A stretch of 64,000 nucleotides of DNA from an uncultured delta proteobacterium (GTDB lineage Bacteria > Desulfobacterota > WTBG01), in NCBI GenBank assembly GCA_963793865.1, contig CAWCBP010000008.1, forward strand, positions 288,001 through 352,000, given 5' to 3'. The number at the start of each line of letters is the position of its first letter. Within the stretch, counting starts at the first letter, position 1. This document shows, piece after piece, positions 1-64,000 of the stretch. The position numbers and the translations under genes were made by a program. Under the pieces are notes generated by a model that was not told where the DNA came from, did not search any database, and worked only from the letters and a program-made list of their open reading frames with translations.

Positions 1-592
1 AAGGGCAGCCACGGGAGGTTAAGAGGGGGATTGATTTGTCCTCGTAGGAATCGAGCTCAAATTTTTCGAACTTTGGAAACGGCAGGGTATCGATATTTTC
101 AGTAATCCGTTTCCGGTTGGCGCGCACCGTTCCCGTTTCGTCACGATAGAGCAAGCCCGCGATATCTTCAGGCGGATCCCCGCTGAGCAGCTGAAAGAGC
201 GAGGACTCCCCCTCGCCGGCAATCGCGTAATCGATGGCAGGGCATTCGCTGAACAGCGACTCCTGTATGGTGGACACATGCGGCCCCCCGGCGATGATGC
301 GCAGGTGAGGCATGGCTTCTCTGGCGGAATTGATCAGCTGTATGGTTTTGTCCATGCACAACGAATTGATGGAAAATCCAATCGCGCCGCTGTTCAGTTC
401 CTTCACCCGGCGGATGATCTCATCCGCGGTGTGGCCAAGCCCCATGTCAATAACCCGGTGGTCTACGCCTCTTTCAGTTAAATATTCGGAGAGGTAGGCT
501 ATGCCCAGCGGGGGGGTAAGCAGCCGATCGCCATACCCCGACTCGGCGTAATACACGTTCACCAGCACGATGGGCATTCTGTTGTGATCCAT
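1..592 (-). CDS. B12-binding domain radical SAM protein (3'-truncated by window edge)
   Basis: Manual translation from ATG 592 is open to base 1: MDHNRMPIVLVN...PPLGIAYL...IAGGPHVS...GEGE...LPFP...LTSRGCP. It is absent from the ORF track because there is no stop codon in the window. Confidence 0.88.
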   Translation of the reverse strand, partial: MDHNRMPIVLVNVYYAESGYGDRLLTPPLGIAYLSEYLTERGVDHRVIDMGLGHTADEIIRRVKELNSGAIGFSINSLCMDKTIQLINSAREAMPHLRIIAGGPHVSTIQESLFSECPAIDYAIAGEGESSLFQLLSGDPPEDIAGLLYRDETGTVRANRKRITENIDTLPFPKFEKFELDSYEDKSIPLLTSRGCP

Positions 593-686
593 GCGAGAAT
601 TCTTGCGTAAGGTGCGCACGGTTACGGTTCTTTATATTCTTACCATGCTAAACCGAGAATTTTCCTTTCATCTATGTTTATGACCG

Positions 687-736
687 GTAGGAGCGGCTTT
701 ACGCCGCGAATGCATCGCGCCTGAAGGCGCTCCTAC
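687..736. repeat. GTAG-type REP doublet, family A
   Basis: GTAGGAGCGGCTTTACGCCGCGAATGCATCGCGCCTGAAGGCGCTCCTAC. Near-identical copies at 23956, 42452 and 44966; partial or degenerate copies at 19010, 47275, 47415, 50881 and 62482. Confidence 0.85.
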
Positions 737-757
737 CGAAATTTCAAATATCTTTGG

Positions 758-2614
758 CTAGCTTTTATCATTTGTTGTGCGGGGCAGTTCATAGAGAATG
801 AAAGAGTCGTTTTCATACAGCACCGGCAGTTCAAAGGTTTTCGGCTTTTGGGTCACCACATACTGTGCGCGATGCTTTTTGGCAGCCGCGACAATTGCTT
901 CCGTGGTGAGGGAATTGTAGCCCGCTTCCGCGCCCCGGATGGTTTTCCAGCCCAGGTCCTCCATCCGCGCGAACCATTGTTTCGCGTAGTCATTGTCAAG
1001 ATAGATGATGCTCGATCCCTCCGCCCAGTCCCCCAGGGTTGCCCGCTTTGAATAGATTCCGAAATCATTGAGATAGGGCGGGATGATGAACAGCGCGTCC
1101 TTGGCGGTGTGTTGTTGCGCGAAGCGTTGCACCTCCGCCCAGGGGTCTTTTTCACCTTTGCGGTAGCCATGGTAATAAATATCCGGTCCCCCCCGGTGCC
1201 ATAAGCTGCCGCCATCCAGGAACACGATAAACAGGAGAGCGACAGGTATGAAGGAACGGCGGTCCTGAAGGCGTGGAAAGTTATGTTCGAGCGCGCTGAG
1301 CAGCAGCAGAAACGCGCCGGCGGCGCCCAATCCGGTGCCCACGACCCTGGCGCCGTGGTCAAAGAGACCCTGGCAGATGAGAAAAAGGCTCAGCATGATA
1401 AAAAAAGCGGGGAGGAGATGCCGGTACATCCATGCATAGTGTTTCTCCAGCCTTGATTGCAGAAGAAGCAGCAGGAAAAAGATGTTAAAAAGAAGGAGAT
1501 AGTAGTAGGGGAAGGAATGAATGCAGCCGGTAAGCAGTATCAGGGTCGAGATGATGAGGAACCGTCTCAGGAAACTCCTGTCCCCGACGGTGATGAAGAG
1601 ATGGGCCAGGCAGGGAAGGGATAGTATGATGTAAAGCCAGGAACTCCTCCAAAGGCTCAATTTGATAATGGAAGCAACGGGAACGATTTCAGCGAATATG
1701 GTGCCCACGACGCACAGCACGCCGACAACACCGACAAAGAGTATGAGGTCGCTTTTCTTCCGGTCCGGGGGAAGGGTGGAAAGTCCCATGAGAAAGAGCC
1801 AGAAGTAGAGACCGGCGCGGAAAAAGTAGGAGGCCGGCCAGGTGGAGGGGAAAACGGTGTACCACACAGTCCACAGCACGCCGGTTAACCATTCCGGACC
1901 GTATTCCCAGCTGATGCGCGCATAGTCCAACGATTGGGTAAGCATGGGCAGCGCGGCACAGACGAAGGCGACACTGCACGCCAGCAGGGTTTTTATTCCG
2001 TATTCCCCGGGGTGCCTTAGCCAGTGAGCGAAGAGGAGCGCCAGGAGGAAAAGAGCGCTCATGGGATGAAAATTCCAGGCTGCCCCCATAAAGAAACATG
2101 CCAGGATATAATTTTTTCTGAATATGAGCGCGAGGGAGAGAATGTTGAGCATGATGGCCCACTGCAGCCCGTGGTGGAAAAAATTGATGTAGACGGCAGG
2201 CGAGCCGAGCGTCCACTCGTTAAGTTTGCCGGTGAAAAGCAGTGCGGTCGCGTAGCCGGCCAGGTCAGAGCCGGCCAGCGTTTTGCCGAGATAGAACAGA
2301 ACCGCCGTGGTGAAAAAGAGGCAGATGAGCCACTGTGCCATCGCGAAGGTTTCCAGATCGACATGGCGGAAAAGAGAGGGGCTGAGGTTGTGCATCAGTG
2401 AGAGGCGCGCCTTTTTCCCTTCAACGCTCTGGGTATAAAGCGAGCGGCGGAACAGGCTGGGATCAAGCTTGGCGGCAATGGGATCCACGTAAAGCCCGAC
2501 GGTGAGATAACGGTTCACATGAAAAAAACCGTTCATCAGGAAGGAGTGGGCGGTAATGAACAAAAGAATGAGCGCGGTCCGGACAATGCGGGAAGTGGTG
2601 CGGGTGGAATCCAT
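758..2614 (-). CDS. Polytopic membrane protein, probable GT-C-fold glycosyltransferase-like
   Basis: 618 aa with more than 10 hydrophobic segments and a soluble C-terminal domain; directly downstream of the GT2 gene. Confidence 0.6.
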   Translation of the reverse strand: MDSTRTTSRIVRTALILLFITAHSFLMNGFFHVNRYLTVGLYVDPIAAKLDPSLFRRSLYTQSVEGKKARLSLMHNLSPSLFRHVDLETFAMAQWLICLFFTTAVLFYLGKTLAGSDLAGYATALLFTGKLNEWTLGSPAVYINFFHHGLQWAIMLNILSLALIFRKNYILACFFMGAAWNFHPMSALFLLALLFAHWLRHPGEYGIKTLLACSVAFVCAALPMLTQSLDYARISWEYGPEWLTGVLWTVWYTVFPSTWPASYFFRAGLYFWLFLMGLSTLPPDRKKSDLILFVGVVGVLCVVGTIFAEIVPVASIIKLSLWRSSWLYIILSLPCLAHLFITVGDRSFLRRFLIISTLILLTGCIHSFPYYYLLLFNIFFLLLLLQSRLEKHYAWMYRHLLPAFFIMLSLFLICQGLFDHGARVVGTGLGAAGAFLLLLSALEHNFPRLQDRRSFIPVALLFIVFLDGGSLWHRGGPDIYYHGYRKGEKDPWAEVQRFAQQHTAKDALFIIPPYLNDFGIYSKRATLGDWAEGSSIIYLDNDYAKQWFARMEDLGWKTIRGAEAGYNSLTTEAIVAAAKKHRAQYVVTQKPKTFELPVLYENDSFILYELPRTTNDKS

Positions 2615-2676
2615 AATAAGCTTTTTTTGAACCCCGGGACAATCGATGAAAAAGAGTTGCGTACGGCTGCACCTCG

Positions 2677-3402
2677 TCAGGCGTAGAGTCCTTTCAGGTC
2701 GTTCAGTTTGATCCGCAGCAGATCAAGTCCGCAGGCAATCACGTTCCTGAACACGCGCACCTTGGACCCGCCGGTGTGTTCCCATGCCACCACTATTTCT
2801 TTAATCCGGTGTCCGTATTTCCGCGCCACGAAAATATTTTCAGCGTCAAAACTCCAGTTGTTGAGCCGCTGCCGGGAGAAGATTGCCTGCACGCACCTTT
2901 TCCTGTAACATTTGAAGCCGCAGGTGATATCGGAGACGCCGAGGCGGAGGAGGAAATTTGCCAGCAGGATATATCCATAGCCGAAGAATTTTCTTTTAAA
3001 GGGCGCCTTCTGCTTGAGGGTTCTCCGGGCGATATAGATGTCAATCTCTTCGGAGAACTGGGGGATAAAGCGGTCAATTTCCTCTATGGATGTGGATCCA
3101 TCGGCATCGATGAAGAAAATATACTCGCCGGTGGCCTCAAGCATCCCTTTTCTAATGGCGGCTCCCTTGCCCGCGTTCCGGGCGAGCCGTATAATTTTGT
3201 ATCTGCCTTGCAGCTGCCGGCCGAGCAGGTCTTCCACCATCGCGACGGTCCGATCGGTGCTTCCGTCGTCGACGATCACAATTTCGCTCGAGAAGCCCTT
3301 CTGTCGAACAAACTCGATCACCCGGGGGAGAAAGAGGTGAATTCGCCTTTCCTCGTTGTAAACCGGTATGACAATGCTTATAAAGCAGGGTGTCCCCTTC
3401 AT
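2677..3402 (-). CDS. GT2 polyprenol/dolichyl-phosphate glycosyltransferase (DPG/DPM-synthase-like)
   Basis: Motifs IPVYNEE, VDDGSTD, GKGAA, FIDADGS, DITCGFK, WSFDAE; 241 aa. Confidence 0.9.
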   Translation of the reverse strand: MKGTPCFISIVIPVYNEERRIHLFLPRVIEFVRQKGFSSEIVIVDDGSTDRTVAMVEDLLGRQLQGRYKIIRLARNAGKGAAIRKGMLEATGEYIFFIDADGSTSIEEIDRFIPQFSEEIDIYIARRTLKQKAPFKRKFFGYGYILLANFLLRLGVSDITCGFKCYRKRCVQAIFSRQRLNNWSFDAENIFVARKYGHRIKEIVVAWEHTGGSKVRVFRNVIACGLDLLRIKLNDLKGLYA

Positions 3403-3563
3403 GATCGCTCTGCGAAAAAAGTGTTTTATTTACACTTGATAAACAGTTATACTGAGTCCGCTCTTGTTGCCGACGGCACGCTAATTGGTGCAAGACTAAA
3501 TCAGATTTTACCCCTTTTTTCAATTTATTTTTAGGGGAATTATTTGCGCCCAGCAGAACACAG

Positions 3564-3597
3564 GATTTCTCAGTCGCTTCGCTCCTTCGAAATGACA
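3564..3597. repeat. Palindromic intergenic repeat, family D (TGTCATTTCGAAGG...GACTGAGAAATC)
   Basis: Related copies at about 31969, 47535, 50828, 50918 and 52218. Confidence 0.7.
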
Positions 3598-3644
3598 GGG
3601 CAAAGGAACAGATATATTCAAACAATATGCCGGGAATATTTTTT

Positions 3645-3674
3645 TGTCATCCTGCGACTTGATCGCAGGATCCA
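3645..3674. repeat. Palindromic intergenic repeat, family C (GTCATCCTGCGACTTGATCGCAGGATCCA)
   Basis: Copies at about 29358, 29494, 44797 (reverse), 45066 and 47202. Confidence 0.8.
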
Positions 3675-3703
3675 GCAAACAAGCATAAACTTTCATCCGA
3701 TAA

Positions 3704-5185
3704 ATGAACATCACACCCGAAAACACTGACCGAATCGCGTTGCTTTTGCTCGGCCTGGCCCTGCTGGCAGGATGTGTCCTGCGTTGCTGGAACATAACCC
3801 AGAGCTTCTGGTGGGATGAGATATGGAGCACCCTCCCTTACGCCAAGGCCCATTCTGTCTGGCACATCTTTACCGACCTCGGGTACTATTTCAATAACCA
3901 CCTGCTGAATTCTCTTTTGGTACGCTGCTCGATAAAGGTTTTCGGCGAGAGCGAATGGGCGGCCCGGCTGCCCGCCCTGCTCATGGGACTGCTTGCTATT
4001 CCAGCGGTGTTTCAATTCGGGAAGCTGTTCTCGGGGACTTTATGCGCCGGTGCCGCCGCGCTGCTGCTCGCCTTTTCTCCTTTCCACATCGATCACTCTA
4101 CCGAGGCCCGCGGCTATGCCGGCCTTGCCCTCTTCGCGATTCTCTCTTCCTTGTACTTTCTCCGGGCGATGAAGGCGAATGAGATGCGGGCATGGGTGCT
4201 GTTCGGAATCTGCACGGTGCTCGGCTTTTGTTCGCACATCTTCATGGTTGCCGTGTCGGCCTCCCAATTGTGTACCGCCCTCCTGGTTACCGGCGCGGTC
4301 GGGTGGTTTCACGCCCCGCTGCACTGCAGCTCACGGGCGTTGCGCGGCGCAGCTATTTCCCTGTTCTGTGCCGGTGTCATTACCGTGCTCATCTACAGCC
4401 CCATCCTTCCCGCCTTTTTTGCAAATCTGGGCAAAGTGCGCCTGGTGGATGTCAATCGCGTTCCCTTCGTGGCGAGCCTGGCGGGCTCGTTCCTGTTCCC
4501 CGGCATCGCCACCGTTCCGGGGTGCATTGTATACGGTGCCCTGGCGGGCTCGGGCATGTACGTGATGCTGAGGAAGGATCCGGTGCTATGTGTCTACCTT
4601 GTAGCGCTGTTCCTGCTGCCGCTTTCCCTCTACCTGCTGATAAACCCCATGTTTGTGTTTGAGCGCTATTTTATCTTTGCCCTGCCTTTTGCGTTGCTGG
4701 TGATCGCCCAGGGGATAGCGGCGCTGGCCGGCGGATTGAGGCCCCGCTTCAGGATCCCGGCGGTGATGGTCATGCTGGCGCTGATTGCCTGGCTGCAGTA
4801 CCCTGCCATTGCCGGGCAGCTCGGCCGGGACCGGCAGAACTACCGTGAGGCCGTCCGCGCCGTGGAAGGGGCAAATGGCCGCGCCGGGGATCTGGTTTTC
4901 TCCCTGGGGTACGCCGGCGAGCACTTCCGCTACTACGCGTCCACGTGCACCGTCCATACTCCTGAAACGCCTGATGAACTGTCCGGGCTGATGGAAGGCA
5001 GGGAACGCGCCTGGTGTCTGATCACCGCCTGGCTTCCGGACCTCCGCCCCCCCCATGAAGATGAAGCCCTTTACGCGGAGCGGCCCGGTCAGGCTGAGAT
5101 ATATAATTATGTGAAAGGTCATTTTAAACTTGTACAGCGCTTTTCTTCACGGTATCCTGTGGACGTTTATTTTCTGGAACAATAA
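3704..5185 (+). CDS. ArnT/PMT-like GT-C glycosyltransferase
   Basis: N-terminal TM followed by FWWDE, then AARLP, STEARGYA, ERY; multi-TM with soluble C-terminal domain. Confidence 0.85.
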   Translation: MNITPENTDRIALLLLGLALLAGCVLRCWNITQSFWWDEIWSTLPYAKAHSVWHIFTDLGYYFNNHLLNSLLVRCSIKVFGESEWAARLPALLMGLLAIPAVFQFGKLFSGTLCAGAAALLLAFSPFHIDHSTEARGYAGLALFAILSSLYFLRAMKANEMRAWVLFGICTVLGFCSHIFMVAVSASQLCTALLVTGAVGWFHAPLHCSSRALRGAAISLFCAGVITVLIYSPILPAFFANLGKVRLVDVNRVPFVASLAGSFLFPGIATVPGCIVYGALAGSGMYVMLRKDPVLCVYLVALFLLPLSLYLLINPMFVFERYFIFALPFALLVIAQGIAALAGGLRPRFRIPAVMVMLALIAWLQYPAIAGQLGRDRQNYREAVRAVEGANGRAGDLVFSLGYAGEHFRYYASTCTVHTPETPDELSGLMEGRERAWCLITAWLPDLRPPHEDEALYAERPGQAEIYNYVKGHFKLVQRFSSRYPVDVYFLEQ

Positions 5186-5222
5186 CCGCATGGCCGGCGC
5201 TTCACTGCCCGGGAAAGATTCT

Positions 5223-7590
5223 ATGATGAAACGAAGTGTCTATTGGGGTGTTTTTTTTGTTGCCCTGGCAACCCTTGCCTGGGAGGTCCTTTTAACCCGC
5301 ATTTTCTCGGCGACCATTTATTATCATTTTGTGTTTATATCGATTTCCCTGGCCATGCTCGGCTTCGGTTGCAGCGGCGTTGCGGTTTTTTTGTTTCCCC
5401 GGTTTTTTTCAAAGGAACGGTGCAGCCTTCATCTCACGCTGAGCGCGGCGCTCTTTTCCCTGACCATGCTGCTGGCAATCATTGCATACCTGCAGATACA
5501 GGCTGCCTTCATCCCCTCTCTTCAAACCTTCGCCGTGCTCTGCGCGGTATTTTTCCTTATTTTTCTCCCCTATTTTTTTTCCGGTCTGTGCATCACCCTC
5601 GCCCTCACCCATTACTCGCCGCGGGTCAACGTGCTGTACTGCTACGATCTCATCGGGGCGGGACTGGGCTGCGTGTTTGTCATGGGAATGCTTTTTATCT
5701 ATGACGGCATCAGCCTGGTGATAGCAGCCTCGGTACTGGCCATGTGCGCCTCGCTGCTTTTCTCCCGGTCGCTGGCCGGAGACGCTGGTGAAACGGCTCG
5801 TTTTTCCGGCCGCGGTGGTTTTGCTTGCCGCGGCCTTTGCGGTCAATGCCTACGGGGTGCGGTTCCTCAAGGTGAAGTACGTTGCCGGGCAGTCCGAGAG
5901 CGACATCATATTCGAGAAGTGGAACCCAATCAACCGGGTGACGGTGAGACCGGTCGCCCCTGAAATTTTTTCCGGGGAAAAGGTATTGCAGATTAATTAT
6001 GATGCGACCGCCGTCTCATCAATTCATTTTTTTGACGGTGATCTGAAGCGACTGGAGTACCTGCAGCGACTGCCGTGGTCCTTCTACTATCGCATCAGAA
6101 AAGAGGCGGAGGTGCTGATCATCGGCGTGGGCGGCGGGCATGACGTGCTCACCGCCTATATCAACGGCCACCGCGCCATTACCGGCGTCGAAATCAATCC
6201 CACCATCGTCAGGCTGGTGAAGGAAACCTATCGTCATTTCAATGGCGACCTTTTTCATCAGCCCGGCATCCGGCTGGTGTGCAATGACGGGAGAAATTTC
6301 ATCCGGCACACCGACAGACAATTTGACATCATCCACCTCAGCAATGTTGACAGCTTTGTGGCAAGCTCGTCGGGGTCGTTCACCTTTGTGGAGAATTCCC
6401 TTTACACGGTTGAGGCTTTTAAGGACTATTACCGCCGCTTGAAGGATGACGGGGTTTTGTGGATGGGGAGGTGGAACACCATTGAAGGTTATTTTCTGGA
6501 AACCTTCCGGGTGTTGACCGGCGCGGTTGAGGCCCTGGATGAGCTGGGGGTTGCCGAGCCTGAAAAGCATCTGGTTATTCTTGAGGCGCGAACCCCGGTG
6601 CCCTGGCGGCCGGCGGTGGTGCTGCTGAAAAAATCCCCCTTTGATTCAGAGGAACTCCGGGCCATCGACCGTTTGCGGGATGAGATGGGGCTGGTGTGGC
6701 TCCATCATCCTGAAAGGAGAATGGCAAACGCCCTGGATGAATACCTTTTTACCTCCGACCGGCAGGCCATTCTGGACCGGTATCCTTTCCGGGTTGACCC
6801 GAACCGGGACGACTGCCCCTTCTTCTACAATTTTTTAAAACCGGTTCACTACCTGTGGAATCCACACACCGCCGCGGTGCCCTTTACCTACCCGGTGTTC
6901 ATGTTTAAATCGCTTTTGATCATTGTGCTGGTGATGGTTGTGTTCACCATGTTTCTGCCGCTTCTGGTTTCCAATGCAGTTCGGCGTCAGATCGGGCAGG
7001 TGGACCGGCCCTGGGGGTATCTGCTTTATTTCGCATGTCTCGGTCTGGGATTTATGTTTGTGGAAATCCCGCTCATTCAAAAATTCATCCTCTTTTTAGG
7101 GCAGCCCCTTTACGCGATAGGTCTCATTCTTTCCACGCTGCTGATTGCATCCGGGATAGGCAGCCTGCTGGCAGGAAGATTTGCAGAAAGCACGGCCTTG
7201 CGCCGTTTGTGTGGCGTTATCATTATATTGTGCATAGCGTTAGCGGTGTATATAGGCGGCCTGCCCCGGGTGTTTGAAATGTTTCTGGGGGTGCCTCTTG
7301 TGGCACGTTTTGTGGTCGCCGTCATATTACTCCTGCCCCTGGGCATGCTCATGGGGATGGCCTTTCCCCTCGGCATTCGGGTATTGGCAAAAGACGCGCA
7401 ACCGATGGTACCGTGGGTGTGGGGGATCAATGGCGCCTGCTCCGTGATGGGTTCAGTCATGGCATGGGGGATTTCGCTCAACTTTGGCTATGATGCGACC
7501 CTGTGGGCTGCAACCGCAATTTATAGCTGTGCGTGCCTGAGCATGGTTTTTAAATCGAATTTGCTCAGTCGCAAAGCAAAGGTGTCGTAA
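5223..7590 (+). CDS. Membrane-fused spermidine-synthase-like SAM-binding protein (frameshift near 5775)
   Basis: N-terminal TM block (WEVLLTRIFS) and the downstream frame with IIGVGGGHD, GVEINP, DGRNF, LYTVEAF, then a C-terminal TM block; ORFs 5130-5963 and 5788-7590 join. Confidence 0.8.
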
Positions 7591-7594
7591 CCAT

Positions 7595-9073
7595 ATGGCT
7601 GCTAACACTGGTCGAAAATGCTATTGGTTGCTCTTCGCGCTCTTCTTCATCAGCTACGGCTATTTCTTTCAAGGCGGGGGGTGGAATCAGAATTCGCGCC
7701 TCTGCCTTACCCGCGCCATCATTGATCGCGGCTCCTTTATCATCGATGCGTATAGGGAGGATGCACCGGGAATAAAGTTCGTGAATGCCGGGGACTGGGC
7801 ATATTATAACGGTCACTACTACTCCAACAAATCCCCCGGCCTGTCGTTCATGGCAGTCCCGTTTTTCGCTGCCTCCCAGGCGCTTGCGGCGCGCCTCATC
7901 CCGGGCGATCCGGGGCGGCAGGTGCTGGTGAGTGCCTATTGCAGCACCGTGTTCACCGTGGGGTTGCTTTCCGCATTCCTGTGTCTCCTCATCTTCTATG
8001 TCTTTCACCGCGTTTTTTCCATGCGTGTCAATGCGGCGCTGCTGCTGGCGGTGCTTTATGGCTTCGGAACCCTCGCATTCTCCTACAGCACCACATTCTA
8101 TTCCCACCAGCCCGCGGCATGCTGCTCGTTTCTCTCGTTTCTGCTGGCCATGAACATCCGCTACGGCGCTGCCCCCCGCAAAACGCTGATGGCGGTGCTC
8201 GCGGGATTTTCCGCCGCCGCCGCGGTGGTGATTGAACCTTCCGCGATGATCATGCTTGTGGGTGTGGCATTCTGCCTGGTGAGCGTGCGGGAGGGGAGAA
8301 GTTATATCCCGCTCTACGTGCTCGGCTGCGTTCTGCCGCTCACAGTGCTGGGGTGGTATAACTACGTGTGCTTTGGCCACCCGCTGGCCTCGGGCTACAC
8401 CTACTCCAATGATATGGTGATGTGGAAGGTGGAGGGCAAGCTCTTTGGATTGCCCGGTCTCAGGCGGTTCTATGATCTGCTCATCTCCCCCCACCGGGGA
8501 CTTTTTTTCAGCTCACCGGTTCTGCTCATGGCGCTGCCCGGCCTGTTCATCGCCCTGAGACGACGACAGTGGCTGAGTGAAATTTTGTTCTGCGCGGTGA
8601 TCTCAGGAGTTTTTATCGTGTTCATTGCCTGCCTGCACGCGTGGCATGGCGGATGGGCCGCGGGGCCCCGCTACCTCCTGCCTGCCTTTCCCTGGATATT
8701 CATGATGGCGGGGCTTTGTCTTCCGCGCATTCCCCGGGTTTTCATGACTGTGGGCCTGCTGTCACTGCTGATCAATATTTCCATCGCCATCGTGGGCAAT
8801 GAGATTCCCCTGGAAGTGAAAAATCCCCTCTTTGATGTGGTCTGGAAACATCTCATCGCGGGCAGGGTTTCCATCAACCCCTTCCCCCTCTCGCACTGTG
8901 CGGACTATACCATGGCTGAAATGGCGCGCGTCGAAACCTGGCGGGCCAACTTCAGTTCGTTCAACCTGGGCGAGCTGCTCTTTCCTTACAGCATTGCCAG
9001 TGTTCTTCCCCTGGCGGTCTTCTGGGCTGTCTGGGGATACTGGTGGAGGAAGATCGTTTGTCATCATCGCTAG
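7595..9073 (+). CDS. GT-C-like polytopic membrane protein
   Basis: 492 aa with NQNSR, YYSNKSPG, GPRYL motifs and about 11 TMs. Confidence 0.7.
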   Translation: MAANTGRKCYWLLFALFFISYGYFFQGGGWNQNSRLCLTRAIIDRGSFIIDAYREDAPGIKFVNAGDWAYYNGHYYSNKSPGLSFMAVPFFAASQALAARLIPGDPGRQVLVSAYCSTVFTVGLLSAFLCLLIFYVFHRVFSMRVNAALLLAVLYGFGTLAFSYSTTFYSHQPAACCSFLSFLLAMNIRYGAAPRKTLMAVLAGFSAAAAVVIEPSAMIMLVGVAFCLVSVREGRSYIPLYVLGCVLPLTVLGWYNYVCFGHPLASGYTYSNDMVMWKVEGKLFGLPGLRRFYDLLISPHRGLFFSSPVLLMALPGLFIALRRRQWLSEILFCAVISGVFIVFIACLHAWHGGWAAGPRYLLPAFPWIFMMAGLCLPRIPRVFMTVGLLSLLINISIAIVGNEIPLEVKNPLFDVVWKHLIAGRVSINPFPLSHCADYTMAEMARVETWRANFSSFNLGELLFPYSIASVLPLAVFWAVWGYWWRKIVCHHR

Positions 9074-11264
9074 CGCGGCCGCTGCTGGTGCTGCTGGTAT
9101 GCCTTTTCCTTCTGCAGCGCATCGGGCTGATCCTTTACGGATATCCGCATATTGCCCATCCAACATTTGATGAGACGGCGAGCGGGGTGCTTGCCTGCGA
9201 CCTCCTCGACGGAAATGTGCGGGCCCCGCTTTCAGTCTATCAGTACGAGAGCAGGTCCGGAGACAGCCTGATAGAGGGTTTTTTGCTGGCCCCCTTCTTT
9301 GCGCTCTTCGGGCGTTCCCTGCTTTCTTTAAAATTGCTTGCCCTGGCTTCGTCCTTGTTCAGCATGCTCTGCTGGATAGCCTTGCTCAGGCGATATCAGG
9401 GGGCGTGGGCAGCGATTATCTGTGCCGCGCTCTTTGTGCTTCCGCCGCCCCTGTTTTCCCGTCTCACCCTGCTTGGCACCATTGCGTCGCACCACCTTAT
9501 AAATCCCATGATGTCACTCCAGCTGCTGCTGTTGTTTGCCATCGCCGAAGCGGGCAGGGACCGGGCATCACCCTGGCTGTGGCTGGGGCTGGGGGCGCTT
9601 GCCGGCCTGGGCGCCTACACCTTTTACACCTATATTATTTTTGACCTCTTATGCGCGCTGATGCTTCTTTTTTTCAGGCCGCAGCTCATCTCGGCAAAAG
9701 CGCTGCTGTTATTCGGGGCGGGGTTGCTGGCCGGTTTTTCACCCTGGATGGCAATGACCATCACGTCGGGGGGCGGGGGAGGCTATCTCCTTTCCATCCT
9801 TCGGGACATCAGGTTTGACGGATGGGTGCTGGCGAGGAATTTTCTCTTCACCTTCCCCCATGCCCTGGGATACGGTTATCCCTCACCGGGAATAGGAACG
9901 GTATCGATCCTCTTTTCCCTGTTCACCCTTCTGCTGGCCGCCGGACTGGCCATCGGCTGCTTCAGGCATCTCGGTTCTCTGCGGACCCGTTCGTGGCGGG
10001 AAGCGTTCCAACACCTGCAGCCTTCGCACCTGCTGGGCATATTTCTGGTGCTCTTCCCCCCGTTCTTTCTCCTGCTGCTGTCAATGTCACCCCTTGAGAT
10101 AAAGCCGTTCGAATACTGGCCGGCAGTCGGTTTCTTCGGGCAGTTTTCCGTCGCGGATCTCTACCGCTACCGGTGGCTCACCCCGCTTTACCCCTTCATC
10201 CTGGCCCTGGTGGCAGTTGCCATGGCAGGCCTGGCGGCGGAAAACCGAGGGCATCCGCTCATCCGCCGGGCGGCGGGAATCAGCCTGGTTTTTTTTCTCA
10301 TCGCCGGCGTGGTTAAAAGTGTTTCCCTCTGTTCGGAAAGCGAGTATATGAAAGTATGCTCCTACAAAGGCTTCAGCTATGATCAGATGGGGAACCGTTT
10401 TATGCTGCGCCAGGGTGACGATATTTGAACCGGGGAGCGGGCGAGCGGTTTATTGCGGATTATCCCGAAGGAAACCGGTCGGAGCTGTATAAATTTCTCG
10501 GTGCCCGGGTGATGCGAGAGACAGTTGAGCATGCCGGTACGGAACAGCACCTGGAAGGGTTTTTAAAGGAGCTTGCGCCCGCGCATAAAGACGATGCCCT
10601 CTATGGCATCATCTGGGCCGCGCAAAGTATACCGGAACATGTCTTTCAACCGTATGCACGCTATCTGGCAGAGAACTTGAACGGCTTGTTTTATGAAATG
10701 TGGGGATATCGGTATTTTGCGTACAGGTACTACCTGGTTTTGCTTAACCGGGAAGCGATCACAGCTTGTTTGTCTCCGGGAGAGCGGTGGTTCTTCAGGG
10801 AATTCCTCCTGAACTTTGAAGGTGCCATGCAGGGGAGGGCGGGAGAGGAACTGGAAGGGAGATTTGCAGGCGAGATAGAAACCATTCCCCTGCAGTATCA
10901 ACCTGATGTTGTGCGGGGGATCGGCATGCGGGTAGGGGATGAAATGCTCTTTAACCCGGTGGGCATTGCCGACTATCCGCTCGACAGCCGTTATGGCCGG
11001 CGGTTTGAGCACAGACTGCAAGAGGCATTCTACGAGGGGGTGGGGGCGGGTTTTGCTGAAGCGCTCTGCCGCTTATGGAAAACCCTGCTCTTGCCGGAGG
11101 ACCACGCCTCGCCGCTTTATACAACACGGCTTGACCTGGAGCGGGATCGCTGTCAAACCCTGATGGCGGCGGTATCACCCGCACATGCCGAGCTTATCCG
11201 CAGGGGCTTTACCAGGCAGATGCGCGCCAAACATAAAGGGGACGTCCATAAAATTATAAATTGA
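9043..11264 (+). CDS. GT-C-like membrane protein with soluble C-terminal region (probable frameshift near 10425; 3' end lies in transposon TIR)
   Basis: First TM followed by FDE, then multi-TM; ORF 10425-11264 overlaps the stop in the -1 frame. Its last codons (GDVHKIIN*) come from the inverted repeat. Confidence 0.65.
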
Positions 11265-12331
11265 TTTATGTAATGTTTTTTGTTGCGAGTAGTTCATATG
11301 CCGCGCAAATCACGAATTGATGTACCCGGAGCAATTCATCACATAATAATAAGAGGTATAGAAAGGAAAAGAATATTTCAGGATAACCTTGATAGAAACA
11401 ATTTCCTTGATCGGATGGGAAGTATATGCACCGGGTTGAATGTTATCTGCTATGCATGGGCCTTGATGCCCAATCATGTACACCTTTTGTTGAGAAGTGG
11501 TACGGCACCCATACCTACTGTCATGAGACGACTTCTCACCGGTTATGCGGTAACCTATAACCATCGCCACAAACGGCACGGTCATTTATTTCAGAACCGA
11601 TACAAGTCGATTCTTTGTCAAGAAGACACCTACCTGCTAGAATTAGCGCGATACATACACTTAAATCCGCTCAGAACAGCTGCGGTATCGGACATAGAGA
11701 GTTTAGATCATTATCCTTATTCCGGCCATAGCGTTATCATGGGGAAGAGAAAAAACGATTGGCAGGAAATCGGTTACATCCTTGGCCATTTTGGATCAGT
11801 TACTTCCCAAGCGCGCAAGCGCTATAGAGCATATATTCAAGATGGCATAGCAAGGGGCAGGCGGGCAGATCTGACAGGAGGGGGGTTAATACGGAGCCTG
11901 GGCGGGTGGTCTGAGGCCAGCCTGAGACAAGGTCAGGGGGACCGCATTAAGGCAGATGAACGTATTTTGGGGAATGGTGATTTTGTTGAGGAAGTGCTGC
12001 GAAGATCAGAAGAAAGATTAGAGCGAAAGTATCAGTTACAAGCGCGCGGTATTGATCTTGAAAGTCTTGCCAGAAGAGTTGCTTTGCTCTTTGGTATTGA
12101 GCCTGAAAAGATATATGCGCCGGGGAAGTATAAACAGCGCGTTGATGCTCGCAGTCTTTTTTGTTATTGGGCAGTGCGGGAGCTTGACTTTCGTACAACC
12201 GAGCTTGCTAAAAAGCTTAGGCTTTCGCAACCGGGGGTAAGTATCTCGGTAAAGAGAGGGGAAAAAATAGCGAGAGAAAAAGGAATTCAGTTTTCAATTG
12301 ATTAGAAATTTATAATTTTATGGACGTCCCC
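11238..12331 (+). mobile_element. TIR-flanked HUH tyrosine transposase element
   Basis: Perfect 25-bp inverted repeats GGGGACGTCCATAAAATTATAAATT at 11238-11262 and 12307-12331; AT-richer than flanks; no target-site duplication seen. Confidence 0.85.
11298..12305 (+). CDS. REP-associated (RAYT/Y1) tyrosine transposase with C-terminal HTH
   Basis: MPRKSR...HHIIIRG, HUH motif PNHVHLL, GHLFQNRYKS, catalytic RYIHLNP, and a C-terminal DnaA-C-like HTH. Confidence 0.92.
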   Translation: MPRKSRIDVPGAIHHIIIRGIERKRIFQDNLDRNNFLDRMGSICTGLNVICYAWALMPNHVHLLLRSGTAPIPTVMRRLLTGYAVTYNHRHKRHGHLFQNRYKSILCQEDTYLLELARYIHLNPLRTAAVSDIESLDHYPYSGHSVIMGKRKNDWQEIGYILGHFGSVTSQARKRYRAYIQDGIARGRRADLTGGGLIRSLGGWSEASLRQGQGDRIKADERILGNGDFVEEVLRRSEERLERKYQLQARGIDLESLARRVALLFGIEPEKIYAPGKYKQRVDARSLFCYWAVRELDFRTTELAKKLRLSQPGVSISVKRGEKIAREKGIQFSID

Positions 12332-12333
12332 CT

Positions 12334-14203
12334 TCAGTACCCGTTATAGATGACCAGAGACTCGGGCGGATCGGTGATGCGGATGAATCCAACCGGATCA
12401 TCACCGATAAAAACCCTTTCCAGCTTCCGTACGGGCTCGGTTTTAAGCTGCCGCATCCAGTGGTAGGAAATGATGATCTCGTTGCCGTCAGGGACGACCT
12501 GACGCAGCTCCAGCCGGTTGTAGTCGGCGTGTACCTCACCGCTCCCCTTGATAAAGAAAGAAGGTTTCCGGTTGACACGGTAAATGGTGAAGGAGGCGAT
12601 CTCGCCCTCCCTGGTCAGGTAGCCGGGATGGCGGTTGAAAAACTCTTTTGATCGGTCAAGCCAGCAGACCACCCATGTGACGTTGTACCTGTCAAACTGC
12701 CGCTGCAACTCCTCCCGTGAATATTCCTCAATCTTTTTCTCGAACAGCACTCCTGCGGTAAAGCTTGCATAGCTGTGCTTCACCGGATACATGGGACGCG
12801 GACCGCAGAGGTACTCCCGCTTCACTCGTTCAGGGAAGAGAGCGGGCAGGCGTGCCCCTCCGAACCGGTGACCGGTGTCGTATTCCGAGTCTTCAAGCAG
12901 GATTCTTCCCTCCCGGGTGGTATGTTCATCCAGCCAGGCAAGCAGCTCCTCAACGGCGGGAGAAAAACTCGCAGTTGAGGCGGTAGAGGTTGTAGCCGTA
13001 AATCGTTTTGAGCGGTTGTATTACCGGGCCGACGAGCAGGGCAAGCAGGAGAGCAGCACCGAAGAGTCGCACTGCGAACCCCCTCTTTTCGAAGAGCGCC
13101 CGGAGTACCGGTACAACGCCCGCGCTCGCGGGGATGAGCAGCAGTATGTTGAGCGGGACGATGAACCGCTGGGGCTGCAGCTGGGGGAATAGCCGGGTGT
13201 GGGAGCCGTAGTAGGCGACGGCAAAAATGAAAACAACTCCCGCCGCGAAGGGAAGGAACAGCGGCCACCGCTTTTCCTTCAGCCACCGGTACATGCCGCC
13301 GATGCCGAAGAGCAGCAGCGCTACCTCGATAAAAGTATTATTGAGTGAAGGAGTCTTCCGATAGAGCAGGCTCTGGTGTTGCCGCAGGTAGACGTTGAGC
13401 GGCTCGAGGAGATTGGTGATCTGCAGCGCAAAGTTGTAGTTCTCCGGCCGGGTGGTCTTGTCATTGAAGAACTGGACGAGCGGTATCAGCCAGAAGCTGT
13501 TGATGATCAGCACCGCGAGGGCCAGGGAGGCAAGACCGAGGTGGCGTGAGAATGACAATTTCTGAGCGGAGAGGGCATAGAGCATGAGCAGGGGGATAAA
13601 AAGGTGTACGGGAGCCAGAATATGCATCATCAGCAGCAGGGATGATACAAGGGCAAGCCACACAAATCTCTTCCAGGTGAACTGTTCGAGGAGTTTATAA
13701 ACAAGTGAAAAAACGTAGAGAGAGCAGTAGCACATAAAAACGTAGGAAAGCATTCCCCACGAGACCAGATCGATGGTCATGGAGAGGTGAAAAAAAAGGA
13801 GTGCCAGTATCGCCGCGGCTACAGCGGTTCCCCGAGACAGGCCGAAGTTCCTTGCGGCGGCATAGGGAAATAGCGGGTAGAGCAGGAGAAAGGCAATCAG
13901 GTAGAGCTTGAAGGCCTGGCCCTCCCCCAGAAAGGAGGAGAGGGCAACGAAGAACACCTCCCAGGCCTTGTTGTCCGCGTTGACCAGCGTGCCGCTGGGA
14001 TAGCCCGCGAGAAAAAAGGGGTCATATCCCCAGAGCCGGCCCGCCGCCGAAAAAAATCTTTTGGCGGCGAGACACTGGGAAAAATGCATGGCGTAGTCGT
14101 CGGTGTAAACGGGGGCGTCGGAAAGCATATCTTCAGTTGACAGGAGGAGGCTGATCGAGCATGCGGAAGCAAGGAGGAGCGCGACGACGATGAGTTTCTT
14201 CAT
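12334..14203 (-). CDS. GT-C/YfhO-like membrane protein (frameshifts at about 12830-12965)
   Basis: YTDDY after the first TM, GYDPFFLAGYP, multi-TM, QPQRF; the C-terminal soluble part (ORF 12334-12825) joins via alternate frames. Confidence 0.7.
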
Positions 14204-14218
14204 GGAGATGTGATCCTT

Positions 14219-15724
14219 TCAGGTGCCCCTGCTTAAGCTCATCAGGCGCTCGCCGATCTTGGTTTTGAAAGTGGGAAAGGCGATGCGCAGGGTCAGAAGG
14301 AGCCTGCGGTTAAATCCCGTGAACATGAGGTAGAAGTAGGAGAAGGGCTCGATGAGCGTGACGATACAAGCGTGCATGACGGTAAGGGCTAGCCGGGCGA
14401 GGGCCGATTTCCGGTGTCGGATGAAATAATCAACCATCCCGGAGGGGATGAGCGGGGAGATCCTGACCAGCTTGTTTAAAAAAGTGGGTCTGTAGCTGAA
14501 GTAGTTTTGTATGGGAAGGTCGGTGCCGGCGCCCATCTTTTTTTGCATCATGCCGTAGATATCGGTTCCCTTGTAAAAGGTGAGGGTAAAGAGCTGCAGC
14601 TGGAAGGGCTTGGGTATTTCCTTCAGCACCTTGATGGTGCTGATCACATCTTCTTCTTCTTCAAAGGGGTTGTCGAGAATAACGTCATAATAGCCGCTGA
14701 CGCCATACTTCTTCGCCAGCTCCGTTGCCTCCAGGAATTTCTTATTCGATACGTGCCGGCAGTACACCTCCCTGTTGATCCGCTCGCTTCCCGACTGCAG
14801 GCCCATGGTCACCCAGGCGAGGCCGGCCTCCTTCAGCATCCGTATCTTGTCTTCGGTGAGGTGCAGCGGGGTGGACCTGACGATGAAGGGCCGGTCGATC
14901 CATTTTTTATAGTCCTTTACAAATTCCCGGTGCCATTCCTCGCGGTGGGCGAGAAAGCAGTCGTCGTGGATGTTGATCAGGATGATGTCCGGAAACGCCT
15001 CGACGGCGGTGCTCAGTTCCGCTATCACGTTCTGGGGGCTTCTGGCGCGGATGCTTTTGGTCCCGTAGAGTTTGGAAAGAAAGGAGTTGCAGCAGTAGGA
15101 GCAGGAGAATGGGCAGCCCCGGGAGGAAATGATGTTGTATGCCTTACCGTCGTACCGGGTGTACCTTCTGAAGAGCTTCAGGTCCATGGGCAGGATGTTT
15201 CCCCGGTGATAGACATGGGAATGCTCCGGGAAATGGGTGGGGAAGGGAAGCCTGTCCAGATCGGTAATGAGAGGCCTCAAAGGGTTTTTCCGCACCGTGT
15301 GCCCATCTTTAAAGGCGAGGTTTTGTATCTCCTTCAGGCTTTTGCCGTCCGCCACATGGTTCAGCGTTTCCAGAACGGTGCCCTCGCTCTCCCCGATGGA
15401 CACCATGTCGGCGTATTCCAGGCACTCCTCCGGCGCCACGGTGGGATGTATGCCCCCGACCATAAGCGGTATCCGGGGGGCGTGCTCTTTGATCTGCCTG
15501 CCGAGATAGGCTGCGAAGGGCGCTTCGTAGCTCATCATGCCGCAGCCGATGAGGTCCGGACGAAATGAATCAATGAAGGCCTTCAGGGGCGGTATGACCG
15601 CGTCTTCATGACGCGGGATAAAAAGGATGTCGGACTGATGTCCCTGCTGCAGCAGATAGGAATGGAGGTATTTTATGCCGAAATTTTCGGTGGTGGGCAG
15701 AAGTGAAATGAGCAGTATCTTCAT
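14219..15724 (-). CDS. B12-binding radical SAM protein
   Basis: VGGIHPT, SRGCPFSCSYC (CxxxCxxC), HDDCF, GLQSGS. Confidence 0.93.
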   Translation of the reverse strand: MKILLISLLPTTENFGIKYLHSYLLQQGHQSDILFIPRHEDAVIPPLKAFIDSFRPDLIGCGMMSYEAPFAAYLGRQIKEHAPRIPLMVGGIHPTVAPEECLEYADMVSIGESEGTVLETLNHVADGKSLKEIQNLAFKDGHTVRKNPLRPLITDLDRLPFPTHFPEHSHVYHRGNILPMDLKLFRRYTRYDGKAYNIISSRGCPFSCSYCCNSFLSKLYGTKSIRARSPQNVIAELSTAVEAFPDIILINIHDDCFLAHREEWHREFVKDYKKWIDRPFIVRSTPLHLTEDKIRMLKEAGLAWVTMGLQSGSERINREVYCRHVSNKKFLEATELAKKYGVSGYYDVILDNPFEEEEDVISTIKVLKEIPKPFQLQLFTLTFYKGTDIYGMMQKKMGAGTDLPIQNYFSYRPTFLNKLVRISPLIPSGMVDYFIRHRKSALARLALTVMHACIVTLIEPFSYFYLMFTGFNRRLLLTLRIAFPTFKTKIGERLMSLSRGT

Positions 15725-17268
15725 GGCAGCGACTTTGCGGCGGGTGCTTTCTTGTCGGAGGCGCGCGTGATGCTGAAAAGTTTTTTTAACATTCTCCGCG
15801 TCTTTCTGAGGATGAAAATCTTATAGCGCATCTTGAACTGGAAGGCGTCGACATCAAACTCCTTGTGCCGGTCGAGCACCCGGGCGATGCTATGGGTGAA
15901 CATACCCAGGTTGGGCATGATGCGGTAAAACCGGATGCTGATCAGGAAGCGGTTCAGCCATGCGGGAAGCACCGGGATCAGCGTCAGGAAGCCCTGTATC
16001 CTGGCGAAGTTCAGCTTTCTGATGGTGCCGCCCTGGATAAAGGAGCGGGCATTAAGGCCCCGGTTTATTTCCTCCACGTCTTTATCGGTGAGGATGCCCT
16101 CTTCAAGCGCACTCTCGATGATCTTTGTCTTCGGGTAGTACCGGATGAAGTAGAGGCTTAAGCGGTTGGGCCGGGTCTGGTTGTAGAAGTTGAGCATATG
16201 CACCAGGTCATCCTCCGTCTGGGTGGGAAGACCGAGCATGTTTTCGCAGATGGTGAGTATCCCGGCGCCCTTGAGCAGCTCGATGCTCCTTTGCACCTGC
16301 CGATTGGTTTCCCTGCGGTTGAGCACCTTTTTCTTGAGCTCCTCGTCCAGGGACTGGACGCCCATGATGGCCTGCCAGCAGTTCCCCTCCTTGAGTAGCG
16401 CGACGGTCTCCTCGTCGATGAAATTGACGTGTATGCAGCAGGTGAAGGGCACCCCGATCTCTTTTTTATAGCCCCGGAGAAAATGGGCGAGCCACTCCTT
16501 GTCGCTTATGAATATCTCGTCCCAGAAGTGAACGGTGCTGTAGGGATATTGTCTGCGGGCCTCAATCAGTTCCTCGAGTACGCGGTCGGCGCCCCTTCGC
16601 CGGAAGAACGGTCCCTTGCCGCGGTAGATGGTGTCCTTGTAAAGGGAGTTGTTGCAGAAACTGCACTTGTTGACGCATCCCCGGCTGGTGATGGTGATAT
16701 AGCCCTCCCGCAGGTAGGGAAGCTTGTTTAAAAAGATCTCCTTGTCCGGGAGGGGAAGCGCGTCAAGGTCCTGCAGCAGGGGCCGCACCTCATTTTGTAT
16801 GACCTCGCTACCGTTCTTCGCCCAGACATTTTGAATGTTTCGGCAGGCGGCAGGATCCTTGATGCTGTTTACCAGCTCAACCAGCGCATCTTCGCCTTCA
16901 CCTATAACCAGGTAGTCTACGGAGGGCTGCATGATGACGTATTCCGGCACCGACGTCGGATGAACCCCTCCGAATACGATGGGCACATCCAATGCTTTTT
17001 TTATTTTGTCGGCGAGCGCGATCGCCCAGGGGTAATTGTCCGACACCACCGAGAAGGCAATCAGGTCGGGGGCGTATGCCCTCAGCTCCCCGATGATTTC
17101 ATCGGAATAGTCAAAGAACCGTTTGAGCATCCTGTTTTTGAGGAAGGTGTCATCAAAAAGCTGGGGATCAAAGCACAGCGAACACCGGTGACCGGCTTTT
17201 TTGAGGACGGCCGACAGGTACTCTATGGCGAGCGTTTCACAAGCTGAAGATATGAAGACGACGTGCAT
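15721..17268 (-). CDS. B12-binding radical SAM protein
   Basis: FGGVHPT, GEGE, SRGCVNKCSFC, WDEIF, GVQS; overlaps the next gene by 4 nt. Confidence 0.93.
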   Translation of the reverse strand: MHVVFISSACETLAIEYLSAVLKKAGHRCSLCFDPQLFDDTFLKNRMLKRFFDYSDEIIGELRAYAPDLIAFSVVSDNYPWAIALADKIKKALDVPIVFGGVHPTSVPEYVIMQPSVDYLVIGEGEDALVELVNSIKDPAACRNIQNVWAKNGSEVIQNEVRPLLQDLDALPLPDKEIFLNKLPYLREGYITITSRGCVNKCSFCNNSLYKDTIYRGKGPFFRRRGADRVLEELIEARRQYPYSTVHFWDEIFISDKEWLAHFLRGYKKEIGVPFTCCIHVNFIDEETVALLKEGNCWQAIMGVQSLDEELKKKVLNRRETNRQVQRSIELLKGAGILTICENMLGLPTQTEDDLVHMLNFYNQTRPNRLSLYFIRYYPKTKIIESALEEGILTDKDVEEINRGLNARSFIQGGTIRKLNFARIQGFLTLIPVLPAWLNRFLISIRFYRIMPNLGMFTHSIARVLDRHKEFDVDAFQFKMRYKIFILRKTRRMLKKLFSITRASDKKAPAAKSLP

Positions 17269-17484
17269 AAGGGAGCTGATCAGTAGGTTGTTACACAGGT
17301 AAAGCCCTTAGATTTTAAATCAGAAATCCGAAACAAATCCAAAATTCAAATTCCGAATGTTCCAAACCCTGGCTACCTGTAATTTGTTTGTTTGCTTTTT
17401 TTGAATTTAGGTCATTTTCGGATTTCGTGCTTCGGATTTATAGGGAACGCTATAAGAACTTCTGGTATGTTTTAACTGCCCGAG

Positions 17485-18939
17485 TCAGGTTAACCTCTTC
17501 TTAATATATCCTCCCATTGCATACTTGGCCACGTAAAACCCCGCCTTGACCGTATCGACAATGTTCCGGGGATTGGTGAACAGTAATTTCATCACGTAGC
17601 GCAGAAAGGTCCGGGGGCGCAGGTAAAATTTCCGGTACATGCGCCGGTGGGCCTCGATGAGCTGCTCTTTGGTCATGCCGGCGGGGATGAAGACCGGGTC
17701 CCAGAACCCGAGCTTTCTCCAGTCCCGCTCGAAGGCGCCGTAGCGCTGCGCGGTGTCGAAAAGCTCGGCGCCGGGCATGGGGGTGCAGAAAGTGACGTGG
17801 AAATCCTTGAGCCCGCTCTCCCGGGTAAAGCGGGTGGTTTTCTCCAGGGACTCCGCGGTTTCTCCCGGGCAGCCGATCATGAAGTAGCCGCGGGAATGGA
17901 TGCCCGCCTCGTTGGTCTTGCGGATCACCTCGGACAGCCTTTCCAGTGTCACCCTTTTTTTTATGTTGTCAAGTATGCCCTGGTCTCCGCTTTCCACGCC
18001 AAAGGCGATCTGCCAGCATCCCGCCTTTTTGATCAGCCCGAAAAGATCCACCGAGGTTACTTCAGGCCTGGCAAGGCAGGACCAGCTGATGGTATAATCT
18101 TTTTTGAGCAGCGCTTCGCAGATTGCCGTCACCCGCTTTTTATCAAGCAGGAAATTGTCGTCGTAGAACATGATGTCCTTGATTCCGTACACTTTGACCA
18201 GGTGGTCCACCATGCCGACCGTATACTCGGCGCTGTGCGCCCGGTATTTTTCCCCCATAAAGGGCCGCGCGCAAAAGGTGCAGGTGCCGTTGCACCCCCG
18301 CGAACTCATCAGGGATGAGGAAGGAAGCCGCCGGTAGCTGTGCGGCGAAGGCTTGTAATGCTTTGCCAGGTCGGGCAGGAGATCCCAGGCGGGAAAAGGA
18401 AGCGCGTCCAGGTCCTGTATGTTGTCTCTGCGGGGTGAGAGCTTAATCTCCCCTCCCTCCCGGTATACAATGCCGGGGATGGAACGGAGGCCGCTTCCCG
18501 CTTTGAGCGCGGCAAGGATATCGCAAACCGTGTATTCGCCCTCGTTGATTACCCCCATGTCAAATTCGGGACACTCTTCCAGCGTCTCACGGGGCAGCGA
18601 GGAAACGTGGGGCCCGCCGAGGATCAGGGGGGCCGGTATCCCGCTTTGCCTGATGGCCTTTGCCAGCTCGAGGGCCCGGTTCAGGGACACGGTAGAGGCG
18701 GTGATGCCGATGGCATCGGCGCCGGCACGGGTTATTTCCGCAACCGTTCGGGCGAGATCAAGAGAAAGCGCGGGGGCGTCAACGATACTGACCGTGTAGC
18801 CCTGCTTCCGGGCGGATGATGCCAGGTAGCAGAGGCCGAGGGGCGGCGCCTGGCTTCCCACGGATGCAAAGCTTCCATAGCGCTCCTCCAGTGTAATGGG
18901 CGGATTAACCAGCAAGAGATCATGCTTCATGATCGACAT
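17485..18939 (-). CDS. B12-binding radical SAM protein (class B methyltransferase-like)
   Basis: PPLGLCYLA, GGPHVS, SRGCNGTCTFC, YDDNF, GVESG, FMIGCPGET. Confidence 0.94.
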   Translation of the reverse strand: MSIMKHDLLLVNPPITLEERYGSFASVGSQAPPLGLCYLASSARKQGYTVSIVDAPALSLDLARTVAEITRAGADAIGITASTVSLNRALELAKAIRQSGIPAPLILGGPHVSSLPRETLEECPEFDMGVINEGEYTVCDILAALKAGSGLRSIPGIVYREGGEIKLSPRRDNIQDLDALPFPAWDLLPDLAKHYKPSPHSYRRLPSSSLMSSRGCNGTCTFCARPFMGEKYRAHSAEYTVGMVDHLVKVYGIKDIMFYDDNFLLDKKRVTAICEALLKKDYTISWSCLARPEVTSVDLFGLIKKAGCWQIAFGVESGDQGILDNIKKRVTLERLSEVIRKTNEAGIHSRGYFMIGCPGETAESLEKTTRFTRESGLKDFHVTFCTPMPGAELFDTAQRYGAFERDWRKLGFWDPVFIPAGMTKEQLIEAHRRMYRKFYLRPRTFLRYVMKLLFTNPRNIVDTVKAGFYVAKYAMGGYIKKRLT

Positions 18940-19177
18940 TGTAACACAGGTAACGAAGCTTTCACAAGGATTGATTGCCCGCGGTGCATAAGAAAAGAGG
19001 ATGGATGATTCGCGGCTGAAGCCGCTCCTAACGGATCATCGCAGATGTGTAGATAATATAAAATGATTATTTATAATTAAAACGGGTTTATAAATATCCA
19101 TATTTCTTATGATTGTTGGTGAACAGAAGAAGGGGTGGTATTTTGAGTTTTATAATATAAAAATATTGAAATAATCC

Positions 19178-19206
19178 TTGACATTTTTCGGCAATTGTGG
19201 TTAAAT
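19178..19206 (+). promoter_or_regulatory. Candidate sigma70 promoter
   Basis: TTGACA-17 nt-TTAAAT with TG extension, in AT-rich divergent intergenic DNA. Confidence 0.45.
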
Positions 19207-19362
19207 TGATAATAAAAGAAATTCATATTTGAAAAATAGAAAATATATTTATACGCTTTGATGTAAATAGCAATGATTAGATGCCACTTAGATACACAAA
19301 ATGATGGTTTTCCTGTCCATGTTTCTTGTAATATAATAAATTCTGTGCGGAGAAAAAAACAC

Positions 19363-19391
19363 TTGACAAGATGTGAATAATATAATGTAAT
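19363..19391 (+). promoter_or_regulatory. Candidate sigma70 promoter of the riboswitch leader
   Basis: TTGACA-17 nt-TGTAAT. Confidence 0.5.
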
Positions 19392-19410
19392 ATGTAGGCG
19401 GAAGGTTGTT

Positions 19411-19554
19411 ATGTTTCTTGCGAGTGATGGTAGCCTTATTTTAATCAGTTGGGTGCTTGTCATGCTCACCATCGTCATAAAGCAGACTTATAAAACCGGA
19501 GCATTATTTGGAGCGGCTAAAGCAGCATTGTCACCTAGACGCCGTTTCAGATAA
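19411..19554 (+). CDS. Possible 47-aa single-TM small protein or leader peptide
   Basis: MFLASDGSLILISWVLVMLTIVIKQTYKTGALFGAAKAALSPRRRFR*, preceded by GGAAGG; below the ORF-track length cutoff. Confidence 0.35.
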   Translation: MFLASDGSLILISWVLVMLTIVIKQTYKTGALFGAAKAALSPRRRFR

Positions 19555-19570
19555 AGGGCCGGTTTTTTTT
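19492..19570 (+). terminator. Long hairpin with U-tract in the leader
   Basis: AAAACCGG/CCGGTTTT and TTATTTGGAGCGGC/GCCGTTTCAGATAA arms, ending in T8. Confidence 0.55.
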
Positions 19571-19626
19571 GGTTGACGATAGTATCAAAACATAATAAAG
19601 GTACTGGAGCAGAACAGGCAAGCTTA

Positions 19627-19717
19627 GTGCACTAATCGAAAGGGCAAACCCCGGGCAACCGGGGGACGCAAAGCTACGATCCCCTCAGGGGAAGTCGGGT
19701 TGCTGAAATTAGCGCAC
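19627..19717 (+). ncRNA. c-di-GMP-I (GEMM-I) riboswitch aptamer
   Basis: AGGGCAAACC-CCGG-GCAA-CCGG-GGGACGCAAAGC...GGGTTGCTGAA, closed by P1 GTGCACTAAT/ATTAGCGCAC. Confidence 0.93.
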
Positions 19718-19746
19718 TGCTTGAAAAAGAGCAACCCGGTTTTTTT
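19695..19746 (+). terminator. Riboswitch expression-platform intrinsic terminator
   Basis: TCGGGTTGCT (19695-19704, inside the aptamer) pairs with AGCAACCCGG (19730-19739), followed by T7. Confidence 0.85.
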
Positions 19747-19958
19747 ATTGTCTCAGAGTGAGGGGGCATGAATGGAAGGAGGTGATGCGGAAAGCCATAC
19801 GAAATGAAAGAGAGGTGATATTTGTAGTTAAGCCACAGAAGCAAAGAAGATGCAGCAGCAGTACAACAGTATCAAGCAAGAAATCGCGATTTCAGTAAGT
19901 TTATGTTTTTAGTTCGATCATCAAATAATTTGATCAGCAAAGAAATGGAGGAGAAGAA

Positions 19959-20867
19959 ATGAAGAAATATATTGTATGTTTGATAGGCCTGGTGATGGCT
20001 CTCGGTTTTATCGGGATGTCATCAGCGGCCATCGTGACCGATCCAACCGGTGATAAATTTGGCAGCGGCCCCACCGATATTACCGCAGCACGGGCTGAAC
20101 AGGAGACAAGGACTGACGGGGTTACTGTACTGAAAGTTTCCTATACCGCCACACCCAACATCGGCGGCATCATGTTATTTGAAGCCGATGTTGATAGCAA
20201 CACCGTTACGGGCGGAAATATAAGCATGACCGGTATCCCGGTTTTACCCTGCCCCTGCAAGTCAACCCCTGGTATCGATGTGGCGATCATGGTGATGAAC
20301 AGAGACCAAGCGGCAACTTCCAACTCTGCCATGTGTGCAGGCTGTTCTGATTCTGGGTCTGCTTCATGTGCCAGGAAGCGGTGGTATGGTGAGTGGTATG
20401 CGGTGGCATCAGGAACGGGAACCACGGACACAACCGGCTTCATGAGGGGTTTTCTGGATCCCACCACCTTTTATTCGACCATCACCAGTAAGAGCTACAC
20501 CTTCCCCTGGGATACGATCTGTGCTTCGTGCAAATTATGAGATTCCCGTGCCGTGAGCAATATGTCTATGCCGATGCCATTAATCCAGCCCTCACCAAAT
20601 GGCAGCTGAGTGTGTGGACCGATCCGAGCTTTGCTGATCGAGGATGACTTTGCCAATGGCTCAAGCTTCTTCGGCATTTCCGACGTGATTCCCAACGGCA
20701 ATGGCAATCTGGTTGCCGGTGTGGATGTTGCTACTAACCTTACCTTCTGCGAAGGGAATTTTGACAATGACCCGGACGTGGACGGAGGTGATGCCTCCAA
20801 ATTCAAGACCGACTTCGGAAGGAGTGGCTTGAAGAATCCGTGTCCGAATACACCCTGGTTATATTAA
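19959..20867 (+). CDS. Secreted Cys-containing protein with a single C-terminal EF-hand/dockerin-like repeat (frameshifts at about 20520-20640)
   Basis: Signal peptide MKKYIV...SSA; RBS GGAGGAG; tail CEGNFDNDPDVDGGDASKFKTDFGRS...PWLY. Confidence 0.75.
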
Positions 20868-20873
20868 TCTTTT

Positions 20874-20908
20874 CCCCCGCCCGGTCTTGTCAACGGGAGC
20901 GGGCGGGG
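20874..20908 (+). terminator. GC-rich hairpin after the first cluster gene
   Basis: CCCCGCCCG...CGGGCGGGG; no strong U-tract, so it may be a stabiliser. Confidence 0.45.
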
Positions 20909-21095
20909 CATAATTACAATGAACCCAGAAGTATAGGTTATATCTTAACTCGAAAGGGGGTGATGGTCAAAAAAAGGATAGTTTCAGGAAAGGAGGTGAT
21001 GAAGCAGCAACAGTATGTGTAGCAGCAGTTTGGAGGAGTGGTCGGAGACATTGGGCCTTCGGCCGGTAGTTAAAAATTAATCAGGAGGTGTGAGA

Positions 21096-23007
21096 ATGAA
21101 AAAAATGTATATGATCATATTGGCAGTGGCAGTCGCGCTGTCAGCCGGGCAGGCCTTCGCTCTTCCCGGTGTCTACAACATGGGCGCTGATACTCAGACC
21201 CTGTTAGTGTCCCGCCTGTGAAACAAGAACCATAAGCCTGGATGGAACCGGCTTCGGCACCTCACCGCTGGTGTCGGGCGGTTTTCTTCTGCAGAACAGC
21301 AACGAAACCGCGGTTGATATTACCGCCGTTCAGTGCTATGACGGCGCGCTCACCCCGGCAGTGTGGGATGCGGGCTCATTGATAGTGTTCGATCCCACCG
21401 GGTATCCCGGCGCAGTGTTTGTCGCAGCCTCCAACCTGGGCGCCGGCGTGGTCCCGTCCGCCAACATCCTGGTGTGCGATGTGACCTTCTGCGGCGTGGC
21501 CGCCGGTACTGCCAACCTGTGTGTTGACACGGTGCCTGATTTCGACACCTTTGTTGCCCAGGATGCAACCGTGTATGACCCCAACATCGATGGGGATTGC
21601 ATTGCCGTAACCGTCCAGGATAATCCCTGCGAGTGCAGTATTGCCGGAGCTACCGACAGTTGCGGCAAGTGCTACTGAATCCGGTGACCGCGCAGTATAC
21701 TGCTTCTGGAGATGCAGAATGTGTAGATTCGAGTTTACGCGTATAGCAGCGACTGTACCGCTGGGTACTATTGACCCGGATACAGGTCTTTTAACCGTAC
21801 CTGCTACCACGGATGGTGAGTGCTGTACCATAACAGTAACCGATACTGCCAATACCGATGTTAATACCGGTGATCCGGTTGTCTGCACGCTGCCCATACG
21901 ATATCGTAGCTGGCGTCAGTCTGCAACACCGAAATCGCGCTCGGCAGGGAATGCCCCGGCGAAGCGATTGACGACCCGGCTTACAACAGGCCCGGAAGAC
22001 GCGGTCTTGCCGCCACCTGCGATGACATCATCGACTTCACCGTGTGCACCAACAGCACCGAACCGACATGGTCCGGGGCTTGCCTGGTGTGGACGATCGA
22101 ACCGAACCTGACAGGCGCCACCATTACCCAGATCGATGATTGCTGCTGGAGACTTATTGCTGGCGACACCTGCGACCTGCAAGAGAAGACCTTTACCGAA
22201 GTTGTAACGGTGACCGACACCTGCTGCAACAGCACCGACAGTGTCGAGATCGAATTCGGCAAGGTGATCATTGACATCGGCGACACCAACATTCAGCCCA
22301 ACAGCGAGTCCGGACTGGTCGACATCAGCATGACCAACCTGGATCACTCTGTGCGCGCCATTACCCTGGACATCGCGGCCTGCACCGGTGAAGACAACCT
22401 GGTATGCACGCAGTGCCTGGTTGATGTTGACCGTAGCCTCGATTTCACCTGTTCAGCCAATGAGCAGGCGGACGGAAGCTGCAGAGTGGTTCTGTACTCA
22501 ACCGACCCGGCAGCCGTCATTACGCAGGGCAGAGGCCCCATTGCCCAGATCGTGTACTCGGCAGATGGCGAGCTTGATGTGTGCGGTTCCGATGCCTGCG
22601 TAGATCTGTGCGCGATCAACATCAGCGTATCCGATCAGTTCAACGAAGATCTGTGCACCTGCGCCAGCGCGGGCGAAGTATGCTTCACCACCTGCGGTGA
22701 TATTTATCCCCAGGACTGCATCGGCGGTACCTGCGGCGCTCTGACCTGCTGCGGTGATGGCGTGATCGACCTCTTCGATATCCTCGAGGCGGTTGACATC
22801 ATCCTGAACCTGCAGATTGCCACGGACTGCCAGATCGCAAACGGTGATGTGCCCAACGGTATGCCGCCTTACTGCGGTAATCCTCCGGGGACACCCAACT
22901 GTCAGGGTGACGGCGACATCGATATCTTTGATGTGCTGGTCATGATTGACAAGGCCCTTGGTAAGATGAACTGCTGCGATTACTGCCTGTACGGCAATAT
23001 CTTCTAA
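21096..23007 (+). CDS. Secreted scaffold-like protein: cohesin-like A, Ig-like, cohesin-like B, dockerin-like II (several frameshifts)
   Basis: AGGAGG then MKKMYMIILAVAVALSAGQAFA; ORFs 21271, 21641 and 22042 are consecutive pieces; the 3' half is paralogous to 28262-29336 and 46101-47176. Confidence 0.75.
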
Positions 23008-23036
23008 GCACGCTCATCACCGGTAACTAACAACTA

Positions 23037-23081
23037 ACCCCAGCCTGGCAGGAGGTATTATACCGACTGCCAGGCTGGTTA
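23037..23081 (+). terminator. Hairpin downstream of scaffold gene
   Basis: CCAGCCTGGCAG...CTGCCAGGCTGG followed by TTATT. Confidence 0.55.
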
Positions 23082-23313
23082 TTATTAAGGATAAGTGGTT
23101 TGGTTTGAGAATAGATTATGTGCAGGAACGCGCTCCGTCGCGTCCTATTGAAACGATGCAATAAATATGTTACTGAATACTAGCTATAATATCGAAGCGA
23201 AGCGAGAAATCTTTTACTCAATATTAAAAATAATTGCCCCAAATCAAACTTTGAACGTTTAATAAACATCGCATATCTCAACCAGAACCTTTAACCAGCA
23301 AGGCGGTGACCGG

Positions 23314-23952
23314 ATGATCAGACAGTTTTCCAAATTATTGACAGTTGCGGGACTCATACTTCTTACAGGCAATTATCTTATTACTCCGGCAGAGGCGGCA
23401 GAGGAAGGAAAGAAGACGGAAGCCGTCAAGGCGGCGCCGGCAGCGACGCCCACGGAAGCGGCACAGGCTGTTGAAGGGGCGAAACCCGCCGAGGCGGCTA
23501 AAAAGGGAAAGACGACGGAGCCGTCTCTGGGGCTGAAGGCCGGCGGTAAGAATACCGCCAAACTTGAGCTGCAGAGCGATATCCCGGTGCGGGCCCTTCA
23601 GTTTTCCGTTACCGGGGCGAAAATCACCGAGGTGCGCACCACCGGCCGGGCAAAAGGCTTTTTCTCGAAGTTCAACGAGCAAAACGGCATGGTGATCATC
23701 CTTTCGACGACCGGGGAAGAGATTGCCCCGGGCAAGGGCGAGGTGGCTGAAATCGTGTGTGATAAACCGGCAACCGCCAAACTCGCGGATGTGAAAATAG
23801 TGGGGAAACGCAGTGACGGAAGTTGCCTGATGGTTATAACTATTATGGCTAAGGGAATGACAGGTGGATTGTTTCATTCAAGACAAGAGCGGAAACAGGA
23901 GATGCGGATCGCATGTATCTCTTGTTTTGCTGTCTTCAAGACCCTTAGATAA
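23314..23952 (+). CDS. Exported protein with A/K/E/P linker and a single Cys-poor cohesin-like domain (true stop may be near 23816)
   Basis: Signal peptide ...AEA; LELQSDIPVRALQF...TTGRA..F..NE...IILSTTGEEIAPGKGEVAEI aligns by eye to class B cohesin-like repeats. Confidence 0.65.
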   Translation: MIRQFSKLLTVAGLILLTGNYLITPAEAAEEGKKTEAVKAAPAATPTEAAQAVEGAKPAEAAKKGKTTEPSLGLKAGGKNTAKLELQSDIPVRALQFSVTGAKITEVRTTGRAKGFFSKFNEQNGMVIILSTTGEEIAPGKGEVAEIVCDKPATAKLADVKIVGKRSDGSCLMVITIMAKGMTGGLFHSRQERKQEMRIACISCFAVFKTLR

Positions 23953-23955
23953 CCG

Positions 23956-24005
23956 GTAGGAGCGGCTTTAAGCCGCGAATGCATCGCGCCTGAAGGCGCT
24001 CCTAC
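23956..24005. repeat. GTAG REP doublet, family A
   Basis: Near-identical to 687-736. Confidence 0.85.
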
Positions 24006-24112
24006 CGAAGTTTCAAAAGGATAATTAATACCTGAGAGGGTCGGTGGCGGATTCATAGTAAGAAAGATACGGGGGGCTTGATCTGAAAAACCAGGTAAAA
24101 AGGAGAGGATGC

Positions 24113-26498
24113 ATGATCAAGAAAGCGCTGTTAGTAGTTTCCGGCTTGCTCTTTTTTTCCCCAGTAAGCCAGGCGCAGGTTACCCTGAGCGTTGGCACCG
24201 GTTCGGGGTACCGGGGATCCGATAATAATGTCGTGTCGGTCAACCTGAGCAATGCCGCCGACAGGGTCAGAAAGGTGCAGGTGGAGCTGTGCGATGTCGA
24301 TAATTACATGAGCGTGGCTCAGGTGCGATACCACCACCCGCAGCCGTGACGGGTTTACCTGCGGTGTCATCAGCCTTCCTTCGGGATGCTCGCGGATTAT
24401 TTTAAATTCGCCCGGCGGATATATTCCAACGGGCACCGGATCCATAATGACCCTGCGGTATAATGTCGTTGCCGGCGCACCCGCCGGGGAGTGCAGGGCG
24501 ATCAATCAGCAGAACATATTCGCCTATGATGAGCTGGGAAGCCTCTTGAGCGTCACCCCGGTTTCGGGGAATTTCTGTTTCAACAACTGCACCCTGACCA
24601 CCCAGTGCCAGGACGGACTCTACTGCAACGGGACCGATGGCTGCTCGGGCGGCGCCTGCACCCACACCGGCAATCCCTGTCCCGGCACCCAGTGCAACAC
24701 CTGCCAGGAGGACACCAATACCTGTTATGACCCGGCCGGCACCATTTGCACCGATGACGGCCTTTTCTGCAACGGGGATGAGATCTGCAACGGGAGCGGC
24801 TCATGCACTCACTCCGGCAGCCCCTGCCCCTATGCCACCTGCGTTGAAGCAACCGACGAGTGCAGCTGCTTCGGATCGGGCGAGAGCTGCGAGGACAACA
24901 AGTTCTGCAACGGGGATGATTACTGCCTGTTCGGGGTGTGCGAGCACGTGGGCGATCCATGTGCCTCACAGGATTTGCATTGCGCCGAAGCGGTGGACCG
25001 CTGCATCTGCTTTATCGATGCCGAGTGCAATGACGGCAATGCCTGCACCGATGACCGCTGTGAAACTGACGGCAGCTGCAGGGGGATCAATAACACCGCT
25101 CCCTGCGACGACGGCATCTTTTGCAACGGGGCAGACACCTGCTCCTGCGGGTCCTGCAGCCACGCGGGGGACCCCTGTGCCTATCCCAATGTGTGCTATG
25201 AGAATACCGATACCTGCACCACCCGGGAGGTTGAGGTGAACCTGGGGTTCGGCTCGGGCAACATCGGAACAACCGACAGACAGGTAAATGTGCAGCTCAG
25301 AAACCCCAGCAGGGCGGTGAGCGGGTTGCAGATGAATGTCTGCGATGAGTATGACCACCTGATTGCAACCAGTTGCACCGTAAGCTCGGCCGCACCTGAG
25401 TTGCTGGCCACAAAATTCGACTGCGCGGTGAACGAATTGGAAAACGGCTGTGCCAATGTGGTGCTGACGCCCAAAGGATCGGCGCCCATAAACCCCAATT
25501 CAACCACACGGACCATTTTTAACATAGGCTTTGACGTAGGCCTCTGTACGACAAGGAGCACGGCCTGCACCAACTGCGGCACCGACTGTTACTATCCGGG
25601 TGCGACCTGCTCCGCCGGCGCCGCCAACTGTTACCGCTATGACCGGAACAAGCTGTGTAATTGTGATCAAAACGGATGTTATTCGCTGGAAGATATCTGT
25701 CCTCCGGTTGATACCGGGGATGTGTGGGTGACAATTAGCGATCTCCTGGTGGTGGACCCCTTTAACAGTGTGCTGGGGGCGCTGGCGGTGCCCACCCCCT
25801 TCGCGAATTTTGAGATCGCCTGTGACGGCAACGCTGACTGCTCCAGGGGAAGCGTCTGCAGCACCGACACCTGCAGCGGCGGCTCCTGCATCCATACCTC
25901 GAGCGGCGTGGTAACCTGCAATGACGGCCTCTTTTGCACCACCACCGACCGCTGTTCCGGCGGGTATTGCGTGGGTACGGGCGACACCTGCGGCTCGATA
26001 TTTCTCTGCAACGAGGAGACGAACGCGTGCTTCAGCTGCACCGGTGACGCCGACTGTGACGGTGTCCCTGACGAGGGCGACAACTGCGCGGGCATTCCCA
26101 ACGGACCGGACGGCGGCTTCTGCACCGCGGGCACCAATTCCGGGACGCCCTGCCTGGAACACTGCGATTGCGGTCTGATCGCGAGCTACTGCAGCACGGG
26201 CCAGGAAGACAGCTACCCGCCGGGCGGCAATAACATTGGTGATGCCTGCGAGTGCGAAGGCAACTTTGACACCGATACGGATGTGGACGGGACCGATGCT
26301 TCCAAATTCAAAACTCATTTCGGCAGGAGCAAGATTCAGAACCCCTGCACCAACGTAAGCACCTGCAATGGGGACTTTGAGTGTGACCAGGACGTGGACG
26401 GCACTGACGCCAGCCTGTTTAAGAAGGATTTCGGACGAAGCTCCATAAAGAATCCATGCCCCGTCCGGCCCGTTACGGTGTGGTGCGCGTATCCGTAA
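24113..26498 (+). CDS. Secreted Cys-rich protein: two cohesin-like B domains, CxDGLFCNG repeats, TSP3, dockerin-like I (frameshift at about 24320-24440)
   Basis: Signal peptide ...SQA-QVTLSVGTGSG; second module VNLGFGSG...LQMNVCD...NELENGC; tail ECEGNFDTDTDVDGTDASKFK...CNGDFECDQDVDGTDASLFK. Confidence 0.82.
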
Positions 26499-26725
26499 AC
26501 GAGGGGGCAGGGTACAGGGGTCAGCGTACAGAGGGTGTGATACGAATCCCAAATCCGAAGCACTTGTAAATGAATTTAAATGGTCAGGCGAAATTCGAAA
26601 CAAATTCAAAATTCTAATACTCAATGTTCGAAACGAGGACAATAAAGAGAGATGCAGGGTTTTTTGCCCTACACCCTGGGCCCTGAACCCTGACCCTCAT
26701 TTGTAACCACGAAGAGCACGAAGCC

Positions 26726-26786
26726 GTAGGGGCAACCCCCTGTGGTTGCCCTATGATATCGGGCAGGCACAGGGGCCTGCCCCTAC
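26726..26786. repeat. GTAG REP doublet, family B
   Basis: GTAGGGGCAACCCCCTGTGGTTGCCC...GGGCAGGCACAGGGGCCTGCCCCTAC; copies at 37648-37709 and 40692-40753. Confidence 0.85.
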
Positions 26787-26968
26787 GAAGAACAAGAAGG
26801 GAGAGGAACGTTAACCGGCCCGGTAGCGAATCGGCTCACGGGCGCACCTGAAGGAGGGGATTATAGGAGAAATGTAATTTCTTACAAAAAGATTTCTCGC
26901 GCAGCCTGTCCTGAGCCAATCGACTGAGAAATCTTTTCACAGCACCGTGCAGCAAAGGTAATATCAAA

Positions 26969-29336
26969 ATGAAAGCGATACGCAAGCTTTTCAGGTCCTG
27001 CCTGGTAGCAACCGCGTTTCTTCTGTCCGCCGCTGCCTTCCCCGCCATGGCACAGCCGTGGGTATACAATCTATACGGCGCAAATGAGCTGCCGGACGGT
27101 GTTTCATACGGCACGGTTTCTTTGAGCTACATTTACGACAGCGGCAAGCGCGGTGTCAGACTTACCGTGACCGCCAATGATTCCATTCTTTCCCCCTGCA
27201 GCAATTTCGGAATTCAGCGTTTCGGATTTAACACCGTCCTGGCAAATCCGCCGGCTGACTGTCCCGAAGGTGACGCCGATGGGGACGGGATTTCCGACTG
27301 CTGTGGATAATTGTGCCGACCATGCCAATGGCCCGGGAGGCGGCACCTGTACCAGGGGTACCATCGGCGCCGCCTGCATAAACAATAGCGACTGCGGAGC
27401 GGACGGCTTCTGCAGCAGGGCTCAGGAGGATAATTATCCGCCCCCCGGCAACAAGTACGGCAACGCCTGCGAATGCGAGGGCAATTTTGACAGGGACCAG
27501 GATGTTGACGGTACTGACGGGTTTATCTTTAAAGAGGATTTCGGGCGGTACCCAATTTTCAACCCCTGCACCGATGACCTGCCCTGCTACGGTGATTTCG
27601 AGGAAGACAGGGATGTCGACGGAACGGACGCGATAAAATTCAAGGAGGATTTCGGGAGAGCACCGCGCAATAATATCTGCCCCAGTTTTTGGGCAAACGT
27701 GAGGATGACCCTGCCTCCGGAATGGTCAGGCACCTTTGGAAGTTACCAGTACAGCGAATTCGGCAGGTTTCAGATCGATGTCCGGGGCGATGGATCGAGC
27801 CGGGTCAATCCCCTGATTATAGATATTTACCACCAGACGGAGAACCTGTTCTACACTGATTTTGTCGTGCCCAATGAAATGGGCCAGTTTTTTTCCGCGC
27901 ATATAGCTGACTTTTCCTACCAGGGCTCTGAGTGCATGAGCGGCTACTTTGCCTCTCCCGGCGGCGGCCCGCTGACCACGACCACTTCCAGCATAAAGAC
28001 GACCACCACCACCTCTGCAGCCACAACGACGACGACTGCCCCGACCACAACTACATCGGAGATGACCACAACCACCTCCGTGTCGACGACAACCACCTCC
28101 CAGCCGGTGATCACCACCAGCACCACCACCACCTCTGTGCCCACAACGACGACATCCGTCCCGAGCACGACCACCTCGGAGATGACCACCACCACCTCTG
28201 TGTCCACGACGACCAGCTCTCAGCCGGTGATCACCACCACGGTACCGACTACCACCACCTCGGCACCCTCTCTCTGCAGGGGAGAGATATACAAGGGCGG
28301 CACCTGTGACCTGGGCCTGCCCATTGATGATCCGGCCTATAACCGGCCGGGGAGAAGGGGGCTCTCGCTTACCTGCGAGGATATTGTTGACTTCTGCGTC
28401 TGCACCGACTGCGTGAATCTTGATCCGGCGTGCCTGGTGTGGACGATAGATCCCGCCGAGCCGTATTTGAGCATCGTCGCCAACCCCAACGGGACCGCGC
28501 GGCTGACGGTGGGAGAATCCTGCGATCAGCTTGAGGAAATCAGGGAATACACGGTGACGGTGACCGACACCTGCAACGGCTGGTCGGACAGCGTGGTGCT
28601 TGAGCTGGGCAAGGTGACCCTGGATGTCACCGATGTTTCCATCCAGAAGGGAAGCGACGCATTTATGGTGCCGGTCAAGCTGGTGAACCGCTATAACACG
28701 GTACGGGCGCTGAGCGTGGATATCTGTGAGTGCGACGGAGGCGATGACAGGGCGGTATGCAGCGGCTGCGTCAGCGATCCCCTCCGCGCCCTAAATTTCA
28801 CCTGCCTTGCCGCCGAGATGGAGGATGGCTGCTGCAGGGTTCTGCTGTATGCCACCAATCCCGCCGCCTTTATTTTGCGGGGTGCGGGGACGGTCGCCAA
28901 CGTCATGTACGAGGCTGCGGAAGAATTTGACGGCTGCAGTTGCTTGCGGCCGGTCAACCGGCAGGTCTCGGACCAGTTTAATGAAGATCTGTGCGCCTGC
29001 CAGTCGCCGGGGGATCTTTGCTTCAAGTCCTGCGGAGACATCTACCCCCAGGACTGTCTCGATCCGGGCTGCGCGACCTGCGGGGACAATGCGGTTGATC
29101 TTCTGGACATACTGGAGGCGGTTGATATTATTCTGGGCAATCAGACGCCTACCTCCTGCCAGCTTGATCACGGTGATGTGCCCAACGGCTATCCGCCGTA
29201 TTGCGGTGAACCTGCCGGCAGCCTCGACTGCGGGTCGGACGGAGACATTGACGTGCTCGATCTCCTGGTCATCATTGACATGGCTCAGGGGAGGGCCAAC
29301 TGCTGCGACTACTGTTTGTTCAGGAAGATTTTTTAA
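26969..29336 (+). CDS. Secreted protein: beta-rich N-domain with inserted TSP3/dockerin-like I module, Thr linker, Ig-like, cohesin-like B, dockerin-like II (frameshift near 27300)
   Basis: Signal peptide ...AMA; ORFs 26969 and 27177 join at DGISD/AVDNC; paralogue of 45132-47176. Confidence 0.82.
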
Positions 29337-29562
29337 ATTATTTTCATTTGTTTAAAGTGTCATCCTGCGATTTGATCGCAGGATCCAGCAATACGTAGTT
29401 GGCGGATTCTCTGGTCAAGTTTCAGACGCAGAATGACGATGTGCTAAAGAGAGTTTCGCATGGGTCAATTTTAGGCTCTTTGAGTTGGATCGAGTCATCC
29501 TGCGACTTGATCGCAGGATCCAATAAAAAACATTTTTCGGTGTCTTTCAAGAGGTGATAGCG

Positions 29563-31707
29563 ATGTATTACAGAATCTTCGGTCTTGTGCTGGTTGCGGT
29601 GTTCTGCGGCGCCCTCATCTTCCCGCCGGGGGCCTGTTCCCAGGTGACCCTCACGGTAGGAGAAGGCACGGGCGGGCCTGGTTCCTGCGCGTCGCCGGTC
29701 GCGGTGAGCCTGGCGAATCCCGGGGTCATGGTGAAGGGTGTTTCCATGGATCTCTGCGAGGCCAACAATACCCTTATACGCCTGGGGTGCGATACCACCC
29801 CTCGGACCCCCGCATACGCGGGAGGGAACGCCGACTTCAGCTGCATCAGCAACGAGCTTGATAACGGCTGCGTGCGGGTGCTTTTGTTCTCCAACCGGGG
29901 CAGCCTGATCGACATGGGCTCGGGCCCGGTGTTTGCCCTTAAATACGGTGTGTTTGAAGAAGCAGGCCCTGCCGGCAGCTGCGTTGAGTTACGGGCGGAA
30001 AACGTGCTGGTCGCCGGTGTGAGCGGTCCGCTTGCAAATGTCGCGGTGGTGGCCGGGAATTTCTGTTATTATGAGTGCGATGTTGATGGCGACTGCAATG
30101 ACAGCCTCTATTGCAACGGCATCGAAACCTGCATCGGCGGCGCGTGTCAGCCGGGGATGAGTCCCTGCCCGGATGACGGCCTCTTCTGCACCGGATCCGA
30201 AGGATGCGACGAGGCGACGGATGCCTGCACCCTGAGCGTCAATCCATGCAGGGTTGCGTGCGATGAGACCAATAATGCCTGTACCTGCGCGGCTGACGGT
30301 GATTGTGACGACGGGCTATACTGTAACGGTGTTGAGACCTGCGATGGTCAGTTCTGCGTGCCGGGCACCAGCCCCTGTCCTCCCTCCAGCATTTGTACTG
30401 AGGACGGGGACTTCTGCGCGGAGTGCCTTAATGATGCTGATTGCGGTGACGGGCTTTACTGCAACGGCATTGAGACCTGTGTCGGGGGTTCCTGCCGGGA
30501 ATCAACACCCCCCTGTCCGTCCCTTTCAACCTGCGATGAAGCGAATGATCTCTGCTCGTGCACCGACAACGCGCAGTGCGATGACGGGCTCTACTGCAAC
30601 GGTGTGGAGCGGTGCAGCTTCAACCGCTGCGACATAAGCTTCAGCTATTTTTCCGATTACCCCTGCAGGGACTGCAACCCGTCACTTGAAGACTGCGATT
30701 GCCAGGAGTCCAACGATGCCTGCCTGCCGGTCATCCTCTCGGCGGGAAGCGGCTCCGGTGCGCCCGGTTCAGCCGGCAATGCCGTGGCGGTAAGCGTTGA
30801 CACGCTCTTTATCGATGTTAACACGATCCAGGCAGACATCTGCGATGAAGGCAATTATCTCTCCTGCAGCGGATGCAGCAGCGCCGGCCGGACGCCTTCC
30901 GGATACAGTTGCCTGACCGCGGAGCGGCCGGACGGGTGTTGCAGGATAACCCTCATCGATTTAAGCGGCAGCACCATTGATGCGGGATCAGGGCCGGTCA
31001 TTTCCGTTGATTACACGGTCAATGCCGGGGCGCCTGCCGGTGAATGCAGGACACTCAATGTGCTCAATGAAATCGTGGCCACCTTGAATGTGCCCCTTGC
31101 GGTCAACACGGCATCCGGCCAGTTCTGCTTTGATTCCGGTTTCGCAGGGGCATCGGCATCCGCCGGCGCTTCCGGCGGTTCGCTCCTGTCGGCGGGCAAT
31201 GTTGCGGGCGTCCCCGCTGTAAGCGGAACGGGATCATCGCAAGCAGGGGCGGTAGTTTCAGCAGACCCGGCCGCGGGGCAGGATGGCAGCCGGGAAGCGC
31301 TCGAAACTTCAGCGGCCTGTCCCATTGCCGCCTCGATTGATGATCAGGGGCAGCTTGCCACCCTGAGAAGTTTCAGGGACAACGTCCTGTCAAAAAATAT
31401 CTTCGGGCAGATTTTTACCTTCATATTTTACCGGAACGCGGCCGAACTGACAGCGATCCTCGATCAGAACGATGATATAAGAGAGCGGTTGAAGACCCTG
31501 GTGGATGAGTACATCTCCGTGATCGGAGAGGCGGCGCGTGGCGAAACTGCCTGCGTCGGGGATAAGGACAGGGCGGTTGTTATTGATCTCCTGAATGATA
31601 TCAAGGACAAGGGAAGCCTCCAGCTTAAGACCGATATCGACCTGGTAATTGAAGGGATGGTCTCGAGCAGCGCGGAGGAGGTTTTTGGAATTGCCGTGGA
31701 GAAGTAA
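29563..31707 (+). CDS. Secreted Cys-rich protein: two cohesin-like B domains, Cys repeats, C-terminal CFI-box-CTERM-like domain
   Basis: QVTLTVGEGTG and ILSAGSGSG modules; repeated CDDGLYCNGxETC; tail CPIAA...LRSFRDNVL...GQIF..FY. Confidence 0.85.
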   Translation: MYYRIFGLVLVAVFCGALIFPPGACSQVTLTVGEGTGGPGSCASPVAVSLANPGVMVKGVSMDLCEANNTLIRLGCDTTPRTPAYAGGNADFSCISNELDNGCVRVLLFSNRGSLIDMGSGPVFALKYGVFEEAGPAGSCVELRAENVLVAGVSGPLANVAVVAGNFCYYECDVDGDCNDSLYCNGIETCIGGACQPGMSPCPDDGLFCTGSEGCDEATDACTLSVNPCRVACDETNNACTCAADGDCDDGLYCNGVETCDGQFCVPGTSPCPPSSICTEDGDFCAECLNDADCGDGLYCNGIETCVGGSCRESTPPCPSLSTCDEANDLCSCTDNAQCDDGLYCNGVERCSFNRCDISFSYFSDYPCRDCNPSLEDCDCQESNDACLPVILSAGSGSGAPGSAGNAVAVSVDTLFIDVNTIQADICDEGNYLSCSGCSSAGRTPSGYSCLTAERPDGCCRITLIDLSGSTIDAGSGPVISVDYTVNAGAPAGECRTLNVLNEIVATLNVPLAVNTASGQFCFDSGFAGASASAGASGGSLLSAGNVAGVPAVSGTGSSQAGAVVSADPAAGQDGSREALETSAACPIAASIDDQGQLATLRSFRDNVLSKNIFGQIFTFIFYRNAAELTAILDQNDDIRERLKTLVDEYISVIGEAARGETACVGDKDRAVVIDLLNDIKDKGSLQLKTDIDLVIEGMVSSSAEEVFGIAVEK

Positions 31708-32222
31708 AAGAGAGGGTGCAGGGGTCAGGGGACAGGGTACAGGGAAAAAAGTTTACAGTTGACGGTTTACAGTTTATAGTGGGAAGAAAAGGCTCCGAAT
31801 GAAAGAGTGATGCCTGTAAACTGAAAACTGACAACGTTCACCACAAAGCACGAAGAAAAAACAAACTGCGGAGAACACGAAGAAAATAGACACAGATTGA
31901 AAATTGACCCAAAGAATTCATTCCCGATCATTGTAATCCTCTCCCCCCGCCGGGGGAGGGGATTTTTTTGTAATTTCGAAGGAGCATGGGCGACGAAGCA
32001 ATCTCATGTAAAAAGTTTAATCAAATTGAGGATCATTATCTTGATTTTGGACATTAGTTAAAAATACTTTCATTTGAAAGATATTTGTGCTATCCATTAA
32101 ATAAAGACGTGAGGGGGGTGGTTATAATGAATGAATGTGAGTGTGGCGGTGGCGACGGGTATTCCTGTCGCTTGTTTGCTTTCGGAACAGCTCTTTATAA
32201 AGACTATAAAGAAAGGAGGAAA

Positions 32223-34842
32223 ATGATGAAAAAGCTGGCCATTATATTTATCTGTGTATTATCGGTATGCATGGTCCCTGGTTCTGCCTCCGCTATCAGT
32301 TATGGCAAGGATTTTTTGGAGACGGGAAACCCCGGAGGCACGAGCGGTCTGAAGACATTCGACATCGAGTGGTCCATGCGCCAGTTTGAAACGGTTGATG
32401 TGGACATCTGGCTGATCGATGTGCCGGAGCGCATGCTGACGGCGGGTTTTTATTTTGTCTTCGATCCGGCCAAAGTGAGCGTTGCAGCCTTTCAGGTATA
32501 TGATGGTGTCAATGGACCCGCGGGACCGTGGGACCCCGGCGCATCTTTGTTCGGTCCGGTTGAAGGCGACCCGGGCGCTTATTTTGTGGCCCTGGCCAAT
32601 CTTGGCTGCGTAACCCCTGACGGAGGCGGAGATATTGTCATGGCCAGGATCCGCTTCAAGTGTGAATCGCCCGGAGATGCCGTTATTACCTTCAGCCCTA
32701 TTCCTGATTTTGACACCGTTGTTGATTGTGCCCTGCCTCAAGGTGTTATCTATGACCCGGTTATTCCAGTTGAGGGCGTCACCATCCACCAGATAGGAAT
32801 GCCTGGCGAATTCGGACTGCAATGACAATAACAGCTGCACCGCCGATTCCTGCAACCTGTCTTCGAATCTCTGCGTCCATGTGCCCGCTTCCCAATGGGA
32901 CCAGCTGCCAGGACGGCCTCTACTGCACGGTATCCGATGGGTGCGCGGGAGGGGTCTGCGTGGGCGGTTCCGTGAGGGACTGCTCCGCGGCAGGAAACCA
33001 GTGCAATACCGGGGTATGCGACGAAGCTTCCGATCAATGTGTGTCCCAGCCGGTGCTGGACGGTACGCCCTGCAATGACGGCCTCTTCTGCACGCTCACC
33101 GACGGGTGCCAGGACGGTCAGTGCCTGGGGACGGGTGAGACCTGCCCGGATGATGCAAATGCCTGCACTGACAACTGTGATGAGGTGCGGGATGTCTGCT
33201 ACCCTGCAATGCGACCGGTTCCTCCGATCCCTGCTGCGAAGATTCTGTCTGTGCCAGTGAGGAGATTTGCCTGGTTGTCATAAACGAATTCTACGTTGAT
33301 GGGACGGACGGGAGCAACACGAACGATGGTCTGTCTCCCGCAACTGCCTGGAAGACCATCACCTATGCGTTAAGCCGGGTGCCGGTGCTGATCACCCTGG
33401 GAGAAAATAATCGCGCCCTGGTGCATGTTGCCCCGTCGCTCTATGATACGGTCATGGGAGGAGGAGACGCCGAGACATTTCCCCTGATCATGAAGAAGTA
33501 CCTCTCACTGGTCGGTGACGGGGGATACAGCGGAACCATCATAGATGCCGACCGGACCGGCGGCGTCATTGAGTTTGCCAAGGAGGATGCATCCGGCTCC
33601 ACCATTGCCATAGAGGGCTTTACCATCACCGGGGGCTCCAATTTCAGGGGCGGGGGGATTACGGTGCTCTGGGCTGACCCCTCAATCAGGCGCTGCCTGA
33701 TCACCGGCAACATTTCCACTGACATCAACGGCGGGGGCATTTACCTCCAGCGTTCAAACGCCGCCATAACCGACTGTATTATTTCGAACAACACCGCACC
33801 GCAACAAAACGGCGGCGGTATTTCCTGCGGCAACATGTCAAGCCCCGCCATCGTCAACTGTACCATTGTTAATAATGGTGCCGGGTGCGGTTCGGAAGAG
33901 GGCGGAGGCGGGGTGTATGCCGGGTACGATTGCTTTCCCCGGCTCATCAACTGCATACTCTGGGACAATTACCGGGACTGCTCTCCCGCCCCCGTTCCCG
34001 ACCAGATAAAGGCGGTGGAAAACATTGCGGTCAGCTACAGCTGTGTCCGGGACGGATTTGCAGGCATCGGTAATACCGCCGTGGACCCTGCCTTTTTCGG
34101 AGGGGAGTATTTCCTCTCCTACGGATCCCCCTGCATTGATTCGGGAACGAGTGACGGGGCAACCTTCACAGATATCGACGGAAACGGACGCTATGATCAC
34201 CTGGCCACCCCCGACACGGGCGGCGGATCGTCTCCATTCTTCGATATCGGAGCGCGCGAATATCAGAATGATACAGACGCTGATGGTGTTCCGGATGATG
34301 GAGATGAAGGCGGGACGGTGGGGGATAATCCCTGCACGGGCGGAGCGACCACAGGCTGTGATGACAACTGCATAAGCATTCCCAACCCCGCGCAGGAAGA
34401 CGGCGAAGGGGACGGCGCGGGGGATGTGTGTGACAACTGCCCGCTGTATCCCAACGGAATCATCCTCGGGACATGCCTGAAGCGGCAGAGCGCTGAAGTG
34501 ATTTTTGTATCTCCTTTGAGCTGCACCCGGGACGCTGATTGCGGCAGCCCCAATCTGCTCTGCGATAACGATCAGCTTGACGCCAACGCCAACGGGATAG
34601 GGGATGTCTGCCAGTGTGAGTTTGATTTCGACTGCGACGGCGATGTGGATGGCACCGACGCGGTTGTCTTCAAGGCGGATTTTGGAAGGAATGCCTTGAG
34701 CAGACCCTGCACCGTTGCCGATCCCTGCATTGCCGATTATGACGGGGACGGGGATGTTGACGGCACGGACGCGGTAAAATTCAAGGAGGATTTCGGCAGG
34801 AACGATATTAATAAGCCCTGCGCTTCCTGCTACGGCGAATAG
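32223..34842 (+). CDS. Secreted protein: cohesin-like A, Cys repeats, right-handed beta-helix (DUF1565-like), TSP3, dockerin-like I (frameshifts at about 32800-33210)
   Basis: AGGAGG then MMKKLA signal; FYVDG..GSN.NDGLSPATAWKTI, GGGI repeats, SPCIDSG, DIGAREY; tail DFDCDGDVDGTDA..FKADFGR and a second matching repeat. Confidence 0.8.
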
Positions 34843-34879
34843 CAGCGAGCTTTGTGCGCAGGTGAAGGCCATCTGTGAT

Positions 34880-34916
34880 ATAAATCAGCCGGGCGCATAA
34901 GGCCCGGCTGATTTAT
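34880..34916. terminator. Intrinsic terminator-like hairpin
   Basis: ATAAATCAGCCGGGC-loop-GCCCGGCTGATTTAT, a perfect 15-bp stem. Confidence 0.7.
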
Positions 34917-35077
34917 GCGCATAGACGGGTGCTTGTCATCCCGTGAAAGGGCGCATGGCGGCAGATAATCATCTCTTTATGGCCCCCGCCCCGGTTAAAA
35001 ACTAATTGCAATTCGGGGCCGCTTTGGCATATTCTGCACGCTGTAACTCAAACCAGATCCGAGACGGCAGAGGCGGC

Positions 35078-37537
35078 ATGCGGTTGAAGCAATTTCTGAG
35101 GATAGCCCTTTTTCTCCTGGCGGTAAGTTTTCTGACGGAAAGCCTGGGCTATCTCACCCATGAGATGTACCAGTACCTGGGAGTGGCACTGCTGGTCCTG
35201 TACGGGTTGAGCATTTTTCCCGGCGGCCAAAAAACCGGGAAAGCGGCACTCTTCTTTTCAGGCTGTCTGCTTATTACGCTCTCCTTTTTCTTCCTGAGCG
35301 GACCGATCCTTCCCCGGCTCGCCGGAACAGCGCTGTTCATCTTCGCGCTTATGCTTGTGGTGGAAAGCAGGAATGGGGAGCAGCGGGAGCTGCCGCTGCT
35401 CCTGGCTTCTGCGGTACTCTCCTCTGCTTTCTTTCTGCTGTACCTGTGTTCTCCGCCCTTCTGGTACGGGAGTAAACAGCTGTCCCTTTCCTTTTCCTCC
35501 CTGGTCAGCGGGGTGAGCGGCCTCCCCATTCTCTATTCCGCAACCTTCCTGGGTTTGCCGCTGACGGCCATCTTCCTGTCCGTCATGCTTCCCGCGTTTT
35601 TTCGAAGCGACAGCAGGAAGCGCCTTCTGTTTTGTCTTTCCCTCATCTCCCTGCCGGTGTTAAGCGGCCTCTACCTTGTAATCATGGGATATCTGCCCCG
35701 GCCGGGAAGAGCCCTTCTGGGGCTGTTCCCTGATGATACCGGTTTTTTCAATCTTCTGCTAACCTTTCTCTTCGATTCAAGCTCACCGCTCCCGCGCTGC
35801 AATTACCAGATGAATGCGCCGCTGGTTCTCTTCTTGCTCTACCTGGTTCCCCTGTATCTCATCTGCCGGGGACAAGGTGCAGCGGAGGCCGGCCCTGCTG
35901 TAAAACCGGGGAGGAAGAGAAACGCGCTTGCCTTCTTCCTGCTCATCATCCTGGCGACGGCGGCCCTGGTGACCGATATGCCCGGGACCCCTTCCGATAA
36001 AAGAAAGGTGGTGCTGTACAATCAGGGCTATCTCAACTGGCAGGTGCCCACCTTTAAGATGTACGGCTCAAAGAGCTCGGGCATGTTCGGGAACCTGCCC
36101 CTGTTTCTGGAAGCGATGGGGTTTTCCGTGGAACGATCCGATGCCATTTCCGCGGACGTGCTTCAGCAGGCCGGGATTCTGATGATGATTAATGTTGACC
36201 GGGAGCTGCCGCAGGAAGAGCTTGCGGCCATCCGGCGATTCGTTGAGGGAGGAGGGTCGCTCCTGCTGCTGGGCGATCATACCTTTTATAAGCACGGGGT
36301 GGAGCGGATTATTTTAAACGATGTCCTGCAGCCCTACAGCATCCGCTATAATTTTGATTCCGCCGACTGGTTTGTGGGGGGATGGCTGCACTCCTACCAG
36401 TACGCGAGCCACCCCGTCACCGCGGGCATGCGCGATGACATGAATGACGCGGGCATCGTGGTGGGCGCTTCGCTTTCGGCGCCGCCGCCCGCCTTTCCCC
36501 TGGTTATCGGCAGGTACGGTTATTCAGATCCCGGCAGCGCGCTCGCGGGAGACCGGCGGGGCTACCTGGGAAACCTCAATTACGATCCGGGCGAGCCGCT
36601 GGGTGATGTTGTCCTCTGCGCCGCCGAGTATCACGGGAAAGGCAAGGTGCTGGTCTTCGGCGACACCTCGAGCTTTGCCAACTCCATCCTGGTGAACAGC
36701 CATGATTTTGCCAACCGGGTGTTTACCTGGCTGGCCACAAATGAGGCCCCCCGGCAGTATCGCCTCTTCCTGGCCGCTTCGCTGCTGCTGCTTGCGGCGG
36801 CGCTCTTTTTTTACCGCGGGACGAGCCGGCGGCCCTACCTGCTGCTCATGGCCTGCATGCTGTCCCTGGCAGTGACGGGGGCATCCCGGGGCTTGAAGCA
36901 GTACGAGTGCCGGCGGGCGCTCAAGGGACCGATTGCCTACGTGGATGCGTCACACGGGGAGCGGTACTCCCCCGAGTCATGGAATGACAATGCCGTGCTG
37001 GGGCTTCATCTCAACCTGATGAGAAACGGCTATCTCCCCTTCACCCTCCGCCACTTTGACCGGAAGGCGCTTGAGGAGGCGAAGCTCCTGGTTTTGATTG
37101 CGCCCTCCCTGCCTTTCAGCCGGAGTGAGATCGGCATGATCAGCGATTTTATCAAGGCCGGCGGCACACTCATATTGAGCGTGGGATGGGAGGAAAAGGA
37201 GGCCTCGCTTTCGCTCATGGATGCCTTCGGCTTCTCCGTGGACCATATGCCCCTGGCGCAGTTCATCAGCGTGATTCCCGCTGCAGGGCAAAGGGTTCGA
37301 TTTGTCGAGGCATGGCCGGTCATGAGCAGGGAGGAGGGGGGCGAGGTCATCGCCGCCTATAAAAATTATCCGGTGATAATGAAAAAGCCGTATGGCAAAG
37401 GCACGGTGGTGATGGTCGGGGATTCCTCCTTTTTCTGGAACGCGAACCTGGAGATGGAGGAAAGCCACACAGTGGAGAACGTGGAGTTTCTGAAATGGCT
37501 GCTGGAGGGGCTGAGGCAGCCTGAAGGTTTTCGATAG
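35078..37537 (+). CDS. Polytopic membrane protein with two extracytoplasmic GATase-like/DUF4350/GldG-like domains
   Basis: About 9 N-terminal TMs, then FVEGGGSLLLLGDH...GKGKVLVFGDTS, two TMs, then FIKAGGTLIL...GKGTVVMVGDS. Confidence 0.7.
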   Translation: MRLKQFLRIALFLLAVSFLTESLGYLTHEMYQYLGVALLVLYGLSIFPGGQKTGKAALFFSGCLLITLSFFFLSGPILPRLAGTALFIFALMLVVESRNGEQRELPLLLASAVLSSAFFLLYLCSPPFWYGSKQLSLSFSSLVSGVSGLPILYSATFLGLPLTAIFLSVMLPAFFRSDSRKRLLFCLSLISLPVLSGLYLVIMGYLPRPGRALLGLFPDDTGFFNLLLTFLFDSSSPLPRCNYQMNAPLVLFLLYLVPLYLICRGQGAAEAGPAVKPGRKRNALAFFLLIILATAALVTDMPGTPSDKRKVVLYNQGYLNWQVPTFKMYGSKSSGMFGNLPLFLEAMGFSVERSDAISADVLQQAGILMMINVDRELPQEELAAIRRFVEGGGSLLLLGDHTFYKHGVERIILNDVLQPYSIRYNFDSADWFVGGWLHSYQYASHPVTAGMRDDMNDAGIVVGASLSAPPPAFPLVIGRYGYSDPGSALAGDRRGYLGNLNYDPGEPLGDVVLCAAEYHGKGKVLVFGDTSSFANSILVNSHDFANRVFTWLATNEAPRQYRLFLAASLLLLAAALFFYRGTSRRPYLLLMACMLSLAVTGASRGLKQYECRRALKGPIAYVDASHGERYSPESWNDNAVLGLHLNLMRNGYLPFTLRHFDRKALEEAKLLVLIAPSLPFSRSEIGMISDFIKAGGTLILSVGWEEKEASLSLMDAFGFSVDHMPLAQFISVIPAAGQRVRFVEAWPVMSREEGGEVIAAYKNYPVIMKKPYGKGTVVMVGDSSFFWNANLEMEESHTVENVEFLKWLLEGLRQPEGFR

Positions 37538-37647
37538 AGGGAACTATTATAGTAATAAATCCGAAATCCGAAGCACGAAACCAGAAACTGCGACCACGAA
37601 GCGCACGAAGGGAGAAACACGAAGAACACGAAGAGAGACACAAAATC

Positions 37648-37709
37648 GTAGGGGCAACCCCCTGTCGTTGCCCTATGATAGCTGGGCAGGCACAGGGGCC
37701 TGCCCCTAC
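37648..37709. repeat. GTAG REP doublet, family B
   Basis: Copy of 26726-26786. Confidence 0.85.
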
Positions 37710-37987
37710 CGGTTCTTTGCAAAAACAAACCGGAACACGATGAGAGAAGCAACCCCAGAAAAACATGAAGGAAGAATCGCATTTTTCCCGGATCGTGCGA
37801 TCACTTCGCCGGATGATCACGCAAACATTTGCATTGAGAATATACTTCACTTTTCGTATCCTCTGCGATTATCGTTTTGAGCATTAGATATTTGAATTTT
37901 AGGTTTGTTTCGATTTCGTGCTTTGGATTTCGGATTTTTAATTTTCATATCTCCTCGGATGAGATGCTCCCTATAAAAAGGTTATCT

Positions 37988-40519
37988 ATGACCCTCATTC
38001 TCTGGTCCGGTCTCCTGTGCCTCTCCTGCACCTGGATCTTTACCCTTAAGCTCTATACTTCTGAGATAGATGCCTGGTGGATTACGCTCCTGATTGCGGG
38101 CATAGTGCTCAACGCCGCGGGGATGAAGGGGAAAGCGTCGTTTAAGGCCCTTGATAAAAAGTACCTGCTCCTGCTTATTCCTCTTGTCTCCTCCCTTCTC
38201 ATTATCCCTTTTCCGTACAGCCTGGGTATACTGGTGACGATCGCGGGCCTGCTCCTCCTTTCCCTGTGCCCCGTGCTTCCGTTTCTCTGCGCTCCCGCAT
38301 CAGGGCTCATCCTGAGCGGGGTGATGCTCATGGTACAAAGTCCGCTGGGACATCTCTACACGGTTTTTACTTCCTACTCCCGGAACATTTTCTGGCTGGA
38401 TGGCATCCTGCAGCGGCTTTTTGCTTTTTTCAGCCTCCAGGTCTTTTACAGCCAGCACCATTTTTACATCCAGACCATCAAGGATTTGTATGCCTTTCCC
38501 ACCACCTGGGACCGGCTCGGCTTCTTCCCCCTGCTGGCATTGTGGGCGGGCTCCATTCCGCTGCTCTATCTTTTCTCCGGTCAAAGGACAAGGGACGCCC
38601 TGAAGCTCTTTGCCTGCGGCATGATATATAGTATCGCGCGATATGTCTTTCTGATCCTGCTTTTCCTCTACCTCATGACCTTTGTGCCTTACAAGGAGGA
38701 GGTGAACCGGGTCCATATTTTCTGGGACGCCAGGGTGATCCTGCTGACATTCCTTCCCTTCATCTTTCTCCTCTGCAGGTGTATTCCTTTTAAAACCCGG
38801 GATGCTGTCTTTGCCTATGACAAGGTCTCCTTTTCAGGCGCTAATAAAAAATCGCTGGTCTACTGTTCCCTGGCGCTCTTTTTTCTCGGGGCTGTTTTCG
38901 GCTTCCAGGATCCGGGGAGAAAAAAGGAGGGCAGGGTGCTCCTGGACGAGCGGCACAGCGGCTGGGAGAAGAGCACCCGGAAGATGGACACGGAGTGGTA
39001 TGGAAACGAGTCCGGGTACAATTTTTACTGGATGGCTGAATTTATAAACCACCATTTTCCCCTGAAGAGAAATTTCGACGAGATAACACCTGAGATTCTT
39101 TCCGGGTGTGACATCCTCATTCTCAAGAACGCCACCTCGCCGTTCTCCGCCTCGGAAGTTGATGCCATACGCAGGTTTGTGAGGAGGGGAGGGGGCCTGT
39201 ATATTTTAAGCGAGCACACCAATGTCTTCGGCAACAGCACCTATCTCAACCCGATTGCCGAAGAATTCGGCTTCAGCTTCCGCTATGACGTGCTCTTTGA
39301 TATAGAGCGAAAGTTTGAGCAGCTCTACCATCCGCCCCGGCTGAATCCCCATCCCGTGGTCCAACATCTGCCCTACTTCTGCTTCAAGGTCTCCTGTTCG
39401 GTCCAGCCGGTGTCTTCACGCTGCGAGCCGGTGATCCTTTCCACGGGGATCAAGTCGCAGGACATCCATTATCCCAGCGCCAATTTCTACCCCCCGGTCA
39501 AGGACGAAAGCCAGATGCCCTTCGGCGCCTTCATGCAGATGGTGGGCATCAAGGCGGGCAGGGGCAGGGTGCTGGGGTTTACCGACAGCACCACCTACTC
39601 AAACTTTGAGGCATTTATAGCAGGCAAGCCCGAATTGCTGCTGTCGGCTCTTGACTGGCTCAACCGGGAAAACCGGTGGCACCGGCTCAGGTATCTCTTC
39701 CTGTCTCTTGCCGCCATATGCCTTGCCGGGGCCTTGAGACAGGGCAGCAGGGAAAGGCGCGACGGGCGCTTCTATCTCTGGATTGCGGTGCTCTCCCTTT
39801 TTTCCCTTGCGTGCGCCCTGCTTGCCTGCCAGTTCCTGTCCCGGAATGCATATCCATTGCCGCAGCCGGTCACCCCGTACACGAAGGTTGTTTTTGAGCA
39901 GGAGCACGGAGACTACGAGCTGCCGCTCCAGGGCTTTACCGACAAGGCGGACAGGAGCTTCGAGGTTTTTTACCAGTGGGTATTAAGAATCGGCTACTAT
40001 CCGTTTACCGGAAGAACCCTCACGGATGATCTGGCCGAGGCGGACATGCTTATTGTCATCAACCCGCAGAAAGAATTCACTCCTGCCGATATCGGCCGGG
40101 CACAAGAGTACCTGGCACGGGGCGGAAAAATCCTGGTCATGGATAACCCGGACAACAGCGCTTCTACCGCGGATGGGCTGCTTGCGCCTTTCGGCATGAA
40201 AATAAACAGGGAGAAAAAGGTGACCCTGCCTTCCTCCTATACTTTGTCCTGGATGGGCAGGACTGCGCAAAACAGCGCTGCGGCCATTGAGGGAGGAGAA
40301 GCTCTCCTTCGATCCCCTGAAGGCGAGCCAATACTCTCCATGGTGAAGGCAGGGAGCGGTACAATGGCGGTGCTGACCTTCTCCCGGCTGTTTACCAATC
40401 CCCCCATGGGTGGTAGCTACCGGGTGATGCCCAATCAGCAGCAGCGGGCGATCTATGATCTGCAGTTCAATCTTTTGCGGGGACTGGGGGAAGGAAAATT
40501 GGAGACATATTTTAAATGA
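37988..40519 (+). CDS. Polytopic membrane protein with two GATase-like/DUF4350-like domains (same architecture as upstream gene)
   Basis: N-terminal TMs; VLLDERH, FVRRGGGLYILSEH, GRGRVLGFTDS; two TMs; YLARGGKILVMD. Confidence 0.7.
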   Translation: MTLILWSGLLCLSCTWIFTLKLYTSEIDAWWITLLIAGIVLNAAGMKGKASFKALDKKYLLLLIPLVSSLLIIPFPYSLGILVTIAGLLLLSLCPVLPFLCAPASGLILSGVMLMVQSPLGHLYTVFTSYSRNIFWLDGILQRLFAFFSLQVFYSQHHFYIQTIKDLYAFPTTWDRLGFFPLLALWAGSIPLLYLFSGQRTRDALKLFACGMIYSIARYVFLILLFLYLMTFVPYKEEVNRVHIFWDARVILLTFLPFIFLLCRCIPFKTRDAVFAYDKVSFSGANKKSLVYCSLALFFLGAVFGFQDPGRKKEGRVLLDERHSGWEKSTRKMDTEWYGNESGYNFYWMAEFINHHFPLKRNFDEITPEILSGCDILILKNATSPFSASEVDAIRRFVRRGGGLYILSEHTNVFGNSTYLNPIAEEFGFSFRYDVLFDIERKFEQLYHPPRLNPHPVVQHLPYFCFKVSCSVQPVSSRCEPVILSTGIKSQDIHYPSANFYPPVKDESQMPFGAFMQMVGIKAGRGRVLGFTDSTTYSNFEAFIAGKPELLLSALDWLNRENRWHRLRYLFLSLAAICLAGALRQGSRERRDGRFYLWIAVLSLFSLACALLACQFLSRNAYPLPQPVTPYTKVVFEQEHGDYELPLQGFTDKADRSFEVFYQWVLRIGYYPFTGRTLTDDLAEADMLIVINPQKEFTPADIGRAQEYLARGGKILVMDNPDNSASTADGLLAPFGMKINREKKVTLPSSYTLSWMGRTAQNSAAAIEGGEALLRSPEGEPILSMVKAGSGTMAVLTFSRLFTNPPMGGSYRVMPNQQQRAIYDLQFNLLRGLGEGKLETYFK

Positions 40520-40691
40520 TGCATGATACAGGATGCATGATGCAGGGCGAAAGACAAAGCAGTTTACAGTTGCCGGTTGACAGTTTAAACGTAAAGCAAG
40601 AAGCGATGCAAGATGCAGTATGGGCCTGCACACTGTTCCCTGTCCCCTGAACCCTTTTTTTCAACCAGAATACGAAGAGAAAAACAAAATC

Positions 40692-40753
40692 GTAGGGGCA
40701 ACCCCCTGTGGTTGCCCTGCGATATCCGGGCAGGCACAGGGGCCTGCCCCTAC
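40692..40753. repeat. GTAG REP doublet, family B
   Basis: Copy of 26726-26786. Confidence 0.85.
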
Positions 40754-40817
40754 CGTTCATTTCCATGAATTCTATCCTGCATCATGTCATCATGCATCAG
40801 CAAAGTGAATTAATGAT

Positions 40818-42407
40818 ATGAAAAAAACACTCCTCCTGATTATTGCCTTCATTGGCCTCCTGGCCCTCTACAAGGCACAGCACGTGAAGCCGGTGGAAGA
40901 TCCCCGGGAATCTCCCATCTTCCAGCAGCGGCTGCAAAGCTCTCTGGATAAATTCCAGGAGAGCGATTATCCTTCCAGGTCCGAGCGAAAGCGGCGCGGC
41001 GATGCCGAAGCCGGGTCCCGGGCATCATCCGGCACGGAACAGCAGGTGAAAGACCTGGTCGCATCGGGCATGTGCGGTCAGGTTACCCTGACCTGGGTGG
41101 AGGAGAAAAAGATTCCCAAAGAGAAGGTTATCATCAAGCGCAGGGAACCGGATGAGGACTATGAACCGCTTGAGGGAACAGGCATCTTCGAGCGGGAGGA
41201 GGAAGGGGGAGTCAGGTACTGGTTTTCAGAAAGCGGACTGCGTGACGGCGTGAAATACGATTACCTGGTTTCGGTGAAGGATGAAGGGGTAAAAGCGCGG
41301 GTCAAAGGTCCTGTTTCCATTACGCTGGCCTGCACCGACCGGGACAGGGAGCTGCTGGCCAAGCGGGACAGGATGCTGAAGGAGTATGCCCAGAAGACGC
41401 CCCGGGAGCGGGATGGTGATCAGGCGGGAAAAGCATTGCCCCCGGCGAAGGCAGCAGGCGGGGATGTAATCGCTTCCGGGAGATGCGGCAGACTGACCCT
41501 GACCTGGGCCGAAACGGGGATGATTGACAAGAGCGGCGTTCAGATAAAAAGAAAATCCGGCAACGGGGATTACACGCTGCTCAAGGAAAGAAAAATCTAT
41601 CATAGAGAAGAGGAAGCAGGCGGGATACGTTACTGGGCCGCGGACGACGGCCTTAATGACGGGGAGAGCTATCAGTATCTTGTTTCATTTAAAGATGGGG
41701 CGGGCAAAGAGGTGGTAAAAGGTCCTGTCTCAATCAGCCTGACCTGCACGGAGAAGGACAGGGAAATGATAGCCGGGCAGGAAAAGATGGTTAAAGAGTA
41801 CTACCGGAAGCAGGCCGGCAGGGACAATTCCGCGCCCGGCGCTCCGGCTGCGGCAGCAGGGGCGTCGCCCTATGAGTTGAGCAAAGAGGTATATACAGTC
41901 GAGGCGGGCAAATCACCCTGGAAAGGAGCACCGGATGCGCCCGTGACCCTGGTGGTGTTTTCTGATTTTGAATGCGTCCACTGCGGTACCCTGGCGGAAT
42001 CTCTGGAAACCATGCTTAAGATATTTCCCGATGACGTAAAAGTCGTCTTTAAAAATTATATTATACCCTACCACAAGAACTCTGAATATGCCGCCATGGC
42101 AGCCCTGGCCGCGGGTGAGCAGGGGAAGTTCTGGGAGATGCACGATCTGCTCTTTAAAAACCAGTCGGCATTGGGGAAGGAGGCTATTACAGGCTTTGCC
42201 GCATCATTGAAACTGGATCTTGAAGCGTTTGAAAAATCCCTGGCAAGCAAGGAACTTAAGGATAAAATTGAACAGGATGGAGCCCAGGGTAAAAACCTGA
42301 ACATTCAAAACCTGCCCACCACCTTTATTAACGGCAGAAGCTTCATGGGCTCACCTCCCGCCGAACGCATAAAAGGCTTCATCGAAGGGATGCTTCAGAA
42401 GAGGTGA
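40818..42407 (+). CDS. Membrane-anchored DsbA-family thiol-disulfide oxidoreductase with two FN3-like repeats
   Basis: GAPDAPVTLVVFSDFECVHC, QGKFWEMHD, LPTTFING; duplicated CGxxTLTW...Y.YLVS.KD...KGPVSI.L.C domain. Confidence 0.88.
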   Translation: MKKTLLLIIAFIGLLALYKAQHVKPVEDPRESPIFQQRLQSSLDKFQESDYPSRSERKRRGDAEAGSRASSGTEQQVKDLVASGMCGQVTLTWVEEKKIPKEKVIIKRREPDEDYEPLEGTGIFEREEEGGVRYWFSESGLRDGVKYDYLVSVKDEGVKARVKGPVSITLACTDRDRELLAKRDRMLKEYAQKTPRERDGDQAGKALPPAKAAGGDVIASGRCGRLTLTWAETGMIDKSGVQIKRKSGNGDYTLLKERKIYHREEEAGGIRYWAADDGLNDGESYQYLVSFKDGAGKEVVKGPVSISLTCTEKDREMIAGQEKMVKEYYRKQAGRDNSAPGAPAAAAGASPYELSKEVYTVEAGKSPWKGAPDAPVTLVVFSDFECVHCGTLAESLETMLKIFPDDVKVVFKNYIIPYHKNSEYAAMAALAAGEQGKFWEMHDLLFKNQSALGKEAITGFAASLKLDLEAFEKSLASKELKDKIEQDGAQGKNLNIQNLPTTFINGRSFMGSPPAERIKGFIEGMLQKR

Positions 42408-42451
42408 TGCAGATAAGCCATTAATCCCAGCCAAGGATATTTGAAATTTCG

Positions 42452-42501
42452 GTAGGAGCGCCTTCAGGCGCGAGGAATTCGCGGCTGAAAGCCGCTCCTA
42501 C
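42452..42501. repeat. GTAG REP doublet, family A (reverse orientation)
   Basis: GTAGGAGCGCCTTCAGGCGCGA...TCGCGGCTGAAAGCCGCTCCTAC. Confidence 0.85.
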
Positions 42502-42842
42502 CGGTTGCCAATATTTCTGAGAGAAATTTTCATATATGAGCCTGTAAGAATCTGTTAAACATTTATTTTCAATAAATTAGCACGGCAGGCCAATCTATAA
42601 AACACCAAAAAAAACGATTGACAAATTCATCTGTTAATGTATTATATTGAATATAAATTGTATAAAAAAGGGATTGCAACTTACATCAAATAAAACAATA
42701 TTCAATAGACTATTCCCCTAGAGATTTTACTAACCAGTAAAAACAACACGGGGAAATAATATGGATAATGTGTCCTCCATATACCAATAATGGTGTGGGG
42801 GACTTTTTTGTTTTTGGTGAAGAACATTTTGATCAAGGGGGG

Positions 42843-44678
42843 ATGAGCATGAGAAGAATATATGGAATTGTAGCCACAGTACTGTTCGTGAGTGGGGCGC
42901 TGTTGAGTCAGGCCTTTGGGCAGCCATTTGATTTTGGTGACGCGCCGGAAGGCGCGCCTGCCTATCCTTCTTCGGGTGGGATGGGAATGTTTCCTACCTG
43001 CACAATGATTGGACCTGCTGGATGGATCCAGCACACCAATTTCGGTGGCTGGTTCGGACCGGCAGTCGATTTCGAACCTGATGGAAATGCCGGCTTTTGT
43101 CCACCCTCCGGCTTTCCCCCTTATGATCAGGACGAATGCTTTGCCGATGGTGATGCCGGGCTTATCATACCACCCGCATACACCATTGTCGGCGGAGTTG
43201 AGGTTCTTTGCCCTACAGCAACAGCCGGTTCCCTGGGAACAATCTGTCAGGCGGCTATCTGGGGTGGGAATGTTGATATCATTGTGCACAACTGGATGCC
43301 TAATCATCCTCCATATGTTTCTGCGTATGTCAATGTGCTCATGGACTGGGATCAGAATGGTGTGTGGGGCGGTGCTTCGACCTGTCCCCTGGGAAGCGCT
43401 CCGGAGCACATACTGGTTAACTTTGTGGTGCCACCCCAATTCGATGGACCACTCTCGGCTCTCGGGCCGCCGGGCTTCCTCATCGGCCCCAACCCGGGTT
43501 TTGTCTGGACACGATTCACTATCAGTGAAAAAGCTGTGGGTCTGCCCTGGACCGGTGAAGGAATGTTTGAGGATGGAGAATCTGAGGATTACTTACTGCG
43601 CATTGACCCGGCAGCGCAACCTACCATGCTACCTGTCATAACCGAGTGTCCTGTGGTTGCAACCGAATGTCCGGTTGGAGAAACCACCTGCCCGGTGGAA
43701 CAAACCTCTTGTCCTGTTGAACAAACGCACTGTCCGGTGGAACAGACCTTATGCCCGGTGATCAATACCCAATGTCCTGCACAACCGGAACCGACCATAT
43801 GTCCGGAAGCGGCAACCCAGTGTCCTGTGGTAGAGACTGAATGCCCGACACAGGAGACTATATGTCCCCTGGTGCCGACCCATTGTCCTGAGGAGCTGAC
43901 GCTTTGTCCCAAGGATCCGCCGTTCTGTCCCCCCGAGGAATTCACGATTTGGCCGGCAATACCGACCCAGTGTCCTGTGATATTGACAGCGTGTCCCATC
44001 GGTCCGACCTTTTGTCCTGATCCTCCTACTGCGTGTCCAATTACGCCAACCTGGTGTCCTCCGGTGGAGACGCAATGTCCCGTGGAGCCGGTTTTCACGG
44101 TATGTCCGCTCAACGCCACCCAGTGTCCTGTTGAACCGACAAAATGTCCGCCCCAGTACACCAACTGTCCGGAAATTCCCACCGTGTGTCCTATTGGCGC
44201 CGGGGCTACGACATGTCCGGAGATTCCTACCCAATGTCCCGTGGTTCCGACGGTGTGCGCGGCCCAGGTGCCCACGGTCTGTCCGGTGGACCCGACCTAC
44301 TGTCCGCTCAGTGACGCTGACGCTGACGGCGTTCCGGATTGCAGCGACAACTGTCCCACTAAATATAACCCGGGACAGCAAGACAGCTATCCACCGGGCG
44401 GGAACGGGTGCGGTGATGCCTGTGAGTGCGAAGGCAACTTCGATGATGACTATGATCAAGACGGGAGTGATGCGTCAACCTTCAAGGTGGATTTCGGCAG
44501 AAGCAAAATCAGCGGCTACCCTTGTACCAGCGCCCTTCCCTGCAATGGTGACTTTGAGTGCGATACCGATGTGGATGGAAGCAACGCATCAATGTTCAAG
44601 GTGGATTTCGGCAGAAGTAAAATCAGCGGCAACCCCTGTCCCATTTGCCCAACGAACCCGTGGTGCGTGTATCCCTAA
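42843..44678 (+). CDS. Secreted GEVED-like protein with about 30 TxCP repeats, TSP3 and dockerin-like I
   Basis: Signal ...AFG-Q; DFGDAP, DWDQNG.W, TRF, GESEDY; heptad TxCPxxx array; ECEGNFDDDYDQDGSDA tail. Confidence 0.85.
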   Translation: MSMRRIYGIVATVLFVSGALLSQAFGQPFDFGDAPEGAPAYPSSGGMGMFPTCTMIGPAGWIQHTNFGGWFGPAVDFEPDGNAGFCPPSGFPPYDQDECFADGDAGLIIPPAYTIVGGVEVLCPTATAGSLGTICQAAIWGGNVDIIVHNWMPNHPPYVSAYVNVLMDWDQNGVWGGASTCPLGSAPEHILVNFVVPPQFDGPLSALGPPGFLIGPNPGFVWTRFTISEKAVGLPWTGEGMFEDGESEDYLLRIDPAAQPTMLPVITECPVVATECPVGETTCPVEQTSCPVEQTHCPVEQTLCPVINTQCPAQPEPTICPEAATQCPVVETECPTQETICPLVPTHCPEELTLCPKDPPFCPPEEFTIWPAIPTQCPVILTACPIGPTFCPDPPTACPITPTWCPPVETQCPVEPVFTVCPLNATQCPVEPTKCPPQYTNCPEIPTVCPIGAGATTCPEIPTQCPVVPTVCAAQVPTVCPVDPTYCPLSDADADGVPDCSDNCPTKYNPGQQDSYPPGGNGCGDACECEGNFDDDYDQDGSDASTFKVDFGRSKISGYPCTSALPCNGDFECDTDVDGSNASMFKVDFGRSKISGNPCPICPTNPWCVYP

Positions 44679-44721
44679 AGCAGGTGTTTTGCTTTAAGTG
44701 AATCGAATTACTGAGTACCGG

Positions 44722-44762
44722 ACAAGAGATGAGAATCTGATTATTTTCATCTCTTGTTTTTT
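44722..44762 (+). terminator. Intrinsic terminator
   Basis: ACAAGAGATGA...TCATCTCTTGT followed by a T-run. Confidence 0.7.
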
Positions 44763-44965
44763 ATGGCCATGACGGAGCATGGCCCTCCATTTTTATTGGA
44801 TGCTGCGATCAAGTCGCAGGATGACCCGCTTATGTATACATACAAAAAACAGGGGTAAGAAATGAGCTGATTTTTATAAATATTCTTAAATGTTTATTGA
44901 CGATTTACCGAATAGATTCTGCAGGCGCAGATCTTGAATTTCTCTCTCAGAAACATTGATAACAG

Positions 44966-45015
44966 GTAGGAGCGGCTTTAAGCCGCGAATGCATCGCGCC
45001 TGGAGGCGCTCCTAC
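44966..45015. repeat. GTAG REP doublet, family A
   Basis: Near-identical to 23956-24005. Confidence 0.85.
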
Positions 45016-45131
45016 CGACATTTTAAATATCATTGCCTTGTTCTGACAGCAAACAAATGGCGCCAGTCATCCTGCGACCTGATCGCAGGATCCAATCAAA
45101 TCTGTATGTGTCAAAGCACGGGAACCTGCGC

Positions 45132-47176
45132 ATGAACATTACCGGTTCGCTTTTAAAATTCTGTTTAACCTTCACAATTGCATTTCTCATATCCTGTGCC
45201 GGTGCCTCCGCATTCGCGGGGAGCATGTGTGTTGAACTGACGGAGTCAAACAGGCTGCCTGACGGTCAAGAGTACGCCGCCGTTACCTTAAGCTACATTT
45301 ATAATGGCGACAAGAGAGGGGTGAGAATGACCGTAAAGGAGAACGAGGACATTCTTTTACCCCGAAAATATTTTGGCATCCGGAGGTTCGGTTTCAACAC
45401 CACCCTGGCTAATCCGGCAAAAAACCTGAAGATTAAAGTTCCCCGCGAATGGACCCGAAGGTTTAAGCGCTTCAGTTATGGCACATTCGGCCAGTTTGAA
45501 GTGAACGTCAGCAGGCGGGTTCCTTCCCTGGGGAAGATCTATAAACGGGTAACCCCGCTTATCATGGATATTTACTACCGCAGTGGAGATTTATCCTATA
45601 ACGATTTCATAGTGGAAAATAAAAAAGGGTACAATTTCGCCGCACTGATTGCAAACTATACGTACGATGACAAATACAACCCGGGTGCCTGTTTTGCCAC
45701 AGAAGAAAAGCCCTATGCCTGTGAAAAACCGTCCACCACAACGACCATCATTAAGCCTTATACAACCACAACAACCGGACCGGGAAGCACCACAACAGCC
45801 AAGCCTTCTTCAACCACGACATCCAAACCGGTCAGTACATCCACCGTAAAGCCATCCTCGACCACCACATCAAAACCGTTGAGCACCACCACTGTTAAAC
45901 CAACGACGACGAGCACGGTTCCGGCCACCACAACATCCGTCCTGACGACGACCAGCTCGCTTCCGACGAGCACGGTTCCGGTTACAACCTCCTCGATGCC
46001 GTCGACCACCAGTTCCCAGCCGGTGATCACTACCATCAGTGCCGATCAACAACCACTTCACAGCCCTCAACCACCAGCACGCAGTTGACCACCACCACCT
46101 CGGTGCCCTCTATCTGCACGGGGGAGATTTACGAGGGCGGCACCTGTGACCTGGGGCTGCCCATTGACGACCCGGCCTATAACCGCCCGGGCAGGAGGGG
46201 GCTCGCGCTTACCTGCGAGGACATTGTGGACTTCTGCGTCTGCACCGACTGCGTGAATCTTGATCCGGCATGCTTGGCCTGGGCGATAGATCCCGCGGAG
46301 CCGTATTTGAGCATCGTCGCCAACCCCAACGGGAGCGCGCGGCTGACGGTGGGAGAATCCTGCGACCAGCTTGAGGAGATCAGGGAGTACACGGTGACGG
46401 TGACCGATACTTGTAATGGCTGGTCGGACAGCGTGGTGCTTGAGCTGGGCAAGGTGACCATCGACGTTCAGGATGTCAGCGTGAAGAAGGGGAGTGGATC
46501 CTTTAAGGTGCCGGTGAGTCTTGTCAATCGTTACAACGCGGTTCGGGCGATGAGCGTTGATATCTGCGAATGTGACGGGGGTAGTGACGGAATAGTGTGC
46601 GACAGCTGCAGCATCGATCCCGCGCGCGCGCTTGAGTTCAACTGCTCGGCGCATGAAACAGCCGACGGCTGCTGCAGGGTGGTGCTGTATTCCACCAATC
46701 CCGCCGCCTTTATTTTGCGAGGGGCAGGGACAGTGTTAAACGTAGTCTATGAAGCCGAGGAGGCTTTTGAGGGCTGCAGCTGTCTGAGGCCGGTAAACAG
46801 GCAGGTCTCGGACCAGTTTAATGAGGAACTCTGTGCCTGCCAGTCACCGGGGGATGTTTGTTTCAAATCCTGCGGAGACATCTACCCCCAGGACTGTCTC
46901 GGTCCCGACTGCACACCCTGCGGAGATAACGTGGTTAATCTTTTGGATATACTGGAGGCAGTTGATATCGTTCTGGGCTATCAAACTCCGACTGCCTGCC
47001 AGCTTGATCACGGCGATGTGCCTAACGGCAAGCCGCCTTATTGCGGAAACCCCGCGGGTACCCTCAACTGTGCTTCGGACGGGGACATTGACGTGCTCGA
47101 TCTCCTGGTCATTATTGACATGGCGCAGGGCAGGGCCAACTGCTGCGATTTTTGTCTGTTTAAGAAGATTTTTTAG
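45132..47176 (+). CDS. Secreted protein: basic beta-rich N-domain, Thr linker, Ig-like, cohesin-like B, dockerin-like II (frameshift near 46040)
   Basis: Signal ...AFA; NRLPDG...FGIRRFGFNT; ORFs 45033 and 46085 join inside the Thr linker. Confidence 0.82.
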
Positions 47177-47775
47177 CGAGGGTAGGGTTGAGATAATTTT
47201 TTGTCATCCTGCGACTTGATCGCAGGATCCAATAAAAAAAACTGGATTCTGCGGTCGAGCCGCAGAATGACCCGGTAGGAGCGGCTTCAGCCGCGAAGGA
47301 CATACCTGTCTTGAATGGACGCGCTCAGTCGCGTCCTCTTATTTTATGCGGCCACGACGAAGCGTGGCCCTCCATTGATCCACATTATTATTCTCTCGGC
47401 CTTTTTAACCTGCGGTAGGAGCGGCTTCAGCCGCGAAGTATGTTGCCTGGCCTGTCACACCGAATGAGCCTCACCCTTATCCTCCTCCCTCCTTCAGCCT
47501 ACTCCTTCTGCCTCCTCCTTCAGCCTCCCCTGCCTGTCATTTCGAAGGAGCTTTGGCGACTGAGAAATCTTAAAAATGCCCGAGGCAGGCCTGCTACTAG
47601 GTTTTTGACCGGCAACTACTTATTTTGCATGATGATTTTTTTGAGTCGCTGACATAATTTAGCTTGACTAAATTTTTTATGAAATATAGTATTAATCGAT
47701 TTTTTTAAAATATACTTTTAAATCCGACAGGTCATTTTAAAACCGAAACATTAATTGAGAAAGAGGAGGGTGGTT

Positions 47776-49478
47776 ATGCTGAAGAAACTATCAATTTTAT
47801 GTGCAGTCATGTTTGCTTTTGGGCTGATGGCAGGCTCTGTTTATGCCCAGAGCTACTGCCAGGATGTTTTGGAGGCAGGGAATCCCGGCGGCATTACAAC
47901 CGGTCTTAAGACATGTGATACAGTTAATCCGGTAACGCTTAATCCAGGTGATACATTTTCCATTGACATCTGGGCAGCCGATATACCTGAGTCAATTATC
48001 TCCAGTGGATTTGAGATGCTTTACAATCCGGCCCAGGTAAGTCTCGTAAGCGTTCAGGCTTATGATGGTGTTGACATAGCCGGTCCTTGGGATGGAACAG
48101 CTACCCTTAAGATACCTGATGCTTATGGACCCGGTTCCTATGTACTGGCATTGGTACAGTTAGGTACCTGCCCGGTACCTGATGCCGGTGGTGACGTTAT
48201 CATAGCCAAGGTAACCTTCCAGTGCCTCGCAAATGGTAGCGGTGACATTTCTGTCAAAGGAATAACCGATTTTGATACAACGGTAGGGTGCACCAGCGGT
48301 ATAGTATACGATGCTACAATGGGCACCAATACACTTAATGTCACCATAGAAGCAGAAGGGTGTACTGTTGATGCAGAATGTGAAGACACACTATATTGCA
48401 ATGGCGCTGAAACATGCAATACCGTTACCGGACTCTGTGAGCCCGGCACGCCACCAAGCTGTGATGATGGGGTAGCTTGTACTACTGATGCATGCACTGA
48501 GGGTATAGACGAATACATCTGTACCCACACACCCATTAGATACAGTGTGTGACGATGGTCTCTACTGTAACGGAATCGAGACCTGTGATGTAGCGGCTGG
48601 TTGCCTGCCCGGCACACCGGTTTTCTGTCAGGATGATGGCCTTTTCTGCAACGGTGAAGAAATTTGCGATGATGTGCAGGACATTGTGTCATCCTGGAAA
48701 TCCCTGTTCTTCAGCCGGAGCCTGTGATGAGGAAACCAATACATGCATTTGCATATTATCAATAGATCCACCTTCAGCTAACGTGCAATTCCAGGGTACA
48801 ATTCAGTTCAATGCTGTTGCCAGCGAAGAGTGTGCTGCACCCAGCTATACGTGGGAAATTTCTGCAGGACGGTTGTACGGGAGAAACAACGGGAAGTGCT
48901 ATTGGCGGTGCCATCAATGCTAATGGTCTTTACACAGCAGGTGATACCGAAGGTACAGACCTTATCAGAGTAATCGATGTGAATAATGATAATATCTGTG
49001 CCACCGCTGAAGTGAATGTTTCCGCAAGCACAACCACAACAACCTCCGTCAGGCCGACGACAACAACCTCAACACCTACCACGACCACAACCGTTGAGCC
49101 GACGACCACGACTACCACAATCGGGCCGACGACCACGACCACCTCTATCCCCGGGGTAGTGCCAGCATCGACCTGAGGCCGGATTCAGTGTTCCAGTCGA
49201 GATGGTTCTTCTTGCCGCGGTTTTTAAGAATTGAGGGAACTAATACCAATTTTGTGCGCCGTCAAACAGCGGTGGCCTTCCAGCCAGCCAACGCAATATT
49301 GAAGTTTCGTCCTGTTGTGTTGGATAGTGATACTATCGTGATGTTGGTCATCATTATGCCAAGGTGGCTGACCGGGGAGGTTGACAGTGTTGAGGTGACG
49401 GCAATCACGGGGTCCGAATCGGCATCCGGTGAACTGGGTATTGAGTTACTCCCCTTCTTCCTGGAAGAAAAGCAGTGA
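47776..49478 (+). CDS. Secreted protein: cohesin-like A, Cys repeats, Ig-like, Thr linker, C-terminal 'SRW' domain (about 4 frameshifts)
   Basis: GAGGAGG then MLKKL signal; pieces 47755, 48545, 48633, 48811 and 49188 are colinear; tail is paralogous to the tail of 50985. Confidence 0.75.
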
Positions 49479-49546
49479 GGAATGGAGTGCGGAAGAAGTC
49501 ACCGGTAAAACCCGTGATTTTATAAATTTGTAAATAAAACAAAACG

Positions 49547-49590
49547 ATAACCACGAAGATGTTAAAAAAAGCATCTTCGTGGTTATTTGT
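49547..49590 (+). terminator. Intrinsic terminator-like hairpin
   Basis: ATAACCACGAAGATG/CATCTTCGTGGTTAT, a 15-bp stem. Confidence 0.7.
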
Positions 49591-49685
49591 TAGATATAAT
49601 TAAAGTACAAAGCGTTTAAATACGATATATAATTGAAAAAAAGCCGCTCTAAACCATTTTTAAACCTGTTTCAAGGAGGAGGTAC

Positions 49686-50804
49686 ATGAAAAGAAACAAA
49701 ACGCTGCTATGCCTGTTAATCATGACATTTTTTATGGGTAGCTTCCTGTTGGTCCCGTATCTGAATGCGGAGGAGCCCAAGATCAATGTTACCATAACCC
49801 CAAAGTCAGAAGCAAAAACACCGAAGGCAGAAACTCCTAAAGCTGTAAGCACAAAGGGCAAAACATCAGGAGAGAATCAGCCCGTCATATCTATCGATGC
49901 GAGGCTATATGACGCCGGAGAAGTATGGGAAGGGGATATGGTAACACACAGCTTTATTGTTAAAAATACGGGAAAAGGTGAGCTGAACATTGCCAATGTC
50001 AAGCCCGGGTGAGGCTGCACCGTAGCCGATTTTGACAAGGCTATCGCCCCCGGTCGGGAAGGCAAAATAACATTAAAGCTCAATACAAGCAGAAGGCAGG
50101 GCAAGCTCACAAAAACAGCTGTGGTCACCTCAAATGATCCGAACACGCCAAGTACCAGCGTAACGCTGGCCTGTTTCATAAAAGAACATATCAGCATTAA
50201 ACCCAACAACCGGTTTAACCTTACGGGGTATGAAGGCGACGAGTTGAGTCAAAAACTGACCATTACCGCGACAGAAGGCCAGGAGTTTGACATAAAGGAA
50301 GTAAAGACAGATCTGACGGATAAGATCAAATATAAGCTGGAAACTGTCCAAAAGGGGAAAGAATACACTCTGGAAGTTACGAGCCTTACCCGGAAAGAAA
50401 GTTTCGTTCGTGGGCAGATAGAGATCAGTACCACCAGCCAGAAGAAACCCCTCATAGTCCTACCGGTCTTTGTTAAGATCCAAAGCGAAGTCGAGGTGAA
50501 GCCAGCTTCCCTCTACTTCGGCAAAATCGATACAGCCGGCGGGCCGGTCAATCCTGAGATCCTTACCAAGTCCGTGGTGATTAAAATGGCCCGGGGGAAG
50601 GAGCTGGGCATCAAGAAGGTCAGTGGAAGCAGCAACTGGATTAAAACAGAGACGAAAACGGATGAAAAGGGCGTCCAGTATACTGTGGCTATTACTCTCA
50701 ACAAGGATAAAATGCCCAGGGGGAAATTTGACGAAAAAGTTGAAATAAAGACCAACAAGAAGGACGAGCCGTTAATAGTAAGCATTAAAGGTGAAGTCAT
50801 GTAG
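49686..50804 (+). CDS. Exported DUF1573-like Ig-domain protein, probable selenoprotein (UGA 50010-50012; 372 aa)
   Basis: ORFs 49686-50012 and 50121-50804 are in one frame; readthrough gives NVKPG-U-GCTVADFDKAIAPGREGKI, matching the family CGCT motif. Confidence 0.88.
50022..50044 (+). promoter_or_regulatory. Putative bacterial SECIS hairpin
   Basis: GTAGCC-GATTTTGACAA-GGCTAT begins 9 nt after the UGA; conserved in the paralogue. Confidence 0.7.
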
Positions 50805-50984
50805 GCTGGGAAGCAAAAACATATCAAAGATTTCTCGCTTCGCTTCGAAATGACAGAATAAAGAGCTCAGCATGACCCCGGTAGGAGCGGCATCAGCCGC
50901 GAATAATATTCACTGCTTGTCATTTCGAAGGAACGTGCGTGACTGAGAAATCTTTCATTTGCGAATTTTAAAAAAGGAGCATTA

Positions 50985-52154
50985 ATGATCAGCAGAAAAA
51001 CCAGAATGCCGTTAATGAGTTTGTTTGCAGCTTTGAGCCTTGCAACCCTGTTCCTTGCATCAACCGTGTGCGCGCAAGTGACGCTGACCGTTGGAAAGGG
51101 TTCCGCGCTGCCGGGGGCAACTGAAAGCGCTGTGCCGGTGAGCCTGGACAACCCCGGTAATAATATAGCCAGCGGGATGGAAATGACTATCTGTGATGCC
51201 AATAATTTTCTTGAATGTACCGGGTGTGAAACAACGGAGCGCACCACAGAATTTTCCTGTTTATTCAATGAATTAGGGGATGAACCGGATCCGCTAAAAG
51301 CCGGTTGCTGTAAGGTGGTACTCTTCAGCGTAAGCAGCGCAGACATTGAAACAGGTACCGGCCCCATATTCACTCTTTTGAATACCGTCAATAGCAGCGC
51401 GAGCGGTCAGACGTGCAAAGAATTGAGGATACTGGATGACGTGAAGATCGCAGATGCTTCCGGCCCGCAGATAATCCCGGAGCTGCAGCCAGGCGGGTTC
51501 TGCTTCCCCTGCAGCTCTGACGCAGATTGCGATGACGGGTTATATTGTACCGGTGAGGAAAGTTGTACAGGCGATGCCTGTGTGCCTGGTACGAATCCCT
51601 GCGCGGAAGGAACCGCTTGTGTCGAAGGCGCTGATGATTATGAGTGTGTTACGCCATCGACCACCACCACCGCAGGGCCATCGAGCACTACGACAACGGG
51701 GCCATCCACCACTACCACCACCACAGATTCAACGACCACTACCACCGGGCCATCCACCACAACCACGACGGTCTCCGGCGACGCGAGCATAGAGGTGATT
51801 TCGGATAATATTTGGAAATCCCGCTGGGTGGCGTTGCCGAAACTGCTGGTCATCGAAGGAAGCGGAACCAGCTTTCAGCCCTTTAAGACAACCGTTGCCT
51901 ATGATCCGCGGGATGCGGTGCTTAAACTGTTTCCCATAGTGCTGGGTGATAATTATATCTGGAACCTGATTCTGGTTATGCCCGGCTGGTTTGCGGGAAC
52001 AGGGGACCAGGAGGTGACGGTTACGGTCACCACGGGAGATGAAATCGTCAGCGATGATTTTCTGATACAGGAGCTTCCCTTTAAGCTTGATCGGAAGATA
52101 AAGCCCGTTAAAAGAAGGTTAATTCCCCCTCGAACCCCAGTCCGGGTCAGCTAG
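50985..52154 (+). CDS. Secreted protein: cohesin-like B, Cys repeat, Thr linker, C-terminal 'SRW' domain
   Basis: Signal ...VCA-QVTLTVGKGS; MEMTICD..N.L.C..C.TT.RT..FSC..NEL; tail KSRWVALPKLLVIEG...QELPF. Confidence 0.85.
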   Translation: MISRKTRMPLMSLFAALSLATLFLASTVCAQVTLTVGKGSALPGATESAVPVSLDNPGNNIASGMEMTICDANNFLECTGCETTERTTEFSCLFNELGDEPDPLKAGCCKVVLFSVSSADIETGTGPIFTLLNTVNSSASGQTCKELRILDDVKIADASGPQIIPELQPGGFCFPCSSDADCDDGLYCTGEESCTGDACVPGTNPCAEGTACVEGADDYECVTPSTTTTAGPSSTTTTGPSTTTTTTDSTTTTTGPSTTTTTVSGDASIEVISDNIWKSRWVALPKLLVIEGSGTSFQPFKTTVAYDPRDAVLKLFPIVLGDNYIWNLILVMPGWFAGTGDQEVTVTVTTGDEIVSDDFLIQELPFKLDRKIKPVKRRLIPPRTPVRVS

Positions 52155-52180
52155 AGCGCGAGTTGATGACCCCATGTATG

Positions 52181-52216
52181 TTTCCCTCAGGGAATTTATC
52201 CTGAGGGAAATTTTTT
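52181..52216 (+). terminator. Intrinsic terminator
   Basis: TTTCCCTCAGG/CCTGAGGGAAA followed by T6. Confidence 0.7.
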
Positions 52217-52315
52217 AAGATTTCTCAGTCGCGCTTCGCGCTCTTTCGAAATGACAGGTTAGGCCGCTCCTTTAAAAGATTTGACAAACAACTAGTGCTG
52301 CTTTAAAGATAAACC

Positions 52316-54227
52316 ATGCGTTCAGGAGATGACCATACCAAGGCACAAGGCTCCCGGAAAGTGGTTGGCCGGGGGCAGGATTGCCTGCAAAAAAGCGGTT
52401 CCGCGGGGGGAAGGAAAACGGCGGGCGGCAGGTGGTTATGGCTTTTCCTGGTGATCCTTGCCGTTGTGATGCTCAGTTATTCCAACAGTTTAGAGAATCA
52501 GTACATCTTTGATGATTTTCATCTGATACTTTCGAACCCTCAGGTGACCAGCATCGAGAACACCGCACGCGACCTGCTCTCGGGGAAGCTCCCGGCATAC
52601 TATAGGCCGCTTAGAACCATTTCCTATGCTCTGGATTACACTCTCAATAAAAAGTTCTGGTACCGGTTTGCAAGCCATCAATGGACTGACAGGGGGCTTA
52701 TTCCCCTGGGATACCACGTCTCCAATATTTTCTATCATATCCTAACTGCATTGCTCGTATACCTGGTAATTTATAAGTTATCCTTGAATGCCAGGGTCGC
52801 TTTTATAGGCGCAAGCCTCTTTGCCCTCCATCCGGTACACACTGAAAGCGTAGCCTACCTTTCGGGGAGAAGGGATATCCTTTCTACTCTTTTTTACCTC
52901 GCTGGTTTTTATTGCTTCCTCTGTTACAGGCAGGGAAAGCAAATACGCTTCATAGTCGCCGCCTTTCTTATGTATATGCTGAGCTTGGGGAGTAAGGAGA
53001 TGGGGGTTACCCTTCCCGGTCTCTTTCTCGCATATGACCTGGTAAAAAATTTTAATCACAATGAGAGCAGCATGGGCCCCGGCTATTGGAAGGCTCTCTT
53101 TTCAAGCGCGAAGAAAAGTTTTCAGCAGTCTTATTTACTGTATCCGGTTGCTTTCCTGGGGGCTTTAGCCTGCAGCTGCTATGCAGTGTTCATTAAATCA
53201 GCTTCCCGTCAGGATGCGTATTACGGAGATAGCGCGTTTACCACTTTTCTCACAGTTGGAAGAATACTGGTGCATTATATAAAACTCCTTGTCTACCCCA
53301 TCAGGCTCAATGCCGATTACAGCTACAATGCTTTCCCTCTTTCGGTCTCCTTATATGAACCATCAACCTTCCTGTCTGTCCTACTGTTACTGCTGATGGG
53401 GTATCTGACCCTCAAGCTGCTGGTTAATCATAAAATGGCTGCTTTCGGGATTGCCTGGTTTTTTATAACCTTGCTGCCGGTATGTCACATCATTCCCCAC
53501 CATGAGATGATGGCTGAGCACTATCTTTATTTGCCTTCGGTTGGTCTCTGCCTGGTCGCGGCACTGGCCGGTAAGCGCTCCCTGGCGACGGGGAGGTCAC
53601 AACCTTGTTGCTCACAGGCTGTTTTCTCGCCGTAGTTGTGCTCTTTTCATTCCGGATATGGGATAGAAACAGGGATTGGAGCGACAGCCTTACCCTTTAT
53701 GAAAAGACGGTTAAAACAGCGCCTCAGTGCGCCCGCGCGCACAATAATCTCGGCAATGCACTAACTCGTGCGGGAAGAATTGAGGAAGCTGTTTCTGCCT
53801 TTAAACAGGCGCTCGCTATTAAGCCGGATTTTGCAGATGCCCGCAATAATCTCGGGATTGTCTATGCCAGAAGCGGTGATGTGGACGCAGCCATCACCGA
53901 ATATAAGAGAGTGCTGGCCCTTACCCCTAAACATACCAAGGCGATAGCATATAACAATCTTGCCTGGATTTATGCTACATCCATAAACGAGGCACAACGT
54001 GACGGCCGGAGGCAGTTGCATTAGCAATCAAAGCATGTGAGCTAACAGGATTTAAAAATGCCAGCTTTCTGGATACACTGGCCGCTGCGTGTGCTGAGGC
54101 GGGTTATTTCAAGAGTGCCGTGTTCTATCAGAAAAAGGCTCTGGCCATGAGTCAGGAAAAAGAACAAGCAGCTCTCCATGTCCGTCTGCGCCAGTATGAG
54201 TCCGGCCAGGCTTACCGATCCTACTAG
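52316..54227 (+). CDS. TMTC-like (DUF1736 + TPR) protein O-glycosyltransferase (frameshifts near 53590 and 54010)
   Basis: YIFDD, YRP, LHPVHTESV..LSGRRDIL, SKE, AEHYLYLPS; then RNRDW and TPRs, ending YESGQAYRSY*. Confidence 0.82.
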
Positions 54228-54268
54228 GGCACTCATCTCTAACTGTCCCATCGTTTACTTTAGTGTGA

Positions 54269-56569
54269 ATGGCTGGAACCTATTCATTGAGGCGAGCATG
54301 GGAAAAGCGAGCGTCAGAAAAAAAAGCAGGAAGACGTCCAGGGGAGCCAGCAGTTGATAACGGGTCAGCCTCTGAAGCCGGCTGCCTGCAAGCTCCGGCA
54401 CAAGAGGCCGAGTGCAAAAGGAAGTGGTACCTGCTCCTGGCTGGCGTGCTGCTTTTAACCGCTGCCTGCTATGGTAATTCCCTGAACAATACCTTTGTGT
54501 TTGATGATGCCCTGGTGATTGCTGAAAATCCCGGGATACGCGGCATTGAAAATATTCCCCGGCTGCTGGGATTCACAACCGGCCGCACTTCCTACCGGCC
54601 CATCAGGATGGTCTCCTACGCACTGGATTATACGCTTAACAAGAACCTCTGGTGCCAGATCGGGAATTGCCGGGAATCGGATCCCGGGCTCTATCCCCCG
54701 GGATACCATATTGGCAATATTGCCTACCATCTGCTGACGGCATTGCTGGTTTTTCTGGTCGTTTCGCGCCTGGCCGGAAATTTCCGGGTTGCGCTGCTGG
54801 CAGCGGGCATATTTGCCCTCCACCCGGTGCACACCGACAGCGTGACCTATCTCGCGGGCAGGAGGGACATCCTGTTCACCCTGTTTTATCTGGCCGGGTT
54901 TTATTTTTTTCTTCGCTACCGGCAGGAAAAGCGGCTGTCCCTGATGATTTTCGCCTTTATCATGTATATGCTCAGCATGGGGAGCAAGGAAATGGGGGTT
55001 ACTCTCCCCGCGCTCTTTTTGTGCTATGACATGGTTGAAAATTTTTCCCCGCAGGGTATCGGCCCGGGAGGCCGTGCCCGGGAGCTTTTCAAGAGTTTTA
55101 AAAAGAGTGTGGCCCAATCCGCGTATCTCTATGTTCCCCTGTTCATCGGCGCTCTTGCTTTCATCTACTATAAAGTTTTCGTTGCGTCACCATCCTACCA
55201 GAAGGCCTATTACGGGGACAGCGTTTTCATCACCTTTCTCACCGTGGTTAAGATTCTGGCGCACTACATTCAATTGCTGATATATCCCGTCAATCTCATC
55301 GCGGATTATTCCTACAACGCCTTTCCGCTTGCAACTTCATTGTTTGAGCCCGCGGTCCTCTTCTCCCTTGTGCTTCTCGCGGGGGTGGTGTACGCGCTCC
55401 TCCGCTTGTTGGACGGCCACAAGCTGCCGGCATTCGGCGGCGCCTGGTTTTTCCTGACCCTGCTCCCGGTCTGCCATATTTTTCCCCACCACGAGCTGCT
55501 GGCTGAACACTATCTCTATCTGCCCTCGGTGGGTTTCTGCATTGCGGCGGCAGCGCTGTTCGACACCTTCATGAAGGAGAAAAAGTACCGCTTATATGCT
55601 TCAGCCGGTTGTGTCGCCGTCCTCATTATCTTTTCGCTGCGCGTGGTTGACAGAAACAGGGATTGGAAGGACAGCCTTACCCTTTATGAAAAAACCGTCA
55701 CAACCGTACCTGAATGCGCCCGCGCAAACTCCAATCTCTGCGAGGCCTATACCAATGAGGGAAGGCTGGATGAGGCCCTGGCGGCATGCAGGCAGGCGCT
55801 GGCCATCAAGCCGGACCAGATCGAGGCGAACCATAATCTCGGCACCGTGTATGCGCGCAAAGGAATGGCGGAAGAAGCGATTGCCAGCTACAAACAGGCC
55901 CTGGCTTTAAGGCCGCGCTACGCGAAGGCATATTTCAATATCGGTGTGCTGCTTTATCAAAAGGGTGATCTCGAGGGTGCAGTTGATGCGTATAAGCAGG
56001 CGCTTGCCATCAGTCCTTACTATGCTGAAGCGAGAAAAAATCTGGGCATGGCCTACAGCGCAATGGGAAGATTTCAGGAGGCAATTGAGCAGTACAGGTG
56101 GGCAATGGCCATCAAACCGAACTATACCGGCGCCCGGAACAGCCTGGCAGCCGCCTACCTGCAGCAGGGTGCGTTCGATAATGCCATAGCGGAAATGGAA
56201 TTGGCGGTGGCCGGCAACCCCGATGACGCGGACGCGTATTTCAGCCTGGGATATGCCTATTCACAAAAGGGGGATACTGCCAAAGCGGTTGACGCGTATA
56301 AGCGTGCGATTGCCAAGGGCCTGGTGAGGGCGGAAGTCCACAGCAATCTCGGCAATCTCTACCTTCAGGAGGGGAGGCTTGATGAGGCAATCAGTGAATA
56401 CCTGCAGGCGATTTCCATCCAGGATAATTTTGCCGGCGCCCATAATAACCTGGCCATGGCATATTTTAAAAAGCAAGAGTATGCCATGGCCATAAAACAC
56501 TGTGACAGGGCGGCGGAACTCGGTCTCAGCAATCCGGCCCTGCTGAAGGATCTCCTGCCCTATCGCTAG
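54269..56569 (+). CDS. TMTC-like (DUF1736 + about 8 TPR) protein O-glycosyltransferase
   Basis: FVFDD, YRP, LHPVHTDSV..LAGRRDIL, SKE, AEHYLYLPS, RNRDW, then a TPR array. Confidence 0.88.
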   Translation: MAGTYSLRRAWEKRASEKKAGRRPGEPAVDNGSASEAGCLQAPAQEAECKRKWYLLLAGVLLLTAACYGNSLNNTFVFDDALVIAENPGIRGIENIPRLLGFTTGRTSYRPIRMVSYALDYTLNKNLWCQIGNCRESDPGLYPPGYHIGNIAYHLLTALLVFLVVSRLAGNFRVALLAAGIFALHPVHTDSVTYLAGRRDILFTLFYLAGFYFFLRYRQEKRLSLMIFAFIMYMLSMGSKEMGVTLPALFLCYDMVENFSPQGIGPGGRARELFKSFKKSVAQSAYLYVPLFIGALAFIYYKVFVASPSYQKAYYGDSVFITFLTVVKILAHYIQLLIYPVNLIADYSYNAFPLATSLFEPAVLFSLVLLAGVVYALLRLLDGHKLPAFGGAWFFLTLLPVCHIFPHHELLAEHYLYLPSVGFCIAAAALFDTFMKEKKYRLYASAGCVAVLIIFSLRVVDRNRDWKDSLTLYEKTVTTVPECARANSNLCEAYTNEGRLDEALAACRQALAIKPDQIEANHNLGTVYARKGMAEEAIASYKQALALRPRYAKAYFNIGVLLYQKGDLEGAVDAYKQALAISPYYAEARKNLGMAYSAMGRFQEAIEQYRWAMAIKPNYTGARNSLAAAYLQQGAFDNAIAEMELAVAGNPDDADAYFSLGYAYSQKGDTAKAVDAYKRAIAKGLVRAEVHSNLGNLYLQEGRLDEAISEYLQAISIQDNFAGAHNNLAMAYFKKQEYAMAIKHCDRAAELGLSNPALLKDLLPYR

Positions 56570-56694
56570 CAGGCTGTTGAAAAACACCCATCTGCTGCGT
56601 TACGCTCATCCTTCGTCATTGCAGCGTACTCGCATGTACGCCTCATTCCTCAGGATTTCGCGTGCCTTGCATCTGGATGTTTTTGAACAGCCTG
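56570..56694. repeat. 125-bp MITE-like palindromic element between convergent genes
   Basis: Imperfect TIRs CAGGCTGTTGAAAAAC / GTTTTTGAACAGCCTG with internal symmetry; no ORF. Confidence 0.55.
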
Positions 56695-56740
56695 AGAAAA
56701 ACTACTTTTCAACAACCCGCAGGGAAAGACCCCGCCTGCT

Positions 56741-57766
56741 TTAGAGTACTTTGCCCTCGACGATAATAGTTGCCGCGACGGTCTTGCCCTGGCACTGCGT
56801 CTGAACGGTTACCGTTTCCCTGAATTTCTCTTTGGGTAATTTGTCCTTATTCAGCGAGATGGTGATGGTGTACTGTTTTCCCGCCTGATCGGCTTTTACC
56901 TCTGCCGTAATCCACTCCTTGCTTGTCTCGATCTTGTTAATACTCAGATCTTCCGACTGCAGATGGCTGATGACGGTGGTTCTCTTGAGGCTCGATGCGT
57001 CGAAGTTTTCCTTGCCGGTATCGATAACGCCGAAATAAAGATATTCGGGGGTGACCTTTATCTCTTTTTTCAGGTTTCCCAGGACCGATATCGAAACCTC
57101 GGGCTTCTTCTTTGATTCCGTCTTGAGCGCGATTCTTCCCCGGAAGGTATCTTTAATGCCGCCCCGCGTCTTAATCCCAAGGGTGTATTCCTTGTCCTTC
57201 TTCTCATTTTTCAGGGTGTATTCTATTTTATCGTCGATGTTTGAAGAAACCCCGGTTATGTTGAGAGGCTCATCAGTATTGGTGGTAATGCGCAGAACCT
57301 GTTCCAAACTGTCCCCGTAAAATCCGCTGAACATCACCCGGGGGGCCGGCTCTACGCTGATGAAGGGTTTTATCGTACCCCCGATGGAAACCGTGACCTT
57401 GGGCTGTTCGGGATCGTTTGAAAAAATAATCGCGCTCTGTCTTGTCGCTCCCATTTTGCCGGGTGTGCTGATTCTCAGGGTTACTTTGCCCTCCTGACCA
57501 GGAGGAATAGCCTTATCAAAATCGGCTACCGTGCACCCTCACCCCGGTTTGACATTGGTAATGTCGAGCTGGGCCGTGCCGGTATTCCTGATGGTGAAGG
57601 TGTGAATGATATCCTCACCCTCCCATAGCTCTCCGGCGTCATAGTCAGGGGCATCGATGGTGAGCCGGGGCTGGTCTCCTCCCTGCGCGAAGAGGCAGTG
57701 AACAGTAGAAAAGGTAAAGAGCAGGCAAAGCATGGTCAGAAACAGGTTTTTTTTCATAAACAACAT
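56741..57766 (-). CDS. Exported DUF1573-like Ig-domain protein, probable selenoprotein (UGA 57541-57539)
   Basis: ORFs 57539-57805 and 56741-57454 are in one frame; readthrough gives NVKPG-U-GCTVADFDKAIPPGQEGKV; has a signal peptide. Confidence 0.88.
57507..57529 (-). promoter_or_regulatory. Putative bacterial SECIS hairpin
   Basis: GTAGCC-GATTTTGATAA-GGCTAT, 9 nt after the UGA; 22/23 identical to 50022-50044. Confidence 0.7.
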
Positions 57767-57933
57767 ACGATTCTCCGGACTGGTTACAGGTGCGTGTTGC
57801 TTCACTGCTCATGCTTCCCGCAGATACACTTGCTTTCTCTCTCATTTTATATGTTTGCCGGGTGAATCAAGATGCTTGCGTATCCTGAACACATGAGAGG
57901 AAACAAGGCGGGTATAAATCAGAAAGGTCGTAT

Positions 57934-59169
57934 CTAGTAGTCGAATGTGAATTTCGTGGGTCCCATCTTGCCATCGTATACGGTCGAGCTGTTCCCCACG
58001 CTGGTGTCAAAATTCGGGACGGGGGCAATAGTGAATTCGCAGTTTCCTGTGCAGGTGCCGTAGAGCCGTGCAATGTTAATGGTGTCGTTTTGATCAGGTG
58101 CAACGCTGCCCAAATTACCCACAATAACCATATAGGTGCCGGGCCCCGAGGGGTTCGGGACTTTATTGGTCATGTCACTGTCCCAGGGTCCGCTCAAAGA
58201 AGAGCCGTCATAGACATCGGCACCGGTGATATTCATTTGAGATGGATCGTACTGGATCATGAAGCCGCTGGTAATAAGTTTTTCCGGTACATCTGATAAC
58301 CGGATGTCGACTTCCATTTGGTTGCCTGATCCCTCGTTTATGGCCCCGGCGGTATCTATTGCAAAACGGGGGGCACCTTCTATGGTCTGTTCCTGTTGAT
58401 TACCGCCGCTGCCGGGGAGGTTGTTTTCCTCTTCCATATTTGCATACAGGTCGGTGAGCGCGCTTTCCGCCGCCCTGCTCACCGCGGGATTGGGATCCTC
58501 AAGGGCCGATGTCAGCGGTCCCAGCGCGCCGTCACCCATTCTGGCCAAACCCTGCACCGCATTTACCTTGGCCGCTTCATCTCCCTCCTGCAGATCCTTT
58601 GACCATTCTTTCAGCGATTTAACGGTGTTTTCCCTGGGGGGCGTTTTTAAAACCTGTTTGTTTTCAGCCGGTTTGTTTTCGGCTTTATCGGTGCCGGCAG
58701 GATTTTGAGCGGACTTGCTGGCGCTTATGATCAAAGGTTTTTCAGATGACCCGCCTTTATTCTGTTCCTGAATATAAATCCTGACCTCCCTCAATGTGCC
58801 GGTTCCGGATCCCTTGTTCGCATCTGCCTGGTCATAAATGAAGACACGGTTATAGGAGGCCAGAACCTTATCTATTCCCTGATCAATGCCGAAGTTTGCA
58901 AATCGCACCATCAGCCTGTTCTGGCAAATAGAGGGCGGCAGGGAAAAGCTTATGCCGGTCTGGTCCGCAAGCTTTCGCAACACCTCTTCCAGAGGCGCGT
59001 CCTTGATATCTACCGACAACAGGTTATTTTCCAGCTTTGCGGTAAGAGAACCCATTGACAAGGCTGATTTCACCTCAGGTTTTCCCTGGCTCAAGCTGCA
59101 GAACCCTGCGGCAGATGAAAAAACAACAATCGTTATCACGCAGGCTATAAATAGTCTTTTCATGGGCAC
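57934..59169 (-). CDS. Exported STN/secretin-N0-like + HEAT + cohesin-like A protein
   Basis: LSVDIKDAPLEEVLRKLADQTGI; ALEDPNPAVSRAAESAL; DVPEKLITSGF..YDP...YDG...GPWD...NLG...PNFDT. Confidence 0.75.
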   Translation of the reverse strand: MPMKRLFIACVITIVVFSSAAGFCSLSQGKPEVKSALSMGSLTAKLENNLLSVDIKDAPLEEVLRKLADQTGISFSLPPSICQNRLMVRFANFGIDQGIDKVLASYNRVFIYDQADANKGSGTGTLREVRIYIQEQNKGGSSEKPLIISASKSAQNPAGTDKAENKPAENKQVLKTPPRENTVKSLKEWSKDLQEGDEAAKVNAVQGLARMGDGALGPLTSALEDPNPAVSRAAESALTDLYANMEEENNLPGSGGNQQEQTIEGAPRFAIDTAGAINEGSGNQMEVDIRLSDVPEKLITSGFMIQYDPSQMNITGADVYDGSSLSGPWDSDMTNKVPNPSGPGTYMVIVGNLGSVAPDQNDTINIARLYGTCTGNCEFTIAPVPNFDTSVGNSSTVYDGKMGPTKFTFDY

Positions 59170-59491
59170 TCACCCCTTGGAGAATTATTCAGTTAAAACA
59201 GGTGGCCTGAGTTTTAAGTATGATAACGATTACACATCGGCTCTGGTCTTTAATTTAATAATATCATATTTTTAGATGCGGGTTAAGCAAAAAATTCAGG
59301 TCAAAATCCTGCGATGTGACCTCAGTATCCAATGCAATAGAGGCAACTGGATTCTGCAGCCGGGCCGCAGAATCCAGTACCTGCAAAATCATCAATTCAT
59401 GAGGATCAAACTTGACTGACAATTTTATTTAGATCCAGGACTTTTCCTCAACCTCCTTGAATCCTGGACCCTAAACCCTGGACCCTGTCTT

Positions 59492-61816
59492 TTAATAAGT
59501 GCACCACGGATCTGTTGCACAACTTGGGCAGCTGATACTGTATGAACTCCTGCCGAAATCCGCTTTAAAAAGTGCCGCGTCAGATCCATCAACATTCCCG
59601 TTGCAGCTAAAATCACCGTTGCAAAGAGCAACGGCGGTACAGGGGTTCTTGTATGAACTCCTGCCGAAATCCGCCTTAAAAACTGCCGCATCTGATCCAT
59701 CCTGGTCCAGGTCACCATCGAAGTTGCCCTCGCACTCGCAGGCATTACCGCAACCATTGCCGGCAGGAGGATAACTGTCGTCCTGATTGGGATCAAAAGT
59801 AGCGGGGCAAACATCACCGGCACAGACATTATCCCCGTCGGCCGTATCCGTACAGCTGTCACATGCATCGCCGGTCAAATCCTCGTCCGCATCTTCCTGG
59901 TTCATGCTGCAGAATCCGCCTGTCCCGCACTCGCTGGTGTTGTTTCCCGGAATGTTGCAGGGATCCCCGATATTGCTGCCGGCGGTGCAGGTGCCGCCGC
60001 TGGGCCCATTCTGGATGGCCGGGCAATTGTCACGATAATCGATGACCCCGTCATTGTCGGTGTCATCTTCAGCAAAGGCGCTTCCGAAGGAATATATTTT
60101 CCCGTTGGTGGAAGAATAGTAGACATGCCCGTCCGCCAGGGCGGGAGAAGGAACCGAATACCAGGCCACCACGTAGGGATCATGGCCCCTCACGATGAAT
60201 TCATTAGCCTGGATACTGCAGTTGTCATCCTTGCAGAACTGGTACTCCCACACGGGGGTCAGCGTGTTCGGGTCAGTAACGTAATCGTAGCAGAAGAGTT
60301 TCTCTCTCCCGTAGGTGTTTGAATTGATCCAGGCACGGTCATAGTCGGTGGCGGCCACATAGAGCAGGCCGTCCTGTGGAGAAATGGATATGCCGCTCGG
60401 CCCGGGCAGCCAATAGCCGGAAACAGGATGAGGATCGCCGACATTCCAGGTCGGCACACCCAGAAATGCTTCTTTAATGATCCGGCCCGTATCCTTGTTG
60501 AGCACAAACATGCGCCCGGTATCGGCTATGCCGATCACATACCCCCGGGATTCATCAACCGCAGGCGCTGAACAGAGGGCGGTATGACCCCTTACATTGA
60601 AGCCCGCATGGTATCCCCACTGCACCTGGCCGGTATCCACGTTCAGTGCCCAGAGGGCGCCGTCACCGCCGGGAGCATAAATAGTGTTGCCCGAAATGGC
60701 CTGGGTTCCTCCCTGAGCCAGTGGAATAGTTCCATGATGCCAGAGCTCGGCCCCGGTGTCTGCGTCAACCGTGCCAAACTGCCCGTAGTGATAATCGGTG
60801 GCGGTGTCCGCCTCGATGAAAACCTTGCCGTTCTGTACCGGCGGTATGTTGGTTACCCCGCATCCCCGCGGATTCCAGGTCCATAGGACCGAACCATTAT
60901 CTTCGTCTAATCCGTAAAAGTATCCGTCACGACCGGCCCAGTAGTTGGTGGCATCATTGCCGATGGTGGGCCAGGGATATCCCGGCTGCCCTTCAGTCAC
61001 ATAGGCCCAGGGCCGGAATATGGCATAAAAGCTGGGAAGGAATGACCCGATGTAGAGCTTGCCGTTGGAAATGGAGGGCGGGGAAAGATGCCAGGCCCAC
61101 TTCTGGTTATACCAGGGTTTCCCTACGTTCGGTCCCCCCGGGTCTTTGTAGGGTGTCCTCTCCCAGATGGTCGAGCCGTCATTCATGTTAAGCGAGATGA
61201 CCCGCCCGTCAAAGGTCCCGAAAATGACGCAGCCGTTGGTGCCGTAATTGGGGTCCATGGTGGGCCCGGTGATGAACTGGTCGTAACCGGCAGGAAAAGG
61301 AAGCGGGGCGATGAGAGAAAAATCAGTGCAGTCCGGCTGGGTGGTGGTGCACTCAAAACACCAGGAAGGACAAGTGCCGGTGGTATAGCACACCCCGGTG
61401 TTTCCCTCCAGCATGGGAATGTCATTGTAACACCAGTCGGTGGGGGCTCCGGCCGGTTCGGTGGGCGCCTGCCAGAGAAAGTGTTGGTGCCAGAGCAGGC
61501 CGCCGGTAAACTGATCGTTGGCTTGGATTACCCCGGAACCCGCCGTGATTATCATTCCCCGGTCCACCACCGAGGGACCCCTGGAATCGGCGCGAGTTGT
61601 GGGAGCCCAGGCGCGAAATTCGCGGTCTTGCATCCACAGCTTGGCTGCGGTGGCTGGATAGCCGCTGTCCGTTGCCGCGCCGCTGTTCAATAAATCATGC
61701 CTGAAGCTCGGCCAGGGATCTGCCGTCGGTCCCACAGCCAGACCCGTTCCCTGGATGCTGCACATTACAAAAATGATGAGAGGGAGAAAATACGCGAACA
61801 CTGTTTTCTTGCTCAT
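59492..61816 (-). CDS. Secreted PQQ-type/BamB-like beta-propeller protein with TSP3 and dockerin-like I tail
   Basis: WPSFRHD..NSG; repeated DG...A...tG...W blades; tail ECEGNFDGDLDQDGSDA...CNGDFSCNGNVDGSDA. Confidence 0.85.
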   Translation of the reverse strand: MSKKTVFAYFLPLIIFVMCSIQGTGLAVGPTADPWPSFRHDLLNSGAATDSGYPATAAKLWMQDREFRAWAPTTRADSRGPSVVDRGMIITAGSGVIQANDQFTGGLLWHQHFLWQAPTEPAGAPTDWCYNDIPMLEGNTGVCYTTGTCPSWCFECTTTQPDCTDFSLIAPLPFPAGYDQFITGPTMDPNYGTNGCVIFGTFDGRVISLNMNDGSTIWERTPYKDPGGPNVGKPWYNQKWAWHLSPPSISNGKLYIGSFLPSFYAIFRPWAYVTEGQPGYPWPTIGNDATNYWAGRDGYFYGLDEDNGSVLWTWNPRGCGVTNIPPVQNGKVFIEADTATDYHYGQFGTVDADTGAELWHHGTIPLAQGGTQAISGNTIYAPGGDGALWALNVDTGQVQWGYHAGFNVRGHTALCSAPAVDESRGYVIGIADTGRMFVLNKDTGRIIKEAFLGVPTWNVGDPHPVSGYWLPGPSGISISPQDGLLYVAATDYDRAWINSNTYGREKLFCYDYVTDPNTLTPVWEYQFCKDDNCSIQANEFIVRGHDPYVVAWYSVPSPALADGHVYYSSTNGKIYSFGSAFAEDDTDNDGVIDYRDNCPAIQNGPSGGTCTAGSNIGDPCNIPGNNTSECGTGGFCSMNQEDADEDLTGDACDSCTDTADGDNVCAGDVCPATFDPNQDDSYPPAGNGCGNACECEGNFDGDLDQDGSDAAVFKADFGRSSYKNPCTAVALCNGDFSCNGNVDGSDAALFKADFGRSSYSISCPSCATDPWCTY

Positions 61817-61890
61817 GCTATACCTCCTTTAACTATTGTTCTGTTGCAATAATCAATGCGTAAAAATATGCAATTATTCAGCGCATGTGA

Positions 61891-62448
61891 TCAATGAAAT
61901 CCGTCGGCAAAGTAGTCCAGCAGTTCAATCACCTCCGGATTTTTAGGATCAAGCGCAACTGCTTTATTAAGGCTCAGCAGGGCATTGCGCGTAGAACCTA
62001 TTTTTATGAATGCCCTTGCCAGCAGAATATGCGTATCAAGGTCGTCCGGATTGACAGTCAGATGAGCCGTCAGATAGCGCATGGCTACTTCGGTTTTTCC
62101 CTGATCCGAATAATGGGCTACCTTTTCCATGATACCCTGTTTGATGGTTGGCAACGCTGCCGTCTCGTCTTGATTGAGGGAAATGGATTTTTTAAATTCT
62201 CCAATTGCCTCCTTCAGGGATTCCTTTTTAAGGTAGGCAAGGCCCAGCTTGAGGTGCGCATCAGCATCATCAGATTTGTTCTTAAGGTATACATTGAAAT
62301 TCTCTATAGCCGCATCATAATTGCCCTTATCCAGAGCTTCTACCCCAAGCTGGTAGTTTTGAGATACAGTGCCCGCACATCCTGCAAGGAAAATGCAGAG
62401 CACAATAGTTACACAATGTATGGTTTTTCTCATTCGAATTTTGATCAT
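61891..62448 (-). CDS. TPR lipoprotein
   Basis: Lipobox LAGC; TPR motifs AHLKLGLAY and THILLARAF. Confidence 0.8.
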   Translation of the reverse strand: MIKIRMRKTIHCVTIVLCIFLAGCAGTVSQNYQLGVEALDKGNYDAAIENFNVYLKNKSDDADAHLKLGLAYLKKESLKEAIGEFKKSISLNQDETAALPTIKQGIMEKVAHYSDQGKTEVAMRYLTAHLTVNPDDLDTHILLARAFIKIGSTRNALLSLNKAVALDPKNPEVIELLDYFADGFH

Positions 62449-62596
62449 TCGTATTCGCTGTGTGCCTCGGGTTTATGGTCGGTAGGAGCGGCTTTGAGCC
62501 GCGAATGCCTCACGCATGAACGCGCTCCTGCCGGGATTGCTATACAAGGCCACGATTTTATTTATACTCATATCAACTTTTAGCTAACCTCCCTTA

Positions 62597-64000
62597 TTAC
62601 GGATAAGGGTCGCCGAAGCAGTATATTTTCCCATTGGTGGAGGAGTAGTAGACATGTCCGTCCGCCAGGGCGGGAGAAGGAACAGAATACCAGGCCACCA
62701 CGTAGGGATCATGGCCCCTCACTATGAACTCGTTGGCCTGGGTGCTGCAGTTGTCATCCTTGCAGAACTGGTACTCCCATACCGGGACCAGGGTGTCCGG
62801 ATCCGAGACATAATCGTAGCAGAAGAGTTTCTCTCTCCCGTAGGTGTTTGAATCTATCCAGGCACGGTCATAGTCGGTGGCGGCCACATAGAGCAGGCCG
62901 TCCTGGGGAGAAATGGATATGCCGCTCGGCCCGGGCAGCCAGTAACCAGAAACCGGGTGCGGATCGAACACATTCCAGGTGGGCACTCCCAGAAATGCCT
63001 CTTTAATGATCCGGCCCGTATCCTTGTTGAGCACAAACATGCTCCCGGTGTCGGCTATGCCGATCACATACCCCCGGGATTCATCAACCGCAGGCGCTGA
63101 ACAGAGGGCGGTATGACCCTTTACATTGAAGCCGGCCCAATGGGTCCACTTCACCTGGCCGTCATCGATGTCCAGTGCCCAGAGGGCGCCGTCACCGCCG
63201 GGAGCAAAGAGGGTGTCACCTGAGATTGCCTGGGTTCCTCCCTGGGCAAGCGGAATAGTTCCATGATGCCAGAGCTCAGCCCCGGTGTCTGCATCTACCG
63301 TGGCAAACTGCCCGTAGTGGTAATCGGTGGCGGTGTCCGCCTCGATGAAAACCTTGCCGTTCTGTACCGGCGGTATGTTGGTTACCCCGCATCCCCGCGG
63401 GTTCCAGGTCCACAGGACATCACCATTATCTTCATCCAATCCGTAAAAGTACCCGTCACGACCGGCCCAGTAATGGGTAGCGTCATTGCCGATGGTGGGC
63501 CAGGGATATCCCGGCTGCCCTTCAGTCACATAGGCCCAGGGCCGGAATATGGCATAAAAGCTGGGAAGGAATGACCCGATGTAGAGCTTGCCGTTGGAAA
63601 TGGAGGGCGGAGAAAGATGCCAGGCCCACTTCTGGTTATACCAGGGTTTCCCTACGTTCGGTCCCCCCGGGTCTTTGTAGGGTGTCCTCTCCCAGATGGT
63701 CGAGCCGTCATTCATGTTAAGCGAGATGACCCGCCCGTCAAAGGTCCCGAAAATGACGCAGCCGTTGGTGCCGTAATTGGGGTCCATGGTGGGCCCGGTG
63801 ATGAACTGGTCGTAACCGGCAGGAAAAGGAAGCGGGGCGATGAGAGAAAAATCAGTGCAGTCCGGCTGGGTGGTGGTGCACTCAAAACACCAGGAAGGAC
63901 AAGTGCCGGTGGTATAGCACACCCCGGTGTTTCCCTCCAGCATGGGAATGTCATTGTAACACCAGTCGGTGGGGGCTCCGGCCGGTTCGGTGGGCGCCTG
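62597..64000 (-). CDS. Second PQQ-type beta-propeller paralogue without dockerin tail (5'-truncated by window edge)
   Basis: Near-identical to 60085-61471 (offset 2529 nt) but ends GKIYCFGDPYP*. Confidence 0.88.
   Translation of the reverse strand, partial: QAPTEPAGAPTDWCYNDIPMLEGNTGVCYTTGTCPSWCFECTTTQPDCTDFSLIAPLPFPAGYDQFITGPTMDPNYGTNGCVIFGTFDGRVISLNMNDGSTIWERTPYKDPGGPNVGKPWYNQKWAWHLSPPSISNGKLYIGSFLPSFYAIFRPWAYVTEGQPGYPWPTIGNDATHYWAGRDGYFYGLDEDNGDVLWTWNPRGCGVTNIPPVQNGKVFIEADTATDYHYGQFATVDADTGAELWHHGTIPLAQGGTQAISGDTLFAPGGDGALWALDIDDGQVKWTHWAGFNVKGHTALCSAPAVDESRGYVIGIADTGSMFVLNKDTGRIIKEAFLGVPTWNVFDPHPVSGYWLPGPSGISISPQDGLLYVAATDYDRAWIDSNTYGREKLFCYDYVSDPDTLVPVWEYQFCKDDNCSTQANEFIVRGHDPYVVAWYSVPSPALADGHVYYSSTNGKIYCFGDPYP

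Follow-up and report, generated by a model that had tools for sequence, protein, structure and literature searches.

The region between 19.6 and 64 kb of the window, by which we mean the whole stretch of 64,000 nucleotides that was analyzed, is best read as one arm of a genome-wide, lineage-restricted and non-cellulosomal cohesin-dockerin display system, a reading to which we assign a probability of roughly 65%. Here, 13 proteins with signal-peptide-like N-terminal segments, as judged by eye (G1 to G7, G11 to G13, G15, G19, and G20), are made up of 2 cohesin classes (CohA and CohB), 2 dockerin classes (Doc1 and Doc2), TSP3, Cys repeats and Thr linkers, where the 4 module classes were placed with iterated HMMs on the six-frame translation. 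An earlier note on this DNA had estimated about 13 such modular proteins, and 12 of the 13 contained at least one module. The remaining protein, G3, was the only one without a clear module and gave a weak partial match to CohA. The host is an uncultured bacterium of the Thermodesulfobacteriota type, a relative of sulfate reducers, and is presumed from its lineage to be diderm and anaerobic.

Structural models agreed with the cohesin and dockerin folds claimed in the earlier note for 3 of the 4 classes. The AlphaFold model of the CohA-Doc2 segment of G5 (28614-29333) had a pLDDT of 91, and its top 40-plus Foldseek matches were all cohesins (best 6kge_A, E 2.8e-10, TMt 0.79). In VIA-align, the CohA part was aligned to the cohesin 6kgc_A over 135 residues (Z 16.4, rmsd 2.2), and Doc2 (model residues 138-228) to 2ccl_B (Z 9.0), 4fl4_A (Z 8.1), and 5m2o_B (Z 7.6), with an rmsd of 1.2 Å over 62/62 residues to the Clostridium thermocellum dockerin 2ccl_B. 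The CohB model of G13 (47836-48549) had a pLDDT above 90 over residues 40-170, and the best 30 listed Foldseek matches were again all cohesins (best 6kgf_C, E 1.6e-7). The modeled structures thus identify CohA and CohB as predicted cohesin folds and Doc2 as a predicted dockerin fold. Judged by sequence, Doc1 appears to be dockerin-like: 16 of 25 copies matched Pfam Dockerin_1 at E≤1 (best 2.4e-6), one N-terminal variant exceeded the Dockerin_1 cut-off with 42.8 bits, dockerins ranked on top in searches of PDB profiles (E 0.14-0.96), and the nearest ESM-Atlas cluster was Dockerin/TSP3 (score 0.94). The sequence-profile matches of the modules to the PDB were individually non-significant (E 0.035-0.96), and the Pfam search proposed in the earlier note matched Cohesin and Dockerin_1, but in the window proteins all of these matches fell under the gathering scores. 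In hhalign comparisons, Doc1 did not appear related to Doc2 (probability 0.3%), nor CohA to CohB (0.1%).

The first 7 genes of the series are located on the forward strand. The G1 protein (19959..20867) consists of a signal peptide, a 170-amino-acid domain without assignment, and a single Doc1 half-repeat (20691-20858), and its gene contains 2 compensating frame breaks. Two in-frame TGAs in G1 were considered as Sec codons and rejected as frameshift artefacts, given the uninterrupted frame of 312 amino acids in the ortholog at locus L044. The G2 protein (21096..23007, 3 frame breaks; intact ortholog of 636 amino acids in L044) contains CohB (21256-21603), an Ig-like domain, a Thr linker, a second Ig-like domain, CohA (22264-22686), and Doc2 (22681-23004) behind its signal peptide. 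In G3 (23314..23952), the signal peptide is followed by an Ala/Lys-rich stretch and a small β-domain that is possibly a degenerate cohesin; orthologs were present in L044 and L043, and the CohA model matches the ortholog in L043. The G4 protein (24113..26498; intact ortholog of 798 amino acids in L044) starts with a signal peptide, followed by a CohA split by a frame break near 24330 (24179-24581), Cys repeats, a second CohA (25230-25676), a Cys-rich stretch, TSP3, and Doc1 (26202-26492). In G5 (26969..29336, frame break at 27301), TSP3 and Doc1 (27423-27710) are inserted into the N-domain that follows the signal peptide, ahead of a Thr linker (27948-28283), an Ig-like domain, CohA (28614-29024), and Doc2 (29019-29333). 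The G6 protein (29554..31707) has a signal peptide, 2 CohA modules (29644-30069 and 30730-31131) separated by 5 Cys repeats, a Gly/Ser/Ala linker, and a CFI-box-like C-terminal domain (NF041770, 32.6 bits, under the cut-off of 40), while the G7 protein (32223..34842, 2 frame breaks) combines a signal peptide, CohB (32346-32780), Cys repeats, a right-handed β-helix (Pfam Beta_helix, 31 bits), TSP3, and Doc1 (34564-34839).

Further downstream on the same strand, the G11 protein (42768..44678) has a signal peptide, an N-domain, about 30 short Cys-Pro repeats (repeat family D11), TSP3, and Doc1 (44376-44672), and the G12 protein (45033..47176) has a signal peptide, an N-domain, a Thr linker (45729-46001) with one frame break, an Ig-like domain, CohA (46454-46864), and Doc2 (46859-47173). 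The G13 protein (47755..49475, 3 frame breaks) consists of a signal peptide, CohB (47902-48336), Cys repeats, an Ig-like domain, a Thr linker (48997-49176), and a C-terminal domain, CTD-X, shared with the G15 protein. The latter (50985..52154; 75% identical to its ortholog in L046), with a signal peptide, CohA (51078-51506), a Cys repeat, a Thr linker (51633-51812), and CTD-X, is a candidate anchoring cohesin protein. On the reverse strand, the signal peptide of the G19 protein (57934..59169) is followed by parts resembling STN and HEAT, each under the Pfam cut-off, and by CohB (57949-58362); L046 contains an ortholog of 412 amino acids with 66% identity. The G20 protein (59492..61816), also on the reverse strand, has a signal peptide, a PQQ_2/BamB-like β-propeller (PQQ_2, 77.7 bits), TSP3, and Doc1 (59495-59785), and is followed on that strand by genes for a TPR protein (G21) and a PQQ_2 propeller paralog without Doc1 that runs off the window (G22; together 61891..64000), in the same gene order as in L046. 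The Cys repeats represent a DNA repeat family of 13 copies, and the Cys content was 1.2% to 11.4% in the 12 frames counted and at least 4% in 10 of them. Doc2 contains 11 conserved Cys residues, and Doc1 contains at least 7. The Doc1 alignment shows 2 repeats with an invariant D-x-D-x-D-G-x-D motif and a conserved tail terminating in W-C-x-Y.

About 14 frame breaks, all peculiar to this assembly, are distributed over 8 genes (G1, G2, G4, G5, G7, G12, G13, and G16), and the copy in this strain might therefore be partly non-functional. We consider it quite improbable that the breaks are real mutations in a decaying locus that consists largely of pseudogenes. Their spread over 8 genes of the cluster, the lack of any obvious break among the listed open reading frames in the upstream 19 kb of housekeeping genes, and the location of the 3 placeable insertions (21208, 27301, and 32887) outside homopolymer runs are all compatible with decay. 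However, the extra base at 21208 in G2 was missing from the contigs of 4 out of 4 metagenome runs and that at 27301 in G5 from the contigs of all 3 runs that covered the site, L044 and L046 contained intact orthologs, and many genes were unbroken (G6, G8 to G11, G14, G15, and G17 to G20). Paralog-rich DNA of this type may also be prone to consensus errors.

The assembly is not self-contained, as the locus in the window is one of at least 5 clusters of a system that extends across the genome. In the 3.85 Mb genome of the host, the iterated HMMs gave 75 matches for Doc1, 9 for Doc2, 19 for CohA, and 19 for CohB, with no more than 2 cohesins per protein and with Doc2 located directly behind CohA in 8 of its 9 copies. 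This census included 2 CohA modules (C8:358695-359096 and C8:360265-360711) and one Doc1 module (C8:357443-357724) just past the window. Among the 31 genomes compared, Doc1 was identified in 8, of which 7 also contained a cohesin class, and a frame of 1376 amino acids in genome G003 had 5 matches to CohA. Of 300 further genomes from the phylum, just 3 gave a match to Doc1, and a weaker one. The system is restricted to the bacterial family of the host and rare elsewhere in the phylum.

It could be argued that the cohesin and dockerin folds serve without specific pairing, as Ig-like spacers and Ca-binding, disulfide-locked stabilizers that are clustered solely because of duplication and domain shuffling. 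No specificity rule can be read from the architectures, since all of the module combinations are found together in individual proteins (CohA with Doc1, CohB with Doc1, CohB with CohA and Doc2, and Doc1 with Doc2), and genome G007, with a completeness of 83%, contained Doc1 and no match to a cohesin. Against this, cohesin classes were found in none of the 23 genomes without Doc1, Doc2 superposes at 1.2 Å on a type I dockerin that is competent for binding, and the many dockerins relative to cohesins, the stalked single-cohesin proteins and the multi-cohesin open reading frames follow the pattern of known assembling systems. We regard this explanation as unlikely; the modules would bind each other, with particular cohesins presumably taking particular dockerins.

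The placement of Doc1 bears on another explanation, namely that it serves chiefly as a C-terminal tag by which a secretion or attachment machine recognizes proteins for sorting or export, and not as a cohesin ligand. Consistent with a tag, 55 of the 75 copies were located at the extreme C-terminus with the conserved W-C-x-Y tail, the cargo was very diverse, and the family is sharply restricted to one lineage. Yet 14 copies were N-terminal and 6 were internal, including the one inserted into a loop of G5, Doc1 matched Dockerin_1 and no sorting-signal family, a dedicated sorting enzyme was not seen in the window, and Doc1 co-occurs with cohesins, all of which makes a sorting tag a doubtful interpretation. 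In 58 Doc1 frames outside the window, the cargo included Lcl_C domains (8), peptidases (5), rhodaneses (3), a multihaem cytochrome (1), hydrolases, and others. Glycoside hydrolases were found in none of these 58 frames and in none of the window proteins, in agreement with the non-cellulolytic nature proposed earlier. The earlier note had also proposed adhesin-like payloads, but the cargo consists largely of enzymes and Lcl_C domains and is not confined to adhesin-like parts.

A riboswitch aptamer of the c-di-GMP-I clan (19634..19708, forward strand) was identified upstream of G1, above the cut-offs of 2 models of the same clan (Rfam RF03167, 61 bits, cut-off 59; RF01051, 66.5 bits, cut-off 35), and its predicted ligand is c-di-GMP or a related dinucleotide. 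In the minimum-free-energy fold of positions 19630-19755, the expression platform (19696..19746, forward strand) consists of a 10-bp terminator hairpin with a run of 7 U residues, and the 5' arm of the hairpin overlaps the 3' strand of the second stem of the aptamer, such that terminator and aptamer would compete. The element thus looks like a transcriptional ON switch. The genome contained 8 c-di-GMP-I riboswitches above the cut-off, and in 4 of them the first or second listed downstream open reading frame of at least 80 amino acids encoded a cohesin or dockerin module, while for a fifth such a frame was located 3.4 kb downstream. The order riboswitch-G1-G2-G3-G4 was also observed in 2 relatives, at L044 and L043. 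The earlier note had placed the whole 44 kb assembly behind the riboswitch; the aptamer is real and its association with the modules is recurrent, but it would govern the first genes at most, because of a strong terminator behind G6 (31935-31964), REP-like repeats interspersed through the cluster, and the location of the genes on the opposite strand from 56.7 kb onward. At the level of titles and the first lines of abstracts, the only literature retrieved for a link between c-di-GMP riboswitches and dockerins was an unrelated review.

All of the helper genes listed in the earlier note were present, including the STN-HEAT-cohesin gene G19, the DsbA-like gene, the 2 TMTC-like genes and the 2 UGA-containing Ig genes, but its proposal of a dedicated maturation kit holds in part. 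Tandem genes for TMTC/PMT_2-like GT-C membrane proteins with C-terminal TPRs (G16 and G17, 52316..56569, forward strand, with a frame break in G16 near 53610) were syntenic in L045 and L046. The genes G14 (49686..50804, forward strand, Sec codon 50010-50012) and G18 (56741..57756, reverse strand, Sec codon 57539-57541) encode selenoproteins of the OS_HP2 family, both of them UGA-containing DUF1573 proteins; G14, with its Ig-like DUF1573 domain, scored 115.1 bits to NF041425 when the TGA was read through (cut-off 100), and has a hairpin behind the UGA. Genes for OS_HP2, TMTC-like and cohesin proteins were located together in 5 genomes (G000, G001, G002, G003, and G008), and the families also occur outside the system, with OS_HP2 in 23 and TMTC-like proteins in all 31 of the 31 genomes. 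In contrast, the DsbA-like thioredoxin-fold protein G10 (40818..42407, forward strand; Thioredoxin_4 87.7 bits, DSBA 62.3 bits), with a CVHC motif and a duplicated N-terminal domain, had relatives for its C-terminal domain only, at no more than 41% identity, and no ortholog in the annotated cohesin/dockerin loci L043-L046. The paralogous polytopic membrane proteins G8 and G9 (35006..40519, forward strand; Pfam GIFT/ABC_transp_aux/DUF4350) were found in none of 10 family relatives, while 4 of the 8 genomes of family f6, which lacks the system, had them as an adjacent pair; they probably represent an unrelated inserted cassette. Machinery for secretion or anchoring was not identified.

Cohesin-dockerin systems outside cellulosomes have already been published for sulfate reducers. 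In excerpts of 2 papers, both of which cite Peer et al. 2009, ANME archaea and their syntrophic sulfate-reducing partners are described as having cohesin and dockerin domains on extracellular proteins that are not cellulolytic, and these are proposed to be adhesins or parts of a matrix (PMC9012536, PMC10553843). The organisms are anaerobes of sediments and include bacteria of the Desulfobacterota type. In this respect the earlier note, which knew of no described system with this combination, was overstated. Those reports rest on domain annotation, which the present modules mostly escape, and the excerpts do not mention the riboswitch, the TMTC-like and selenoprotein partners, or the Cys-rich variants (PMC9012536, PMC10553843). 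The cellulosomes of Clostridia and Ruminococcus, with their type I to III pairs, share with the present system the β-sandwich cohesin and the dockerin folds and an excess of dockerin-tagged cargo over cohesins; proteins with both cohesin and dockerin resemble adaptor scaffoldins, and single cohesins on Thr-rich stalks resemble anchoring scaffoldins. The present system differs in its lack of glycoside hydrolases, the diderm lineage of the host, in which neither an SLH nor a sortase anchor was seen, the Cys-rich modules below the Pfam thresholds, the maximum of 2 cohesins per protein in this genome, and the riboswitch ahead of some genes. The present element resembles the GEMM-I riboswitches located ahead of genes for surface proteins, pili, and adhesins in its aptamer above the Rfam cut-off, its terminator-type platform and the secreted surface-type proteins encoded downstream, whereas the downstream genes in this case encode cohesin and dockerin proteins and the ligand is a prediction from sequence.

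In the display system favored here, secreted cargo would end in the Cys-rich, Ca-binding Doc1, and scaffolds or adaptors would carry CohA or CohB, often with Doc2 fused directly behind CohA, so that adaptors could receive cargo and in turn dock onto anchors. Likely cell-proximal anchors are G13 and G15, with a Thr-rich stalk and the shared C-terminal domain, and G19. The modules would be stiffened by many disulfides, the Thr stalks are probably O-glycosylated by the conserved tandem TMTC/PMT-like transferases, and the OS_HP2 selenoproteins, with their Sec-Gly-Cys motif, may perform thiol-disulfide chemistry. The proteins would be exposed on the surface rather than retained in the periplasm, and with the riboswitch acting as an ON switch for G1, and possibly for G2 to G4, a rise in the messenger would place more scaffold on the surface. 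The organism would thereby possess a very large, Cys-rich plug-and-socket kit of the cellulosome type, which apparently displays proteases, sulfur enzymes and binding proteins in place of cellulases.

Downstream of a c-di-GMP-type aptamer, the window contained closely packed genes, here numbered G1 to G22, many of which encode secreted cysteine-rich proteins. The cysteine content ranged from 1.2% to 11.4% in the 12 frames counted and was at least 4% in 10 of them, and 13 window proteins had signal-peptide-like N-termini by eye, which agrees with the count in the earlier note. That note had described proteins built from 2 cohesin-like classes (CohA and CohB) and 2 dockerin-like classes (Doc1 and Doc2). 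The observation was confirmed, whereas the interpretation as a riboswitch-controlled surface assembly with its own maturation kit was borne out in part only.

The modules were surveyed with iterated HMM searches of the genome (G000; 3.85 Mb in 14 contigs, with the window at C8:288001-352000), translated in all six frames, using one coordinate-cut copy per class as seed. Domain hits numbered 19 for CohA (in 16 frames), 19 for CohB, 75 for Doc1 (in 74 frames) and 9 for Doc2, 8 of which were located immediately behind CohA. Doc1 was placed at the extreme C-terminus in 55 cases, N-terminally in 14 and internally in 6. The share of the window was about 8 CohA, 4 CohB, 6 Doc1 (one of which was a half-repeat) and 3 Doc2 modules. 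Since the census also identified Doc1 gene clusters elsewhere in the genome (C1 113-134 kb, C11 64-73 kb, C11 167-181 kb and C14 197-230 kb), the window is one arm of a genome-wide system rather than a self-contained island. It was also noted that a unit of TSP3 and Doc1 in G5 (Doc1 at window 27423-27710) sits in a loop of the N-terminal domain common to G5 and G12; in this case a module was inserted internally instead of being fused to one end.

The sequence matches of the cohesin classes to known families were faint. The best window scores against the Pfam Cohesin family (PF00963) were 18.2 and 17.7 bits (E 0.003-0.004), compared with a gathering cut-off of 24.1 that no window copy exceeded, and most copies had no match at E<0.01. 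When the profiles were compared with PDB sequences, the top matches were nevertheless cohesins, 6kgc_A over the full length for CohA (E 0.035) and 3ul4_A and 3kcp_A for CohB (E 0.1-0.3), all non-significant. Structure models were more informative. The CohA-Doc2 unit of G5, modelled from an alignment of 40 sequences that included public homologs, reached a pLDDT of 91 and a pTM of 0.76, and its best 40-plus Foldseek matches were all cohesins (6kge_A, E 2.8e-10, TMt 0.79). In VIA-align, the CohA part (residues 1-140) matched cohesins at Z 16.4 and rmsd 2.2 over 135 aligned residues, while the Doc2 part (residues 138-228) matched the dockerin 2ccl_B at Z 9.0 and rmsd 1.2 A over 62 of 62 residues with 23% identity, followed by the dockerins 4fl4_A (Z 8.1) and 5m2o_B (Z 7.6). 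The model of the CohB protein G13 had a confident core, with pLDDT >90 over residues 40-170, and its best 30 Foldseek matches were again all cohesins (6kgf_C, E 1.6e-7, TMt 0.69). According to these models, CohA and CohB adopt the flattened β-sandwich (jelly-roll) fold of cohesins and are superposable on solved members, and Doc2 adopts the duplicated loop-helix (F-hand) fold of dockerins. The module identities proposed from the sequence thus held for 3 of the 4 classes.

No relation was detected by hhalign between Doc1 and Doc2 (probability 0.3%) or between CohA and CohB (0.1%), so the 2 classes of each kind are very far apart. In a search of 1.84 billion proteins, 282 cluster representatives matched the CohA-Doc2 profile at E<=1e-3, and this family is real but rare.

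The assignment of Doc1, the most abundant class, is based on sequence evidence only, and we refer to it as dockerin-like. In total, 16 of 25 copies matched the Pfam family Dockerin_1 (PF00404) at E<=1, with a best value of 2.4e-6. At E<=0.01, G7 was the only match within the window, with 20.8 bits (E 4e-4) and below the cut-off of 22.9, and one copy of an N-terminal variant outside the window exceeded the cut-off at 42.8 bits. The top matches of the Doc1 profile among PDB sequences were the dockerins 2y3n_B, 1daq, 2mte and 8ajy (E 0.14-0.96, non-significant), and the nearest ESM-Atlas cluster was "Dockerin type I/TSP3" with a score of 0.94. The alignment contained 2 repeats with an invariant D-x-D-x-D-G-x-D pattern (D25, D27, D29, G30 and D32 in the first repeat and the corresponding pattern in the second) followed by a helix-like F-K-x-D-F-G-R stretch, and at least 7 conserved cysteines. 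The Doc1 loop is shorter than the calcium-binding loop of classical dockerins, which has 12 residues. A single Doc1 repeat, corresponding to half a dockerin, was encoded by 3 genes located directly behind c-di-GMP-I riboswitches, N-terminally in C1:724895-726376 (-) and C4:262471-263730 (+) and C-terminally in G1 (window 20691-20858).

At the core of our interpretation, we infer that the cohesin and dockerin modules bind to each other. Their joint occurrence in 31 genomes, comprising G000 and 30 relatives that are kin rather than independent samples, lends indirect support to such binding. Doc1 was present in 8 of the 31 genomes, 7 of which also contained at least one cohesin class, whereas none of the 23 genomes without Doc1 contained a cohesin of either class. 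The matches to Doc1, CohB and CohA numbered 78/18/19 in G000, 16/7/12 in G001, 18/5/6 in G002, 56/0/16 in G003, 2/0/2 in G005, 2/1/0 in G006, 4/0/0 in G007 and 20/6/1 in G008. Doc1 was not found in any of 20 genomes of the class outside the family, and of 300 additional genomes from the phylum only 3 gave a match, which was weak (E 1e-13 to 1e-18). A search of genome contigs for related loci confirmed 4 of 80 pattern matches. It was also noted that G003, from the same genus, contains an open frame of 1376 amino acids with 5 CohA matches (C2:86941-90472 (-)), which looks like a scaffoldin; no such multi-cohesin protein was seen in G000.

The only Rfam element in the window was an aptamer of the c-di-GMP-I clan (CL00126) at 19634-19708, which scored 66.5 bits against RF01051 (gathering cut-off 35) and 61 bits against RF03167 (59). 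In the predicted fold of the leader without ligand, bases 19696-19705 pair with 19730-19739 in a 10-bp hairpin followed by U7, and the 5' arm of this putative terminator is also the 3' strand of the second stem of the aptamer. The expression platform would then be coupled to the aptamer through 19696-19705, and on the simplest reading binding of the ligand, c-di-GMP or a related dinucleotide, would relieve termination, making this an ON switch. Its reach would include G1 and perhaps also G2 to G6. The riboswitch had previously been placed at the head of the entire cluster, but a single riboswitch-controlled unit of 44 kb is ruled out by a strong terminator behind G6 (31935-31964), by REP-like palindromes between the genes and by the location of the genes past 56.7 kb on the opposite strand.

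The link between the riboswitch and the module system is more than local. Among the 8 c-di-GMP-I aptamers over the cut-off in G000, 4 (the window copy, C1:726944, C1:1178586 and C4:262312) were followed by a module-bearing protein, which ranked first or second among the listed downstream ORFs of at least 80 amino acids. A fifth was located 3.4 kb upstream of a gene for a Doc1 protein, and the other 3 had no module gene within 6 kb. The aptamer at C1:1178586 is followed after 72 nt by the gene for a CohB-CohA-Doc2 protein, and the order aptamer-G1-G2-G3-G4 was kept in 2 relatives (loci L044 and L043). Just downstream of the CohB-CohA-Doc2 gene, C1:1175543-1176196 (-) encodes a protein of 211-218 amino acids with little beyond a signal peptide, Doc1 and Doc2, a candidate adaptor. 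A full-text literature search for c-di-GMP riboswitches together with dockerins matched a single paper, a review that judging by its title and the start of its abstract is unrelated, and a search on the GGC variant of the riboswitch listed three papers that refer to it once each.

To describe the cargo, 58 Doc1 frames of at least 200 amino acids outside the window were compared with Pfam at E<=1e-5. Lcl_C was found in 8 frames, peptidases in 5 (S8 and M1 twice each, and M14), rhodanese in 3 and BNR_4 in 2. Metallophos, CBM96, PQQ_2, a multihaem cytochrome, GSDH, Abhydrolase_5, Beta_helix, Laminin_G_3, FG-GAP, CARDB and an ice-binding-like roll were found once each. TSP_3 repeats were present in 11 of the 58 frames, and 24 had no Pfam family at all. 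The cargo within the window consisted of a β-helix (G7), a PQQ_2 propeller (G20) and domains without a family match. The system had been described as non-cellulolytic, and indeed no Pfam glycoside hydrolase was detected on any of the 58 frames or within the window.

Neither Pfam nor NCBIfam gave a family match for G1, for the N-terminal domain of G5 and G12 or for a C-terminal domain that we refer to as CTD-X, which had no ESM-Atlas match above 0.79. This domain of about 100 amino acids ends about 10 secreted proteins, among them G13 and G15, the cohesin proteins with a stalk (window 49098-49475 and 51789-52151). Other CTD-X proteins are encoded at C1:980104-981324, C8:130631-132046, C8:601469-602932, C14:331628-332383, C12:1176-6605, C4:240350-244264 and elsewhere. 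CTD-X is a candidate envelope anchor. Furthermore, both PQQ_2 propeller orthologs in the related locus L046 (10726-12846 (-) and 13527-15317 (-)) contained an in-frame TGA in the conserved motif W-T-W-x-P-R-G-[TGA]-G-V-T, at a position occupied by cysteine in the window paralogs at 59492-61816 (-) and 62597-64000 (-). The exchange suggests a redox-active site, and the L046 propellers possibly represent an uncatalogued selenoprotein family.

The proposed maturation kit received mixed support: the TMTC-like pair (G16 and G17) and the OS_HP2 proteins (G14 and G18) adjoin cohesin and dockerin genes also in relatives, whereas the DsbA-like G10 does not. Both UGA-containing Ig proteins of the window belong to the OS_HP2 (seleno)protein family (NF041425, 115.1 bits with the TGA read through, cut-off 100). 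The selenocysteine codon lies within a U-G-C motif, with a conserved hairpin after it, and TGA occurred at this motif in both window copies, in both L046 copies and within most of the matches to the family in the relatives. G000 contains a tRNA-Sec and selB (370 bits, cut-off 242). According to Table 2 of PMC1976440, the OS_HP2 family received its name in Olavius symbionts.

Without its TPRs, G17 was marginally over the cut-offs of TMTC_DUF1736 (27.1 bits against 27) and PMT_2 (26.7 against 26.1), and these families were matched by 6 of 6 and 4 of 6 aligned members, respectively, with a best value of 8.1e-11. The C-terminal TPRs gave strong matches, and no solved relative of the membrane domain was found by a PDB sequence search. 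An F-D-D motif near the N-terminus was invariant in the alignment; an acidic motif in the first loop is typical of GT-C enzymes. Both families were widespread in the class regardless of the module system (OS_HP2 in 23 and TMTC-like proteins in 31 of 31 genomes), but their best orthologs adjoined cohesin or dockerin genes in G001, G002 (on 2 contigs), G003 and G008. The gene order in L046 was that of the window (CTD-X, OS_HP2, G15, 2 TMTC-like genes, OS_HP2, G19, G20, G21, G22), and L045 contained 2 TMTC-like genes and genes for a CohA protein, an OS_HP2 protein and a multi-CohA protein.

G10 (window 40818-42407) matched Thioredoxin_4 (87.7 bits) and DSBA (62.3 bits) and contained a CVHC motif. 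Its relatives in 21 of the 31 genomes, including 8 of 8 in a family that is devoid of the module system, corresponded to the C-terminal thioredoxin domain only and were at most 41% identical, and no ortholog was found in the 4 annotated cohesin/dockerin loci L043 to L046. Co-occurrence and synteny therefore do not support G10 as a dedicated helper. It was noted that G10 starts with 2 copies of a domain of about 130 amino acids that had no match in the 30 relatives. The preceding genes G8 and G9 (window 35006-40519) encode paralogous polytopic membrane proteins of 843 and 880 amino acids with GIFT/ABC_transp_aux/DUF4350 matches, and G8 had only a weak match to the IFT52 GIFT domain among PDB sequences. 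The G8/G9 pair was not found in any of 10 relatives in the same family, but lay side by side in 4 of the 8 genomes of the family devoid of the module system, which belongs to the same class. G8 to G10 are therefore considered a probable insertion.

The open reading frames of G1, G2, G4, G5, G7, G12, G13 and G16 require about 14 frame changes. Independent contigs from 4 metagenome runs were compared at >=90% identity, counting only covered stretches as evidence. The base at 21208 was missing from contigs of 4 of 4 runs, that at 27301 in 3 of 3 covering runs and that at 32887 in one run; these positions coincide exactly with break points, and none is in a homopolymer. The orthologs in L044 and L046 were intact. 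Public sequencing runs contained at most 34% of the sampled words, and RNA runs 0.05-0.06. Either errors of the consensus in DNA rich in paralogs or lesions in this strain may account for the breaks. Selenocysteine was rejected as an explanation for 2 in-frame TGAs in G1, where the ortholog is open and is matched by another frame of the window.

We noted 3 families of REP-like palindromic repeats in the intergenic stretches of the cluster, the first at window 23939-24017, 44949-45027, 62465-62543, 42450-42486, 47273-47309, 47413-47449 and 50879-50915, the second at 29359-29410, 29494-29545, 45066-45117 and 47203-47254, and the third at 26717-26763, 37623-37721 and 40667-40765. In the 4 metagenome runs, numerous joints and a very high summed depth of contigs were seen for the bins 23702-24168 and 29306-29772, which include some of these repeats, so the repeats are probably also common outside this locus.

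Cohesin-dockerin pairs are the best-understood bacterial route to large extracellular protein machines, and to our knowledge almost everything known about them derives from cellulose degraders. G000 is as rich in dockerins as the classical cellulosome producer C. thermocellum, which has about 70. No dockerin-borne glycoside hydrolases for plant cell walls were found on the 58 Doc1 frames or in the window; a single one of the 58 frames carried CBM96. Cohesin and dockerin modules outside cellulosomes are reportedly long known (Peer et al. 2009). Domain annotations described in PMC9012536 and PMC10553843 place them in ANME archaea and in putative, highly expressed adhesins of their sulfate-reducing partners. 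Several features are new here. The module variants are cysteine-rich, restricted to a lineage and elude Pfam, and the system is large, with about 78 matches to Doc1 in 3.85 Mb. Its association with riboswitches recurs, the TMTC-like/OS_HP2 neighbourhood is conserved, and the cargo is rich in enzymes and free of glycoside hydrolases.

We tentatively suggest, with a probability of roughly 0.3, that a "non-cellulolytic cellulosome" has arisen in one family of uncultured Thermodesulfobacteriota. This would be a disulfide-locked and probably O-glycosylated cohesin-dockerin lattice displaying about 70 different cargo proteins on a diderm cell, and a regulon of cyclic-dinucleotide riboswitches would directly turn on its build-up. 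The cargo would include peptidases, rhodaneses, lectin-like Lcl_C proteins, Sec/Cys redox propellers and cytochromes. If this reading is true, second-messenger control of modular extracellular protein assembly would become testable from sequence alone. Half of the c-di-GMP-type riboswitches in G000 precede cohesin or dockerin genes. The interest of the module system is moderate at present and would be clear if binding and riboswitch control were shown, and its disulfide-stabilised modules could serve as building blocks for protein assembly. If the pairs bind, the system would offer a tractable model for how anaerobic sediment bacteria organise their extracellular proteome and tie it to biofilm signalling, and for how bacterial TMTC-like enzymes find their substrates.

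Follow-up and report, generated by a model that had tools for sequence, protein, structure and literature searches.

An OS_HP2 selenoprotein gene of the DUF1573 family in an uncultured deltaproteobacterium, with two hairpins downstream of its in-frame UGA

Background

A canonical bacterial SECIS is that of E. coli fdhF, in which the 11-nt spacing matters. The bacterial SECIS rules set out in the Fig. 2 legend of PMC13188914 give an apical loop of 3-9 nt that has a G within its initial two positions, a distance of 16-37 nt from the UGA to the apical loop and a minimum free energy (MFE) of −7.5 kcal/mol or lower. Among selenoprotein families, OS_HP2 was first reported by Zhang & Gladyshev in 2007 as a new family with two members from the Olavius symbiont metagenome (PMC1976440), and its entry in the GOS study reads OS_HP2, pfam07610, UxC, with 354 Cys homologues (PMC2398784). 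Neither catalogue entry gives a SECIS drawing or a function for the family, and Figure 5 of PMC1976440 is devoted to five families other than OS_HP2.

Here we examine a window of 64,000 nucleotides, meaning the whole stretch of DNA that was analysed, from contig CAWCBP010000008.1 of an uncultured delta proteobacterium. The product of the gene at 49686-50804 scores 115.1 bits against NF041425, "OS_HP2 family (seleno)protein", for which the curated cut-off is 100. An earlier note on this DNA, made from the letters alone, had suspected that Sec forms of the family were already catalogued, and both the NF041425 match and the OS_HP2/pfam07610/UxC entry (PMC2398784) bear this out. With family, motif and Pfam domain all published and a curated model available from NCBI, the gene does not represent a new kind but belongs to a selenoprotein family listed since 2007.

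Results

We observe that the gene occupies positions 49686-50804 of the forward strand, with 372 codons including Sec109 and a TAG stop at 50802-50804, and direct reading of the sequence places a Shine-Dalgarno-like AGGAGGAGG (49674-49682, forward strand) ahead of the ATG at 49686. Under translation table 11 this frame is broken into an ORF of 108 aa and another of 227 aa. The sole in-frame TGA is codon 109 (50010-50012, forward strand); when it is translated as U, residues 106-112 read K-P-G-U-G-C-T and 263 sense codons lie between the TGA and the TAG. The earlier note had placed a single TGA at 50010, at the first Cys of a CGCT motif, with 263 sense codons beyond it, and both claims hold, the second by the translated frame and the first by 20 aligned copies from related loci, of which 18 have U in the motif column and two have C. 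The PF07610 (DUF1573) match crosses the TGA (residues 69-156, E 2.6e-29, 101.5 bits against a cut-off of 26.1), so that termination at this codon would sever a single domain.

The codon is also bridged by metagenome contigs from three DNA runs, belonging to three studies, and from one RNA library. These contigs differ from the window at many places elsewhere, and among the differences listed none falls at 50010-50012; a TGC or TGT in place of the TGA, which the earlier note had said would refute its reading if shown by reads, is absent from these listed differences. The RNA-library contig over the TGA (X16) is no proof of transcription, and uncovered stretches are uninformative. A true stop, whether in a pseudogene or with the 108-residue product made alone, or else a sequencing error, would suit the two separate ORFs under table 11 and the presence, in the same genome, of frameshifted family copies on contigs C2 and C6. 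Against such a stop or error stand the retention of a TGA in the same column across dozens of independent assemblies, the preservation of the downstream frame as protein (72-74% full-length identity within the genus), the extension of one domain over the codon and the independent metagenome contigs that cross it with no listed difference there, and we regard it as highly improbable. The comparative sequence evidence makes it very likely that the TGA at 50010-50012 encodes selenocysteine and that this is a working gene of the catalogued OS_HP2/DUF1573 U-x-C family.

When examining the host genome (14 contigs, 98.6% complete) for selA, selB, selC and selD, as the earlier note had advised, we find all of the machinery, namely a tRNA-Sec (77.4 bits, anticodon TCA) and the proteins SelA, SelB and SelD. 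The SelD gene (C8:451149-451973) has one in-frame TGA of its own and an 8-bp hairpin with a GGA loop, and four molybdopterin-enzyme matches with FdhA-like motifs have one in-frame TGA each (G000:C10:25182-26402, C6:197797-199074, C10:36645-37196 and C1:242379-243446). The FdhA-like genes carry a GUGGCC-GGUCU-GGCCGC hairpin that starts 12 nt past the UGA and has the canonical GGUCU loop. By comparison, UGA-109 would be decoded by Sec-tRNA(Sec) delivered by SelB, and SelB would be recruited by an mRNA structure within the coding region, just downstream of the codon.

Next, we consider how Sec and Cys are distributed across relatives. The family is matched in 34 of 41 related genomes, the host genome included, and among the 60 matches listed for these 41 genomes, 44 have one TGA, 13 have none, two have one TAA and one has several stops. 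A scan of one genome per species with a nine-sequence alignment as query found 79 homologous loci, which are spread over Thermodesulfobacteriota, Krumholzibacteriia/Latescibacterota, Acidobacteriota, Planctomycetota, Verrucomicrobiota, Bacteroidota and others. These loci hold 94 motif instances, 40 of them U-G-C, 54 C-G-C and none C-G-U; since Cys codons were a requirement in one of the two patterns used for the search, the 40:54 ratio of Sec to Cys is no estimate of frequency. The alternation of Cys and TGA among homologues that the earlier note had suggested seeking is thus seen in several phyla, and its placement of Sec at the first Cys of the family C-G-C motif applies to all 40 Sec forms. 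Sec and Cys copies stand side by side in 10 loci. The columns U/C109, G110 and C111 are invariant in an alignment of 19 sequences, and across 96 sequences they are 100% conserved together with N94, G96, G123 and G126, followed by L100, V105, P107, I120, P122, G139, K143, N150, D151, G78 and F90 (at least 89%), with H88 below 70%.

Two hairpins follow the UGA, and they were compared over an alignment of the 57 nt from this codon, which is gap-free in 42 Sec forms. Hairpin A (50022-50044, forward strand), with a 6-bp stem and an 11-nt loop, starts 9 nt after the UGA and is the hairpin that the earlier note had noticed at this distance; the structure is real. It corresponds to columns 13-35 and is variable but covarying among Sec forms, with sequence and register differing between clades. 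Hairpin B (50046-50063, forward strand) has a 3+3-bp stem interrupted by an AA bulge and a GGUC apical loop at 50052-50055, and encodes A-P-G-R-E-G. It corresponds to columns 36-53, with a conserved CCCUCC-NGG(U/G)NN-GGAGGG over P-P-G-x-E-G codons. In the two-hairpin structure 82.1% of cells are paired, a share that drops to 38-56% if the register of the 3' partners is shifted by 1-3 columns, and six of its pairs have changes on both sides.

The 66 nt after the TGA, folded alone, are no better than shuffles (z −0.25); information comes only from setting Sec forms against Cys forms, the control being Cys forms with the same encoded peptide. Without correction for kinship, Sec forms pair 244 of 294 helix-B cells against 157 of 343 in Cys forms, and 204 of 252 helix-A cells against 187 of 294; the mean MFE, likewise without kinship correction, is −9.9 against −5.1 kcal/mol for hairpin B and −7.1 against −4.6 kcal/mol for hairpin A. 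The Cys forms in this comparison are slightly richer in GC (0.63 versus 0.58). In each of the 10 loci that hold both copies, the Sec copy has the more stable hairpin B, and all six pairs of this hairpin form in 26 of 42 Sec forms and in one of 49 Cys forms. Codon usage differs as well, and these counts and those for the 10 loci likewise take no account of kinship: CCT at codon 13, found in 30 of 42 Sec forms, does not rank among the six most frequent codons of the Cys forms at that position, and the loop glycine is GGT or GGG in 41 of 42 Sec forms and GGC in 28 of 49 Cys forms.

Measured against the published rules, hairpin B has a loop of admissible length in all 42 Sec forms, the loop G in 40, a sufficient energy in 39 and these three jointly in 37. 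Its loop lies 37-39 nt past the UGA, and the 16-37 nt spacing is consequently found in just three of the 42; the distance is 38-39 nt in 39 of 42, and 39 nt in the window gene. The latter has the weakest hairpin B of the Sec forms, with an MFE of −7.9 kcal/mol for a 24-nt segment and −6.7 kcal/mol for a 21-nt segment, its hairpin A folding at −7.0 to −7.3 kcal/mol. Rfam gave no SECIS family, either over the whole window at gathering scores or around the TGA at E up to 10. The GGUC loop of hairpin B is present in both window genes of the family and the FdhA-like genes have GGUCU, so the loop matches what the SelB of this organism evidently reads. These patterns point to hairpin B as the probable SelB-binding core of the SECIS. 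Hairpin A would take up 23 nt of the gap, and the unpaired distance from the UGA to the base of B would then be about 10 nt.

The roles could instead be reversed, hairpin A being the SECIS proper and B an accessory or a by-product of the P-P-G-x-E-G codons. The start of A 9 nt after the UGA is near the 12 nt of the FdhA-like genes, a GUGGCC-type 5' arm is common to both, and four of its six pairs have changed on both sides. However, all four published rules are found together for hairpin A in none of the 42 Sec forms (in the window gene its loop, 15 nt from the UGA, is too long at 11 nt), it separates Sec from Cys forms more poorly than B does, and a short form in a related genome (G009) lacks the 5' arm of A yet keeps the TGA and B. 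Moreover, Cys forms with the same peptide rarely form B, as the counts of complete stems above indicate, which speaks against a by-product of the codons. We consider this reversal quite unlikely, and retain hairpin B as the probable core.

Turning to the protein, the product of 49686-50804 is predicted to be exported, a signal peptide and a flexible linker preceding three Ig-like beta-sandwich domains, in agreement with the exported protein with tandem Ig domains that the earlier note had proposed. The signal peptide (49686-49769, forward strand; residues 1-28) has a basic N-end, a hydrophobic core and an LNA/EE cleavage site judged by eye, and it is followed by a Lys/Pro/Thr-rich linker reaching to about residue 65, with pLDDT below 50 for residues 22-61. 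The AlphaFold2 model (mean pLDDT 85.4, pTM 0.66) shows an N-terminal helix at residues 6-20, which is the signal-peptide core, low confidence over 22-61, and three beta-sandwiches. Domain 1, the DUF1573 Ig-like sandwich (49881-50183; residues 66-166), carries U109-G110-C111, with U109-G110 in the turn that joins strands 100-107 and 111-116 of the model; domains 2 (50190-50483; residues 169-266) and 3 (50490-50798; residues 269-371) are modelled as Ig-like sandwiches on the same forward-strand frame, domain 3 with a weak DUF1573 match. Foldseek matches are exclusively tandem Ig proteins of a generic sort (HYDIN-type proteins of cilia, adhesins, cadherins), and a sequence-profile search of the PDB gave one weak match, the uncharacterised protein 2qsv (E 0.0076). 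A thioredoxin-fold oxidoreductase of the DsbA/TlpA type was also considered and does not fit the three modelled beta-sandwiches, the Ig-like Foldseek matches and a motif that is U-x-C and not CxxC/UxxC.

We also examined the genomic surroundings. A terminator-like hairpin with a U-rich tail (49543-49591, forward strand) lies between the upstream gene and the OS_HP2 gene, with an MFE of −27.2 kcal/mol and z −11.66, and 0 of 200 shuffles fold as well. A consensus terminator scan, limited to loops of 3-8 nt, did not list it, and a sigma-70 consensus scan of 49300-51100 found no promoter. Upstream, a gene at 47755-49478 (forward strand) has its cohesin-like, Cys-rich and Thr-rich parts distributed among four or more overlapping frames and resembles an intact downstream paralogue, being either frame-broken or affected by assembly indels; that paralogue, 50985-52154, is a secreted protein with cohesin-like, Cys-rich and Thr-rich regions and a C-terminal domain. 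The next genes encode GT-C/PMT-like glycosyltransferases with TPR repeats. The neighbours of the window gene are not conserved beyond same-genus and same-family loci (L042-L045, L049), and across the 79 homologous loci no neighbour family occurs in more than nine. The earlier note had envisaged a chaperone assisting the Cys-rich subunits, an idea that finds no support here, with the −27.2 kcal/mol hairpin parting the gene from the upstream Cys-rich gene and with synteny restricted to genus and family.

Several other observations concern the same window. The intergenic stretch 50805-50984 contains a repeat, at which the summed metagenome contig depth rises from about 6 to 300-1800 (50788-50875), and which has 57 further short blastn matches across the genome besides the self-hit, with lengths of 26-45 nt among the 24 matches listed. 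A c-di-GMP-I-GGC riboswitch (19634-19708, forward strand; 61 bits, gathering score 59) lies ahead of ORFs with no family match, three B12-binding radical SAM genes stand in tandem at 14219-18939 (reverse strand), and an IS200-like Y1 transposase domain is found at 11280-12305 (forward strand) within a cluster of PMT_2-type glycosyltransferases.

The window contains a second OS_HP2 paralogue on the reverse strand (56741-57757), which shares the K-P-G-U-G-C-T motif, has its TGA at 57539-57541 and scores 117.9 bits against NF041425 (cut-off 100). Its identity is about 42%, and its hairpins A and B lie at about 57490-57530. It is also the last gene of a reverse-strand array with PQQ_2 beta-propellers (62597-63943 and 59492-61816), TPR (61891-62448) and STN/HEAT (57934-59169) genes, the order of which recurs in locus L045. 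Elsewhere in the genome, two more family copies (G000:C2:37324-38110, reverse strand, and G000:C6:5084-5694, forward strand) keep U-G-C and have at least one frame change, being pseudogenes or the result of assembly indels.

A short-form paralogue of 255 aa (G000:C1:314206-314970, equivalent to L131:307-1071, reverse strand) consists of a signal peptide, the motif Q-C-T-A-G-U-G-G and the two distal Ig domains only. It is also present at L133:444-1199 (reverse strand) and L142, the motif across the copies being Q-C-T-A-G-U-G-G/C, and the TGA of the short form is kept in three genera (G000, G009 and G004, the last as a contig-end fragment). All three short forms place a GGUC-loop hairpin 24-34 nt past the UGA, with stems that are different but complementary, and the one in G009 is without the 5' arm of hairpin A. 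The short form scores 25-26 bits on NF041425, where the cut-off is 100, and is therefore not captured by the curated model. Two linked ideas go further. In the first, OS_HP2 genes would use a bridged two-hairpin SECIS, a freely covarying A looping out 23 nt of coding sequence so that B, with its canonical GGUC/GGG loop, could act on the ribosome from 38-39 nt, outside the published range. In the second, the U-G-C turn would be a self-contained extracytoplasmic selenol/thiol redox module, as the short form suggests, in which the rest of the DUF1573 domain is lost while signal peptide, UGA, hairpin B and both distal Ig domains persist. We put these ideas forward as a tentative and rather doubtful proposal.

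Finally, we considered what the site may do. CXC redox motifs such as C-G-C occur in thiol oxidases and PDI mimics. Among the 79 loci, a Redoxin/AhpC-TSA thioredoxin-fold gene lies directly downstream on the same strand in eight (L052, L054, L056, L058, L060, L063, L074 and L099), and DsbD is found nearby, within a few kb, in six (L054 and L059-L063); the L054 copy of the former, the sole one translated, is exported and has a WCGPC motif. The loci bearing Redoxin or DsbD are mostly from related Krumholzibacteriia/Latescibacterota lineages. In the window itself these redox partners are absent, and the nearest thioredoxin-fold gene, 7 kb upstream, encodes a DsbA-like protein that is exported and has the motif CVHC. 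The confinement of Sec to the first Cys (40 of 40) fits an attacking nucleophile that is resolved by C111, and when the TlpA/DsbD neighbours are taken into account as well, a redox site is favoured. An extracytoplasmic thiol/selenol redox site is our best guess for the product, judged from sequence patterns and rated at somewhat less than an even chance; U109 would act as the nucleophile, C111 would resolve it to a selenenylsulfide, and a TlpA-type thioredoxin together with DsbD may service the site in other lineages.

The same neighbours fit equally well if the U/C-G-C site binds a soft metal such as copper and the TlpA/DsbD-type partners only keep it reduced for loading, as happens at the site of Sco-type copper chaperones. 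However, no copper-related family is present among the 24 annotated neighbour clusters (those found in at least three of the 79 loci), and there is no conserved His or Met near the motif, H88 being the poorly conserved position noted above. A metal-binding role thus appears unlikely, and the redox site remains the guess that we prefer.

Discussion

For annotation, these results mean that 49686-50804 should be called as one 372-residue selenoprotein and not as fragments of 108 and 227 aa, and that the paralogue at 56741-57757 (reverse strand) should likewise be called whole, as a selenoprotein. Beyond this, the additions are modest and comprise the two-hairpin SECIS layout, with hairpin B just beyond the published spacing, the short-form paralogue and the association with TlpA-like and DsbD genes. 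The two-hairpin layout and the recurrent TlpA-like/DsbD neighbours offer handles on a family that has so far merely been listed, and which is widespread in anaerobic sediment phyla.

Several described systems can be set beside this gene. The Cys-form DUF1573 proteins (C-G-C-T), for example those of Acidobacteriota, Planctomycetota, Verrucomicrobiota and Bacteroidota, have the fold signature in common with the Sec form, share its invariant N94, G96, G110, C111, G123 and G126, and are frequently found in tandem with a Sec paralogue at one locus; they differ in having Cys for Sec and in P-P-G-x-E-G codons that do not form hairpin B. With the CXC thiol oxidases and PDI mimics the site shares two chalcogen residues with one Gly between them, whereas the fold of OS_HP2 is an Ig-like beta-sandwich and not that of thioredoxin or Erv. 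The canonical bacterial SECIS, as described in the Fig. 2 legend of PMC13188914 and as found in this genome's FdhA-like genes, has in common with hairpin B a hairpin with a G-G/U apical loop, the loop being GGUC in hairpin B and GGUCU in the FdhA-like genes; the canonical spacing is 16-37 nt, whereas that of OS_HP2 is 38-39 nt in 39 of 42 Sec forms, with a second hairpin filling the gap. With the catalogued OS_HP2 proteins, lastly, the gene at 49686-50804 shows no essential difference, as it shares with them the U-G-C at the same column, the DUF1573 domain and an HMM score above the curated cut-off, and its host is likewise of the deltaproteobacterial type (Thermodesulfobacteriota).

Follow-up and report, generated by a model that had tools for sequence, protein, structure and literature searches.

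The SECIS element of E. coli fdhF is a minimal stem-loop of 17 nt, situated 11 nt after the UGA and carrying a GGUC loop, in which G23 and U24 are essential and U17 is bulged. The wider bacterial consensus, as given in the legend to Fig. 2 of PMC13188914, consists of a stem of 4-16 bp and a loop of 3-9 nt with a G in the first two loop positions, a distance of 16-37 nt from the UGA to the apical loop, and an MFE of <= -7.5; the authors of that study describe a subset of SECIS elements that lies outside the consensus model.

The selenoprotein family OS_HP2 was first reported in 2007 from the deltaproteobacterial symbionts of Olavius algarvensis (Zhang and Gladyshev, PMC1976440). It appears among the new selenoproteins in Table 2 of that paper, and the legend to Fig. 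5 there covers only the other five new families, with no SECIS drawing for OS_HP2. A table in PMC2398784 equates the family with pfam07610 and gives the motif as UxC, with 2 Sec sequences and 354 Cys homologues, and tables in PMC9312934 and PMC13188914 carry the entry 'DUF1573 domain-containing protein, UGC'.

Two genes with in-frame UGA codons, here called gene B and paralogue A, lie in the window, the whole stretch of 64,000 nucleotides of DNA that was analysed. Judged by their sequences, both are members of this already described selenoprotein family, and the case is therefore largely an ordinary one. With the known OS_HP2 proteins they share the U-x-C motif, in the form U-G-C, and the alternation of Sec and Cys among homologues. 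The genome differs from those described in having four copies, two of which flank a TMTC-like/TPR gene block and are ~7.4 kb apart; a relative from the same genus (G006, contig C35) also has two OS_HP2 copies on opposite strands, ~7.4 kb apart.

OS_HP2 genes and the selenocysteine machinery of the genome

The coordinates of the two genes, their UGA codons, and the hairpins that follow are collected in the table. With C written for U, gene B and paralogue A score 118.1 and 115.1 bits, respectively, against NF041425, "OS_HP2 family (seleno)protein" (cut-off 100), and gene B scores 82.4 bits against PF07610 (DUF1573; cut-off 26.1). In a search of the genome with NF041425 in which no residue was placed at the TGA, the scores were 94.8 and 95.8 bits, slightly below the cut-off of 100. 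The TGA at codon 76 is the sole one in the frame of gene B, the ATG of which (57766) has a GGAGAA motif 4 nt to its 5' side. The two proteins are 41.5% identical over 313 residues (tblastn, E 5e-79), with 142 identical residues among 334 aligned by MAFFT, and have the peptide K-P-G-U-G-C-T-V-A-D-F-D-K-A-I in common around the TGA column.

Features of gene B and paralogue A (positions in the window)
Feature	Position	Strand	Description
Gene B	56741..57766	minus	OS_HP2/DUF1573-family selenoprotein (predicted), 341 codons, one frame from 57766 down to 56741
Paralogue A	49686..50804	plus	OS_HP2-family selenoprotein (predicted), 372 codons
In-frame UGA of gene B	57539..57541	minus	codon 76, probably read as selenocysteine; first residue of U-G-C
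In-frame UGA of paralogue A	50010..50012	plus	same alignment column as the UGA of gene B
Hairpin 1 of gene B	57507..57529	minus	GUAGCC / 11-nt loop GAUUUUGAUAA / GGCUAU
Hairpin 1 of paralogue A	50022..50044	plus	GUAGCC / GAUUUUGACAA / GGCUAU
Hairpin 2 of gene B	57490..57505	minus	CCUCCU / GGUC / AGGAGG, 1 nt after hairpin 1; codons for P-P-G-Q-E-G
Hairpin 2 of paralogue A	50046..50063	plus	GCCCCC / GGUC / GGG-AA-GGC, 2-nt bulge in stem (RNAfold)

The TGA stands at the same codon in each of the genome's four OS_HP2 copies and in all strong matches at the level of the order (10 of 11 genomes). Across the phylum, the family was detected at E <= 1e-10 in 152 of 401 sampled genomes, where TGA and Cys forms both occur: the UGA column holds TGA in 81 homologous segments, all of them distinct, and TGC or TGT in 46, the Cys-type homologues, in which the codon specifies the conserved Cys of C-x-C. 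Among 22 aligned proteins G75, U76, and G77 are invariant and C78 nearly so; one gene B orthologue reads U-G-S and is without the resolving Cys. The TGA of paralogue A is unchanged in an independent metagenome contig (run X2, record 10, 49920-50035), which has a single difference, at 49992. A second contig of run X2, placed by end distances at ~57488-57587, shows six third-codon differences flanking the TGA of gene B and, among the differences listed, none in the TGA itself or in 57488-57529, the interval containing both hairpins. One metagenome run is labelled RNA-Seq and is probably DNA.

The genome encodes a tRNA-Sec (77.4 bits; ARAGORN type SeC, anticodon tca), together with selB (370 bits), selA (577 bits), and selD (303 bits, with a TGA of its own), all above cut-offs, and its further TGA-containing genes include two copies of mvhD and at least three of fdhA. 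In the assembly selA is broken into two frames near codon 55-60, which, if real, would leave the cell unable to make Sec. Frame breaks of a single base occur elsewhere in the same assembly, in OS_HP2 copies C and D and in a TMTC-like gene, and the selA split is therefore likely an assembly error. Elsewhere in the window TGA is the commonest stop, terminating 19 of 42 long frames; the codon has therefore not been reassigned across the genome. If recoding is genuine, automatic annotation that stops at TGA would fragment such genes, of which this genome has four.

Hairpins downstream of the UGA

Hairpin 1 has a 6-bp stem and an 11-nt loop, and in A and B alike its stem begins exactly 9 nt 3' of the TGA. 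The 23-nt stretch GTAGCC-GATTTTGA[C/T]AA-GGCTAT is identical at 22 of 23 positions, and no other of the 980 sliding 23-nt windows in the A/B codon alignment reaches 22 identities; it lies among codons that differ synonymously (AAG CCC vs AAA CCG, GGC vs GGG, ACC vs ACG, ATC vs ATT). The TGA at the identical codon, the 22/23 identity of the hairpin at its 9-nt spacing, and the synonymous differences had been noticed in a sequence-only reading of the DNA and were confirmed here. That reading also took the nucleotide conservation between A and B as a sign of selection on the RNA, a step that does not reach significance for the pair by itself. Residues identical in A and B share the same codon at 6/7 positions within hairpin 1 vs 65/132 elsewhere (Fisher p = 0.065), and the single sequences fold only modestly better than their dinucleotide shuffles (z of -0.6 to -1.8), so that the pair alone is suggestive at most. 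The strong evidence that the hairpin is more than chance is that of the wider family, in which the hairpin proved specific to Sec forms.

The predicted energy of hairpin 1 is -7.2 to -7.8 kcal/mol in B and -6.7 to -7.3 in A, and the 66-nt region after the UGA folds as a whole with -19 to -20 kcal/mol. The SECIS-like hairpin of the sequence-only reading is hairpin 1; that reading missed the adjacent hairpin 2 with its GGUC loop. Hairpin 2 has an energy of -8.9 kcal/mol in B, counting a seventh pair, U-G; the bulge-free part of its counterpart in A is only 3 bp.

A broad comparison of the Sec and Cys forms of OS_HP2 is now at hand. The final set comprises 81 Sec and 46 Cys segments, extracted with an HMM and the C-x-C pattern; an earlier set held 75 Sec and 23 Cys forms, its first motif filter having retained just 23 Cys. 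Three HMM matches yielded no codon-centred segment: L027 and L028, which represent the N-terminal piece of copy D, and L044, in which N occurs. The scan for hairpins allows no bulges and is thus stricter than bSECISearch. A hairpin of <= -5 kcal/mol was found in the hairpin 1 zone of 66/81 Sec but only 8/46 Cys segments, in the hairpin 2 zone of 68/81 and 23/46, and in both zones of 57/81 and 6/46, respectively. The equal conservation in Cys homologues that the sequence-only reading had named as the result that would speak against it is therefore not what was observed. For the best bulge-free hairpin at offsets 6-45, the median was -7.9 kcal/mol in Sec and -4.0 in Cys forms (Mann-Whitney p = 1.5e-9, although such p-values overstate the evidence, the sequences being phylogenetically related), and 65/81 vs 13/46 had one of <= -6 kcal/mol. 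In essence, the Sec forms have a stable hairpin 11-17 nt downstream of this codon, which is mostly missing from the Cys forms. Control zones upstream and far downstream differed in the opposite direction, and the Cys segments are the richer in GC.

Covariation analysis was a check suggested by the sequence-only reading. Among 15 sequences from the order, 97.8% of cells pair in hairpin 1, and pair 21-39 is A-U in 8, G-C in 6, and mismatched in 1. The exchange is compensatory, from GUA..GCU (A-U) to GUG..GCC or GUG..GUC (G-C), and occurs in 6 of the 15; in the form GUA/GCU to GUG/GCC it is purely synonymous. Double changes in this set are confined to one pair of helix 1 and one of helix 2, and 'further pair types' were below the level in shuffles. 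A single consensus structure imposed on the 75 Sec forms was weak, with 66.9% of cells pairing vs 62.7% in shuffles and 12 pairs with double changes, a number reached by 99 of 500 shuffles. The weakness arises because the register of the hairpin shifts between clades, and hairpins were therefore scored sequence by sequence. A lower stem, in which GAGGG, a segment that includes the UGA, would pair with UCCUC 3' of hairpin 1, was considered and rejected; by eye, its partners are without covariation across the family.

Recoding, its alternatives, and the fit to known SECIS elements

The explanation that we consider very probable is that genes B and A encode exported Ig-like OS_HP2 selenoproteins, the UGA of which is decoded as Sec via SelB and the hairpins downstream. 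Gene B, like A, would thus give an exported three-domain Ig-like OS_HP2/DUF1573 protein; at its codon 76, Sec-tRNA(Sec) would be delivered by SelB, itself recruited by the mRNA structure directly 3' of the UGA, namely hairpin 1 (+9 to +31 nt) together with hairpin 2 (+33 to +48 nt), and the U-G-C motif would occupy a tight beta-turn in domain 1. We infer Sec insertion at this UGA, as the sequence-only reading had proposed, and the case for it has gained from the alternation of TGA and Cys codons in the 81 and 46 segments, the presence of the Sec machinery, and a hairpin specific to Sec forms. The frame breaks of the assembly, which affect copies C and D, selA, and the TMTC-like gene, together with an ATG-started ORF of 237 codons 3' of the TGA (56741-57454; table 11), could instead be taken to mean that the TGA arose by nonsense mutation or by an error in sequencing, or that translation truly ends there, giving a product of 75 residues and, from the downstream frame, a separate protein. 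This is scarcely credible and is effectively refuted by the same TGA in 81 distinct segments from many genomes, as well as in independent metagenome contigs. The TGA is moreover aligned to the conserved Cys of the C-x-C motif, the predicted first domain runs unbroken across it, and the curated model NF041425 is named for the alternation of Sec and Cys. It is also very improbable that conservation of the hairpin merely reflects the peptide V-A-D-F-D-K-A-I and codon bias, with no RNA function and the UGA suppressed in some other way. The non-significant codon comparison and weak folding z-scores of the A/B pair would agree with this, but Cys homologues with similar peptides are without the hairpin, and Sec forms retain hairpins where the peptide is completely different (e.g. 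A-L-A-S-A-K-E, with the stem CUUUGGC/GCCAAAG). Sec forms also fold better than synonymous recodings of their own peptide, and Cys forms do not (z of -1.21 vs -0.07 in zone 1, with no difference upstream; 75/23 set), and the compensatory change GUA/GCU to GUG/GCC leaves the peptide untouched.

How the hairpins relate to known SECIS elements is a more subtle matter. The spacing from UGA to loop is 15 nt for hairpin 1 and 39 nt for hairpin 2, each outside the consensus 16-37 nt by one or two nt. The stem of hairpin 1 (6-7 bp) lies within the consensus and its 11-nt loop outside; the first loop letters are G-A in A as in B, but a G is found there in only 22 of 80 Sec forms. A G in the loop of hairpin 2 is found in 53 of 81, and Gly codons force that G. 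A bulge-free hairpin that satisfies all four constraints of the consensus occurs in only 3/81 Sec forms. Six SECIS elements from the same genome served as references; they have loops of 3-5 nt (GGUCU in three fdhA genes, AGUCU and AGGAU in mvhD, and GGGAC in selD) at spacings of 19-23 nt. In common with these, the OS_HP2 genes have a stem-loop directly 3' of the UGA and inside the coding frame; the difference is that OS_HP2 has two hairpins in tandem, where both the references and the consensus have one. The 11-nt loop of hairpin 1 bears no likeness to the loops of fdhA, mvhD, or selD. As in E. coli fdhF, a hairpin follows ~10 nt after the UGA, and the GGUC loop recurs in hairpin 2, but here that loop is ~20 nt further from the UGA and behind another hairpin. 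A search of the whole window with Rfam at gathering thresholds gave nothing at either hairpin, the only match being a c-di-GMP riboswitch. A covariance model of five SECIS hairpins from this genome matched neither hairpin at the four OS_HP2 loci, a result that is uninformative because it missed the held-out selD SECIS also.

These comparisons bear on which hairpin SelB would read. It is conceivable, if rather doubtful, that SelB binds the loop of hairpin 2 and that hairpin 1 is a folded spacer, the whole being a tandem or split SECIS. The GGUC loop and CCUCC/GGAGG stem of hairpin 2 resemble the fdhA and selD elements of this genome, respectively, and in B its stem of 6-7 bp, 4-nt loop, leading G[G/U], and energy are all within the consensus, so that only the spacing misses (39 vs <= 37). 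When the spacing is relaxed to 42 nt, a compliant hairpin is found in 38/81 Sec vs 6/46 Cys forms, at 38-41 nt. The first three loop letters of hairpin 1 vary within the order (GAU, AGC, AGU, GGU, GCC), while the GGUC of hairpin 2 is invariant in 15/15 sequences, including the U at a 4-fold-degenerate site, and the two hairpins lie 0-4 nt apart, without overlap, in 39 of the 45 Sec forms in which both were scored. Against this, specificity for Sec forms is greater in hairpin 1 than in hairpin 2, and hairpin 2 is imperfect in A-type paralogues, with 83.3% of cells paired compared with 97.8% for hairpin 1. The peptide P-P-G-G-x-G dictates much of hairpin 2; among forms matched for this peptide, the median is -8.4 kcal/mol in Sec and -6.6 in Cys forms (p = 0.002). 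The start of the hairpin 1 stem, at offset 12, also resembles that of the fdhA, mvhD, and selD elements, at 13-19. Tentatively, the OS_HP2 SECIS may be a tandem in which hairpin 1, with its unconstrained loop, sits at the mRNA entrance of the ribosome and SelB reads the G[G/U] loop of hairpin 2. The loop so read would be 38-41 nt from the UGA, beyond the 16-37 nt of the consensus, and folding of hairpin 1 would restore the effective distance. Such a layout, if true, would account for the fact that the standard SECIS model largely fails to capture the family, and its confirmation would provide a wider search model for bacterial selenoprotein genes.

Predicted fold and the U-G-C motif

Gene B encodes a predicted signal peptide (~1-28) followed by three Ig-like beta-sandwich domains (~33-133, 136-233, and 236-340), modelled by AlphaFold2 with a mean pLDDT of 90.4. 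Domain 1 is predicted as one continuous beta-sandwich across the UGA (block pLDDT 90-97, residues 31-130), with U76 in the turn between strands 67-74 and 78-83 and, by strand register, adjoining an invariant His. A sequence-profile search of the PDB gave nothing meaningful for gene B, the best match (E 0.15) being to designed proteins. A fold search found ciliary central-apparatus proteins, adhesins, cadherins, and an S-layer protein as the best matches, which are generic tandem Ig-like/ASH repeats, and no enzyme fold among them.

Redox motifs of the C-X-C type are exemplified by C-G-C peptides that mimic protein disulfide isomerase and by the Cys-Sec pair of mammalian thioredoxin reductase. 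OS_HP2 is like them in having two chalcogen residues with one Gly between, here in a turn of a predicted exported protein, and unlike them in its fold, a tandem Ig-like/ASH-type beta-sandwich rather than a thioredoxin fold. The U-G-C motif may form a redox-active selenenylsulfide, or a chalcogen- or metal-binding site, outside the cytoplasm. The family is among the few exported selenoproteins without a thioredoxin fold, for which a confident three-domain model is now available. Among the neighbors of 27 homologous loci (65 flanking ORFs, searched with Pfam), no common partner was found; a HAD hydrolase is present at 5, a divergent polysaccharide deacetylase at 3, and MauE with a rhodanese at 1.

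Two paralogues of a described selenoprotein family

Gene B is a further member of a selenoprotein family that has already been described; the finding is real, and its interpretation in the sequence-only reading was right. With cysteine written for selenocysteine (Sec), the products of B and its paralogue, A, score 118.1 and 115.1 bits, respectively, against NCBIfam NF041425, "OS_HP2 family (seleno)protein" (cut-off 100), and B scores 82.4 bits against Pfam DUF1573. Zhang and Gladyshev 2007 list OS_HP2 in their Table 2 with five other new selenoprotein families (PMC1976440); the GOS study enters it as pfam07610 with the motif UxC and 354 Cys homologues (PMC2398784), and two reviews tabulate it under the name "DUF1573 domain-containing protein, UGC" (PMC9312934, PMC13188914). 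Both the family and its use of Sec are therefore in print. The Fig. 5 legend of the 2007 paper refers to SECIS drawings for the other five new families, with OS_HP2 absent (PMC1976440), and the tandem-hairpin layout of the SECIS region is the sole element here that is possibly new.

By tblastn, the products of A and B share 41.5% identity over 313 residues (E 5e-79), and in a MAFFT alignment 142 of 334 residues agree. It had been claimed that A, on the opposite strand, carries TGA at the same position, followed at an equal 9-nt spacing by a 23-nt hairpin identical at 22 positions, with synonymous differences around it. This is confirmed: the two TGA codons share a single alignment column within K-P-G-U-G-C-T-V-A-D-F-D-K-A-I, the hairpin (hairpin 1, GTAGCC-GATTTTGA(C/T)AA-GGCTAT) starts 9 nt past each, and the synonymous differences are found on both of its flanks. 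The hairpin 1 stretch ranks top among 980 sliding 23-nt windows of the A/B comparison. Identical residues share the same codon in 6 of 7 cases within the hairpin versus 65 of 132 elsewhere (Fisher p = 0.065), and the A and B folding energies lie within 0.6-1.8 SD of dinucleotide shuffles. Taken alone, the pair of sequences would thus suggest conservation beyond chance only weakly, and the wider family is needed to decide.

Coordinates of features in the window
Feature	Position	Strand	Remarks
Paralogue A	49686-50804	plus	372-codon frame, one TGA at 50010-50012
Hairpin 1 of A	50022-50044	plus
Gene B	57766 down to 56741	minus	341-codon single frame, TGA at 57541-57539 the sole break
Hairpin 1 of B	57529-57507	minus
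Hairpin 2 of B	57505-57490	minus	CCUCCU-GGUC-AGGAGG, 1 nt past hairpin 1
TMTC/PMT-like split gene	52316-53635 + 53605-54024		two overlapping ORFs in different frames
DsbA-like protein gene	40818-42407		529 residues, ~7 kb upstream of A
Dispersed repeat	56570-56740		~150 nt
c-di-GMP-I-GGC riboswitch aptamer	19634-19708		61 bits (gathering score 59)

The assembly (3.85 Mb, 14 contigs) contains tRNA-Sec (77.4 bits; called SeC, anticodon tca, by ARAGORN), selB (370 bits), selA (577 bits), and selD (303 bits, with its own in-frame TGA), together with two mvhD and at least three fdhA genes bearing one TGA each. TGA is not reassigned, as it terminates 19 of the 42 frames of at least 250 codons in the window. 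The selA gene (contig C1, 969976-971350) is divided between two frames near codon 55-60, which bears on the ability of the cell to make Sec. The break might be real, but an assembly error is likely, because one-base frame breaks, some in homopolymer runs, occur elsewhere in the same assembly, in a TMTC-like gene and in two further OS_HP2 genes, copies C and D.

All four OS_HP2 loci of the genome have TGA at this codon. Copies C (contig C2, 37751-37960) and D (contig C6, 5144-5415) each have the same TGA, both hairpins, and a one-base frame break. That of C lies in an A/G run ~30 codons past the TGA, and its hairpin 1 has an A.C mismatch; D has lost one base in a C/G run just before the TGA and has a compensatory G-C pair. 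Across the order, the family is present in 10 of 11 genomes, with TGA in every match of at least 47 bits. In the phylum sample, 152 of 401 genomes have an OS_HP2 match at E <= 1e-10; by hand count among the matches listed, 29 of the 38 over the cut-off have one TGA and 9 have none.

Metagenome contigs from three runs, belonging to different studies, cover parts of the stretch. One covers 49920-50035 with a single difference from the window, at 49992, leaving the TGA of A and the first part of its hairpin as they are in the window. Another, from run X2, spans about 57488-57587, as judged from end distances. Its listed differences include 57530, 57533, 57536, 57545, 57548, and 57556, third-codon positions on both sides of the TGA of B. 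Among the differences listed, none affects the TGA or the interval 57488-57529, where the two hairpins lie. This evidence for conservation of these elements is supportive rather than complete.

Hairpin 1 in Sec and Cys forms

Homologues with TGA (Sec forms) were compared with those having a Cys codon (Cys forms). The set combined 46 loci from the order and phylum searches with 40 TGA and 40 no-stop phylum matches, picked by rank, genomes of the same class taking precedence. The codon was placed at 134 sites with a domain 1 HMM, and these yielded 127 different segments of 138 nt (TGA in 81, TGC/TGT in 46); three hits gave no codon-centred segment, one (L044) containing N and two being the N-terminal piece of copy D.

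The best bulge-free hairpin at offsets 6-45 has a median energy of -7.9 kcal/mol in Sec and -4.0 in Cys forms (Mann-Whitney p = 1.5e-9; relatedness of the sequences means that p-values here are overstated). Control zones upstream (-3.8 versus -5.6) and at 54-93 (-1.6 versus -3.3) differ in the opposite direction. A hairpin of -6 kcal/mol or better in zone 6-45 occurs in 65 of 81 Sec forms, their stems beginning at offsets 11-17, and in 13 of 46 Cys forms. The Cys segments are the more GC-rich (0.583 versus 0.539), which makes the excess in Sec forms more striking. In an earlier 75/23 set, folding relative to synonymous recodings of the same peptide gave a mean z of -1.21 for Sec and -0.07 for Cys forms, with no difference upstream. 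The hairpin is also kept over a quite different peptide, A-L-A-S-A-K-E being encoded as CUUUGGC-UUCU-GCCAAAG. The hairpin is thus not equally conserved in Cys homologues, the outcome that was to have counted against the proposal of recoding with selection at the RNA level, and that proposal stands.

Covariation had been suggested as a check. Among 15 order-level sequences, helix 1 is paired in 97.8% of cells, and both helices together in 90.6% versus 29-61% in slid controls. At pair 21-39, eight have A-U, six have G-C, and copy C has a mismatch; by one route, GUA/GCU to GUG/GCC, the switch from A-U to G-C takes synonymous changes alone. However, double changes are confined to one pair per helix in this set, and a single consensus structure for all 75 Sec forms pairs 66.9% of cells versus 62.7% in shuffles, and 99 of 500 shuffles have at least as many doubly changed pairs. 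The weakness of this consensus reflects shifts in hairpin register between clades.

A second hairpin and the SelB-binding loop

Hairpin 1 is real, but an adjacent hairpin, missed in the sequence-only reading, follows it. In B, hairpin 2 lies over codons for P-P-G-Q-E-G; A has a bulged version. All 15 order-level sequences have the GGUC loop unchanged, down to the 4-fold-degenerate U of a Gly codon. Family-wide, median energies of the zone 34-66 hairpin are -8.4 kcal/mol for Sec and -5.5 for Cys forms (p = 3.5e-6). When matched for the peptide P-P-G-G-x-G, the difference shrinks but remains (-8.4 versus -6.6, p = 0.002), so the effect is partly, not wholly, forced by the peptide. Both hairpins reach -5 or better in 57 of 81 Sec and 6 of 46 Cys forms, the gap between them being 0-4 nt in 39 of 45 scorable Sec forms; in most apparent single-hairpin cases the RNAfold structure shows a second hairpin with a bulge.

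The two hairpins compared with the SECIS consensus (PMC13188914, Fig. 2 legend)
Property	Consensus	Hairpin 1	Hairpin 2 (B)
Loop length	3-9 nt	11 nt, outside	4 nt, within
Stem	4-16 bp	6-7 bp, within	6-7 bp, within
UGA to loop	16-37 nt	15 nt, 1 nt below range	39 nt, 2 nt above range
Energy (MFE)	at or below -7.5 kcal/mol	about -7 kcal/mol, borderline	-8.9 kcal/mol with seventh pair, within
Leading G in loop	G in first two positions	22/80 Sec forms	GGUC; G in 53/81 Sec forms, as dictated by Gly codons

Sec-specificity is higher for hairpin 1 (66/81 Sec versus 8/46 Cys forms) than for hairpin 2 (68/81 versus 23/46). Under strict, bulge-free scoring, only three of 81 Sec forms have a fully compliant hairpin; relaxing the spacing limit to 42 nt raises this to 38, versus 6 of 46 Cys forms, all but three at 38-41 nt. 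Six SECIS elements of the same genome, each a hairpin that follows an in-frame TGA (L157, L158, L160, L161, L164, and L019), form a useful reference set for the SelB of the organism. Their loops, of 3-5 nt, are GGUCU (fdhA, three times), AGUCU and AGGAD-type AGGAU (mvhD), and GGGAC (selD), with a spacing of 19-23 nt and stems from offsets 13-19. Hairpin 2 resembles them in loop and stem sequence, hairpin 1 in position. A small covariance model trained on SECIS hairpins of this genome failed to recover its held-out control and was too weak to choose between the two. That hairpin 2 carries the SelB-binding loop, with hairpin 1 acting as a folded spacer, is a tentative proposal, less likely than not.

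The protein and its surroundings

Each of the 22 full-length homologues in the alignment begins with a hydrophobic, signal-like segment. In the AlphaFold2 model of B (mean pLDDT 90.4, pTM 0.68) there are three beta-sandwich domains besides an N-terminal helix (residues 3-20), with U76 in the turn between strands 67-74 and 78-83; the continuity of domain 1 across the UGA speaks against two separate products. Foldseek matched the model in the PDB only to tandem Ig-like/ASH repeats (ciliary central-apparatus proteins, an RTX adhesin, cadherins, an S-layer protein, and the uncharacterised Porphyromonas protein 2qsv), and a sequence search of the PDB gave no relative. Invariant residues across the 22 homologues include E49, H55, N61, G75, U76, G77, and D118, with C78 nearly invariant; from the strand register of the model, H55 should lie beside the U-G-C turn. 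A genus-level orthologue of B (L040; G006 contig C35, 8453-8737; 62% identity; 89.9 bits on NF041425, under the cut-off) has U-G-S for U-G-C, having lost the second chalcogen residue; a resolving Cys is thus no strict requirement.

The gene neighbourhood varies across 27 loci; in the window, the genes nearby encode envelope proteins (TMTC-like/TPR proteins, PQQ propellers, and a DsbA-like protein). Our best guess is that B is an extracytoplasmic redox or chalcogen/metal-binding module. The DsbA-like protein, with a C-terminal thioredoxin domain, is a possible redox partner. The split gene encodes a TMTC/PMT-like membrane protein with a TPR tail, a paralogue of 54269-56569.

The dispersed repeat, between the convergent stops of a TPR/PMT gene and gene B, has 41 matches in the genome at 84-100% identity, its own place included (40 of 107 candidates scored), and no Rfam family at gathering thresholds. 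In three metagenome runs it reaches a depth of 600-3300, where the surrounding sequence has about 5-15, and loose ends lie at 56566-56570 and 56694-56709; a high-depth bin at 50696-50969 groups with it. It has the appearance of a MITE/REP-like element, widespread in samples of freshwater, wetlands, and wastewater.
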